From positions 62,001 to 126,000 of the forward strand of contig CDMY01000264.1 in NCBI GenBank assembly GCA_001179505.1: a DNA stretch of 64,000 bases. Reading direction: 5' to 3'. This document shows positions 1-64,000 of the stretch, one piece after another. Below the pieces are notes generated by a model, which did not search any database, was not told the DNA's origin, and saw only the letters and a list, made by a program, of their open reading frames with translations. Position 1 is the first letter of the stretch; every line of letters begins with the position of its first letter. This DNA is from Vitrella brassicaformis CCMP3155. Lineage: Eukaryota > Protista > Chromerida. Position numbers and translations under genes: made by a program.

Positions 1-199
1 TGAGGGGACTGGCACTGAGTAGGAACTCCATTCGCTGCATGATGAGCTTCTGAGTCGTCTTCGAGTTATTCCACTATAAGACAGCACACCACACCATCCA
101 TACATAAATGCCCCCCCCTTTCCTTCTTCCTTCCCATCTTCTTTCTTAGCTCCCCATTCTCTTTTTCCCCTCACCTTCCAGTGTGCGAGTCGCATGCTG

Positions 200-900
200 C
201 GTCCCTTGTGAGCCCCCCTCTCATACACCCTGTCAGGCAGATGAGGCAGGCGGCTGAACGTGTACGCCCAGTGCCGCGATGCAGCATGACATCGATCTCA
301 ACCAGTGTCCCCCGATGTTCAAGCACATCCAGAGATATCGCGCAGCCCTCCGTTGCTCCATCCCAACACCAACAAGCATTGCTGCCGGACAAAGTCGTTG
401 AACGCATCCTCGAGCTGGTCGAAAACTGCGGGGCTGACGTATCCTGGGACAAGCCGATCCATTGCACGGCGGGAGTCTCTCGAGGAGCTCGTAATGTCGG
501 ATCTCCTCGAATGAGTGGCCCCTGTGACGCATTTTGACGGTCCTGATGCGACGGGACAAATAGTCCTGATGGAGTCATCGCATAAGGAGGGCATCATGTG
601 ACTCCACCCGTCTCGTCTCGTCTTTTCTCGTCGTGCGCCGTACAAGCTTGAGGGTTTGTTCATTCCAGCAATATCCCTGGCTGATGAATTTCGAGAAACG
701 ACGATGGAAATCCACTCTCAAACCTCGCCGCGATGGAAATTTGGCTAGCATGATGGCGCCCATCAGCCGAGATATGCTCACACTTTTCAGTGATTCTTGA
801 CACACGATTGACGGTTGCTGGTGGAATGGTGAAGGGCAATCACCATGTGCGTCTGTCCATCCATCCATCCACCCATCCATCCACACGCAGCATGAACAGT
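200..900 (-). pseudogene. Degenerate hypothetical coding region, protein-like text split over several frames
   Basis: Protein-like segments in different minus frames: RHRGHSFEEIRHYELLERL, AMDRLVPGYVSPAVFDQLEDAFNDFVRQQCLLVLGW, LEHRGTLVEIDVMLHRG. No single clean spliced ORF found and no family recognised. Confidence 0.25.
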
Positions 901-1809
901 AAGTGGCCTTTCGCCGGCCGACAAACCAATGCACACCGTCACACATGATGGCCCCGTAGGCAGTCTTTTTGCGTAGGTGCGTGACTGACTTGCTATTCAG
1001 ACAGAGGCTGGCTGGCTGCCTGGCGTGTTGTGGTCTTCGTGTGTGTCAGCGTGAGTCACAGACGTTTGCCTGCGCCTGGCTCAGCGTGCGCATGGGCATT
1101 CAACTATGAATGCAGCGATGTGTGTCCACACTCTCATGCAACGATGGATGCACTTCGGCGTTGCGCTTCTGCCGGTAATGGCCACCACGACCATCACGGC
1201 AGCAAGATGCACTCTGTCACATTGACAGTCACACAGGCAGGCAGACAGGCAGGCCGCAGTTGTCCTCCATCGATCTGTCCGAGCCACAAACACCTCCGAT
1301 GGATCTGTCGACCCACCACAGGAGTACCGCTGCTCTGATTGACCAGCGAGGGCGACATCTGAGATGGCAAAAAGACCCGCACCCTCACACACACACACAC
1401 ACACACATACACACACACGGAGGCCTTCACACAGGCACCACAGGCAACGACAGACAGACAGACAGACAGACGGAGAGGCTTTTTTCTCAGTAGGAGCAAG
1501 AAGTCAGCCGGACGGTCACTATAAAACCGACCACAACACCACGAGGAGAGGACGGCTGGGAGGCATGCCGATCGAGAGGAAAAACGACATATCGTTCATC
1601 GCGCTCACGCACACACATCGATGATTGATTGATGAGAGGAAAAACTACAAACTGAGGCATCGCAGCGACCGAAAACTGCAGCATGCACAGCACGCGACAC
1701 GCGACACATGTACGGAGGACGTTACGGAGGTCGACACTTGGTAGAAAACCCAATCTCTCTCATCTGTCGGCAATCTGCTGCCGCAGGTGTGGGTTTGGTT
1801 TGTGTCGGA

Positions 1810-3005
1810 TCATGATCGCTTGATGGGCTTGACCATGAGGCCTCTGGGCTTGTAGCTGCACACACAGACACGACAGGCACGAGGAAGGACACACACAACA
1901 CAACACAACACGCAGGAATGCAGGGATGTGCCCATTGTGTGAGTGAGTCGCTCACGTGATTGAGTAGAAAAACTCCGGCTCGGTCGTGATCTCGAACTCG
2001 TAGCGCTTGAACAGCGCCGCGATTGTCATGCGGACCTGCAAAGCCACAGAGAGGGAGACCACACACCACATCGCTTCCATTTCGTTCTGTGTGTACAGCG
2101 ATTGCCCCCCCTGCTGTGCTGGTTACCTCGATCAGCGCCAGGTGTTGCGCAATGCTGCATCGCACAAACAAGCCGACGAGAGATGGAAGGGGTGGTGTGT
2201 GAGGTCGTCGCCCGATCTCACCAAGATCTTGGGGCGATGCTGAAGGGCTGGAAGAGTTTGTTGTAGACCTTCAGCTGCTCCTCGGAGGCCTCAAGCCATC
2301 GCTCGGGACGAAACACCTTGCCATCGCCCCAACTAAGGCCAACACACACACACTCCAGGAAGGGGTTGCAGTGGACAAAGCACTTGTTTCCTTGATGCGT
2401 TTGTCTGCTCGGTCGCTGGCATGGCATACATTCGGTCGTCTCTCAGGCGAGCGAACAAGGGCACGAACATCTGGTAGCCGCCCGGGATCCAGTAGTCCAC
2501 GCCGCGAGAGGTGACTTTGAAGCCGCTCTCTGTCTGGCGTCGGGTGCCGTTGCTCACGACGGGAGAGCTGCACACACACACAAGCACAAGGATGGATCTC
2601 GATGTGTCTTGTGGTTGGTTGGTCACTGACATGCGCATGATTTCTTTGACACAGGCGTTGAAGTAGGGCAGCTGGGCCAGCTCGTCGTAGGACGGAAGCT
2701 CCTCCGCAAACTTGGCCGCATCCAGCTCCTGCACTCGACACACAACGAAGAAGCGCATCGAGGCCTGCATCTCATCTTGCTTGCGGGGGTCGCTCTGTCT
2801 GCCTGCCACGTGTGTGTGTGTGTGCTGACCTACCTGTTGGAGCTTCTTGAGCACAGGGGGATTGCTGGACAAGTGATAGACAGCCCATGAGATGGTGTAG
2901 CCAGTCGTGTCATGCCTAGACACATGGATCGATGGATGGATGGGTAGACACAACACAACACACACACGACGGCACCATGCTGGATGCATTCATTCGAGTG
3001 CGTTG

Positions 3006-3039
<34 letters not shown>

Positions 3040-4580
3040 GTGCCCACCCACCCACCCGGCCCAGAGGAGGGTGTAGATATCGCAGAGCTTCTCGAACTCA
3101 CATTGGTAGCCAGGATTGTTGTGGATGTACGAGATGATCGACGCGGCCTGGCAGGCCACACACCACACCGCCAAAGACACTCCGCTGCGTGCGACTCACT
3201 GGCAGCGCTAAGCAGCGCTCAACCTCACTCACTACTCACGTACGTCTTGTTTCTCCGGCGGGGTGTCGAGATACTGGCGGTATATCTTGCGGCACACGTC
3301 ACGGAAGAGCCGAATGGACTGGTAGTACTCACGGACCTGGTCCTTCCAGACCATGTAAGGTCTACACACACACACACACACTGACGGATAGGATGCCAAC
3401 ACACACACACAGTGGGTGGGCGGGGTGCGGTTGGCGCACCGAAATGGGTTGAGTAGTAACGGGTCTCACGGAATATCACATCAAGGCCACGCAGGAGGGC
3501 CTTGGCCTCGCCGTTGCGCTCGTCGTCAAACGCGTGGAACTTGTAACTGACACACACAGAGACCATCGACAGACACATGAGCCGAGCCAATCTGTGTGTG
3601 TTGGCTGATCGATCCTGCGCGCGTGTGTGTGTGGTGTGTGGGTATGTATGTACTTGTATGCGACCTCCCCGATCATGTCGATGGTGTAGCGCAGCCCCCA
3701 CTCGGGCATGTTGACGATCGTCCCTTTGTCGGCCGCGTCTTCGAGGGCTTTGACGAAGCTCCCCAGCACACGGTGGTAGATGTGCGTCTTGGCCACCAGT
3801 GTCTTGTTCCTGAACGAGCCAACCAACCAAACAGGCAGGCAGGCACATGCGATGAATGCAGCCAGCCAGCCCATGATGCATGCGTTCCCATCTGTCTGTC
3901 TGTGTGTCAGACAGTCAGTGTGGACACATGCATGCCATGCGTACGAGAAGGCAGGGGCGAGGGCCTTCCGGATGGCGTGCCAGCCTTCTCCGCTCGTCTT
4001 GCGCGAGAGGAGGCTCCGCGTCCGCGTCATCTGGCCTTCCCCGAACAGGTCGAGCAGCCGGTGCACGTGGGACTTCTCGAGGCCATCGGGTCCTAACAGT
4101 GTGTCCCAGCAGGACGTGTCGGTGCAGAAGTACATGCGCTTGTTGAGGGGCAGCTGCACGTAGAAGACATCGCTGTCGAGCTCGTCACGCCACTTCTCCT
4201 GCCTGACACTCACACACACACACGCCATGCATACGGTCAGTTGGCTGTGTGCACAAGTGTGATGCTGTTGGGATGCATCCATGCTGTCTTAGTACTTACA
4301 GGTGCGGGTCTTTCCCCGAGCGCAGCGCGTCAAATGCCTCCATGGGCGTGAGCTTCACTCGGGGCACCTCGCACAGCTTGGCCTTCTCCTCTGGGGTGAC
4401 ATGGCGCAGGACGTCCGGTCGGCCACCTGGCTTGCCATCGACGCTCGATGATGACGCATTGGCGGCCTTGTTGCGCAGGCGGAGTACCTCCTCGAGGCCG
4501 ATAAGGCAGACAACGCCGGCGGTGGCGCCAGCCAGGAGGAGCAGGGACGATGGCTGCTCGAGATCTGCTGTCACCGGCAT
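1810..4580 (-). CDS. Cytochrome P450, multi-exon, N-terminal membrane anchor
   Basis: Spliced exons give the anchor LLLLAGATAGVVCLIGL, I-helix LLWAG|HDTTGYTISW, ExxR motif KEIMR, PERF motif FRPERW and heme motif QPFSIAPRS-C-IAQHLALIE (Cys codon split TG|C by an intron). Ends YKPRGLMVKPIKRS*, stop at 1810-1812. ATG at 4580; an upstream in-frame start at 4703 is possible. Confidence 0.93.
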
Positions 4581-4911
4581 GATGGTGGGTGGGTTCCAGA
4601 TCCGCTGGCTGATCTGAGAGAGAGGGGAAAGCATCAGATCTTTACATCTCAGCTCGCGATCTTTCTGCAGTGGGGCCAAGTGTGACGTGAGCGCATTCTC
4701 CATTGACTTGGACAGGTCGTCAACACACAGTCAGTTCAGTCATGTGGATGGTGTCTGTCAGTGTGTCTGTGAGATGCCCGACGGCCACCGCACACAGAGA
4801 GCGATCGTCACCCTCGCGTACTCGGCAGTCAGCACACCACCACACGCCGGACAAATAAGGGCGTATTCATCCATTGATGCGATAGTCACACACACACGCA
4901 CACACCCAGAC

Positions 4912-7900
4912 TCATCCCACTTTCCGCTGCTTGGATGGCGGCTCCTGACTCTGTGGACATACAGACAGACAGACAGACAGAGGTGTGTGTGTGTGTGCTG
5001 TCCGTCATCCATATGCATCCATCCATCCCCCCCCCGAGTGTATGCGGTAGGTATGTACCTGCATATACCCACATCTACACATCTTGAGTCCACCTGTCGG
5101 TCGACGGACACACACCGACACAGAGAGAGGGAGGGCATGAGATGCGAAGGGCATCGATGCATCCATGAGATGCGAGCAGCCTTGCTTACACCGAGGGCAC
5201 TGGGGCATTTCGTGCAGCATCTGATCGCCGACAGACTCCTGCACACACACAACAGCCACACACACACACAACCAACCACAGGCATCCATGCCATGTACAT
5301 ACATGTGTCTGCGTGTGTGCACTGCACAGTCAGTGCTTATTTATTGAGTCCCTCCTCACCTCCATGGAGTAGTCGAGCACAGCTTTGGGCTGCGTCCTGG
5401 TGTAGGCGCGGCCGATGAACTCAGGGTTCTCCTCGACCTTCTCAGCGTACGCCCTCAGCACCTCAACAGGGTCCTCGTCCTTGATGGTGCTCTTGTTGAT
5501 GCGCTGGGCGATGTACTGAGACAGCTTGTTCTCCTCGGCACCTGCCATGGTCGACGGCCTGACCACACACACACGGACGCGTCCAGTCATGTGGGTGGGG
5601 TGGGGTGGGGTGGGGTGGGGTGTGGGTGTCAGGCCGTTATTGTCTCACTTCTGCGGCATTTTGGTCTTCTGCTCGCGCTCGGCGTCTCTCGGTTTGACCC
5701 TGTAGATAGATGCACATATACACGTGAATGCATCGCATCCACGGCGTGTGTCAAGTCGGGTGTTCTGTGCTGTGTTGGTTTACTTGCGAAGGTGCCCGCT
5801 GCGGGTCTCTTTGAAGATCTTGGGCAGGTTATCGGCCTGTAGACAGACAGAGGCACGCACGAGGCACACAGACACAATAGACATACACACACTCATTGTA
5901 TGCATCCATGTGTGTGTGCGCACCTGGAAGACGGGCTCGTTGAAGCCGACCATGTCGTCACGTCTTCACACACCACACACAGAGCACCGTATAGACACAT
6001 CCATCCGTTTGCTATGTGCGAGTGTGTACCGTTTTGCCGGCGCCTTGGCAATGAAGAGCAGTGCGCCCTTCTGGCTGATGCTCGTGTCGTAGTTGAGGCG
6101 CACCGTGCCGTCAGTGTGGCCGCTCACCAGCTGGTTAATCTCGTCGTTCCAGACGGTGGTCGTGACGCCCACGTTGGCGAAGGTCAAGGACTGCACGCAC
6201 TCGTATGTGCTGGACGAGTAGAACTGACACGCACATACACGAACACACAAACACACGAACACATGTGGGAGTGGAGTGCGTGCGGGGGAGTTTTGGCTCT
6301 GTGCTGACCGACCTTGATGAATCCGTCCTTGTTGCGCTTGTCGACGGATGTGCCCGTGAAGATCAGACTCTCGTCCGGCGACAGACCGACGTTCACCTAA
6401 ACACACACATAAATGCACACATTCGCTTTGGAAGTGCGTGTCTGTTTTATTTCTGTGTGTGTGCATACCTTTGCTGCAGCGTTGACGTTGAGGAGGTTGC
6501 CCCACGTGTGCACAGGCGACTTGAGCTGACGCATGTCCCACACTGACATACACAGGCAGACAGACAGCACACAAATATTCACGTATGGGGGCACTCCTGT
6601 GTGTGCGTGTGGATGTGTTGGTGTGCGTCTCTGGAGGCGCGACGTACGCTTCATTGTGTCGTCCTGTGCGCGTGAGATGAGCCTGGTGTTGTCCTTTGTG
6701 AACTTGACACACGTCACCTCAGAAGCATGGGCGTCACGCACCACCTACAGCCGCCACACACATCCACACACACAGTGACCCACACACAACACAACACAAC
6801 ACCCGCAGGTGTGTGTTGCTTTGCCTACGTGGTCGGGCTTGCCGTATTTCTTCTTCTCGTTCCACACTTGGATGGAGCCGTCCACACAACCTAATGGACG
6901 GCACAAAGACAGACGGCGGGCTGATGGCTGTGCGTGTCAGTGAGTGTGGGGATGCTCATAGTATAGGTCACCTCCGACAATGGCTTTGGCCTCCGTGTTG
7001 GTGTAGGTGCAGCAGATGACGAAGCAGTTGCTGCGGGAAAGACACACACAGGGTGGGGTACATGTGAATAGGCATGTCCATCTACTCTGCGTGTGGTTGG
7101 TTGGTTGCCTGATGTTCATGTTTCGTTTGTCGATGGCCTTGAGGCAGTGCACCATCGGCAGTGCCTGGTCGATCCCGTACGCACGCGCATTCACATCCCA
7201 TATCCTATGCCAGACACACGGAGAGAGAGGGAGAGAGAGAGAGATGAGTGGATGCCTCCACGAGTGTGTGTGTGTGTGTGTGCGTACCTGACGGTAGCGT
7301 CGTGTCCTGCGGTGATGAAAGTGTTCTTGTCGTTCGGGTGCCAATGGCAGTCGGTGATCATGTGCGTGTGGCCCCTGAAGACAGAGAGACACATATGGAT
7401 GCACACAGGTGTCTGTGAGTGTCGACTATGGACACACCTGGTGTTGGCAGTGTCTCTGATGTACATGTCGCCCTTGACCGTTTTCTGCAACCACACACAC
7501 ACATATGCACACACCACAAACGTGTGTGTGGATATGCCTACACCCATGCATGCGCACGTACCTGCACTGGCTTCGCGTCAAGGTCGTAAATGCGACAAAT
7601 GGCGTCACCTGATCAGACACACACACACAGAGACATTCAGACGCGTTGGTGGGCACACAGCAGACATACCGGCGGCACAGATGAAGTGCGACCCAGTGAT
7701 CGAATACTCGATTGCCTGCACCACATCAACCAACGGTAAGCCACAAACCAAGAGATACGTGCACTTCCTCTCTATTCACGCCTCTCTCTCTCTGCGTGTG
7801 AGTGTCTGTCTTGCGCACCATGATGGTGTGTCCCTCGACGGGTTCGAACTGTCTGAATGAGCGCATGGCTGTCGTCATGCCGTTGAAGTCAAACAACCGC

Positions 7901-8491
7901 ACTTGGTAGTCGAGCCCGCCGGTGATCATGCGGGAGCCTTTCGGATTCAGAGAAAGCGCGGACACCGTCTTGTTGTGTGCGGGCACCTCCACCTCATACG
8001 CACAGGGGATCCTCCCTCTCCCACCCCCACTCCCTCCACCACCACCCGGAGATGCACTCTCCCGCCCCATCATGGCACGGATCCTCGCCAGCTCCGCCTC
8101 AGATATGTCGTCGTCTTCAGCAGCATCACCGCCACCAGCAGCAACAGGATCTTCCTGATCTCCGTCATCGTCCGGCGGTGGTAGAGGTGTGGCGACGGCC
8201 GGCTGTTGCTGGTGCTCTGGTCGTCTGGCGACACCGAGCAGCGGCTTGGCTGACTTGGCTTTGGCCGATGAGCGGCCAAATGACACGGGGAACATCTGTC
8301 TGAAGACGTCATCGTCCTCTCCTTCTCCCTCTTGATCTAGCTCATCCATGTCGGCGTCATCTTCGTCTCGTTGCTGCTGCTGCTGCTCTTCTCGCCAGCT
8401 GGACTGATGCTGCCTGCTCGTGTCACCGAATGACAGCAGGCCTTTCCTCCTCTCCGATTGTGGCTGTTGCCGAGGGTGGTGAGCGGCCTGT

Positions 8492-8526
<35 letters not shown>

Positions 8527-8774
8527 GCGTCTGTTTCTGTAGGCCTGGTATTGGCGCAGCTCACTGTGTGCGTCGTGTGTGTCGGCGTGCTGGACGTCCT
8601 CGGCTGCGCGCGATGTCTGGTAGCGAGAGGAGCCTCGCAGACGCTTCTGTGGGGACACGCGCAACGCACATAGACAGACAGAGATAGATCAGATGACACG
8701 CATGTCTTGCGAATGTGATCGTCTCTGACCAGTTCGTCCTCATCGCTGTCGATGCGCTCGTCGTCATCCGCCAT
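4912..8774 (-). CDS. WDR70: WD40-repeat protein WDR70 (Gad1-like)
   Basis: Acidic, low-complexity N-terminus, then WD repeats (AHNKTVSALSLNPKGSRMITGGLDYQVRLFDF, GHTHMITDCHWHP, AHASEVTCVKF). The C-terminal SQYIAQRINKSTIKDEDPVEVLRAYAEK...RAYTRTQPK resembles the WDR70 tail. Last exons CPRCGLKMCRCGYMQ|SQEPPSKQRKVG*. Confidence 0.85.
8488..8526 (-). repeat. CAG/CAA trinucleotide run encoding poly-Q13 in WDR70
   Basis: ctg/ttg triplet run on the + strand; the ORF track shows 13 consecutive Q. Confidence 0.9.
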
Positions 8775-8903
8775 GTTTGAACGACCTGTCTAAAATATTC
8801 TCTGCTACCTTCGCAATTCTTCTAGGGTTTAGGGTCCAGGGTTGGGGGGCCTTTGGGGGCTTTGCAAGCTCCAGAAAACAAACCGTCCCTCGCTTGCCTG
8901 AAA
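8775..8903. promoter_or_regulatory. 129-bp divergent intergenic region, WDR70 / receptor A
   Basis: Lies between the WDR70 ATG (8774, -) and the receptor A ATG (8904, +). Contains TAGGGTTTAGGG, four or more G-tracts and an AGCTTGCA variant motif on the - strand. Confidence 0.65.
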
Positions 8904-11900
8904 ATGAGGGTGTTCGGCAGCAGGGGTCTGAGGTCCTCCCTTCTGCCGTTGGCCGCCGCATCGCTGCAGTGGCTGTGGATACTTACAAGTGAGCTGGATT
9001 AGAAAAACATTTGATGTGCGAGGGCCGTGTGTGTTCACGTGTGTGCTGTGTCTGTTTGCACTGAGTGGATGTTTGGCTGCAGGCCATGCCACAGAGTGGA
9101 GCGATGAATTCGGTGAGCACTCAGCGGGGAAGACACATTCCTTATACATGGGCACGTGTGTGTGTATGTGTGTGTGGGTCTAGCCAATCCTGCATCGGCT
9201 GAGTGTCAGTGCAATGGGACGATAACCGGCTGCCCAACCGAAGGCAGATACTTCCTGTAAGCAGGCAGACACACAAGTGAACAGAAACACACAGAGAGAT
9301 GGACTCACATGCACACCCTGCAGGTACAATGACAGCTTTTCTCTGCATGGCTACACGCTGAATGCCTCCATCCCTGAGACAGACTTAGATGCGGTAAGGA
9401 CACACTGCGTCCGCGCGTGTGTACGAGCGTCAGCCTTGTTTCTGTCTCTCTGTGCACTGTGCAGAGGCGGCATGAGTGCGCTGTGCTGTGTCTGGTACAG
9501 ACACACACATACAGACAGACATGCACGTGCATCCATCCTGCTGTCCCGCACCACAGGCACACCCCGCATGTACAGGCTTCGAATACCGGGTAAGTAAGTA
9601 CGGCAGACGACGAGCCGCTGTGCCCAAGCTATGTAATGGGTGTGTGCAGGTAGACAGCGAGCGTCGGTGTGAGGTGCATATGAGTTTCGCCAAGCTGCCG
9701 CCGCCCGAAGAGCGCAACTCGACCACGACCAAATGTGTCCGCAGAAAGGGAGGCGGTACGAAATGCAACGTCTGCACAGACAGGAGGGAGGGAAGAAAGC
9801 ACGCATATAGATAGACACACGTGCATATAGATGGATGGATAACTGGATGGATGCAATGATTGATGGAACGCAGCGAATAAGATCGATCCAGCGGCGTGTC
9901 GCCTTGACAACGTGACGGAGCCGATCTTCTCTCTCGCCGACGTGAGCTCCTGGGACGACCCTCCATATAGCTCCGACCCCATCAACCCGCCCACGTTCGT
10001 CAGGCGGGCCCTCTGCTCAGAAGAGTGCATCAAAGACCGGTAACGAAGCAAGCAAGCAAGGAGGCAGACAGGCAGACAACGAAACAACCATATAAAATTG
10101 TGTGTGTGTGTAGGCGTTGCACGGGCATCGATTTCACCGCAGGCGGCACTGCGCCAGAGTGAAACGCCTATGATCCCTTTGACCTTTGACCTTCTCTATG
10201 CGCCGTGTGCTGTGTATGTCAGGTGCCGCCTACTCTATTCTCTGGTCAACTCGGGCGACCCCTCCTTCACTGACCGGGTGTGCTTCTACAAGAGTGGTCT
10301 GCCAGTGCCCGCACTCGAGCCCCCTGTGTTTTACCATTATGACGTGGCGATCATCACTCTCACCGTTTCATTTGGCGAGACCGTGTCGGCCGGCTTTGCA
10401 CCGGCCAATGAGTCCTTCGCCACCAATGGGACTCTCACTGACATAAGGTATGCATTCATTATCACACACACACATAAGATGATCTGATCATGTGGGCGCA
10501 TTTTGTGTGTGTGTGTAGGTCGGTTGCCGGAAATGACACGATTTACGAGGCCGTTATAGTGCCCGACGCGCCGCCCGTCGGCAGCAGCGACAACATCACC
10601 TTCATGCAGCTGACCGTGATGCATGGAATCGTCATGGATGACTTCGAGAACCCCAACCCCAACACCAACCTCTCATTCGCACGCGGTTAGCGAACCACGT
10701 GTGCGCAGCAACGGATCTGTGTGAGTGCGTCTCCTTCCCTCTCTTGGTCTGCGTGCTGCGTGTTGCGGCATACAGGTCCTCTCTTCAACGCGTTTCTCTC
10801 CTCGCCGCAGTCGGCGTGGCAGTCGGCGCCGGTGGAGCTGACTGTGACATTTGACAGAGACATCGGTGTGTTTGACCCGGCCGGGTTCTCCTTCTGGGCT
10901 CACTCCTTCGATCTCTCGGCCAGCGGCAGTGTGAGCGTGTCGAATGTGCGGCTGCAGCCAAACAGCGCGACAGTGGACATCCTGCCCTCGATTGAAGGGA
11001 AGGTCAAGATATGGTTCCTCTCCGGCTTTGCGTTCGACGCATACATCCCCGGCCGCAGCAGCTACGTCTCGCCAATGCTCGAGCTCGACTTCGGTCAAAA
11101 CACACTTTTGTCCTATGCATCCGTCCCATCTCTCTCCGTGTCTGTGTGTGGTCAGTGTACCCCTTCAACGTCACTCTGTCGAGTGCCAAGTCGCTGTGGG
11201 AATCGCTGCCCATCGAGCTGGCCATCGCCTTCGACAAACCCGTCAGTGACGCCGACTTCTCTCTGGCTGACCTGGTGCTCTCCCTCGACCCTTATGACCC
11301 CGGCTTCGGCGGCTCGGTGAACGTCATCGCATCCAACCTCCGCAGAACGCCCGCATCGGGTCCGTTCACCCATGCGTTGGTGGACCTGGAGCCGACAGTT
11401 GATGGCAACGTCACTGTGGTGCTGCCATTTGACACTGTCTCGGATGCTGACCGGCCCATCAGAGGCAACAACCCCGCACAACTCGTCCTCGAATACAGTC
11501 AGAAGGAGGAAAAGAGAGAGAGAAGGGGGAAAGGCTGTCACAGAAATTTGTGTTGGTGTGTGTGTGTTGCAGGGACGCCTGTGCCGACGGCAGTGCTGTA
11601 CATTGAAGGCGCCAGCAGCAACACCACGGCGGCCTACCCCATCTCAGTCAACGTCACTTTCAGCAAAAAGGTCACCATCGACGACATCGCCAAGCTGGAG
11701 CTCGTCAACAGCCAGCTGGTCGGCAGCGGGCCAGGTGCCATCACACGCGTGAGCGACAACTCGTTTTATTTCGCCGTCGAGCCGACGGGCGAGACAGTGA
11801 CCATTACAGCTGGCCAGGGGCTGGCTGTCGACGACGTCAGTCAGCCCAACAACCGCTCTCTGCCTCTTGTCGTCACATTCGGTGAGAGGAGGGAGAGAGA

Positions 11901-14900
11901 TACGAGCATGCGCAGCTGAATAAACTCCTGGCTGCCTGCAGATTACATCAACTCTCTCGCCGCGCTCGACTGGGTCACGAATGTCACTCTGTCGATGGCA
12001 AACACGCTCTTCAACACAGCCTCCTTCCAAGTGACACTCACCTTCAGCAAAGCCATCGTGGACACCGACTTCTCAACGAAGTTTCTTATCGACAGCTCAC
12101 CTGGTACTCCCAAAAAAGACAGACACATTCGCGCCGACATCTGAGCGTGCTGATTGCAGTGACGGCAATGAGTCTTCAGCGTCTGGGTGCGACTGAGTAC
12201 ACGGCGACATTGGCTGTCCCTGCGAGCAAGGGCGACGGCGATGTGATGGCCGTTGAGTTGGATGAGCGGGCAGTGACGGACACGGACGGGCTCACCAACC
12301 GTGCGTCCAACACTCTCAGTGTCGAATATGGTACGTGTGTCTCCGGGAAGCAGGACACATGCAGGGTGACCCACATTTGTGCATTCCAGATCCAATGCCG
12401 CCTGACATCACGATATCTTCCTCCTCTGCTCCCGCCACGAGACACCAGGACTTCTTTGTCGATGTCGCAGTCTCAGAGGTGCGATGGATATGACATGAAT
12501 GGGCATGCTGATATCAAGACGCACACATCTGTATGTCTCTGTCTCCGTGCATGCAGGTGGTGCAGCCGTTCACGACCAGCATATTCACTGTCGTGAACGC
12601 GGCGATAGTGTCGATGGCCGACAACCCGTCGCAGGCCAACGCCAAGATTCTGGAGGTGCGGGCGGCCACTGAAGGCACAGTCACCATCACAGTCGAGGTT
12701 GGACAAGTCGCTGATATTGTCGGCAACACCAACCACAGGATATCCACGCTCAGCCTCGAATATGGTGAACATGTTCTGCAGCCCGTGTGTCTCGCTTTCA
12801 CACGGGAGAATCTGGGTATGTATCTGTGCGTGCATTTGTGTGCAGATATCACCCCGCCATCTCTGGTCTTCAATCCGGCATCTGTGTCTGCGACTGAGGA
12901 GGCCGTCGGCGTGTCGGTCACATCGAGTGAGGCATCAGACGTCTTCTGCCAGCCGCTGAAGCCAGCTGACATCGCCACATACACCGGTAGGTCGGCGTCT
13001 TTTGCTCGCCCGTGTGGACATGTGGAGACGTGTGATTGTGCAGCGTCGGACTTCGACTTGATCAATGTGCCGCCGGCTACAAGCATCTCGCCAAAGCAGG
13101 AGAGGCGGGCAGTGGGGCCTGCAGCCTTCGCTGGCGCCTTTTCCTTCTCCGCACTGGTGCCTGACACGACCCACAATATATCATGCATTGCGATCGATGT
13201 TGCCGGCAACGTGATGGACAAGGCAGCCGCACTCACCGTCAAGACAACAGGTCCATACATATGAAGCGTACACATCCATACGAGCGTCTCTCTCCGTTTT
13301 ATGCAGCTATTATTCCGCCGCGTGTGCTGGTGCCCAATAGCAACGACACGGTTGTCATCACCAACGACAGGCATCTGCTCACTCTGCACTTCTCCGAAGC
13401 AGTGCGGGACATCAACACGGCCAATATCGTGGTGAGTGGGTCGCTTGGCCACCATGGATATGATGAATGAGAGTGCAGGTGTCCAACGCGGCTTTGATCG
13501 ACAGCAGCATTCGCGAGCAGCTGTATCTGGATCTGGTGCTGGAGGTCTCCACACAAGGGCCTGTGAGCGTCACGCTTAACGAGGGCGCCGTGAGGGACTC
13601 ATACGGCTCAAAGAATATCTTTTACACATATACTGGCCTCTTCTACGGTAGAAGCACAGAAAGGGAGAGAAACCCGCGTGCATTGAATATGTGGCTGCGT
13701 TGCAGACATAGACGAGTGTGCGACGGGCGGCCACAACTGCTCCGACACGTGCCACAACACACTTGGAGGCTTCATCTGCCACTGCCCAGCCAGCGCCCGG
13801 CTTCAGACGGACATGGCAACGTGCCTCGGTCGGTAACTCGTCAGTGAGAAAGCATATGTGCCGACGCATACACATGTTCATCTGTGTCTCTCCCTCGCTG
13901 GAACAGTGCAAGCATCGATCCAATCGGTGGATGTGTCACGCGCGCCACATACGGGAATACAGCTGTCGGTCGCTCTCACGGGCAGCCGGCTCAGCCCAAC
14001 CGACGAGCTGATTCTATTCCCCCTCACCACAGCCACCCCACAAGCGCACTCATCCTCTCTGCTGCAACTGATAAGCACGAACGCAGTCGACACATTCTAC
14101 CTGCTGCCATGCGCCGGCGACACAAACACGACCACGACACTCTCATGCGGTCCGATGGAATACGCCACCCCGCACGGCTACATTGTCGCTCTCTGCCACG
14201 AAGAGTGGATCCCCCTCTCGCCGAACACTCTCCTGCAGCAGAGGTACACGCAGCTGGCGGCAACGCCGGACGCCGTGCTGGCGGGTCAGCTCTCCATCGA
14301 TGGTGGGGAGGTGTCCGGCTCTGCGGCGTGTCAGAGCCTGACCTATCTGATGGACAGCGATCCGTCGGCATTTGTCGAGGAGATTGTGGTCCCTGGCACA
14401 CAGCCGCTGGCCAGTGCATCAGGTGGGTGGGTGGGTACTTTCTCATGTCAGTGCACAAAGATCGAGACTGAAATATGTGTGCGTGTGTGGTAACACAGAG
14501 CCACTCTCGGTCGTCAGCTTTTCCCCGACCACACTCAACGAGGCCGAATTGCAGACGATCAACATTTTGGCAGATGCCTTCGACGTCGGCAGAGACCGCT
14601 TCAAGATAGCGACATGCGGCGAATGCGCCACCTCAGAGGGCTTCGGCCTGACATGTGACTCATCGCTGGTGTGCATCACGGTGGTGCACAGGATCGCCCC
14701 CGAGCTTTGTCTGTGCAAATGCGACGCCTCTCTCACACTCGACGGCGACTGTCTCGCCGACCACAGTTTCTCTCCCGCACATGCAGCCAATTTCACCATC
14801 GTCCCACGTACGTACACATTGATGACTCGATACACGTGATGTACGTGACCTGCCTGTGTGGGGCATTTCAGAGAGCGTGTTTGTGTCGGCGGTCGAGTAC

Positions 14901-17900
14901 GTGGAGCAGAGACACCCCCCACAGACGGGCAGCTCCCTGCAGCTGACAGTGAGGGGCCACCACCTCGACCCAAGCAGAGACAGGCTCGCGCTGGTGCCAA
15001 GCGAAGGAGACGACTTCACATGCGGGGGCGATCAGCAGCCATCGACACTGACTTCACTAATAGTCCACTGCTCATGGTTCACGGAGCACCTTGTGTGCGA
15101 CAATATGACACTTCCCCACGCAGGCAGCTTCAAGGCATGTCTGTGCGACGGCACACAGCAGGGGTCATGTTTGGGAAGCGCAGACTTCTCGATCGAGCCG
15201 GCTGTGGACTCTGTCTTACAAACTTACTCTGGTGTGTGTCGCACGAATGGCATACGCACGACAGAAACACTCATGTCTCTGTCTTTGTTTGCCTGTCTGT
15301 TGCCTGTTGCCATTAGGTATGGTGTGTGGACAGGCATGCGTCACAGCTACTGAGTGTGAGACATTCACGCAGTCTCAGCCCAGCTGCGTAAGCGACGACG
15401 ATTGGTCGTCCGCATGCTGATACAATCCAGCTTTCCTCTCCCCCCTTTCTTTATGCCTGCAGGGACCTCGCTGCGGGAACGGCGTCGTCGAAGCCTCAGA
15501 GGATTGTGATGATGGTGAAGTAAAAATCAAAAAGGTCGCTCAAGCTTTGCCTTGTATTTTTGTGACGCTTTGCAGGCAACAATCTCTCCCAGGATGGATG
15601 CGACAGCCGCTGCAAGACTGAGAGCGGTGACGCTCTGTATCCCCTGCCCCGACTGATCAGCGCCGAGACTTCCTACTCGCCCGCCACAGCCACCGTCTGC
15701 TTCGAGGCGCCCCTTCCCGCACCATTCGACCGAGACCTATGCTCGTCTGTCGACAATATAGGCGTCTTCGGCTCAAAGACGCAGTGCGTGTGGGCCACCC
15801 CGGACAAGCGGTGCATTCTGATTATCTCGGGGGGCCATGACGCCACGATTAAACACAACCATGGCTCGATCAAGTCGGCCCTCAGATCGTTCGACGCCGT
15901 GCACTTTGAAGCGGGCGCGTCGATGGACACATTGGTGCCGACATCGAGGGTGGTGGCTGCAGACAGTATGTCGCTGTGCTCTGGGTCAAGTGAGCCTCTG
16001 CGGATTGACATATACACAGGGGGCAGCGGCGGGCGGCGGGTCTTGTACATGTTCAGCAGCGACATCCCCGAGCTGGCAAACACACTCAACCAAAACTCAG
16101 GCAAGCCAACCACACGTCATCGTCACACTCACGTAATGAGTGGTGTCTCGTGTGCACACAGGCTGGTGGCCGGCAGCCACCACAATCGAGGTCCCTCACT
16201 CCGTCCTCTCGCAAATACATGAGGCTGGTGAAGACACATTGACATCGACCATATCGGCAGAGAACTATCTCGGCATCTCGACAAAGCAGACAGTGGCAGT
16301 GGGGCTCATGAAGGATGTCTGCTGCGAGATGCCTACTCTGAGGACGACACGCACCACACTGTCATTTTCCCCGACGGGCCAGATGCGATTGCGGGCATAT
16401 CCACACTCACACGGAAATGGCAACCCGGAATCAATCGCGGGGGTCACCTGGAGGGCGCACTCACGCACTGCGCCGTGGACGGTGATCGATCTGACGGGCC
16501 AAGACATGTCTCGGGACAAACTTACTGTGCGAGTTGACACCAACGATGTCTTCAGCAGCCGCGAGGAATTCATTGGCCGGGTGTTCGATGTGTATGCTAA
16601 CATCTCTACAACGACAGGCTGTGAAAGACGCGCCAGTTTCGAGGTCAAGATCGACAAATACGGCGCTCCTGATCTTCATCTTCATCTCCAGCCACCTCTG
16701 ACAGTCGCCCTATCTGCAGCCAGCAGCCGGCCACTTGTTACCGAATGGTTCTGTGTGTGGACACCTCTCAGCGGCAGCAGCCCCTTCGCCGTGTCGTCCA
16801 CCCGATCGATGCCCTTCCATTCGGCACCCGAGCTGCTGCTGCGATCGCTGAGGCATGACGCGCCCATCCACGACTGTCTTGACCGCTCTTTGCTGGCAAG
16901 CGGCTCTTCTGTGGTGCCCCTCGATCCCACTGGCACTGCGGACGGGACATTCACCCTCGATATGGGGAGTGTCGCAGACGGCGTGTATGTGTTTGCCGTC
17001 GAGGCGAGCCAGGAAATGGGCGAGGGCGCTGTGGTCGGTGGCGCAGTGACAGTGTCGTCTTCTGGCAATGAAGTCTCTTTCCGGCACATTGACAGGAGCA
17101 TCGAAATGCCATTGTCGTCTCACGCTGTGGATCTGGGGACGAGTGCCCCCACCACACTGACGCCTTTGGTGTCTTACGGCCGCGTACAAGCAGAGGAGGT
17201 CTTTGCCGAGGAGATATCGCTGGCCAACGGGAGCGTCCCCGCCGGCACGCTGCACCCCGGATGGATCTACCACGCTCAGACCGACGACTGGCACACAAAC
17301 ATACGCGCCACGCTGTTCCCCTTCGCTGGGTCGTTGCGCGCCGATCCGCGTTCTGGCGGTGTGGTCATGGTCGAGCAATATGGTTGGGAAGTTGATCCAG
17401 CTGCAAAGGAAACCGGAAGAGAGACATACACCCTCTATCTGACGGACTCTTACCCAATCACGGCTGAGACACGGATACAGACGCTCTCGTTCAATCGCTT
17501 GGAGCCTTCTCTGCTCGTCTATGTGAACAAAGGCGACTACTTTGTACATTCGAAGCTCACGGACGCGCTTGGGTCGACCTGCTTCCTGGAGTGTGTGGGA
17601 GACGCGGATCTTGATTGGTCGGCGACATCGCTGTGTGACCCTGGGTGGGACAGACATCGGCCGACGATATGTCCGTTTGTGCGGGTGAAGGTTGTTGAGG
17701 GCATTGCGACGCTGGCAGACATCATGGGCCTGCTGGACGCGATGAGACACACTGATGTAGGGGACAGAGAAAGAGAGAGCCCTCTCACGTATCTCTCTCC
17801 CTATGTATGTCTGTGTATGGATGGCAGGATTCAGCAGAGATAGCCTCGGCTGTCATCGCCGCATGTGACACCCTCTCCTCTCTCGGCCAGCAGGCCGTCT

Positions 17901-20900
17901 CGCCATCCCTCCTCAACGACATGCTCGACTTCCTCACGGCCATGTCGAAGGCCACACACCCAGCAAACAGGGAGGAAGATCAAATACTGGTCGGCGAGGC
18001 GGCCGAGCGGCTTGCCATCCTAGCAGGCGAGAGCAGCTACACCCTCAGTGCTCATGAGCTTGTCACGTTTCTGACCAAGCTGACTCGACTGATTCAGCCG
18101 ACCAACAAGAGGAGCGCTGCACTCTTGCTGCGGATCCTGCCGGCGGTGATGGGTGCGTTGGCGAGGGAGGGGGTCTTCCCCGATGACAATGAGGGCAGTA
18201 CTGCAGACAACAGCAACGCGACTCAGGCTGTGGCCAGAGATGCGTTGGCTCTGATGGTGAGTGATGGGATGAAACCCCAAATATGCGGTGGATGTGAATA
18301 AGTGCTTGTATCACGTGGATGCTGCAGGAAGATGTGTACGAAAATGTGACGGCGCTGGCGTATCGATACTCCCTGCCAGTGTGGTACATGCAGCACCAGT
18401 TCTCCATCTACATGCGGCAGTACACCGACGACGACATGAGACACGGCGTCGATAGGGTGGGCGTTTGAGGAACAGAGACAGCGCACACGCACACACAAGA
18501 GCGATGCCTGTCCATGTCTCTCTCGCTGTTTAGGGGCGTGTTGCCATCCCCCGGCTGCCCATCGACGCCCTCCGAAAATCGTACGCATACACACATGCAC
18601 ATACACATACACAAAAGCAATCTTCATTCATTCATTCATGCATGCAGATGCACCAAGTTGCAGAGGCTGCCCAATCCGCCAGATTGCTCCAATGTCCCCC
18701 ACAACATGCACATGACGCTCGTTCAATTCCCGGCCAACCCCCTGCTGGTCAAACACAACCCAGCCAATGTCTCTGTGATCAGCGAGACCCTCACCGTCGA
18801 CCTCTGGATTGACGTTATACGGGTGCCTCGTGTGAATGTGACTGCTGATGCGCCTGTAATGGTGTCGTTTACTCTACCTGCGGGAACGCCGAGGGGCCGA
18901 GCCTTCTGCATGTACTTTGACGAGGGCAGCCAGACGTACGTGGACGCCGGATGCCGAGTGACAGCCACAACATGGGTACGCATACCTGTATCGGTCAGAG
19001 TCAGATACTTGGGTGTGTGTGCAGGTGGTGCAGTGTGCTTGTACGCACATGTCCTCGTTCACGGCGGCGATCGAGGCGCTGGTGCCTTTACCGGCAGAAG
19101 AGGAGGACGAGTCGCCGCCGGCATTTGACACCACCCTGCTGCTTAACATGCTGCTCGCCGGTACGTATACATGACTGAATGGGTGTGCGTCCATGCAACA
19201 CCTCTGTGTGTGTGTGTGTGTGTGTGTGTCTCTCAGGGAACATCGGGTTTTGGTGGCTACAAAACAGGACTGATATGTGTGTATGCATTGACATTACATA
19301 TGAACACGATGTCTTTCAGGTTCACCATCGCGACTACGATGCTCTACAAGTTCCCTGTTCTCTCTTTGTGGCTGCGGGTGAGCGAGATTGCACCTCCGTG
19401 TCCATGCTCGATCATATGTCTCCGTGTGTGTGTTCAGGATCGTGTCGACTGGGCTCCCGTCGAGGACCGGCTCAAATTCTTCTTCCGTGACCGGTATCCA
19501 TGTTGGTCCAGACGTCGGTCCGTCTCCCTGCAGATGCAACAGTCTTTTGCATGGATGCAGATGGGAAAGGACTAACTACGACGTCCCCATCTGTATCTGC
19601 ATACCCTTCATGAGAATTCTGGTAGGCACACACGGACACAGAGAGCGCGCATCCTGTCACGTGTATGTCATGAGTAGGGCTGTCTGTCCGTTGGTCCGAT
19701 CTACCTGAGCCGTCGGCGAGCGATTCTCTTCCCCCTGCTGCCTCTGTTCCTCATGTGGAGCCTGCTCAAGTGGCTGGCCAGGGGCTGCCGACACGCAAAG
19801 CGCAAAGAGAGAGACGCACAATCGCCAAACGATCCTGTACACACACAGACCCATAGGCAGGCAGCAAGCGCATCTGTAAATATTCTTCGTCATGTGACAT
19901 TACGCATGCAGGTGTTTGAGCATCGGCGCAGGAAGCGCCAGTCGCATTACAGGGATGACTACGAGAGCGCGGCGTGGCAGTGGGACGTGTGGGACGATGA
20001 ACTGCAGACCAACGACACTGGCGGACACGGTGAGTGACGAATCGACCGGTCTTTTCCTGTGCCCAGACGAGCGTGTGTCTGTGTCTCTTGACGCAGACGG
20101 TAGGATGATAGCCGCGGCCATCCAAGCAGAGCCGGAGTGGTCCTCAATAATCGACCAGGCAGGCATTCAGCCACATATACACGCCTGCACGCCTCTCTTG
20201 GTCGGTGAACTGGTGGGCTGGTGGATGGGTGGGTCAATATATGCAGGATTTGGAGATGCACGTGGCTCAGTCGGCGTCGATGAAGCCGAGCATGCAGCGG
20301 TGGCAGTCGGACGAGATTAAAAGAATGCGGTCCATGATGACGTTCGACGACAACAGAAGCGGCTGTGGACTCGAACCCATTCACGTACGGAAACACATCA
20401 AAGTCATTCACACACGCACATACACGTCGATCCGCAATGCAGGAGGGAATCGGCGAAGACCCTGAGCAGCAGCAGCAGCAGGTTGAGGTGCGTACACAGA
20501 CATGGTCGCGCTGCAGGTAAGAAACGTATCTGTATGTCCATCTGTGCAGGAGTCCGGCGAGCAGCAGCATCTCCCTCGGTCCAAGAAGAGCGTCTTCATG
20601 CACCGATTCACCAACATGCAGAAGCAGCTCGCCGCATCACTCGCTACCGTGCGCTCTTGCAGGTGTGCATCCATCCCACACAAAACGCAAACACGCGTGC
20701 GTACTTGGTTGTATGTGGCTGCCGCACCCATGGACCAACAGAGACAGGAAGGCCTTGCGAGAGAAGAAGGCTGTCAGGCCCTTCGAGCTGCACGTGCTCA
20801 AGGAGATAGAGATGCAGAAGTACGGCAAGATTGCCGATCGGCTGCAGCACACGCACGAGGGCACGAGACGCCAAAGGTTCCTCATGAGCAAGCAGCAGAA

Positions 20901-23900
20901 AGAGCAGGAGCGCCTCGAGCAGCTCGACATGCTCCTCACACAAGCGCAGATCGACCTCAACCTCGCCACGACACACAACACCGAGTCCCAGAGGCGAGAG
21001 CATGCCCAGAAGAAGGAGCACGTGAGGCTGCAGAAGCTCATCGAAGAGGAAACATCCCTCCCGCCGCCCGCGGCCGTCAGCGTGCAGGTGGTTTCTGGCC
21101 TGGAGGAAGACCTCAGAGACGTCGACCTTCGCGCAATCGCCAGTAGACACGTCCGGGAGACACCAGGTACACATAAACAGATGAGTGCGGATGCATCGAC
21201 ATATGTCTGTGTGTCGTGTGTTAGGCGGTGAGGGAGAGAAGAGTCACCCGAGAGACCTGCACGAGTACCAGCGAGCGGAGGCATTCTACATGTGGGTGTC
21301 AGCAAGCGGCCGCGACCTCTGTCTACACCCCGCTTCACACTTCAGAGAGAGAAAGGTAGCTCCCAAACTCAGTTGGATACACACGAACACACAAGAATTG
21401 TGTGCGTTGGATGTGTCTCTCTCAGTGGAGAGGTTGGGTAGACTGGAGTGGGCCCCTGAAAGTGATTGACATTGACACCATTGAGATGATCCTGCAGGAG
21501 GATGGTGATGGAACCATCACTGAAGAGATCGAGGGGAATGGAGAGGCGGCATACAATCAACGGTCGCCGCCCATCATTGCCCTTTACGGCCGGGAGCCAT
21601 TGACTCAGAAACAGCACATGTATGTGCGCCACAGACGTGCGGAAGCCCACACACAAGCGATCGGGTAGATATGTGCGTCTTGGTCTACACGCAGGATTCT
21701 AAAGCTGAGACCCACCAATATGGAACAAGACCAAGACACCCAAACACACGACGAGACCAATGACGCCGAGCCGAGGCGATCGTCCAAAGTGCGTTTCCAT
21801 GCGTTCGTACCTTCATCCATCCCCCATACACACTGACGACTGTGTCTCTTCCATGCAGATTCCCATCTGGTTGAAGCTTTACGACTTCTTCGATCTCGCC
21901 CCGCCCCACGTCAAGAAAGACGAGCACGTGCAGACGGTGCCCAGCGGCATGACCGCTCTCGAGCGCTTCCTCTTCGCGGCCAAGCACTCGCGCGAGAGCG
22001 CCATGAAGGCGTGGAAGGAGCTGTCACTGAGCGGCGGGCAGCAGGTGGAGAGGCGGCCGGAGCAGCAGACGAGCTGGTTCACTTACGAGGGACCTCTCCC
22101 TTGCTCGGCGTGCTTCTGTAAGCCTGTCCATCTGTCAACGGTGAAAAGGCTTGACACCCTTTCTGCTGCTCTGCTGCCTTCAGGTCTTGTCAACGGCAAG
22201 CCAGCACATCTCTGGTGGACACATGACGGCTTGGTTAGTGACACTCACAAGGACACAAAGGATGCGTGACATCCATTTGTGTGTGTGTGTCGGCACAGGT
22301 GCTCAACACAGAGAAGGTGGATGCATCGGAGCTGCTGCCTGGCCCAGAGGGGGAAGAGGGACATGCAGAGACACAGGGAGAAGAAAGGAGAGAGTTGATC
22401 CACGGCCACTTCCTTGAAGACATTGTCGATGTCAGCGAGCAAGCCGGCAATGTGCACCTGACCTTCAAGGACCAGGCCGAGATGACGGTGAGTGGACAGG
22501 CACACACACGAAGGGCGATCATGTCTCACTGGTGTGGTCTCATTCTTGCGTTGCATCTTCTGGCCGGTCAGATCACCTTCCTGGACGCCCTGTCAGCTGA
22601 TGGCTTTGCCCGGCTCGTCCGACACCTGCAGAAAGTGGTCTCTGCATGCACAATTACGTCAAGCATGTCCACGTGTACATTGGCTGATTTCCTGCAGGTG
22701 TTGCAAGCCCTGACAGCCGCGCCAGCTGACGCATCGACCAATGCAGGCGATGTCACCCATAGGTCGGCCGTCACGTCGATCGTCACCGCCACACCGAGAA
22801 TGCTGGAGCCTCCCGAGCCGTACGTGGCGCAAAATCTGCAGGTGCGAGAATACGCATGTGTCCAGCGTGACAGAGAGCAGGGTTGGCTGTGTGTCAGGCT
22901 GAGGCGATTGCAGGTCGGTTGCGATATCAGCGGTGGAAGAATCGGAAGATATTTGACCACGTCGTGAGGCGAGATCACCCCCTGCTTTCCGTGTACGTAC
23001 GGAAGAGACACGATCATAAGAGAACAGAACAGACACAGTGTGTATCGATTCAGGCTTGCGTATGATCCCTTCATCACGCGTGCGCAGCGGTTTGCTGTGC
23101 TGGAGGCTTCGCTGATCGGCATCCTGCTGTGGGCGTCGCTCTTCTACAGGAATGAGTGCTCACTGGCGAAAGAGGTGGGATACCCATGTCTCCACGTGTA
23201 TGATTGGGTGTACATGTCTGTATGTGTGTGTGTGAGTTTGGCTGGCAGATCGATGACTATCACACCCACCTGACCAATCTGTGCTCGACGCCGTCAGTCT
23301 CCTACATGTACGTGAGGCCCAGACACACACAGCCAATACCCGCACAACGCTTCCGTGTGTGCCGGTATGCACTGTGCAGGCCGAGTGTCGAGTCAATACT
23401 CGTCAGTCTGCGGTCGACGGCCCTCTCCCTGCTCGTACCAACTATCCTCTACGGGCTTTTCTCCAAATTTATCATCGAGGTAAGCCACCCACACAACGGT
23501 AAGAGACACACGAGTCATATACGGAGGGTTTGGTACATGCACCCACAGGATTTGCTGCTGCCGGCTGAGAAGTCGTTCCAAATGCGTAGTTGGGAAATGA
23601 TGGACATCGCTGGATGGACACTGTGGACCACGTGGAATATCTCGTGTGTTGTGTGGCTCATCATCTTTGTCATGGTAAGAGCGAGTATATGCAGACATGA
23701 ATGGAGGGAAAGAAAACGGGAGTGTTTGTGTGCTGACAATGTGTGTCTCATTTGTACAGGGTGTGGACGATGGCCTGATGGGCCAGTGGATATGGGCGTC
23801 GTCACTTGGGCTCGCATACAGGCAAATGCACACGGGACACACACTCACCCTCACACATGTGCATCCATGTCTCTCTTGTTCCATCAATGCGTCAATTTCA

Positions 23901-24375
23901 GGCTTGTGTTGATCCCTGGGCTGAGCATCCTGTGCGTCACGGCCATCCTGATCCTCACCAAATACATCTCTGTGTTGGACCCCATCATCCTGCTGGTGCC
24001 CTCTCTCGTAGACTTCCCGCACTCCAGCAGACGTAGAAGGCGAAAGCAGCTCCCCACGCCCGACTATGTACGCATCGATTCCCCACCCACAGACGCAACA
24101 CACGTATATGCGCTCCCGCGTGTTCGCAGATCGAGCACAAGAAAGATGACCTCGAGCATGGCGAGCAGCAGGATCCACTGGTCAACGACTCCCCATTGAG
24201 TCAGGAGAGCCCTTCTCTCGGATCATCCGAGCAGGAAGAGTTGCATGGCGTAGTGAGGCCGGCAGATCACACAAGGCTCTCGCCGACCACACACGGCAGA
24301 CGGCCGTCCAACACAGATAGGCGCCAGTCGGACAGCGCACGGGTGTCAGTGCGCAGCTCGCTGGGCGAAATATGA
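8904..24375 (+). CDS. Giant polycystin-1/REJ-GPS-like multi-pass receptor, paralog A
   Basis: Signal peptide [28 protein letters not shown]; repeated Ig-like beta domains ([33 protein letters not shown]); EGF-Ca; Cys-rich blocks; DUF4215-type repeat; long exon 16140-17750 (REJ-like); GPS motif; TM helices including [37 protein letters not shown]; ends SLGEI*. Colinear with paralog B, with shared intron positions in the first two exons. Confidence 0.8.
13706..13828 (+). other. Calcium-binding EGF domain exon (paralog A)
   Basis: [40 protein letters not shown] fits the EGF_CA consensus. Paralog B has VNECAASSMNNCSDVCVDRLNGFECQCSGTARLEDDQSTC at ~57590-57710. Confidence 0.9.
15463..15625 (+). 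other. Myxococcus-type cysteine-rich repeat (DUF4215-like), paralog A
   Basis: Spliced [16 protein letters not shown]|[15 protein letters not shown]. Paralog B has RCGNGMIEGGEQC|DDSNRFSQDGCSTFCTLD at ~55750-55915. Confidence 0.8.
18895..19065 (+). other. GPS (GAIN autoproteolysis) motif, paralog A
   Basis: [24 protein letters not shown]|..[13 protein letters not shown] fits the GPS pattern C-x-(W/Y/F)...C...C-x-C-x-H-(L)-(T/S)-x-F, followed shortly by a hydrophobic segment. Confidence 0.85.
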
Positions 24376-24515
24376 TCTGGAGTAGCTGCATCCGTGTCGG
24401 TAGCGTTTGGTACCCAGGTAGATACACGATAGCGGGAGAGAGAGGTACAGACAACTGGATGAGTGTAGTCAGCCGGGAGTTCATTTGCGTTCATGGTTTC
24501 ACAATGTGGTAGACA

Positions 24516-25320
24516 CTATTTCGCACTCCTGATGCAGTCCAGCGGTTGTTGATAAGCAACTATGTGTGTGTCTTCATGTCCAATCGAGTCACTGATAGCA
24601 GACAATGGCCTGATGCTGAAAACGCACATACTAGAAAGGATGTCTATTTGCATCGCAAAAGACGCCCGGCAGCACTCGCCCTGCTCGGCCCTTCCGCTTG
24701 CTACCTCGACACCAAGCGTGTTTCGGAGCTCGCGGCAAAAGTCGCGCAGATCTTCGATGATTGCGCCAGCTGCCTGTCGAGCTGTCGGTCTGATAAGTGC
24801 ATGAGGTCTGATAAGCTCATGCAATCCATGTCTCTCTCTACTACTCTCTACGAGTGCGCTTACACTATATGTACACGGGCACTTAGGGCAGCACCTGTTC
24901 CAGAGTGTCTGGCACCAAGTTGGACAACACTTGGCGCACATAGGGCAGCACGTCCGTGTGGTGGTGGCGGTGGGAGGGGCAGCACGTCCGTGTCGGTTGC
25001 GGCATGGACACTGGCAGGTCAAAGCAGGGCAGCGACAGCAGTCGGCCGGCCGGTTGTCCCATGCCTGGGCGGTCGCTCGTCCCCCGCGGCAGAGGATTGT
25101 CTCTCCTCGAGTGAAAGGCTGCACAAAGGACATACATACAGCATGTATGTCTGCTTGAGTCTCTCCCGTGCAATCGAGTCTATGCCCACCTATTCTGCAT
25201 TTGTTGAAGTCCCGCCTCAGGTGGTGTGGGGGGCGAGACATGATCGGCCCTGCCGGCATTGGGCAGCGACCGCCACCATTCCTCCGTGTCGTCGTTGTCC
25301 ATGGAGAATGGCACCTCACT
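24516..25320 (-). pseudogene. Hypothetical gene, probably frameshifted
   Basis: Protein-like exons MRVHLSEVPFSMDNDDTEEWWRSLP, TDVLPYVRQVLSNLVPDTLEQ and GAIIEDLRDFCRELRNTLG. The frame does not join cleanly across a 17-nt direct repeat at 24943-24993. Confidence 0.35.
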
Positions 25321-25785
25321 CAAATGCACCCGCATCTGTGTGAGTGTGTGTGTGGCTGTCTGTCGGTGTGAGTAGGTCTGTTGGGTTTTCCCGACCTAAT
25401 GCACTGCTGGCATAAACGACACACACATGAGTGAGCAGAGATAATAATGCGTCAGAGGGAGGCCTGAAAGCAGAATAATGAGCAAGTGTTCGAGTGTTCA
25501 GGTAACATTTCTCTTTTCTACGCGACTTACGGAAGGTAAGCAAACACATGACAATCCCACAGCCTATCCGTCCACCAGGTACTGCAAGCAGACGTCATAG
25601 TTAAAGGCCGCCAATTCTACAACGGACAAAATACAAACACATGCTAACATATGTTCTTTGTCATCCCTGTTGTTAGCTTAACGCGGCACTCACACTGATA
25701 TCGGATACACCAATCTCTTTGTTGGGTCTGTCTCGTGTCTGAATGAGTTGTGTTTGTCTTCGCTGTTGTTGTGTCGATATGGCTC

Positions 25786-27000
25786 CTAAAAACTCTCCAC
25801 TTCGGATTCTATAATCCGCGTCTCGTAACAGATGCAGCATAATTTGAGCCTCATGTGTGCATTAGAGTTTCGAGCGATCTCACTTGTAGAACACCTCTTC
25901 ATCTTCGATGGCGGCGAGCCCTTCACGAAGCTGCAGAAAAGATGAGAAGATCGATTGAAATATGGTGAGGCAGAATATAATACGACGACTGACAATATGA
26001 GAGATGTTCTCGCGCAGCTAAAAAAGTCGGTCGTATCGCTCTTGATCAAATTCGGTCTGAAAAATGATGTGCGCGCCCTTCTCAGGAGGCCCTTCTCAGG
26101 AGGCAGGGCCATATCAATGAGCCACTCGCCTCCTCGAGAAAGGGCCAACCTCATGTCTTCGAGCACTCCAAGCCCCCTGAGCAGAAAGATGATATGTGAA
26201 TGTGCCAGCACCGTCTCAGATTCCTTACGCTGCGCGCAAATGAAGAAGTCTTGTCGTACATCAATCCTTTCTTAGGGTCCGCACGCCTGAAAAATAAAGC
26301 TCAGAAGCCGTATGAGAACCCTTTCTTCAGCCTGATGGCTGATCAAGGCGATGAAGGCACCACAGCCAAAGCCAAAGCCGAGAGACATTCCCACTGTCGC
26401 GCTGACGTCCTTTGGTTTGTCAGTTGACGCTCTATGAAAGGTAGATAAACACAGCTTCATGGCCATTTTGTGTGTCCACGGCATATATACCTCAGCTGCT
26501 GCATAAGCCTTGCGATTGTCTCATCATTTTCGCAATCTTCGTGTCTGCCACCGGATGGAGACACAAACACAGATTCGAGACATCCCGGTATTGTGGGATT
26601 CATTGCTCGCTCACGTGTCTGTCGCATGCCCCTCGCGGCCACTGCAGCGGACCACAGGAGGCGCGCCCTTGTCCTCAAGATTGACCTTCTGCAGGGAGAG
26701 CGAACCTCGAAGGAGGCGAGACACAGCGGCAGCGCTTTCTTTACTGAGATGATTCCCTGTCAAAACAAGGGACGCACACATATCTCTGTTTTGCATGTCT
26801 CTGTCAGCGATTTGTCAGTGCTGACTGACCTGATAGCGACGCCCGCGTCCAATTGAGTTTGCAGCTGCCCAAATCTGCATACAAATCTGAGACAACCGCA
26901 ACCACCGAAAGGCGATTTTGAACGGCTTTGAGGCGGCCGAGATCCACAGACGGCTGGGAAGCAATTGCTGGGAAGCCAAGCGTCATTGTTTCTTGTCTTC
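25786..27000 (-). pseudogene. Possible degenerate leucine-rich-repeat (RNI-like) gene
   Basis: Fragment LTGNHLSKESAAAVSRLLRGSLSLQKVNLED has LRR-like spacing. The region is less GC-rich and reading frames are interrupted. Confidence 0.25.
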
Positions 27001-27370
27001 TCACCATGGTCCTTTCACACTCACACCCAACATCTGGCTGGCAGTTGACCGAAAAAGGGCACTCATGCATGGATTCGTTCACCTCTTTGTCATCTCTCCC
27101 TGATTCCTTCCCAACACACACACGCCACCTATCGACACTCACTTCTCACGTGCACGCAATAAGGTATGCATCATGACGCATGTATCGCATGGGGAGGGAC
27201 ATGGACGAATGCAGCCAAAACCGACCAACAAAACACATGCAGCAAAGGCCAAAAAGCTTGCTGGCGCTTCTCTCTCCCCCCTTCTGCGTCTGCTCTCCCC
27301 TCGTCCGTCCATCAGGACACTGCAAACTAAATTAAGGAAGGCGATCTCCCTTGTGCTGGTACTTCGTTCG

Positions 27371-29428
27371 TCAGTCAACCAACCAGTCTCCCTTTCCCCC
27401 CCTCTCGCCATCAACACCGGTCGCATTGTTGGTCCCCTTGTCACAGAAGAAGTCGCTCCCCCCCATGGCGGCCAGCTTGCTCTCCATCCCAGATGTGATT
27501 TCTTTCGCCATCGTCTGGCAATAGGACGTGACGGGGACGAGTTCGTAATACGACACGCCGTCTTTGGTGATGCCCTGCGAGGTGCGGGTCACTCGGAAGG
27601 GCTCGCCCAGCAACAAGCCTAGCTCCTCAGTGCCGAAAAACGCCCTGGACACATACACGCGTTCACAGAGGCGTTTGTGTGTCTGCATCCATCCATCATC
27701 TGTCTGTCTTGTGACTGACCAGCTGATCATGGCGATAGAGAACGGAATGTAGTAAGGAGCCTCGCTGCCTGCAAGAACCAGGGGCAAAGTCATAACGCCG
27801 ATCGACAGTATGCGACTGGTATGCCGAGCATAAACCGGCGGCACAGGGGTCTTCGCCAGTCGTTCGCCGTCCCCTACCGCACGCTCAAGCGCACTGATGT
27901 AGTCAGCCATCTGGGAATACACCGCTGGGCCGTAATTCTCATTGTGTCCGCTCCAGAAGCCGAACTCGTCTTTCTCCATCTCCCTGCTGGCCGGAGGGAA
28001 GGTGGGAAACGACGCTGTGCTGGGAGTGAGCAGCTCGTTGGTGTAGGAGGGGGCTGTGGGCGATGGTGGGGTGTCGTCAGATGCCGACGAGGCTCTTGTG
28101 GATGGAGGGGGGACGATTAGAGGGTTGCTCAGGGTCTCGCGCGTCAACAGAGTCAGCTTGCTGCACACTGCACACACGGACACGATCCACATCGAGTGTG
28201 TGTGTGTGTGTATGTGTGCAGTGGCCCGGCAGGCAGACACACACGTGTGTGTGCGTGGGTGACCCACCTGCGAGCGGTTTGTTTCGTTGGTTTAGGTTGA
28301 AGAGCTCCCGCATCTCTTTGGCGTTGATCAGTGGCGAGAACTCTGTTAAGTCGCTCTCCTGACGCAAATGCTGCTTGAGCGCCACGCCATACGCAGCCGT
28401 GAACCTGTGTGTGGTTGACACAAGACACAAGACCAACGAAGATGACATTTCATGGGAAGACAATCGACAACCGATTCGGCACGGTCAAGTGTGTGTCCTC
28501 ACCTGAGCATGTTTGCCCGCAGATCGGAGTTGTCGACGAAGGTTGTGGTGAGCCGCTTGATGCCCCTGCAGTTGTTGATGACGGTCGACCACAGCTCCAC
28601 TGCCTGCAGGAAGCGATCGTACGACTGCTGGATGCGGAAAGCCAACAGCAGACCTGCCACACACACACACGCCACAACTACATCATCCGCACACACACAC
28701 GGATAGCGGCTGGCTCACCCAGGACGCTTCCGAGCAATGCATGCGGCAGTGGTGTGAGCGTAGGCAGCTGGGGGTACTTCCAGTAGACAGTGGCAATCAC
28801 CATCGACCAAGCTACATTGAACAGCATGTGGTTGGATATTCGCCGCAAGATCCGCGAATTGGGCAGCGTGATGAGCGACGCGGGCCACGAAAAGTCAGTC
28901 GACCACGAAAACTCTGAACACAAGCAAGCAAGCAAGCAAGCAAGCACGTGACAGCGAGATGCATTGCACAGCCGGCGTGTGCGTGCCGTGGGCTCTGCGC
29001 GTACCGTCGTAATCGAGTGTGGACGTCCATTCAATCAGTGGCCGGACAATAGGGTCTCGGTATATCAGCGGCTTGGTTGCATTGACCGCCCCCGTCTCGT
29101 TCCTCTCATCACCCTCGGCAGCCGTCGCATTATCCAAGATGCTGGCTGCTCTAATGCCATCCTCGAGAATCCTCGGCCACGCCGACCACCTTTTTCGCTC
29201 ATCGACCACACCTGTTGTCGGGTGAGAGTTGGGGACTGTGCTAGACTGCTGCTCGGTGGTCGGCTGGGCCGTCTGAGGGGACTGGGAAGAAGACGCGAGC
29301 AGCCGAGAGAGGCGACTCCTTCCTCGAAAGACGACTGTCGGACGAGAAGGCGCGGATGCAGGCAAGAAGGCGGTGGCGGCTCCGGCAGAGAGTAGCAGCG
29401 CAGCCACAAGCCTCACCAGTAACAGCAT
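27371..29428 (-). CDS. Bestrophin-like anion channel (UPF0187/VCCN/BST type) with bipartite plastid leader
   Basis: Leader MLLLVRLVAALLLSAGAATA-FLPASAPSRP. Family motifs: PHALLGSVLG|LLLAFRIQQSYDRF..A...W..VINNCR, ERLAKTPVPPVYARHTSRIL, FFGTEELGLLLGEPF. Confidence 0.88.
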
Positions 29429-29649
29429 CGTCAACACAGGCTGGCGCAAAAGAGAGAGAAGAAAGACGATGCGGGTGCAGCGACTGTTGCTGAAGAAAGC
29501 TTCCTTGCCTTCTTTTGTCGCTGCTCATCACCCAAACAGCACGGCGACCTCAGAGATCTCCACTGCGATCTGAAATCAAAAGCTCGCAACAGCAAGGAGG
29601 GAAGAAAAAAGGCCAAGGCCCGAGATTTGGTGAGTCACAGTGCACCCGA
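29429..29649. promoter_or_regulatory. 221-bp divergent intergenic region, bestrophin / AADAT
   Basis: Lies between ATG 29428 (-) and ATG 29650 (+). Contains CAAAAGCTCGCAA at 29577-29589. Confidence 0.6.
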
Positions 29650-31440
29650 ATGGAGCGCCTGTGTCCGTCCCGTCGAGTTTTCGCCTCGTCATTCATGTCA
29701 TCAGCCGGGAGTGCTCGGCGGCGAGTGAGATGCTTCTCGTCTTCTGTGAACTGCACACGGTTCCTCTCAGCTATCAGCGCTCGACGGCAGGTGACAAACA
29801 CCAACGACCTTTCATTCATTCGTTCGCTCACCTCGTCGTCCGTGTGGCCCTTCCTCTCTGGCAGCCGTCTGCGATTCGGGCGCTCCAGCCGCTGCTAGCG
29901 ATTCCCGGAATGATCTCTCTAGGCGGGGGAATGCCCAGCGCCTCGCAGTTTCCCATTCAGTCGATTGCCGTAACGCTCAAAGATGGCGCTCAGATCGAAC
30001 TCGACAACGTGGAACAGCTGCTGCAGTACTCTCCAACGAAGGGCTTGCCACGGTGGGTGTGAGGGAGAGAGAGAGCGAGGCACAAGTGTATCTGTTTCCG
30101 TCCAAATGAATCGCCTGTGTGTGAATATGTGTTGTGTGTTTTGTGTTTGTGTGTGTGTGTGTGCGTTTCAGGTTGGTAGAGCACCTGAAGTTGCTTCAGG
30201 CGCGTGAGCACGGGAAGGACCCGGGCAGCTTTGACTTGTGTGTGACGACGGGCAGCCAGGACGCCCTCACCAAGACGTTTGAGGCGCTGCTGAACCCTGG
30301 TGACCCCATCCTCATAGAGTCGCCCACATACAGCGGCAGCCTGGCCTTCCTGGAGCCTTTTGGTGCTCAGCTGGTGGAGGTGCCCACCGACCACGAAGGC
30401 ATCGTGCCGTCGCTGCTGCGTGACATCCTGGCGAGATGGTCGGGCACGCCGCGGCCGAAAGTCCTTTACACGGTCAGTGACACACACGAATATTGATGGA
30501 TAGTCTGCTTGCGTCGTGAGATGTGTGTGTGTGTGCGTGTGTGTGCAGATTCCGACTGGCAGCAACCCCAGTGGCGCCACAATGAATGTCGAGAGGCGGC
30601 TGCAGCTCCTCGAGATCGCAAAAGAGTTCGACCTGTTTATCATCGAGGTACGCGAACGTGCTCACCCACTGCACGATACATGCAGCCGACTCACTAGATG
30701 CGTGTGTCGACTTCTGCCCGCCTTTGTTTGTTCAGGACGACCCCTATTATTATCTGCAGTTTTTGCCTTCCCGGCTGCCCTCCCTCTTCTGTCTCGACAA
30801 GGACGACGGCCGTGTGGTTCGCCTCGACAGCTTCTCTAAAATCGTCAGTGCCGGCCTGCGGCTCGGCACAGCCACCGGACCCCGGCAGCTCATCGAGCGC
30901 ATCGAACTGCACACCCAGGCCACATCGCTGCACACATCCGGCCTCTCCCAAGGCCTGTTGCTGGCACTGTTTGACCACTGGCGAAGGCAGCATGATGGCC
31001 AGCCAGAAAGGGGATTCCAGGATCACGTCAAGGGCGTTGCCGAGCACTATCGCACCCGGCGCAACAAGTTGGTCGGCGCAGCGAAGATCTGCCTGGGCGA
31101 GACCAACGACAAAGTGCGCTTCAGCCTGCCGCTGGCCGGGATGTTTCTGTGGATGGAGGTGTGTGTGCCGGGTGTGGATGACACCACTGAGCTGATCAAA
31201 AGCAGGGCGGTCGACAAGAAGGTGCTGCTGCTGCCGGGGTCAGCTTTCTATGCCACCAAGACAGCACCACCTGACACACAGCAGCAGAAGGTGCGCAAGT
31301 CGCGGCAAGTCCGGGCGGCCTACTCGACGGCTACCGACCAGGAGATGGTCGAGGCCATGAGACGCTTCAATGACATTCTCTCGTCTGCAAATGCATCTCA
31401 GTCAGTCAGTCGGCCAACCGGCCACATCAGTCAGGCATGA
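29650..31440 (+). CDS. AADAT: Kynurenine/alpha-aminoadipate aminotransferase (PLP fold I), probable mitochondrial presequence
   Basis: PSAIRALQ...MISLGGGMP, LQYSPTKG, GSQDAL, ESPTYSG, IPTGSNPSG, IIEDDPYYYLQF and the PLP-lysine motif DSFSKIVSAGLRLG. The Arg/Ser-rich N-terminus MERLCPSRRVFASSF...RRVRCFSS resembles a mitochondrial presequence. Confidence 0.9.
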
Positions 31441-32749
31441 CAATGGTGCTGTGCAGAATTAATGTGCTTTGTGGAAGGTCTCGATTTGTCGGTTGTGTAT
31501 GAGTTGTGTGGAAGTTGAGTCGTGTGGAAGTTGACTTGATTGCATGAATAGGTTGACATTCGCGGCGCTGCCAACCACCTCCTTCGCACAGACCCTTTCG
31601 AATCAACCATCTGTTTTCACCACTGGCACTCGCACAGCCTACATCGGAGAGCCTGGGTGCATTACATGCATGTACCCATCCCGCACACACACACACCTGT
31701 CTGTCTGTTTGGCTGCCTCTATGTGTGTGTCTCTGTCTGTGTACGTCTATCGCATGTGTGGATGGATAGCCGGATGCGCCTTCGTGAGTCGTTTCTTGTC
31801 ACTGTCTCTTTCTCTTTCGTAGTCCATGCATGATGACGCAAACGCACATACGGACACAGACAATGACGAACACTTGCTAACGCTCACGCCCATGCAACAA
31901 CAGGAGTGCAGGCGGGACATCAAGTCGTTTACGTCTTGGCCAGGTGTGATGATCGGAGATGGCCTTTCGAAGGTCTGCCTGCGCATCCGATGTGCGTGGA
32001 TTGCCTACACAATGTCGTCCAATCGCGTATGGGGACAGTCGAGAATCCGATTCTGAAGACGCCGACTGTCCCTTGAGATAATTCTAGTGTTTTCTCTGAC
32101 CCATACTGGCCTATTTTTTCGCCAGAGATGGCGTGAACGAGGGCATCCGGTCGGCCCGTGCATACTGCGACCGGCGGAGCATTCAGGACACCACGCCCCA
32201 GGCGGGCTGGCGCGTTGCGGGATGGGGTCAAAGCTGCAGTGCATCATCATGCACATCACCGGGCAGACCGGCACGACCCCCCTGACGCTGACAAAGAGGG
32301 CCCAGAACCGTGCGCAGCAGGGAAAACAGCAGTAGGCAGGTCAGGGCGGCAGCGGCGGTCAGGCTTCGGGCCAGGCGTGTACATACTCGACCCTCTTCTT
32401 CTGCATGTGAGCAAAGAGAGGGGAAAGATGAGGAGGCCATCACTTGCTCTAACTCTTCGTTGTGTGTGTGGGAACGGTGGTGTGATGGTGTTTTCAGGGA
32501 GTTGAGGTGTCGCAAAATATTTGGTCTCATCAACTACACGCCGCAAGACACCGCACGCGTGTGTCAGCTGGTCGGGTGAGCCACACAATACAGCACATCA
32601 CACACACATGCAAGCACACATGCCATGTATGTGTGTGGATTTGTATGTATCTGGTATCATCCATGTCAAAGGCGAGACGAACGAACACCCAGGCAAGCAA
32701 CAAGGAGAGAGAGGCTGCAACTGACAGAACATGATGGGGAAGGGCGGAT

Positions 32750-34990
32750 GAATGGTTGATGGTGTGGGGCTTGCAGGATTGCACTGTCACATGGTGCGAC
32801 GAGATGTAGGCAATGAAGCATACGTCCCGCCACCGCCGTCAAATCGTAGGCGTCGCTGCCGCACGAGAAGGTGTTGGAAGGATTCATCGACTCACACCAC
32901 AACAGCAGCTAGAGCAGCAGCAGCAACAGCAGCAGCAGCAGCCAGTCTTTGGCAGCAGTACGGCCATATAATGGTCCTCATTCACCATGTCACACACCAT
33001 GAGTACTACGAATACCATCGGGAGTGTGATGACGGCTCACTTGCTCTTTCCTAAGGGAGAGAATGGCAGGGCGTCGTCTACGCCTACACGACCGTGCATT
33101 TCTCCGACACCTCGACCAGTACCATCCCCGAACGTCACTCGGTGACGTATGTGTTGGCGATTGCGTTGTCCGAGAATGACGAACCCCACAGGTAAGCGGA
33201 ATGGGGGTCAGTGAGTGATTGACGGTGGAAGATGGGTCGGTTGCTGTTTGCTTCCTCTTTCTTCTTTTAGATTCTACCAGTGGTCGGGGCCGATCGCTCG
33301 CCTCATCACTGCTTACATCCCTCCCGGCCTATTCATCGGGTTACCCGCATAGCAGTGGAACAAAATTGCCGAGTACTTAGTCGCGTACAAGGCTATGTGC
33401 CTCTTCAAGAACCAAGTGCTCGACACCAATCAGGTAAGTCAGACACCCTCATAACATTGTAATCCGTGTTCATTCGTTGTTTCGCGTGCCCCTGCATCTG
33501 ATGGTCCGAGTGGTCATCCATACGCTAGTCCATGATGTCTCTCCTGAGTGGATTTCTCAGCATGAGCCCCTAGGTCTCCCACTGCTAGGCGTGCCCTACA
33601 ACGGCCGGAGCTTCGACATCCACAACGCAGAGGTGTATGAGCTGAAGGGCGACCGCTACTTCAACCCAAAGAGACAGCTCGTCGAGTTGCACTCAAAGTC
33701 GGCCTCCCTTAAGACACAACACACAATAGTCTGCCCACAGATAAGTAAATGTGAATGTGTGCATTCTTTTAGGTGCCACCCTTGCTTTGCGGTGTGGCGG
33801 ATGCAGCTCCGCTATGGCGAGAGTGGCCGTGACCTCTACAATCGTACTCCACACGATCAGTCACATACACATACACGTCCCTCGGTGTTGCCAACATCAA
33901 ACGGGGAACAGGAGACAGAGAGTGGGAGGTCTCTAAGAGGGCACGCTCAGCCCGCATCAGCATCATCGAATGACCGTGCAATTGCGACCGTGGGCGGCGG
34001 TCAGATGGACTTCGAGTCATCGGAAGACTTCAAGATGAGTCACATCAGGTGCTGGTACAATGTCATGTGTGCTGTTTTGCAGCGCTATTCGACAGACTCC
34101 AGATCCCTATCAGCTTTATGCCGGTTCTCACCGGCCCCCCCCCTTCGCTCGACTCCTCCATACTCTCTTGGTACGTCTCTTGGTCAAGGGCATCGGCGCG
34201 AAAACCTTATGCATGATCGCTCTGGTAGACGATCATGGAATGGCCTCCTCTTATTCACACAGCTCTGTCGTTGTTCTGGGTTGTCTTCAGTTGTTCGTCT
34301 TTAGACGAACGGACAGCATCTGAAAGACGAAAACAAACTGGGCGGGATCTATGTGCCCTCTCGTTTGGCGTTTCAGTCCTCGGCGGAGATGGGTTTGCAG
34401 CGTAAGGAGACTCATAAGAAGACGCGTGATGTTGTGTGTTATGTGTCACCCCTTTCAAACCGGCATGTGGTGTAATGCAGCGCAAGTGCAGGACCAGCAC
34501 ATGCTCCGCTTCTTGCTCGGCAACTACAACAAAGAGGCAAAGCAACTGCACGACAACGGAACAATATCAACAATATCGCCGAGAAGATTGTAAAAGAGTT
34601 CTTAAAGAGCAGAACCGGTCAGATAGCACTGGAAGAATGATACATGTAGACTGATCATATGTTCTGCGTGTGTGTCTATGTGTACACAGGACCGGCTTTA
34701 GTACGCCATCAGGCTCCTGGATGCTAGAAGGAAAGCATTCATTGTCAAGATGGCTGAAGTGCAGATCGAAGAGGATGTGAAAAGCTCAAGACCATAAGGC
34801 TTTTCTACTTCACAGAGAAGCTACACGACATCCGTAAGGAAAAGGACTCGTGCAAAAACGAAGTGCGAGCCATTGATGAGAAAGGTACGTGTCGGTGTGA
34901 AGGGGGAGAAAGGTACGTGTCGGTGTGAAGGGGGAGAAGTGTTCATCGTGGACCTCGTTTTGCAGGCCTCAACCTCCTTATTGACGCGAC
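32750..34990 (+). pseudogene. Multi-exon pseudogene of an unrecognised family
   Basis: Protein-like exons bounded by GT/AG with in-frame stops: GSLALS*GREWQGVVYAYTTVHF, YIPPGLFIGLPA*QWNKIAEYLVAYKAMCLFKNQ, plus LPLLGVPYNGRSFDIHNAEVYELKGDRYFNPK. Confidence 0.5.
34878..34933 (+). repeat. Perfect 28-nt tandem duplication
   Basis: GAGAAAGGTACGTGTCGGTGTGAAGGGG x2 (34878-34905, 34906-34933). Confidence 0.95.
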
Positions 34991-35555
34991 AAAACCTAGG
35001 AGCATGAGTAAATAATCACGCACATAGATGCGGAAACAAGATCATACGGCTGTGCACTCATTCTTCTTCTGCGCAGTGACGGTGATTTCAGGCGACCGGA
35101 ATGTCGAACGAGCCGGTCGCGACAATGCAATGATTTGTCTCCTATTGACCCTCCCACAGAGGAATGAAGCAATGGATTCATCATAGCTACAAATAGACAT
35201 CCATTATAGCGTCTCATACATCCAAGTCACGGCTACCCTCTCCCCCTCCGTAGTTTTTCTATGAGTGCGGCGCGTGCTTATGTCTGTTTGCTTATGTCTG
35301 TTTGCATTCATGTGTCTGAGTGTGCATCTGGGTGTGCACGTTTGTATGTGAGGGCACAAAGAGACCTCTTCGATCATTGACATGAATTGTTCAAAACCAT
35401 ATACACATTGCGAGAGCCGGGTCAGTTCACCACATCAGAAGGCAACAGCACATGTGAATTAAGCAAATGTGAATTGTACATATCCACAAACCGACACGCA
35501 TGTCTCTTCTCAATTGTCAAAATAATGCTTTGCACGCATATGAATTGTCGGCCCT

Positions 35556-37628
35556 TTACGAGCCCCAGAATCGGAAGAATGAGGTCTTCTTGGGCTTCTC
35601 CTGGCTGCTGTGCTCAGCTTGTAGATCCACCAGGCGCACCTAAATTGGATACACATTACATGCACACGCCCATGCCATGTGAGTGCATGCCGTCTGCAGG
35701 TGTGTACCTCTAGGTCAGCCACGAGCGTCGCATAGGTCCTCAGCTGCTCCCTCGTCGTTTCAAAGCGGGCACGCACGCGGTCCATCTGGATAGGCATAGA
35801 TTAAATCATGTGTGTCTGTGCGTAGGCGTATGTGTGTATGTGTGTGCGCGGCATCCACACAATTCACTCACCTGTCTGTCCCGTTCCGTTTCGCTGTTGG
35901 CCAGCTCCACCTTGGTGTTGATCAGCTCCTGCATATGCGTGCACGGCCACACACACACATCCATCCATCCATCCACCCATCCATCCATCCATCAGGCCAC
36001 TCACCTCTTCTAGCTCGAGTATTCTGGCCGCCAGATTCCTCTGCTGCATCTCGTTGTCACGCGACATGGTCTCCAGCTTAGCCATCGTCGACGGCCTGCA
36101 TACACACATGCATTCGTGTATGTGTGCGCTTGTCTTGTGGATGCATTGCATGCGTGCCGTGGTCGGTCGGCGAGCTCCTGCTCCAGCTCTTGCAGGCGAT
36201 CCTTCAGTGCCTTTGTCTGCACGTCAAGTAACGGACACACACACTCATAGGCCAGCTGGGCACACTTGATATGATGTGCAGGTATGTGTGTGCACCTCTC
36301 TTTGCAAAGTGGTGACTTCAAGCTCGTTCTTGCGGCGATATCCGACTGCCTCGTCCTAACACACACCACACCACACACGTATTCATAGCTCGTGTGTGGT
36401 GGGGTGTGTGTATGCGTGGCTGTCGGCGGCACTTGCCTTGAGGACTCGTTTCTCCGCCCTGTGTGTGGCCATGTCGGCCTCCCTCTCGCGACGCAGCGCG
36501 TCACGCACCGCTGTCAGCTCACTGACCTGACCAGTGCCGCACACACACACACAAAGACAAGTGCTCACACGCATTCACGGATGGCCCTTGTTGCACACAT
36601 CACACATACATACCTCTTGCTGCAGGACTTGGACCTGCTGCCCCAGTCCCTCCTGTGTGTGGTCCTGTGAGCTGATGGCCAGACGCAGACGCGACAACTG
36701 CACACACATCCATCCATCCATCCATTCATTGAATATGTGTGCTTGGTGTGCTGTGTGCGGCTTACGTCCTTCTCGAGCGCTCTGCATTTCTTCTCGAATT
36801 CGTCGCGCTCCTGCTCGATGCGCGCACGGTCGTCCTGCACACATGCACACACATACACGCATGCATTCAGGTGCGTGTGTGCACTTGTGTGTGAGTGAGC
36901 ATGCACACACACGCACCTCCGTCTCTTGCGCACGCTTCTCGCTGCATGGAATTGACACACAGAGGAGTGCAATCGTCCATCCATCCTTTCACCCTTTCAT
37001 CCATTCTGTGTGGTGCGTGGGGTTATGCGTACAGCATGGTTTGTCTGAGCTCGGACGAGCGGCGGAGCGCTGACAGAGAGGCCTGCATTCAGTGGTCCAT
37101 CAGTGTGCGAGTGTCTGTGTGGGGTGTGTGTGTGTGGAAGGTGTGTGTACAATACCTGGAGCTCTTCAATGCGCTTTTCGAAATCCTGTCTGAGGCGCGA
37201 CGATTGCTGTCAGTCAACACACACACACACACACACACACACAATGCAGCGTCATCCAACGGATGCGTATTTACCTCTTCTCGCTCGGAGATCTCCATCT
37301 CAGCTCTCTCCAGCTTGTGCTTGGTCGTCCTGCAGATGTGTGTGGGCATTTATCCAATCATCCGTGTGTGTGTTTGTGTGTGTAAGTGTCCTCACTTGAG
37401 TTCATCTCGCAGGACGTCCGCCACGACAGACACGGCACTCTTTTGGCTGATGGACAAATTCTACACACACACACGCAGAGAGAGAGACTGAATGGATGGA
37501 TGTGTGTGTGCGTGTGTGTGTGTGGCTGACCGAGTCGAGGTTTTCCTTCTCTCTCCTGTCGACCTTCATCTCGTCCAGCTGATGGGCCAACTCGCGGATG
37601 CGCTCATCCTAAACAAGACATACACACA

Positions 37629-37660
<32 letters not shown>

Positions 37661-40483
37661 ATCACACGCGTCGATTGATACCACACGTGTGTTCCTACCT
37701 TCTCGGCGATGAGCTGTTTGTGTGCTGCTTCATCCTGTGTGATAGATAGATAGATAGATGGGCTTATGCTTGTGTCCGTGTCGGTGTGAGCATGCTCATC
37801 GGTGTGCGCGCATATATACTTGTTTGAGTTGTTTTCTGGCCTTGTCCAGCTCCGTCTCATACCGAGACAGCTCCTTGCTGCTCACAAGAGGCAGGCAGAC
37901 AGACAGACTGACACGTACAGACACACGAGACACATACGGTCGTAGGCACCTGTGTGCTTCCTTGGCCTTGGCCATTTCCTCGTAGGCAGAGGCCAGCTGG
38001 TGCTCCAAATCCTTGATGCTGCACGCCATCCATCCATCCATCCATCCATCGTGCACATAATCGTCTGTGTGGATGCCTGCATACCGTTGTAAGAAGATGG
38101 AGACCTCGACCTCGCCGCCCTCCTTGCCCCGCTGCTGGTAGATGGGCTTCTGCTCTATCATGCTGCCGTCCCACCCTGAGGCAGCCTGCTGTGTCGGCTC
38201 CTTCTTCTCGAAGTTCCCTGTCTGCGCCTGCAGACATTCGCATGTGGATGGATGGATGTGTGGGCGCGTGTGTGAGTGTGACCTTGGCGAACGAGACGAC
38301 GCTCGATGGGCTCAGTGACGGGCGATCTGGGGTGTCGGACACACTTGAATCCTTCACACACACACGTATGCGGCAACGAGCAATGGCGCTGTGCGCTGGC
38401 AGCAGCACAGGTACCCACCTTCGGTCTTGAAACGGCAACAGGCGGCTGCAGGAAACCTGCACGCAAATTATTTCATTTCACCCGTGCAACCATTTTGAGT
38501 GAAGAGATGAATCTGTCCCGAGTGCCACTCTGTTACTGCCGTCAGATGGCGAGGTTTCCTCAATCACCGGAGGCAGCCTCTTGTTGGCCTCTTGCTGCTG
38601 CTGCGCCCTGGGCGAGTCGAGGCCGAATGAGGGAGAGTGGCCATAACCTCCCTGTGTGTGAATGTATTGCAGACACAGAGACAGACACGCATGGATCTAT
38701 GGATCTATGGATGGATCGATGGATGGATGTGTGTGTTTGGTCAAGGGGAAAGGGCACCTTGAACGAGAAAGAAGGTGAAACCGGGCTGCCCCCACTGACA
38801 CACACAGACAGACAGACAGACGGAGGAAAGGGAGAGGGAGAGGGAGAGAGTGTGTCCATCCACACACGTGTCTGTGTGAGCGTGTGTGTGTGTGTGTGCT
38901 TGCCCGCTGCCGCTGATGTTCAGGTTGACCTCTGACCCTACAGCACAAGGGATGCATTGATTGCATCGGTGTGTGTGGGTGCGGTTCCTGCCTACCACTG
39001 GCGCCCAGGTCGACGTTGCTCATGCCGCTCAGCAGCGACATCGAGTCGTCATGGTCAGTGGCGCCCAGGTGCACACAGCCGATCGTGAAGTGAAGCTGCA
39101 TTCCATGAGCACATCGACACACCACAAACCACACACCACACACCACACACACGGACGATTTGTGTGTCTGGACGGACATACAGCCGGCTGTGTGTGCGTA
39201 CATACCTGTGCGTCTTTGTCTCTACACTTGGCCAGTGGAACGGACACCTCCTTCACTGCACACATACACACACATGGATGGATGGACGGATGACCATATG
39301 TCACACACATACACAAACGTGCCTGTTGGCTGTGCGAGAGCGACGGTGCTGCTGGCTGGGAAAGGGTTGCTCGCATTGGGAGCTGACACATGAACACGCA
39401 CACGCGCACACACACACACACACACACACAGAAAGACGTAGACGGATGGAATGCGCACACGCACGTACATGCGGCATCATTGGCCGTCTCCCCGCCCCCC
39501 TCCTCGTGTTGCTCGTGCTTCTCTGCGGGCGGCTGGATCACACCTACACACACACACGCACACATGCACACACATGCCGCCCATGGGTGTGGAATATACG
39601 CGTGTGTGCGCACATACGTGGTGGCGGCACCGGTGCGTATTCGCTGAGGTCGAAACGGTACTCTCCCAGCACTGCTGTCCGACCTGCACACACACACATG
39701 AGAAGGATGGCAGGCACTGCTTGACGAGACGAGACGAGACGAGCACATGAACGGATGCACACATGGAGCCATACCTCTGTCCTTTTTGCTGGTGGAGATG
39801 ACTTGTATGACGGCCTCCTTGGGCATGTACTTGTCCTGCTTGTCCTGGTGCTGGTGCTTGTCCTGGGGCTGCTTCCCGCCACCCTGTGTATACGTATACA
39901 CATGACACACACCACACACACATCGCGTGGATGTCGGTGAATGTGTGGACGGAATGTCCACAGAACCGACAGACCTTCTCGCCACCCCTGAACAGCGTCG
40001 CCACCAACACGAGCCGCTCCTGTGGGGTGTGGAGGAAACCAAAAAATAACACAACACAACACACACAATATGCCGAAGACGCACGTGTCTGTCTGCATGT
40101 GTTTCATGTGTTGAGTGTGACGTGCCTGCATGCTGCACGTGCCCGTCTCCTTGCTGAGCGTCGCCTTCTGCCTCGTGGCAGACCGCTTCGGGCCTACATC
40201 AACGACAAATGCACCAATCCGATGCACCCTATTGAATCAGTCATACCTCTGATCCACTCGACGCGTATGTCCTTGTCCTCATCGGTCTTGAGCTCAACGC
40301 GATGCAGCGCCAACTCAAACCTATCATCACACAACACAAGTAATACACACACAATGCTCTTCGCGTGTGCAGATTGACTGACACACATCACAAATGCTTG
40401 TGCGTCTGTCTATGTGTGCCCACTTGCCTGTATTTCTCCCCCTCTTTGCCAATGTGGCGGGCCGCACGGAGAATGCGCGACAT
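35556..40483 (-). CDS. NT-C2 (EEIG1/EHBP1 N-terminal C2) domain protein with long coiled coil
   Basis: [19 protein letters not shown]|[25 protein letters not shown] resembles the EHBP1 N-terminus. Also [13 protein letters not shown] and [20 protein letters not shown], then many short E/K/Q/R-rich heptad exons. Ends [13 protein letters not shown]. Confidence 0.75.
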
Positions 40484-40830
40484 TGTGGTCGCTGAATGCA
40501 CAGGAACGGGAGCCCCGTGCGTAGATATACACTCACAGACGCGCAGGCCAGCTCACGCTTCAGGGGGGAGAAGGGAGAGCTGAGCTCGCAGTGAAGAAGC
40601 CGATTTTGTTTCACAGAGGGCCTTAAATCAACAGACCACTCCTGGCTTCTCCATTGCGGGGAGGACCGGGCAATGGAGAAGCGTCACAACACAAACGGTC
40701 CAAAACTCATATCGTAACACCACAACTTCACGATGTGTATACGCTGGTCTGCGTACTCGCGCACGCACATGCACACGCTCACAAACGTTCAGACACGCGA
40801 GTGCAGCCATGGATTGATGGATGGATTGGA

Positions 40831-43800
40831 TCAGGTAGACGGGCTGTGCTTGGTGTGCTGTGCATATTTGCCGAGCGCCCAGATGGGAAACACATTCCGA
40901 TACGCCTGCAGTAAAGCACTCATGCACATGGATCCCTCTGCGTCTCTGTGTGTGTGTGTGTGTGGCCTACAGTGTATGTGATGCCGACAGAGCGGTTGAA
41001 GACACCCACAATGTTCTCCTGAGAACACACAGACAGACACACGCATACACAGAGGAATGCAATGCATGTGTCTGCCCCCATGCACACACACGTGTCTGTG
41101 CTGTGGGTGGGTGTGAGAGCGTACCTGTGGCCAGTCGCCGTCACTGGTCTGTCGCGACATGATGTACTGGGCGGCGAGGTTGAGGGCCTCCTGCACACCA
41201 TGCCATGCACACACACGGGTGTGGGTGGATGGATGGATGGATGGATGCCTCATTACCTTGTCTGGACACTCTGCCTCGAGCAAAGCCAGCAGCGCCCAGG
41301 ACGATTGGATCACCTGCATTCATGGACACATCGCATGTGCTCTGTCTGTCTGTCTGTCTGTCTGTCTGTGCAAGTCGATGCGCTACGTTGCTCTGACGGC
41401 TGGCCGATTCGCGAACAGGGCCCTGCATACACCCACACCCACAGAACGACTTTGTCTGTGTGTGTGTGTGTGTGTGTGTGCGGACTGACCTGGTCGTATT
41501 TCCATGTGGTGCAGCTCTCGAACGACTCATACCAGCCGCCATCGGCCCTCTGTTTGCTGAGTATCATGTGTACGCATTTCTGGATGGCCGTGTGGGAGGG
41601 GGCCACACCACACGCCTGCACAGCAGACAGACAGACACCCACCGTGCCCATCACATGCATCCCTCTGTGTGTGTGTCTGGGCGTGGCGTACCCTCAGCCC
41701 CTCTATGGCGAACCATGACGCATAGGTGAAGCACACACCCCAAGAGCCATACCTACACACACAAGCAGATGGGGGCCTTTGCATGATCGAGATCTCTCTC
41801 TGTGGTTGTGAGTGTGTGTGTGCGTGTGTGTGTACCAGCTGCCGTCTTCCATCTGCTGCGCCAAGATGAAGTCACGCCCTCGCCTGTGTGTTCCATCCAT
41901 CCATCCATCCATCCATGTGTGTGTCATGATGTGGTTCTGCTCACCTGATGGCCCTCTCTATGTCGCTGCCTCGGTACTCCGGACGCACACGGGAAAACGC
42001 GCCAAGGGCTGCCATCCGTGCAGTGCACACACACAGGGAGGCAATGTGTGAGAGTGAGTGTGTGTGGCTGTGTATGGCACACGCCCACCAGTGACACATG
42101 CGCTGGTGCATTCTGTGTAGGAGTAGTCGATCATGATGTCGCCAAACGACTCGCACGGGTTCAGCAACTCATACAAAGGGGAACTGACACAATCCATGTG
42201 GGTATCACAGTGCGTAGAAAGAGAAAGCACTCACCCGCGCGTCGGCTCGTATGTGGCCCAGCCGCCGTCACGGTTTTGCAGCGAAAGGATGTAGTCGATG
42301 CCTACACACACATGACACGCATCTGTCAGGTAAAACAAACGTGCGCGTGCCTCTGCGTATGCGTGTGTGTGCGTGTGGGTACCGACCGTCGCACATGCGT
42401 TCATACGGGAGGCTGCCGTCCTTGAGCGCGTCAACTTGCGCCAAAGCAATGGAACACTGCACGCACACACACACACACACGTGTGGGCCGCCCTTGGTAC
42501 TCCCTGCGCCCACACTCACGTACCTTGATCCCCTCTGCCGTGCAGTCACTCACAGGCCAGTTCTGCTCACGATGCACACACAATATTCACATCGTGGATT
42601 TACACAGAGAGAGATGTGTGTCCCACTCACCTGGTCGCCCACAGTGAAGGGCCAGCCGCCCTTGCAATTGTGGCGGAAATACTTGGTGGTCGGCACATCA
42701 TGACACACCTGGGAGTTGTTGACGAACGCCTGTATCTTGCGCAGCATGGGCGTGTAATCGCTGTGTATGGGCGTGGACAAAGCCGCCTGTCACACACAAT
42801 CACGGATTCATCCACACGTTTGCGTGCGTGTGAGCAAACACACGTACTTGGCACGCGAAGGCAGTGTCCCACAGCTGAGAGCCGCACTGCACACACACAA
42901 GAAACAACACACACATCCATCCATCCATCCATCCATCTGTGTGTGTGTCACACACACGACGAACCTCGCCTTGCATCTTGATGCCGTCCTCTGCCAGCCA
43001 CAGGTAATCCGCCAGCCGAGGTATGTGCTTCCAGTACTCATCGCTCTTGGGGTTCTCGGCAAAGCAGCACAGCATGTTCAATGTCTAAATGATACGGAAA
43101 CAATTGCAGACCATGTGTGTGCGTGAGTGTTTAGGTGTGTGTTTACTTTGTTGACAGGTCCGATGCAGATGTAGTAGCTGAAGGCGTCTTCGTGGTGGAC
43201 ATACTCCATGGCGAATCGCATGCACGCACTCCTGTCACACACACAAGGACACACAGATGGATGGATGGACGGACGGATGGATGGATGGACAGAAGCGCGT
43301 GCACTTCGTTGTTTTCTGACCGACCGGAATTTGCGCAGCGCACCGACATGAGGAACGACCCTGTACACGTACACACTTGTGCAGATCCATGTGGCCGACA
43401 CGGAGTGCTCTGTGTGCGTGTGTGCGCGTGTGAGTACCTCTCGTATACGGAGAGAAGTGAGATGAGAACCTTCATGGGCACTGAGCAACACACAGACGTG
43501 CTGATATATACGGGCTACACACACACGTATAGCTACCCACCGGCCACTTCCACATAGCAGTCGATGTCGGCCGACGGCGTCTGAAATGCACTCAATCAAC
43601 GTGCCATGATCATGCAGATACCCATGTGAATAATGAGTCATAATACGCTTGCCTGTCTGGCTTTCGCCCAGTCGACTCGCTCATAGGGGCACGTGTAGAG
43701 CTCGGTCCGCAGTGACAGCACCTACACACACGTGCGCCCGCGCACACACCGACGTCACACGGGTGAGTCACTTACATACATTATTCGCACCAGTGTGTCA

Positions 43801-45785
43801 TTTGCGGCGTCTTTGCTGTATCTCTTGCCGTAGAGGTAGCTCATGGGCAGCTTCACCAGACGGGCATGCACCCACACGTTGCCAGGGTGAAAGGGGAACC
43901 ACCTCGGCAGGCCCCACAGCTGTTTGCATGAACGCATCACACACAAGTGTGCAGACACAAGTGGTGGGCCTGGGCTTGTGTACGTGCGTGTATGATGCTG
44001 ACCTCTGGCGGGATGGGCATCAGCCCGTCCCACTCGTACACACCCAACACACACAGCCAGAACCGACACCTGTGTACGCATACACATGTACATATACATA
44101 ATATACGTACGTGTGGATGCGTGTGTATGTATGCCTCACTAGCAAACACCCGTACCAGAGTGGCGACCTGACGGCGCCCCCATGCGCGTGAATGAACGCC
44201 TGTTTCGCCGGGCACACACACACACACACACATCCATATATATACACGTATGTATGTATGTATGAATGAATGATATACATACAGCATCTGTCAGTGATGT
44301 GTACAAGTATAGCATGTGTCAGTGATCGATCGATCGCACCCACCCGTGCGAGTCTGCAGCTCTTGTGCTCTTTGTCAGTGCCGAGCAGCCGCAGCGACAC
44401 GTAAGACAGCACAGTGCCGAACATCGTCGACGCACCTGCACGCACACAAATGCACACAGACATATTGCAGCAACGCGCATACAGACAGAGAGTGCGTCCT
44501 TTTGCGTGTGCGTGTGTGTGTGTGTGCACACTTACCTTCGATGTGTGTGCCCCAGCCGCCATCAATCTGCTGGTGGTTGCGCAGGTACACACACAGCCCT
44601 GAAGACAATACAGACGGACAGACAGGTACTTATTTGCTGTGTGTGAAACGCGCGAAGACCCCCGTACCTCGCTTGACGTGCTCGCCGAGGTCATGGCCTA
44701 CATGCAGTGCACACGTAAGTCACCTGTGTGTCGTTTCTGAGTGTGTGCGTGCCCGCCCACCAGTGATGTAGCAAGCGATGACCAGACCGGGAATGAGGAA
44801 ATGCGGACCTCTGTCGGCACACACACTTGATGAATGTACACGTACACCTGCACACGTACCCATAGTCGCCTGCGAAGTGCCCGTCGTCGCACTGCAGCCT
44901 CTCGTAGAAGGACAGCCCCTTGCGCAGACACGAGACCGCTGTTGCATGGACACGTCGACACATGCACACATTTGGGAGTGTGTCGCATGTGTTTGTGTGG
45001 GTACTTGCGCCCTCCTCTCTCTCTTCCGGCTGATCCTTGGCTTTGCTGCGGGCTAGCAGCTGCCTCCTGCACACGGACACACACGTAGTCATCTGGATGA
45101 ATGTATGTATCGATTGACGTGCACCTCAGCGGTTTATCAGCGGCGTTTGGATTGATGTGTGGATCGAACGAGTCGTCGGCTGGCGAACTACCTGCACCCA
45201 CCCACACGCGCAGACAAACAGACAGACAGATGCACGTGTGCAGTGAGTCAGTGTATCATCAATCTGTGGGTGTTCTTGGGCGTGTGAGTGCGCACCTGTC
45301 TTGCTGACGTACCGCCACACCTGACGGCCAACGAGGGAGCCGGTCAGCTGACCTGTATGTGAGTGGCCCAGCGATGAGTCGATGTGTGTATGTGTCTGCG
45401 TGTGTGAGTACCCTTCTCGTCTTTCTGCACTGATTCATCGCTTGATGTGAACACCCTATGCATATACATTTGCACACACATTTATACTATGCACACACGA
45501 AGGGACGGACACTAAGCTCAGCGCACCATCCTTGTGTGGCCTCGCCGGTTTCTCTCCTCAGCTCCTCGTCACGCACAGCGGAAAAACACGGATACCTGAC
45601 GCACACACACACACAGAGAGAGTCGCACACACAGAGTGTGAGCCAGATCTGCAGGCGAGATGTGTCCCCGAACAGATGCGCATCTATGTCCACCTGGCCT
45701 TGGGGCGCCGCCTCTTGGTGCATTGCTTCACCAGCCAGGCGAATACGCATTGGAAAGGCGACACTATAAGCGACAACACGTCCAT
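40831..45785 (-). CDS. OSC: 2,3-oxidosqualene cyclase (lanosterol/cycloartenol synthase family)
   Basis: [27 protein letters not shown] motifs ([32 protein letters not shown]), [19 protein letters not shown], catalytic [29 protein letters not shown]. Confidence 0.96.
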
Positions 45786-45958
45786 CTAGGCCTCCTTTCA
45801 CCGCCTGCGAGCTTAGCTTCGACCCGGCTCACAAAGGCAGAACGAACTGATTCATCGCACCACTCTGTACTCGCCGTCACTGATCAACTCACAGCCAGCG
45901 GTCATCCTCAAGCAAAGATCATCCCTTCCCGTCCTTTCGGTGACGACCAATAGTGGCC
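45786..45958. promoter_or_regulatory. 173-bp divergent intergenic region, OSC / 2OG oxygenase
   Basis: Lies between ATG 45785 (-) and ATG 45959 (+). Carries GCTAAGCTCGCAG on the - strand at 45805-45817. Confidence 0.6.
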
Positions 45959-47773
45959 ATGGTGGCAGGGGCGCTGCTGCTGATGCTGGTGCTGCTTCCA
46001 TTCATCTTGCCGTCGGCATCTGGCTTCGTCCTTCCCAGCCCGAGCCAACGACTGAGAGCACCGGCTGCCCAGAAGGTCACGCGACTGAGTCAGGAGCAAC
46101 AACGGGAGGCTTACGATTGGGCTCTGACGCACATCGAGGACATCGTATCGCTTCCCTTCTTCATCGAGGGCACCATTGACAGTGCTGTGCCGGTCATCAG
46201 AGGCAAGACGGGAGACTGGGCACTCGACTTATCGGAGAATCCAGAGGAGGATCTGAAAGCTGCGTATGCGTCCGCCACTCAGTCGCCGGTCGGTTTGCTT
46301 GGCGAGGAGCCAGCTGACAGGGTGGATTTTGAGCATCGAAAGTCGAGGGAATTCGCAGCCAGCGATCTGCAAATAGAGGGAACGATGGCGGGTTGCACTT
46401 ATCTGCAATACTATACACCGTGGAAGTACCAGAAAGATCAATGTCAGTACAGCACCAATGACACATGGACTGCAGTCATCGAGGAAATATGTCAAGAAGC
46501 CGCCGACAGGAATTCGCCGGGCAGCGAAGTCAAAGCAGAACTGTACAAGGTAAAGGATTTCGTTGATGCAGCCGCAAGTCTTGCTCTCTATGATGATCCA
46601 CGTCTATGTTGTCATCGCAGATGCTGATTTACGGCGAGAGGGACCATTTTGCAAAACACATCGATACACAGCGCTCGGCAGACATGTTTGCGACGCTCAT
46701 CGTCTCTCTCCGACCGAGTACAAAGGAGGAGCTTTCACGCTGTGGAAAAATGGAGAAGCTCATGAAACCAGCGATTCTACTTATTGTCTACCCTGGGTAG
46801 CCTTCTATTCTGACGTGCCACATAGCGTCGAGACAGTCACTTCGGGCTATCGCTGTGTCCTCGTGTACAATCTGAGCCGCCGGCAAGTTGGACAGAGGTG
46901 CGGAGAAGCAAGATCACGGAGAAATTTGTGGGGTCACTAAAACAGTGGTTTCAGGAGACAGAGAGGTATCCTCACATGTGTGCGTTGGGTGCGTGCGTCA
47001 GAGGTGTTTTTTGGTTGTGTGTGTTTTCAGGCCTTGGCGATCGCCCTCGAATATGAGTACACCCCTTCGAGCATTGGCATGGAGTATCTGAAGGGCAGGG
47101 ACAGATTGCTCTATGACATATTGGCCGAGCACTTCAACATCAGTCTAGAGATAATTCATCAGAATTGGAGAGCTCTGCCAGATGTTGATGGACAATGACG
47201 TCATTGTCACACGTTGTGCGGGATGGATATTGTTAATCCTCCTTATCTCGAGCTGTTCGATGAGAGCAACGACAAAGGGGCGTGGCGCTGGTTCCTCGCC
47301 TTGGAGGATGATGAGTTCTCTTCAGGTAAGCATTGGTCATTTTCAGCCAGGGATCACCGGTTCTGACTGGTGTATCTTTCGTGTCTCTCTCCTCTTTGTT
47401 CCATTCAATGCAGATTACATTGAGAAGTAAGCGACAGAAATGGGCGCTCATTGCTCTCCGTGAGTGACGACTTGAAAACGCTTTGGTCTATACAGGTTCG
47501 GCAAAAGGAAGTCGCTCGTTGGATTGAATATCGGTCGTCGGACGGGCGGATTCGAGCCGGACGAGGAACAGGGCCGATCTTTGCAGAAAAGCCACAGACC
47601 ATCAAGACAGAGATGGTGCGATTGGGCAACCAGATGGGGCCAAGTAAGTAAGACACTCGAATGGATGGACTCATCGACAGCTCATGTCACTCACGCCCTT
47701 GAATGTGCGTGTGCGGTGTGCAGGCCATTTTCAGTATCTGAGCGTCGCCTTGGTCATCCACGGCCCCAAATAA
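45959..47773 (+). CDS. 2OG-Fe(II) oxygenase superfamily protein with bipartite plastid-type leader; C-terminal part may be disrupted
   Basis: Leader MVAGALLLMLVLLPFILPSASG-FVLPSP. Core: KAELYK|MLIYGERDHFAKHIDT (HxD), FATLIVSL, YKGG, WVAFYSDVPHSVETVTSGYRCVLVYNL (distal H and R). TGA at 47196-47198, then further protein-like exons ending GNQMGPSHFQYLSVALVIHGPK*. Confidence 0.8.
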
Positions 47774-48175
47774 GAGAGTCAGATAGACCGACAGAGCGCG
47801 TACCTGCTTGAACTGGCTTCTGGTGTCAGGCCGCTTGATGCTTCTGCTCTGCATAGTTAATTGTGATCACAATGACAATGTGGTAGTCGTTTTGGTTGTG
47901 ATAAGGTGTGTGTTTTGTGGCAAATTTGTGGTGTGACGATGGAACGGGCCGAACGGCCGGACATACATGGACCTGAGGCATGCAATCGGTTGATCAAATG
48001 CCACATCTTGTCATGAGTATGACATTTGGCATTTGATCAACCCAACTGCATCGAATTTTTGACATGAAATAAGCTGTCAGCGAAGTTTTGTACATCACAC
48101 GCGGGTCGATTCATCTGTCTGTCTGTGTGTATCTCTGTGTGTGCGTATCTGTCTCAGGTGCAACCGCAGGACACG

Positions 48176-48394
48176 ATGGCACCGTTTTTCGTCAAGGCGA
48201 CCGCCGACAACAAGAAGAACGTGTGGAGATACCCAGACCGTGTGGTGTGCTCGAGCGAACATGGCCGCAGGTGGGAGCTGGGGGCGTGGAAGAGCGAGGC
48301 AGATGCAGAGAGGGCCGTAGTGAAGGTGGCGCAGTGGCTGTGCGACAACCCCAGGGGCTATCTGGGATGGGGCCCGAAGTCCACACAGACGTAG
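48176..48394 (+). CDS. Small hypothetical protein (72 aa from this ATG; may have an upstream exon)
   Basis: GC3-rich, microsatellite-free ORF MAPFFVKATADNKKNVWRYPDRVVCSSEHGRRWELGAWKSEADAERAVVKVAQWLCDNPRGYLGWGPKSTQT*, preceded by an intron-like acceptor at ~48157. Confidence 0.55.
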   Translation: MAPFFVKATADNKKNVWRYPDRVVCSSEHGRRWELGAWKSEADAERAVVKVAQWLCDNPRGYLGWGPKSTQT

Positions 48395-48790
48395 CGAGCT
48401 GACTGAGACAGACAGAGAGGCCTTTAGTGTGTAGCTTCCTCTTGTGTCTTCCTGTGGGACAGACAGCCCCAGGCCGGCTGCAAGTGGGTGTTCCGGTGAG
48501 AGAGAGGAGACAAGAGATTAGTCCATGCCGGCGGCTGGATGGATGAGGGAGGATAGGATGCCACACACATGGATGGATGGATGGATGGACGGATAGATGG
48601 ACGGTGTGTGATATGGCGTTCGCTGACAGTCACCACTCCATAAATGTGCATACGACGGACGCATACATACATACATACATACACGCAGTTAGAGAGAGCA
48701 GTCTGCCAAATGCCCTACTTGCGGGTCTGGCGCTTCTACAGGTATACACATGGACACGGGCTACTGCTTGTAGTTCATTCAGGCCGCTAC

Positions 48791-51700
48791 TCAGATTTCG
48801 CCCACAGCACTACCGATGGTTATAAACTGCTGACCGCTGGTGGATAGCATCCTCTCCCTACACGCACAGACACAAAGGCACTCACTCTTTTCTGCCTGTA
48901 GACGTGCAAAGGTGCATCTTTATCATGGACTGTATCCACGTACCTGTGTGTGATGCTCTCGTCGCTCTTGTTGCTCTCCTCCGAGCTGAATGGCGAGCCG
49001 CTCGAGTCCTCTTTTTTGTCATTACTAACTGGGGGATAGTCGCTGTGTTTCTTTTTGCCACTCCTCCCGATTGCCGTGCCGGCGCTGCTGCCGTAGTCGC
49101 TGATCTTATCGGCACTGATGATCGGGGGCATCCGGTCGATAGCCTTGGGCGGCGGGGCGTGGGGGAACTCGGCGACGGACGGCAAATTCATGATTAGGCA
49201 GTCAAAGAGGGAGACGTACTTGGACAGAATGAGAACAAGCGACGCCCACAAAATGCTCAGTACAGGGAACAGCACCAACCTGTTTGTGTGGGTAGAAATA
49301 AAAAAAAAGAACCCTTCGCGTGTCTCTCTGTGTATCGCTGTGTCTCGTGCCGCGCTGACCGGTAAGAGCTGCCAAGAAGGGAGGTTCACATCCACTGACC
49401 GATCAGCACGTCGTTCTGATTCTGAGACGCAGATGCAATGAATGATACAGCCATGTACACATTGTGAAGCGGCACTCACCCCGACAAAGAGGACGTTCCA
49501 CCCTACACACGCGAGGCTCAAAAGCGTCCACACAGCCCAGCCGATGATGTTCAGCACCTCCCAAGCAGACATCTGGAACCGCTTCTCGCGAGCGTCCATT
49601 TCGTCCTGGATCAGCACATGTGCGTCTCCCTCTCAGTCTCTCTCTGTGTCTCTCTCTGTCTCTCTTTCACCTCGATCACAAACTTAGCGAAAATCCCGAA
49701 CATGAACAGCCCCACGACCCTCGCGACGACAAACGCCCCCACGGACACGACGATGGTCGACATAGACGGCAGATAGGCCGACCGGGGAGGGTCGCACACA
49801 TGAGAGAAATAGAGGCTCGAATCGGCGTACGAGTCCACGTGGGGACCGACGTTCTCACCGGCAAGTTTGCCGGCGTGGGACGACACGAGGCAGTTGGACT
49901 AGAAGAAGAGGGATGAGAGCGTGATGATGCCCATCAGCGAGGCCTCGAGCACGGCAAAGCGCTGTGCACGAGTCGAGAAGGGGTTATACGTCAGCCTGAT
50001 GGGCGGCAGTGAATAGAAACGGAGTCTAATTGGCGTGGGAGTGCATGACACGATCTTACGCAGATAAGACGGGGTGATTCCTCCGCACCACGTGGCGGAA
50101 TATCTTCAGGTTCGGCCACCGTTGGTACCGAAGCCGGTCAGCGATCGCCCTTGCCTGAGCGACACACACACCAGCCGAGATGAACCACGCACGCAATGGC
50201 TGCGTCCCCATCCTGTGGCGGCAGACCTCCAAGGTGTCTTCAATGACGAAGGACGCCTCGCTCTCCTCTGTCATCGATGCAGAGAGTATCGACGGTCGGC
50301 CCACATTGGTGCTCGCATCCGCGGTCTCCCGCCTGTCTTTCTCATTCTCCTTCTGCTCGAGCTCATCTTCTGTCGCCGGGACATCTGTGACGATTGCGGT
50401 CTTCATGTGGGCAATCATCATGGCGAAGGACTCGGCACACAGCGGATCGATGAATGTGAGCTGCATGCACGAGCAGAGGAGAGAGCAGAGGAGACACACA
50501 TGCGTTTTTGCGAGTGTGTGGATGCGCATGGTGTGCGGATATGTTTGTTGACCTTCATGCTGCCGATGAAGACGGATGCGTCGTCCGCTGTGACGTGTGG
50601 CATTTCCTCGATCATGTAGCCGTGAATCTTCTGGCTCTCTTGCGATGACACATTCAGCACCTGCACACAAACACATACAAATATGCATGCATCTGCCTGT
50701 GAGAATGCGCGTGTGAATCGCAGACCAGGCCGTCATGCGTCCACCAGATGTGCCCAAAATTGCCGTTGCATGCACCTGCACAGCACAGCATGCACCATGG
50801 CTTGTCTCATCATTAGACAGATACAGGTCGATCTGTTTGCCTACAGAAGCAAGCCGAGTAGGGCACCGGCCCCTCATATGTGAAGGAAACCGGCATCGGC
50901 GTCTCTTCGTCTTCTTCATCCCGATCGTCGTCGTCATAAATTTCCAAAACCATGTCCCTCTTCCCGTCCTTCGCCGCGCGGAGCAGCCGCGCCAAAGCCG
51001 TCACCGACACTGCATGATCGTCCTGCTGCACCTGCTCGTCCTCGTTCTCGGCCGGAAGCAGCTCACCGACGGACGGGAACTCCGGACAGACGGAAATCCT
51101 GGCATGGCTCTGCGGTGACTCGACCACGCCGGCCAGGAAGGTGTCTTGGTGGATCAGCTGCGAGGTCTCCTGCTGCTGCAGTAGTGTCTCCTGCTGCCTC
51201 AAGCCGGTCACAAAGGTCTGCTGCTTGAGGCGTGAGAGGATGTCTCTGTCCTCGGTGTGGGAGCCGACACTTGTCGGCAGGATGGTGAGCAGGAGCGTGT
51301 TGTCGCGGTCGAAGAGGGAGACGGCCCTCTCGTTCTCGTCTTCATGGATGCTCTCGATTGCGTCGAGCTCTATTGCCTTCAGGGGGCCGTTGGTGTCGAT
51401 CAGATGCCTCCACTGTACAACACACATCGGGCAGTCAACAGCAGCGCAGACAACACTCACTCATTCACACACATCTCACGACCTCACCTTTGTATCTCTG
51501 AAGTGCACGGCGGGGTGCAGAAACAGCTCCGTTTTTGACGCCCACATGTAGAACGGCTCAAAAGACTCATCCGCCGTCTCTCGGTCCTCAACCACGTACA
51601 CAGTCACCGCATCCGGAGGCGGCACCGATGTGTCGCTCGCCAGCGACTTGCGCGGCTGCCCGGTGTCTCCGTCTGTGTCCTGCTGCTGCTGCTGTGGAGT

Positions 51701-54700
51701 GTTGTCCTCCCGTCGGGCATAGTCGATCTGTGCCTGCATGAGCAGCACATCCAGCTGCTCAAGCCGCTGCTGCTCCCTCTTCTTCTGGTTGGTCAGCCGC
51801 GTGTGCCGCCTCGTCCCGACACTTGCACGCGACAGCCTCGCCGTGGTCTTGCTGTGCTTCTGCATCTCAATCTCCTTCATGACCGAGAGGGTGAAGTGGT
51901 CCGCCGGCTGGTGTGCCCCTCGGTGTCTGAACCGGCGGATGGCCACGAGGGCGTCTTTGATTGAGGCGCGGTGGTCTCGCTGCTGATCTTGCTTCTGCTT
52001 TTTCTTGCTGGGCCGCCGCGGGCAGATGATGCCGAATAGGAGGAACAGCGGGAGTAGGGGGAAGAGGATCAGCCGCCTGGGAGTTATGTAGAGCGGCCCG
52101 ATAGGCAGACACCCCTGACACAACATAAGACAGACAGAGAAGGAGGAAACGTGTCGGATACGTGTCTCTTGGTCTCACGAGTATTCGAATGGCGGGCATG
52201 ACGACACAGAGGAATCCGCTGTTCTCCCGCCTTTCATAGATGTCGCGGAAGAAGAAGGGGAGCCTGTCGTCGATCGGCATCCAGTCAAAACGATCCTAAC
52301 ACACGACCAGGGACGCATTTGTGTCCTGTTAGACACGCACATGGCTCACTGGACACACTCACCCGCAGCCACAGAGCGACAACGGGGACCTTGAGCAAGG
52401 CAGTCGACAGCACCACAAACACCAAACCAAGATTGCCTAGAGAAAGGATTACAGGTGTCGATAAATGAGCGACACCTCATCAGTATGCGTGTCTCTTTGT
52501 GATGCCTACCGGCCTTGAGCATGCTGAGCAGCACACTGGTGTCGAATGTGAGCTGTGGACTGTCGCTGCCCTTGCCGCCGTCCACACGCACATGATCGTC
52601 CACATAAATCGCAGCCGTAAACGTCGTCAGGTGTGTACACGCGCACTTCACACATACACAGAGAAAGGTACACATTCATACCCGAGACGCATGCCTTCGT
52701 CTGGTGGATCGCACCTGGATCGACACATCAGTGGCCGTCACGTTGCATTGCGCATCGACGTACTGCTCATTCCCCTCATCCCACTGCATGCACGACGGCT
52801 GTCCAGAGGGCGCCGATGCATCCCGCGGGAATGACAGCACCAGGTCAACGTTCTGCACGTCAGTGAGCTTCGTCGCGTCTCGCCAAAGGTCCACTGTGAT
52901 GGCCGTGTCGAGCACAAGTGCTTCTGGTGTGGGTGTGTGTTTGGACAGAAGGGGGTTGCTGGGCAGAGTGACTGCGGTGGCGTGCGTGGCGTTGGCATTG
53001 GCTATACTTGCCGCTGAGAGAAAGATGCGCGTCTGCAGACATAGATGCATGTGTGTCTCTTTCCTCTTTCACGCCTCTCTCTCTCGCTGGCTCACTGTGT
53101 TGATGCCCAGTATGGTGTTGGCCTGTCTGGGCGTCATTTGGATGGAGAAGTCATCCTTGGTGTGCACCAAAGGCAGCGAATACTCCCGGGCAAGCCTCGT
53201 GATATTCTCATAGACCTCGTCCTGCATTTTCAGTTAAGAAACAAGATGCATACGCACATACACGTGCTCTTTCTGCTCATATTGCCCACCATCAGTGCCA
53301 ACGCGTCTGTGGCGTTGCCATCCTTGGTCAAGAATCCCCTCTTCGCCAAGGCATTCATGACGGCGGGCAGCACCCGCAGCAGCAGTGAGGCGCTCTCTTT
53401 GTCTGTCTCCGTGATCAACTCTGTCAGCTCCCTCACAACCGCCACCAGTTCGCCAGCCATTAGTGTGTCTCCGGCCATGTCGGCCAGCTTCTCAGCTGCC
53501 TGTGCGACAAGCATCTGGGTCTCTTGCGTATCGTCGTCAGTATCGATCAAGGATAGAAGTTCCATCAGCTGAGACATGAAGACGGCATCATCACCTTCTC
53601 CCTCTTCCTCTCCTTTCCCCCTTCCGGCCTCTGACGCAGCAACAATGTAGGAAGCGATTTCTGCGGAATCAGCGGTGCCGTTCAGCATGTCGCTTATGTT
53701 GCGGAGCGGCGCCGCTGCTGCTGAGACAACAATTCTCGCATAGGGGCAGGTCGGTGTGCTCTTGTCGTTCGTCGCCGTGCAGAGCGACGACAGCATCCAT
53801 GGCAGCTGGGTGTTGTGATGGCACGGCAGATGGCAGGTGTTGTTAAGCGCGTCCGTGATATGCGAATAGATCAGGTAGTCTCCTGGCGGCAGATGCACGA
53901 GCAGACAGGGGTCCTGTCGTCGGTAGGACAGCACTCGTATCGGCTTGACGCTTTCAAATTCGGTCACGAAGGTGCTGTATGTTTCTCGGCCCATCTCGCG
54001 CGCATAAGGGTCGATCTCCCACCCATACTGGTCGATGTGCACTCGGCCATCCCCCACCGACGCCCGCAACTGGCCAGCCACCGGGAAGAGTGTGGCGCGT
54101 ATGTTTGTGTGCCAGTCGTCGGTCTGAGCGTGGTAGATCCATCCGGGGTGCAGCGTCCCCGCCGGGACGCTCCCGTTGGCTAGCGATATCTCCTCGGCAA
54201 AAACCTCTTCTGCTTGTACGCGACCGTAAGACACCAAAGGCGTCAGTATGGTGGGGGCACTCGTCCCCAGATCCACAGCAGCATGAGACGACACCGGCCG
54301 CTCGATGCTCCTGTCAATGTGTCGGAAAGACGTTTGCAGGTCGCGTGTGACAGTTATCGCGCCGGCGGCCACGCTGCCTTTGCTCAGCTCCTGGCTGGCT
54401 TCGACGGCAAACACATATATTCCCTGCCGTGTGTTGTTCAGTCTGTAGGAGACGCTCCTCTCCGTAAATGGCACCACCTGTGTCGCAATCAGGGCGCTTC
54501 CATTCATGTTGCTCTCCATCAGCGTGTAGTTGAAGCAATCGTGCACTGTCGCGTTGGCAGCAAGAGCCCGGAACAGCAGCTGAGGGGCCGACAGGTATGG
54601 CGGAGTGCGTGTGGGCGAGACGGCAAATCTCGAAGTGACAGGCGTCCAGACGCAGTACCAATCCGTCCTTGTTGGCTGCGCCGCGCCTTGTGGCTCGATG

Positions 54701-57700
54701 TCCAGAGCAAGGGTCATGTTGCCGCCCAACGAGAGAGACAGTGCTGGCGCGTCGTATCTGTCGACCCGACGGGGAACACGGCTTCCCTGTTGCAAGTCGG
54801 CGAAGTGATGTTGGCGGCGATATCGAACCGGCTCTCGACGTCTTGTTCGGAGACGCTCATCACGAGAGTGGACGTGTTGCCACGATCCGGCAGCCACGTC
54901 ACCGTTGCATTGCGGGGAGCCCCTGATCGTAGACGTATCTGCAACAAGGCAGCAATAGGCGCCGATTCGCCTGATTGATCGGCTCTTCTCTCTTAACCTT
55001 CTCCGTGGGCTTGAACGTGTATATTTTGCGCTCGACTGACACAATTGGCTCGTTACAGCAGGTCTCCTTGAGCAAGGGAATCTGCACGCGCCTTGTTGCG
55101 GATACGGAAAGGTAGCTCTCGACCGTTATGACAAGCAGCAGCGGCTTCGAGCTGATCTCCTGAACCTGAGCCAGCAACGTCCGGCTCAGCACCAGCGTCG
55201 TGACTGGCCTCTTCAAGCCTGCACCACCACGACAAACGGTTGTCTGCCGGTTTACGCGTTATTGGCGTACCTGATGCCTGCTCCAGCGTGTCAGAGAGCG
55301 GCAAACACAGCTGTCTCGGCTCACAGCCGAACGAAAACTTGACCTTCCGTCCGCCGGCTCCGCCCACCAACACGTCCACGCGCAAATCCTCTTTGCCACA
55401 GGTAGAAAAATGGTCAGGTGCCATCACGCGGATGGAGGGAAAGACGGTGTCGATTTGGGGAGATGCCAAGTACTTCACGTCCTCGGTCGGGTTCAGCGTG
55501 CTCCTGACTTTATCTTGCAGAGACAGCGTCGCTCCCTCTCCAGCAATCAACAAGACGCACCTTCTGTCAGGCGTGGCCCACATGCAGTGGGCTCCCTGGC
55601 CAAAAAGGCCTATGCTGCCGATGGCCGCGCAGGGGTTGCTGCCCTTGCAGCAGAGAGGCGCCTCGAAGCAGACATGGGATACCGCGGGCGAGAAGGACGC
55701 GGCGGCTGACACAAGTCGGGGCTGAGGGTACGGCGTGTCCTCGGAATCGAGGGTACAGAAGGTGGAGCAGCCGTCTTGCGAGAAACGGTTAGAGTCGTCT
55801 GGATGGCACAGAAGAAGGGACACAAGCCATCACCCCCTCAGACCCCTGCGCATGGGTGCGTGTGCGCATACCGCATTGTTCGCCTCCTTCGATCATCCCA
55901 TTCCCACACCTGGCACTCTAAAGATGGAGAGATTAACACAGATGTGACTGTCTTCTCTCATCTAGGGTGCTTACGCAGTTTTTCGAAGGGTTCAGTGCCA
56001 GACATCCCTCCGCTGTGGTGCATGTCTCCCCGCATATATTGCCAGGGTAGACCTCGATAACCGAAGACGCTGCCGGCTCCACTGCAAAGTCTTCTGGGTC
56101 TTCACACGTGCCGCTGTCCGAGGCATCGCACAGACATGCCTTGAAGCTGCCCGCGTGGGGTGGAGCCACACTGTCGCACACAATCTGCTCGTTGGTGGAC
56201 TGCTGTGACGCTGGGCAGATGACAGCCGGGGCCGCCGAGCCGCAAGTTGTGCTTGCGTCGCCGGCAATAAGAGTCAGCCTGTCGCGTTGGGCATCGAAGT
56301 AATTGCCCCTGATGACCAGCGTGATATTCTCGCCCGCCCCGGGAGCCTTGCCGGGGTTCGACTGCTCCACCGCAGTAACAACGCTCTTTTCTGAAAGGAT
56401 ACACACACACACAACGCATTCGAGGAGGCGGAAAAAGAATTGGATGGCAATCGAACTCAATCGATAATGCTCATCAGCCAGTTGCCCCCGCCGGCGTTTT
56501 TGGAAGGTGCGAAGTTGTTCGCGGCCGAGCAGTCGCCGTCGAGTGTAGGTGAGGCATCGCACTTGCAGAGACACAGCTCGGGGGCGACCCTGTATGCCAC
56601 CGTGGTGCACACCAGCGACGGGTCGCATATCAGGTCAAATCCCCCTGACTGCGCACAGGAGCCGCACGTGGCCAGCTTGAGTCGATCCGTCTGCGTGTCG
56701 AAGCCATCTGCCACAAGCTGTACTGTCTGCGGCTCGCTCTCGATCAGGACCTTCGGGCTGAAGTCCCTAATAATGAAAGAGGCTATGGCACACACACACA
56801 AGAGAGATCATAAATGTAGAGGACAGGATGATCGTGGTCACCGGATAATGAGGCGAGCGGTTGAGGGCCTGGAATGATGATCTCTTGGATGAGCGCCACG
56901 GAGTCGTTCAGGATGAAGCTCAAGCTCTGGCACGCGACAGATGTAGTCTTCTCCTGCTTGCTAAGCGACAGATCCTCAGCCAGAACCACATCCGGCGTCC
57001 GCGGCAACTTCACGTCGGAGTCTTTGAAGAGGTTCTCCAGGATCCGTGCAGAGGTGTTTCTCGCCTGCGCCCTCAGCTGCTGATAACTCTCCAACAGAAA
57101 CGTGTTGTTGGATCGCGGCACCCACTCGTCGTGGCAGAGGGCCACTATGTAGCCATGATCCGACGTGAAGTCGAAGGGGGCCGCAGACGAGCTCCGTGTC
57201 TTGCTTGTTGATGTCGTCCTTCAAATCCTCGGGAATCTCACAAGGCAGCAGATAGAATCTTTGGACTTTGAACTCCTCGAGCAGCTGCTCCAGCGATGAT
57301 TGCGTGCCCGACAGTTCTGTCACCAGAGGGAACAGCATGAGCTCGTCTGAGCGGTCAAACCGCTTGCCACTTAGAGTGACAGACAACTGAGGGCGCATGA
57401 GGCACACTGCGACATCTGCTCATGTGCCTCTGTGAAGATGTCCCACCTTAACCCCGACTTCTGGCGGCCTTGAGACGTCCACACTCTCAACCGATGCTTG
57501 CACTGACAAAGAGGCAGGCCGACACATGACAAGAGAAAGAAGAAAGCGGCATGTGTTCTCTTCGATATGTCTGTCACCATAGCAGGTGGACTGATCGTCT
57601 TCCAATCGAGCAGTGCCCGAGCACTGACACTCAAAGCCGTTGAGTCTGTCCACACACACGTCACTGCAGTTGTTCATCGACGATGCCGCGCACTCATTGA

Positions 57701-60700
57701 CGTCTACAGAGCAAGGCAGTGTGAGACAGAATGCGTGTGCACGCGATCTCATTATCTCATCGCTTACCAAAGAGCAGCCCAGTGTACGAGTAAAACAGAT
57801 TGCCTGAGCCGTATGAGTCAATTACAGCCCCCCCATGCGAAGTCACGCTCAGAGGTCCTTCTGCCGGGATCTGCAGGGTCACGTCCAGATAAATCTCTTC
57901 CCGCACCGCTGCGCCAATCAGTGCCGCGCTCGTCACCTAGCACATGCACCTTGAAATCATCGTATCTCAATATCTCGGCTGAGGTGGCTTACGTGTATTT
58001 GGCTGGTGTCGACATTCCGGACCAGCTCGGAGAACTCCAGTGTCAACACGTGCGTCTCATTGTTGGTAATGACGGTGGCGTTTGTATTTGGCAAGACCAC
58101 GTGCGGGGGAATGATCGCTGCTCAACAACAGATTCACAGCAAATTGCAAATAACGATTCATTTCAGATCTGTCCTCACGTGTCGTCCTGATGGCCCGCGT
58201 GGCGGCGACGGTCTGGACAGTGCCGCCCTCGTCGACAGCCACAAATGAGATATCGTGATTGGTGTCGGGAACCAGCCCAGAGAAGGTGAAGACCCCACTG
58301 CTGCCAAAGGCCATCTGCTGCTTTGGTGATACGCTGGTGGTTGGTGGCTGATTGACCAAGTCGAAGTCGGAGACGGTGTTGGTCACAAAGTCGGCGCTCG
58401 TGATTGGCTGGCAGTATATGAACGCCGTCTCAGAAGCGACGACTTGCACCGTGATGGTCTCCTCACTAGCCACGATCGATGTCGCATTGAAGGGGAGAAC
58501 GGGCGGTGTAATGTCCGAGTCCACCGCGGAAACTTGCATGCACACCTTTGGCTGACTGTTGTCTCCTTGGCTAACCGAATATCACTGTGAAGCTGGCCTG
58601 TTGAGTGTTGCCATTGCCAGCGAGATCCACAATCTTGCCCGCATCGATCTTCACCTCCACGTTCCCCTCAGCTACTGCTTCCAAGCGCACTAGGTCGCCG
58701 TCTATCGAGAGTATTGCGGCGTTGGTGAGCGTGAAGGTGCTCGCTCCGAGAGGCTGCGATGCCAGGACGAAATTGTCGTCGGCCACAGTCACGGTCACAT
58801 TGAACTGTTGCTGTCGTGTTTTGGGCCCAGACGTGGAGGAAAGCGCGATGGTCGGAGGAATAGGGTCTGGAGGAGACAGCAAACTGCTTTTGTTGGTTCA
58901 TGTGCCTCGTCCCTTACTGACCAAATTCGACGGTGATTGTGTTGGATCGCTGGTTGGTCAGGCCCTTGTTGTCCTCGGCCGCCCTTTCCGCCAGATACAC
59001 TTCCACAGTGCCCCCGCCCGTCTTGGCGTTGGGCACGAGGATTGTACACCTGAAGTCTCTGCCGCTGATCCGCTCCCACGACGTCACATCACCCTTCTCC
59101 CCATCCACCATGAAGTACTGCGTAAAATCTTTGTTTGTTGTCGTGCTGGTGCTGAACCTCATGTTGACCGGGAAGCTCGCCGTGTTGACGAGGGATGAGG
59201 CCGTGAGGTCAACTGTCGGAATCCAGTCTAAAGCCTGGCCAGAACCGATGTAGTCTACACACACAGACACACGCACGCACACAGAGAGAGACCAGAGACA
59301 GTGCGGGTCAACCGAGTGGTGTCTCTCTGACCGAAAGTGACGACAAGCTGCAGAGACTCTTGATTTGGTTTGCTGGCGCTATCAACCGCCAGTCCCTCGT
59401 TTGCTTTGATCGTCACAACGTCGCTGCTCGGGGTGACGTCGAAGGAAAAGGTGCTCGGGCCTCCCGTGACGCCTGCAGCGGTGATGTTGCCGTTGGTGAC
59501 CGACAGCTTCGTCTGGTCGCTGATGGTGACATCTTTGCTGAATGCGATGAACACTCGGAAAGGGTAGGCTGCTGTGGTGTCTTGATTGTCCTGCAAATAC
59601 AGCACTGCCGTGGGAATGGGCGTCGCTGACAAAGCAGACAATGACATGAGGCATCCTGTGTGTGACACTTCTCGTGTTGGTTGTCTCACTGTAGTCGACT
59701 GCGATCGAGGCTGGCGAGTTGCCCCTGTATGGGACGGCCGCATCGGCCACGACATCATCGCCGATCGTCACGTTCACTCTGCCCTCGACGGTGGGACTCA
59801 GCTCAACTGTCACCTGTGCTGCAACGCACACACGCACACACACGAATATTCACGGAAAACAGGGAGTGGATCTATCCTTACAAGCCCCCACGAGCACATT
59901 GGAGTACACGACGTCCGCTGATGGCTGCTGTGCGGGATTCAGCGCCTCAATAGAGAGCGTGAGGTCTTCAGTTCTGTTGAAAGTAGCGACGTCAATGGGC
60001 TCCTCCAAAGGTGATAACAACGGTGATGGGCAAAGACGCCCACGCCGCCTGGGGAGAGGACATGGTGGCCGAGAACGGCAGCACGGCTGCAATAAGCGCA
60101 TGCATCACATGTGCATGTGTAGATGGTGTCTATCAGCACAATGCGCGTACTGTATGTAAACCTGAAAAGAGAAGTATATCCACAATGTATAATGCAGGCT
60201 GCAACACTCTCAGTTTATCGTCAATACGTGAAGTTGGTGTTGGGGTTTGGGAGCCCGAGGCCATCCTGTGGAGAAGCACGCACCCGCGTTTGCTCGATGC
60301 AACGGCACACATGCACGTATGTCTTCGTACCTTCACAATGCCGTGCATGACGGTCAGCATCAGGTACGTCACACTTCCGCCTCCGGTCGGAGCGTCGGGC
60401 ACTATCACAGCCTCATAGAGAGTGTCATTGCCAACAGCCGCCCTGTCAGTATACACACAGGTGAGCGTCGGCTCGTCACCGTGGTATGCACATGATGATG
60501 TCTCTGTGTGATCGTGCCTGATGTCGGTGAGAGTGCCGTTGGTGACGAAGGACTCGGTGGCCGGCGCGAAGCCCGCCGACACGCTCCCGCCAAATGAGAT
60601 ACTGAGAGTGATTGGGGTGGTGTAATAGCTCGGAGGCGGGTCGACGATTGACGGCGCGGGCACTGTGTGTAAGAATATACCCATCCGTATGTGTATTTGT

Positions 60701-61949
60701 ATACGTTGACCTATGTGTGGCTGTGCATTTCTCAGGGGGATACCTGACTTGTGGTAGCACGTGCGTTTTCCTGGTGCGGCGGCGTCGTACGAGTCGATCA
60801 AGCCATAGAGGATCCGACACTCGGGCTCTTCCGGCTTCCCTGTGTGCTCAATCGCGGTGCAACGCCTGCATACACACGTGAAGCACACATCAAGGTCAGT
60901 CAGTCGGTCAGCGCGGATTATACTCGCCGCACACTCACCTGTCCAGAAGGCACTCCACCGAGCAAATATATCTTCTCTCCCAATCGCCGGTGTTGCTGTT
61001 CCAGTCAAGCTCGGTCAGATTGGCGATGCGGTAGAGTGTCTCCTGGCCGCCACTCCGACAACCACCACTGTTCTTAAACGCTAAAGACATCCATCAACAT
61101 TCATATACGGTGTGAGATCGATCGATCGACCGATCGATCGCCAGTACGTATTGTCGTACCTCCTCCTTGCCGAACGATGCAGAGCGTGGTGGTGGAGTCC
61201 TGTGTGGGAGGGATCTTGGCCCAGCTATGGTGAATTCTGCAATGCCGCGTGCTGTCAATCTGCAGCCGACATGGACGTGCCCACGTATGGCATGCAGGAA
61301 GAGATACAGACATGTGTGAGAAAGCCTCACGTTGAGCTGGAATCCTGTACAGACAGGATGCGCGCTGCAAAGCAAATCAGACGTCACAGGTTCACCCACA
61401 CCAAGCGGCACGTGCCTCGTTTGCCTGTCTTCAAAAGCTGCTTACAGACACAGTTCTCCACATTCCATCTTCCTGGCCTCGGTGTCGCCCTCAGGGATGC
61501 TCGTGCTCAGCGTATAGTCATGGAGCGGAAGAGTGTCCGTGTACCTGTGTACAACACGTACAACACAGAGATGTACGTACGTGTACACGTACGCACGCAC
61601 GCGTAGGATACGTATATATTTATGTACTCAAAGAATCTGCCCTGGCTGGGGCAGCTGCCTTCGCAAATGCAATCGGACGTCACATCGGGCTCTCCACCAA
61701 CGCGCGACATACAGGAAAACAGCCACTCATTGAAACCGACACAACTGGTGCGCTTCTGCTCACTGAATTCATCTGTCCACTCTGCAGCATCGCCTGCAGA
61801 AAACACAGGAGACAACACATGCTCAGCTGTCGCCATCTGCAGTGCAAATGTGTGCATCCCCCACCTGTCCACAAAAGCAACTTCAACGAAAGGACAAGCA
61901 AAGCACGAGCAATGGGCACCGTCGTGATGATCCCTTTGCGGCCGTGCAT
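48791..61949 (-). CDS. Giant polycystin-1/REJ-GPS-like multi-pass receptor, paralog B (in-frame TAG at 49899-49901)
   Basis: Signal peptide MHGRKGIITTVPIARALLVLSLKLLLWT, then the same domain order as A: Ig-like repeats, EGF-Ca, Cys blocks, DUF4215 repeat, long exon 53230-55200, GPS SCMQWDEG...KCACTHLTTFT (HLT at 52625-52633), NHPVLSA|..[18 protein letters not shown] and further TMs. Probable end SAVGEI* (the last acceptor is ambiguous). Confidence 0.78.
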
Positions 61950-62200
61950 CGTTGCCCGTGCTCCCCCCTCCTCAGCTGCCTTTGCAGACAAGAAAACACG
62001 TGTTGTCGGCTGCACTGTTTGCAGCCGCCCTGTTTTCACCGGCCCCCGGCAGCGCGGCTCTCGTTCAAATGCCGACTGGCCGCTTAATAGGGGGATTGCA
62101 CCTCAAAGAAGGGAGGGAAGGGAGAAAAGCCGATCTTTGATCCAAAAGCTCGCAAAATGGGCTAAGCTCGCAGACGCAGCGAGGATAGATCTTTCCGTGG
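61950..62200. promoter_or_regulatory. ~250-bp divergent intergenic region, receptor B / Mpv17-like gene
   Basis: Lies between ATG 61949 (-) and ATG 62201 (+). Two AAGCTCGCA copies, at 62143-62155 and 62161-62173. Confidence 0.6.
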
Positions 62201-64000
62201 ATGGGCGGCGACGAGAGAGAGCGGCCCAGACGAGGGCCCGTCCAGCGAAGATGCGCAGATTCGAACAGGTGTGTGCTCACAAAGATCAGAGATCACACGA
62301 CAGACTGTCTGTATCTATCTTGGGTGTATTGTGACGCTCTGGTGTGCTTGTCAGACATCACTCTTCGGCCATTCTCGCAACAGGGCGTCGATCAAGCAGC
62401 AGCCTGGCTTGCATAATTTTTGCCTGCTGCCTGCTGCCTCTTTCGGGCGCCTTTCGACCGCCTGGCCCGCTGCTGTCAACGGCGGCCGTCACTCGGTCAT
62501 CCCTTGCAACGAACAGGAGGCCAGCACATCGGTCGGCAGATGTTCATACACGGTGTACACATGAGGGGAGGGGTGGGGTGACACGGATGGCGGCAAAGCA
62601 GAGGGACGACAAGAAGATGACCAAAGAGGTGCGGTGCGCGGCTGTGAGTGTGCGAGCAGATCTACACACCTGTGTCTTGTCTTGTCTTGTGGCTTTGTTC
62701 AATGTAGGTGCTAAAAGATGTGGTTGAGCAGGACCGGCAGATGCTCGTGTCGTTGGTGATGAGCAACATGGACCGCGGCGTCTCAACACAGTGCGTGCCG
62801 ATATGGATGGACACTCTACATGCTCTGCACTGTTCACGTGTGCATGTGTGTGTGTGCGTGTTGTGGAATGCATACTGCAGGTCTGAGACGAGGAACGCTC
62901 AATTGCAGAACCTGGCGGTGCTGGGGCTCGTTATTGCCTATGTCGTGTGGCAGGTACCTCCTAAGCCACACACATGCATTGAAACGGACGTGTGCGCAGG
63001 ATTGGCGTGTAATTGTGTTGATGTGTTTCTCTCTCTGTGTGCACCTATGCAGTTTTCAACGGTCGACATGAACATATGGCGGGGCTGGTACGTGCACACA
63101 CACAGAGAGATAGAGCCTCGAGAGACCTTCATATCCTCCCTCCCGTGTGTGCCATCCATGTGCACAGGTCGATTGAGGAGAAGCTCTTTCGGCTGGTGCC
63201 CGCCAACTGGAACGCATACGAAGTACAAACGTATTGATTGCATAATTCGTGTGTCTGTGCATACCCGGGGGGTGGTGTACCTGTATGGCATGCATATTGG
63301 GATCATCTGTTGTGTGTGCACCACTCACAGGAGGCCCTTGCGCGCGAGCCCCTCTTTGTGAAGAGTGTCCTGACGGGCGCCACCTACTTCATCGGCGACT
63401 GGATCGCGCAGAGCGTCGAAAACAAGGTGGGTGCGTATGCATTATGTGTGCATGTGCGCGAGTGTCCATGTGTCCATGTGTGGATGTGCGTGATGTGCCT
63501 GTAGGGCAAGAATCGTGATCCGCTGTTGATTGACCGGTGGCGGCTGCTGAGGAACACAGTCCTGGGATTCGTCCTGCTGGGTGGGTACACACGTGTATGC
63601 GCACTTAAAGTGGTGCTCATATGTGTGTGTGTGTGTGTGTGTGCGTGTGCAGGTCCTATAGCGCATTACTACTACGATTGGAATGCGAGCTGGCCGTTCC
63701 CATGGTGCGTGCGTAGATACCTGGACGCCTGCGTGTGTCATGTGTGGCTGTGTGCGCACGTGTGTGTGTGTGTAGGTTCTTCAAGCTTTTCATCGATCAG
63801 ACGTCATATGTGCCCTTTCATAACACGGTGCGTGTGTGTGTGTGTGTGTGCACATATCACACATACATGTGTGTGTGCAGATCTACTTCATGTCACTAGA
63901 ATTGCTCGCTGGCAAAAGGTACGCCCGATGAACACGTACCTGCTCACCTGTCTGTCTGTCTGTCTATCTGTCTGCGCGTGTGTCCTTGTGCAGAATCGGC
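62201..64000 (+). CDS. Mpv17/PMP22 family membrane protein with plastid-type leader; truncated by the window end
   Basis: EALAREPLFVKSVLTGATYFIGDWIAQ, DRWRLLRNTVLGFVLL|GPIAHYYYDW, FFKLFIDQTSYVPFHNT|IYFMSL. Leader SLACIIFACCLLPLSGA-FRPPG. The start codon is tentative. Confidence 0.85.

What the first reader, a model, noticed from the sequence alone, without database searches (positions are those of the whole stretch)
8904..61949. Convergent pair of giant polycystin-1-like GPS receptors without a recognisable channel domain
Seen: two paralogous genes of ~15.5 kb (8904-24375, +) and ~13.2 kb (48791-61949, -) point toward each other across ~24 kb. Both run signal peptide, Ig-like repeats, EGF-Ca, Cys repeats, REJ-like region, GPS, TM, long cytosolic region, several more TMs, short tail. 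Established: REJ-GPS followed by an H-x-x-x-S...F-T-R-x-Q-R TM segment is the polycystin-1 (PKD1) family signature, and both copies have it ([13 protein letters not shown]; HPVLS..FSTRAQRF). Inference: this is an alveolate, probably chromerid, adhesion or mechanosensory receptor family. I saw no PLAT domain and no 6-TM TRP-like PKD channel block after this segment, so it may be a distinct receptor class.
Basis: partly seen in the sequence, partly recalled or inferred. Interest (0 to 1): 0.85.

Follow-up and report, generated by a model that had tools for sequence, protein, structure and literature searches.

The report
Paired giant self-cleaving algal surface receptors
Two neighbouring giant genes of the chromerid alga Vitrella encode sister surface receptors with a long adhesive outer part, a probable self-cleavage (GPS) site and five to seven membrane helices but no ion-channel part; the suggested kinship with human polycystin-1 could not be shown.

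Summary
Gene A (8904-24375, +) is a public 3,742-aa protein of Vitrella brassicaformis with 62 exons. One spliced 6-kb contig confirms its 3' third. Gene B (61949-48791, -) is colinear with A at about 45% identity. A third, shorter paralog lies on another contig.

Shown:
- Domain order is signal peptide, 2 PAN/Apple, about 8 Ig-like modules, cbEGF, DUF4215, an unassigned 680-aa region, helical bundle, GPS.
- The GPS is real: the paralog profile hits ADGRF1 at E=2e-5, and Pfam GPS passes threshold in the third paralog.
- There is no PLAT, PKD_channel, REJ or 7tm_2 match.

Corrections:
- Three hydrophobic segments follow the GPS, not one, and four more follow a ~730-aa cytosolic loop.
- The "PKD1 signature" HPLLS..TRAQRF is present, but against real human PKD1 it scores no better than 5-13% of shuffles.

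Both AlphaFold models were poor, so the GAIN, REJ and membrane folds remain untested.

Best reading: a lineage-restricted, channel-less GAIN/GPS receptor family. It resembles polycystin-1 in plan only, and membership is not shown. This scan already flagged similar "channel-less polycystin-like" genes elsewhere in this genome. It is a new variant of a known kind, of moderate interest.

The parts
8904..24375 (+). Gene A: 62 exons, 3,742-aa annotated product P0001 (3,744 aa with the RNA-supported 16-nt micro-exon)
   Evidence: Exact exon mapping of P0001. 15 of 15 listed RNA joints agree with the model.
8904..9087 (+). A: signal peptide (aa 1-30)
   Evidence: Hydrophobic N-terminus read directly from the sequence. 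Inference only; no predictor was run.
9186..10289 (+). A: two PAN/Apple domains (aa ~40-235)
   Evidence: Pfam PAN_1 at 29.5 bits with 2 stretches, against a cut-off of 21.4. UniRef names the protein 'Apple domain-containing protein'.
10302..13646 (+). A: array of about 8 Ig-like beta-sandwich modules, four of them clear Big_12-type (aa 577-652, 680-767, 780-866, 995-1080)
   Evidence: Pfam Big_12 E=9.6e-14 with 4 stretches. My own iterated HMM finds the same four repeats in A and in B.
13647..13824 (+). A: calcium-binding EGF domain (aa 1091-1130)
   Evidence: Pfam EGF_CA 32.3 bits, cut-off 27.
15343..15628 (+). A: DUF4215 Cys-rich repeat (aa ~1536-1585)
   Evidence: Pfam DUF4215 30.6 bits, cut-off 27.
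15629..17720 (+).
   Evidence: No Pfam hit at E<=10. No relative outside its own cluster among 1.84 billion representatives. Weak language-model lead to a REJ-bearing cluster at 0.81. AF2 pLDDT below 50.
17721..19078 (+). A: GAIN-like domain, a helical bundle (aa ~2258-2438) followed by a beta-rich part that ends in the GPS (aa ~2560-2600)
   Evidence: AF2 predicts seven helices at pLDDT 65-89 directly before the beta part. The three-paralog profile hits the ADGRF1 GPS at E=2.2e-5.
19046..19054 (+). A: predicted GPS cleavage triplet H-M|S within CACTHM|SSFTAAI
   Evidence: Alignment to the ADGRF1 sequence CQCTHL|TSF. Position.
19136..19782 (+). A: hydrophobic segments H1 (aa 2620-2650), H2 (2677-2699) and H3 (2704-2724), with the conserved cytosolic linker RDRxDWxPxxDRLxFFFRD
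   Evidence: Hydropathy in all three paralogs. Three-way alignment.
19237..19252 (+). A: micro-exon inside H1. The RNA contig supports 16 nt, not the annotated 10 nt, and adds two residues (FW)
   Evidence: 14 extra letters in the X6 joint 19161>19319. The check shows this restores colinearity with paralogs B and C.
19783..23069 (+). A: ~730-aa cytosolic loop with a long coiled coil (aa ~2882-2992) and conserved beta-rich islands; no PLAT
   Evidence: 7 Cys and 2 N-x-S/T sequons against 69 and 29 in the ectodomain. AF2 helices at pLDDT 73-96. Pfam finds nothing at E<=10.
22913..23090 (+). A: juxtamembrane block [26 protein letters not shown], the most conserved stretch of the protein (74% identity between A and B)
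23091..23962 (+). A: four TM segments H4-H7 (aa 3463-3483, 3513-3543, 3563-3586, 3597-3626)
   Evidence: Hydropathy. AF2 helices at pLDDT 65-75.
23963..24375 (+). A: ~115-aa cytosolic tail ending in ...GEI, which is conserved in all three paralogs
48791..61949 (-). Gene B: paralog, about 46-48 exons and ~3,300 aa in my own model. It has the same domain order as A, with one Ig module fewer and a shorter loop
   Evidence: Homology-guided splice dynamic programming, which recovered 58 of 62 exons exactly when benchmarked on gene A. Colinear tblastn matches.
52595..53697 (-). B: GAIN-like region with the GPS sequence CACTHL|TTFTAAI (HLT codons at 52625-52633)
52025..52534 (-). B: hydrophobic segments H1-H3
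49219..50139 (-). B: juxtamembrane block (NHPVLS..FSTRAQR) and H4-H7
17136..17341 (+). ~200-nt tract about 95% identical in DNA to 54062-54267 of gene B, while flanking exon DNA is 60-77% identical: a probable gene-conversion tract

Best explanation
The two genes are tail-to-tail paralogs of a Vitrella-restricted family of giant surface receptors; a third, shorter member lies on another contig. Shown: each encodes one polypeptide. The extracellular part is about 2,600 aa and carries 2 PAN/Apple domains, about 8 bacterial-type Ig modules, a cbEGF, Cys-rich modules and a large unassigned beta-rich region. It ends in a helical bundle plus a beta part with a canonical four-cysteine GPS motif (C..C..CxCxH[LM]|[ST][ST]F). 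Inferred: this is a GAIN domain that cuts itself at H-L/M|S/T. The adhesive N-terminal fragment would then stay non-covalently bound to a membrane fragment that starts with the conserved peptide (S/T)(S/T)F(T/A)AA(I/L). The membrane fragment has 5 to 7 helices: H1, a possible H2/H3 hairpin, then H4-H7. These are split by a ~600-730-aa cytosolic loop with a coiled coil, and the protein ends in a conserved ...GEI tail. It has no pore-forming block. Ligand binding or pulling on the ectodomain would therefore be passed on through the tethered peptide and the helix bundle to cytosolic partners or to a separate channel subunit, not by ion conduction of its own. In overall plan this resembles the front half of polycystin-1, but homology of the membrane part to polycystin-1 is not demonstrated.
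For: - Gene structures and paralogy.
- A single spliced transcript contig runs from the large pre-GAIN exon to the stop codon.
- Domains.
- GPS: Pfam 23.9 bits, above the 22.5 cut-off, in paralog P0004 and 15.2 bits in P0001. The paralog profile hits ADGRF1 at E=2.2e-5, aligned through CxCTHL|TSF.
- A helical bundle at pLDDT 65-89 lies directly upstream of the beta part.
- The nearest language-model neighbours of the region carry Pfam GPS, at 0.91.
- Topology: Cys and sequon density is high in the ectodomain and low in the loop, and a K/R cluster follows H3.
- Seven conserved hydrophobic segments are present.
- No PLAT, PKD_channel or 7tm_2 hit.
- The family appears restricted.
Against: - Both AlphaFold models are poor (mean pLDDT 44.7 and 48.1). 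No fold search returned a GAIN domain, PKD1 or any receptor. The GAIN beta subdomain and the helix bundle are therefore not structurally confirmed.
- Copy A has Met rather than Leu at position -1 of the cleavage site, and cleavage is untested.
- Whether H2 and H3 cross the membrane is unknown.
- No functional data exist.
- RNA evidence here covers only the 3' third of gene A. Gene B rests on my own model, and no full-length protein for it was found in the databases.
Confidence: 0.6

Rival explanations
1. One reading: these are true, divergent polycystin-1 family members. H1 corresponds to PKD1 TM1 and H4-H7 to PKD1 TM2-TM5 (the N-terminal transmembrane domain). They would have lost, or never had, PLAT and the six-TM channel-like half.
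For: - The overall order matches PKD1's front half: big ectodomain, GPS, TM, cytosolic loop, conserved H..LS...TR.QR block immediately before a TM, then further TMs.
- Real PKD1 reads HIWLSIWDRPPRSRFTRIQR at that place. The Vitrella block sits at the same topological position and is the most conserved part of the protein.
- Weak language-model leads point to REJ-bearing (0.81) and PLAT-bearing (0.79) clusters.
- An earlier unchecked scan note on another gene of this genome reports a five-helix part like the front half of PKD1.
Against: - The three-paralog profile scores real PKD1 at 3.0 bits, reached by 5.2% of full shuffles and 12.8% of segment-preserving shuffles.
- PDB searches with the motif or the whole C-terminal part never return PKD1.
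- No REJ, PLAT or PKD_channel match at E<=10.
- Two extra hydrophobic segments (H2, H3) have no PKD1 counterpart.
- The H5-H6 loop is about 20 aa. The ~230 aa I recall for the PKD1 TM3-TM4 loop comes from memory and was not checked.
Confidence: 0.35
2. They are adhesion-GPCR-like seven-TM receptors. H1-H7 would form a GPCR-type bundle with the 730-aa insert in intracellular loop 2, and signalling would go through G proteins.
For: Seven conserved hydrophobic segments with N-out/C-in polarity. The large insert falls exactly between segments 3 and 4, where ICL2 lies. The only significant solved-structure match is the GPS of an adhesion GPCR.
Against: No 7tm_2 or any GPCR Pfam hit. The ADGRF1 alignment stops at the GPS although that chain includes its 7TM. 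H2 carries a conserved mid-helix Arg and prolines, and AF2 models it as a 12-residue helix. H1 begins about 30 residues after the cleavage site, which by my recollection is further than in adhesion GPCRs.
Confidence: 0.1
3. They are structural adhesins or matrix anchors without a signalling role. The GPS would be a non-cleaving relic and the membrane part merely an anchor.
For: The ectodomain is built of adhesive modules (PAN, Ig-like, EGF). Copy A has Met at position -1 of the cleavage site. There is no recognisable signalling domain.
Against: The strongest conservation lies in the cytosolic juxtamembrane block, the H1-H2 linker and the C-terminal GEI, not in the ectodomain. All four GPS cysteines, the His and the +1 Ser/Thr are kept in all three paralogs.
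Confidence: 0.15
4. The giant genes are annotation artefacts: several neighbouring genes fused by prediction.
For: Only the 3' third of gene A is covered by the RNA contigs shown. The public model of the third paralog is split in two.
Against: A single spliced contig crosses 25 or more introns from the pre-GAIN exon to the 3' UTR. Three independent loci keep the same module order in one uninterrupted frame chain. Introns are uniformly 47-118 nt with no intergenic-sized gap.
Confidence: 0.04

Closest known systems
Polycystin-1 / REJ family (PKD1, PKD1L1-3, PKDREJ, sea-urchin suREJ)
   Same: A giant modular ectodomain ends in a GPS immediately before the first TM. A cytosolic loop follows TM1. 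A conserved H..LS...TR.QR-type block lies at the cytosolic start of the next TM (real PKD1 sequence). From general knowledge, the sea-urchin REJ proteins show that the number of TMs in this family varies (1, 2 or 11).
   Different: There is no PLAT in the loop, no Pfam REJ match and no six-TM PKD_channel half. Two additional hydrophobic segments follow H1. A coiled coil lies in the loop; from my recollection PKD1 carries its coiled coil in the C-terminal tail. Similarity of the membrane part to PKD1 is not above chance.
Adhesion (class B2) GPCRs, e.g. ADGRF1/GPR110
   Same: A significant GPS match that covers all four cysteines and the HL|T site. A helical subdomain precedes the beta part, as in GAIN (fold description in PMC3321182). 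The post-cleavage peptide (S/T)(S/T)F(T/A)AA(I/L) resembles a tethered agonist. There are possibly seven TMs.
   Different: There is no 7tm_2 signature. A 730-aa insert lies between segments 3 and 4. The ectodomain is made of PAN and bacterial-type Ig modules.
GAIN-domain proteins of other alveolates (Tetrahymena thermophila, more than eight GAIN domains; Arac et al. 2012, PMC3321182)
   Same: They show that GAIN/GPS receptors exist in alveolates, so the presence of a GPS in a chromerid is not new in itself.
   Different: No sequence relative outside Vitrella was recovered here. The relation to the ciliate proteins was not tested.

Membership tests
Polycystin-1 (PKD1/REJ) family | REJ domain (PF02010) upstream of the GAIN/GPS | tested here: inconclusive
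   No Pfam REJ hit at E<=10 on P0001:1569-2274 or on P0004. No relatives were found for this region. There is only a 0.81 language-model lead to a cluster in which 22% of members carry REJ. The AF2 model is too poor to judge the fold.
Polycystin-1 (PKD1/REJ) family | GPS motif next to the first TM | tested here: met
   Profile against PDB: ADGRF1 GPS at E=2.2e-5. Pfam GPS is above its cut-off in P0004 and scores 15.2 bits in P0001.
Polycystin-1 (PKD1/REJ) family | PLAT domain in the first cytosolic loop | tested here: not met
   No PLAT hit at E<=10 in P0001:2680-3390 or in P0004. AF2 shows a coiled coil plus scattered low-confidence strands.
Polycystin-1 (PKD1/REJ) family | Eleven TMs with a C-terminal six-TM PKD_channel/TOP block | tested here: not met
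   No PKD_channel or Polycystin_dom hit. Only ~115 non-hydrophobic residues follow H7, and the stop codon is confirmed by the spliced contig.
Polycystin-1 (PKD1/REJ) family | Sequence similarity of the TM2-TM3 region, including the HxWLS...FTRxQR block | tested here: inconclusive
   The strings are present in A, B and the third paralog. Real PKD1 (6a70_B 245-330) scores 3.0 bits against the paralog profile, matched or beaten by 5.2% and 12.8% of shuffles. PDB searches give chance hits only. A profile of the PKD1 family itself was not available.
Adhesion GPCR (class B2) | Secretin-like 7TM domain (Pfam 7tm_2) after the GAIN | tested here: not met
   No 7tm_2 hit at E<=10. The profile alignment to full ADGRF1 chains covers the GPS only.
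GAIN domain | ~320-aa fold: six-helix subdomain A, then a beta-sandwich subdomain B whose last strands are the GPS | tested here: inconclusive
   A helical bundle at pLDDT 65-89 precedes a ~160-aa strand-rich part that ends in the GPS, about 340 aa in all. Subdomain B is below pLDDT 50, and fold searches gave only generic helical repeats.
GAIN domain | Four GPS cysteines and an H-L|T/S cleavage triad | tested here: met
   A has FCM..AGC..CACTHM|SSF, B has SCM..AQC..CACTHL|TTF and P0004 has FCM..AHC..CTCNHL|STF. Actual cleavage cannot be tested here.

The most novel reading that the evidence does not exclude
These proteins, and the wider set of 'channel-less polycystin-like' genes noted across this genome, would be a third architectural class of GAIN-domain receptors. 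They would be neither 7TM adhesion GPCRs nor 11TM polycystins. Their own 3+4-helix membrane module would be split by a large cytosolic signalling loop, and they would have arisen or expanded in the chromerid/apicomplexan-related lineage as its main adhesion and mechanosensing system.
Probability: 0.3. Interest if true: 0.65.

Novelty: new variant of a known kind. Interest (0 to 1): 0.45.

Why it matters
GAIN/GPS autoproteolysis is the activation switch of adhesion GPCRs and of polycystin-1, the main kidney-disease protein. How the cleaved stalk talks to the membrane part of polycystin-1 is still debated. A free-living relative of apicomplexan parasites that couples a GPS to a small membrane module without any channel half would offer two things. 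First, it would be a natural minimal system for studying signalling by the stalk and the helix bundle alone. Second, it would add a data point on what the ancestor of GAIN receptors looked like. It also shows how chromerids assemble cell-surface adhesion proteins from PAN/Apple modules, which apicomplexans use in invasion proteins, and from bacterial-type Ig repeats. The value is limited at present: the fold of the membrane part and the cleavage are unproven, and GAIN domains were already known in alveolates.

Tried and rejected
1. Pfam on single exons of gene A found almost nothing. The full annotated protein was needed.
2. An exhaustive HMMER search of 1.84 billion representatives with the 567-aa 'REJ-like' exon returned only its own cluster and one chance bacterial hit.
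3. Three word-indexed homology searches (whole length, and the TM region in two length classes) found only P0001, a bacterial Big_12 protein and the third paralog P0004. Gene B's protein was never returned.
4. Two metagenome scans found no relatives.
5. AlphaFold2 on P0001:1569-2660 and P0001:2543-3742, with alignments of only three paralogs, gave mean pLDDT 44.7 and 48.1. Foldseek-PDB, VIA-wide and ESM-Atlas shape searches then gave only designed helical repeats and coiled coils. I treat these as uninformative, not as evidence against GAIN or PKD1 folds.
6. PDB sequence searches used the C-terminal part, the motif alone, and profiles of both. They returned no PKD1 or PKD2, only chance hits (LCMT2, SOAT2, influenza PA).
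7. The first versions of my splice model for gene B kept in-frame introns or over-spliced. They were replaced by a tuned version that recovers 58 of 62 exons exactly on gene A. The model is still uncertain in the second and third Ig modules and at the H6/H7 exon.
8. Literature searches for prior description in Vitrella or Chromera, CRMP-type proteins, or the motif strings found nothing relevant.
Full report
**What is there**

The window is intron-rich eukaryotic DNA at about 56% GC. An exhaustive protein search with the largest + strand exon returned a 3,742-aa database protein, P0001, at 99% identity. The sources name it as an unnamed or 'Apple domain-containing' protein of Vitrella brassicaformis CCMP3155.

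Mapping P0001 back onto the window gives 62 exons from 8904 to the stop at 24375. There are 61 introns of 47-118 nt, 58 GT-AG and 3 GC-AG.

**Transcript evidence**

I laid public runs on 18400-24399, keeping to the 6,000-letter limit. Runs X1 and X6 hold spliced contigs. All 15 joints listed coincide with model introns.

One X6 contig of 6,000 letters runs from about 1.1 kb of spliced sequence upstream of 18653, inside the large exon 16162-17756, through the stop codon and about 1.1 kb beyond. The pre-GPS region, the GPS, all membrane segments and the tail are thus on one mRNA.

The contig also corrects the annotation. The micro-exon is 16 nt (19237-19252), not 10 nt. This adds two residues in the first hydrophobic segment and removes a 2-residue gap against the paralogs.

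The N-terminal two thirds of gene A were not covered by the reads call.

**Gene B**

No database protein for gene B was returned in any length class. I therefore modelled it myself with a splice-aware dynamic programme. Training used gene A's codon usage and splice sites, and tblastn matches guided the search. When benchmarked on gene A with B as the guide, the tuned version recovers 58 of 62 exons exactly.

For B the model gives about 46-48 exons and ~3,300 aa. B is colinear with A from end to end at about 45% identity and ends in the same ...GEI.

B has one Ig module fewer and a cytosolic loop about 200 aa shorter. Some exons remain uncertain: the early Ig modules and the H6/H7 junction.

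**A third paralog**

Searching with the membrane region found P0004 (1,547 aa) on another 243-kb contig. Its locus also encodes PAN and Ig modules upstream and then jumps to the equivalent of residue ~1300 of A. It is therefore a shorter full family member whose public model is split in two.

**Ectodomain**

Pfam on P0001 gives the following:
- PAN_1, two stretches, 29.5 bits when the N-terminus is scanned alone.
- Big_12, four stretches, E=9.6e-14.
- EGF_CA, 32.3 bits.
- DUF4215, 30.6 bits.

My own iterated HMM finds the same four clear Ig repeats in A and B. The surrounding ~100-aa modules, roughly one per exon, bring the array to about eight.

Gene B's exons give sub-threshold EGF_CA and Big_12 hits at the matching places.

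**The 'REJ-like' region**

The ~680-aa region before the helical bundle has no Pfam match at E<=10. It has no relative outside its own cluster among 1.84 billion representatives. There is only a weak language-model lead, at 0.81, to a mollusc cluster in which 22% of members carry REJ. 'REJ-like' is therefore unverified.

**GPS and GAIN**

The GPS is real. All three paralogs keep C...(W/F)...C...CxCxH(L/M)|(S/T)(S/T)F.
- Pfam GPS passes its cut-off in P0004 (23.9 against 22.5 bits) and scores 15.2 bits in P0001.
- A profile of the three paralogs hits the GPS of the adhesion GPCR ADGRF1 at E=2.2e-5. The alignment runs through CQCTHL|TSF.
- The nearest language-model neighbours carry Pfam GPS.

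The AlphaFold model places a seven-helix bundle directly upstream, at pLDDT 65-89. A strand-rich ~160 aa follows and ends in the GPS, about 340 aa in all. This is the layout of a GAIN domain as described by Arac et al. (PMC3321182). The beta part is below pLDDT 50, however, and fold searches returned only generic helical repeats. GAIN is likely but not shown.

**Membrane part**

Hydropathy shows seven conserved hydrophobic segments in all three paralogs.
- H1 begins about 30 residues after the cleavage site.
- A strongly conserved linker follows: RDRxDWxPxxDRLxFFFRD.
- H2 has a conserved mid-segment Arg.
- H3 follows after 4-6 residues and is proline-rich (LFPLLPLFL).
- A K/R cluster and a loop of ~600-730 aa come next.
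- Then come the block DRLRYQRW..VV(R/K)R(D/N)HP(L/V)LS..PF..RAQR, and H4-H7.
- A ~115-aa tail ends the protein.

The loop has 7 Cys and 2 sequons in 731 aa, against 69 and 29 in the 2,570-aa ectodomain. This fits an outside ectodomain and an inside loop. That topology requires H2 and H3 either both to span the membrane (7 TMs) or neither to span it (5 TMs plus a hairpin). The second AlphaFold model is too poor to decide (mean pLDDT 48.1). Its confident parts are a long coiled coil (aa ~2882-2992, pLDDT up to 96) and the H4-H7 helices at 65-75.

No PLAT, PKD_channel, Polycystin_dom or 7tm_2 is detected at E<=10. There is no room for a six-TM block after H7.

**Is it polycystin-1 family?**

I recovered the real human sequence from the PDB copy: HIWLSIWDRPPRSRFTRIQR, followed by TM2 and TM3 (6a70_B 245-330). 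The resemblance is visible by eye, and the block is the most conserved part of the Vitrella proteins (74% identity between A and B).

Statistically it does not stand out.
- The three-paralog profile scores the real PKD1 segment at 3.0 bits.
- That score is reached by 156 of 3000 full shuffles and by 384 of 3000 shuffles that keep the TM/loop block structure.
- PDB searches with the motif, with profiles of it, or with the whole C-terminal half return unrelated proteins and never PKD1.

This test uses a single PKD1 sequence, not a family profile. It therefore leaves homology open rather than excluding it. I put true homology of H4-H7 to PKD1 TM2-TM5 at about one in three.

Two defining features of the PKD1 family were tested and are absent: PLAT and the channel half. 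REJ is undetected. I do not file these genes as polycystin-1 family members. They work like the known GAIN receptors in plan only.

**Context from the scan**

The same stretch of gene B was noted from another window (s1-197321). The word 'polycystin' occurs in 26 notes on this genome. One is a follow-up (s1-212016) that calls another 19-kb gene a channel-less polycystin-1-like receptor of a large alveolate family. These are unchecked AI notes. I could not link those genes to this pair by sequence. They do indicate that this architecture is recurrent in Vitrella and that the present pair is not a first sighting.

**Mechanism and verdict**

Shown:
- One large spliced gene (at least its 3' third) with a paralog in convergent orientation.
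- An adhesive modular ectodomain.
- A conserved GPS.
- 5-7 TM segments and a large cytosolic loop.
- No channel, PLAT or GPCR signature.

Inferred:
- GAIN-type self-cleavage.
- A tethered peptide.
- Signalling through the helix bundle, the coiled-coil loop and the GEI tail to unknown partners.

This is a new variant of the known GAIN-receptor kind, restricted to Vitrella as far as these searches reach, and of moderate interest.

Noticed in passing
window 17136-17341 (+) and 54062-54267 (-): About 200 nt of exon DNA are ~95% identical between the two paralogs and encode a 55-aa identical block ([14 protein letters not shown]...IRATLFP). Other exon DNA is 60-77% identical. This looks like a recent gene-conversion tract between the convergent copies.
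   Followed up: partly
window 19237-19252: The public model of gene A uses a 10-nt micro-exon. The spliced contig of run X6 supports a 16-nt micro-exon with a GT donor at 19253. This adds two residues (FW) in the first hydrophobic segment and matches the paralogs.
   Followed up: yes
window 48791-61949 (-): No protein for gene B was returned by searches that should have found it: it shares long exact words with gene A, and length classes from 651 to 6,548 aa were covered. The public annotation of this locus may be missing or fragmented.
   Followed up: partly
L001:5844-15659 (CDMY01000887.1): A third, shorter paralog. PAN and the first Ig modules are followed directly by the equivalent of residue ~1300 of gene A. 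The public annotation splits it into a 457-aa and a 1,547-aa protein.
   Followed up: partly
window 27371-28267 (-): An open stretch between the two giant genes matches Pfam Bestrophin_2 (E=1.2e-12). This is a bestrophin-type anion-channel gene lying between the receptors.
   Followed up: no
window 7726-8664 (-): A weak, sub-threshold WD40 match (21.6 bits against a cut-off of 27) in an open stretch just upstream of gene A.
   Followed up: no
window 42520-43000: An earlier scan note (s1-197214) places an oxidosqualene cyclase with unusual product-determining residues here, between the two receptor genes. I did not examine it.
   Followed up: no
window 16100/16162, 20158/20247, 23821/23902: Three of the 61 introns of gene A are GC-AG. 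The last one is confirmed by the spliced contigs. Many introns are rich in (CA)n/(TG)n.
   Followed up: partly
P0001 aa ~3040-3380 (window ~21200-22900): The cytosolic loop holds conserved islands: FYMW..LHPA.HF..KWR..D..GPLK.I, F.YEGP...SACFC..NG..H.WW.HDGLV and ..F.D.L.A..F. AF2 models these as about seven short strands plus a helix at low confidence. This may be a split PH-like or other beta domain standing where polycystin-1 has PLAT.
   Followed up: partly
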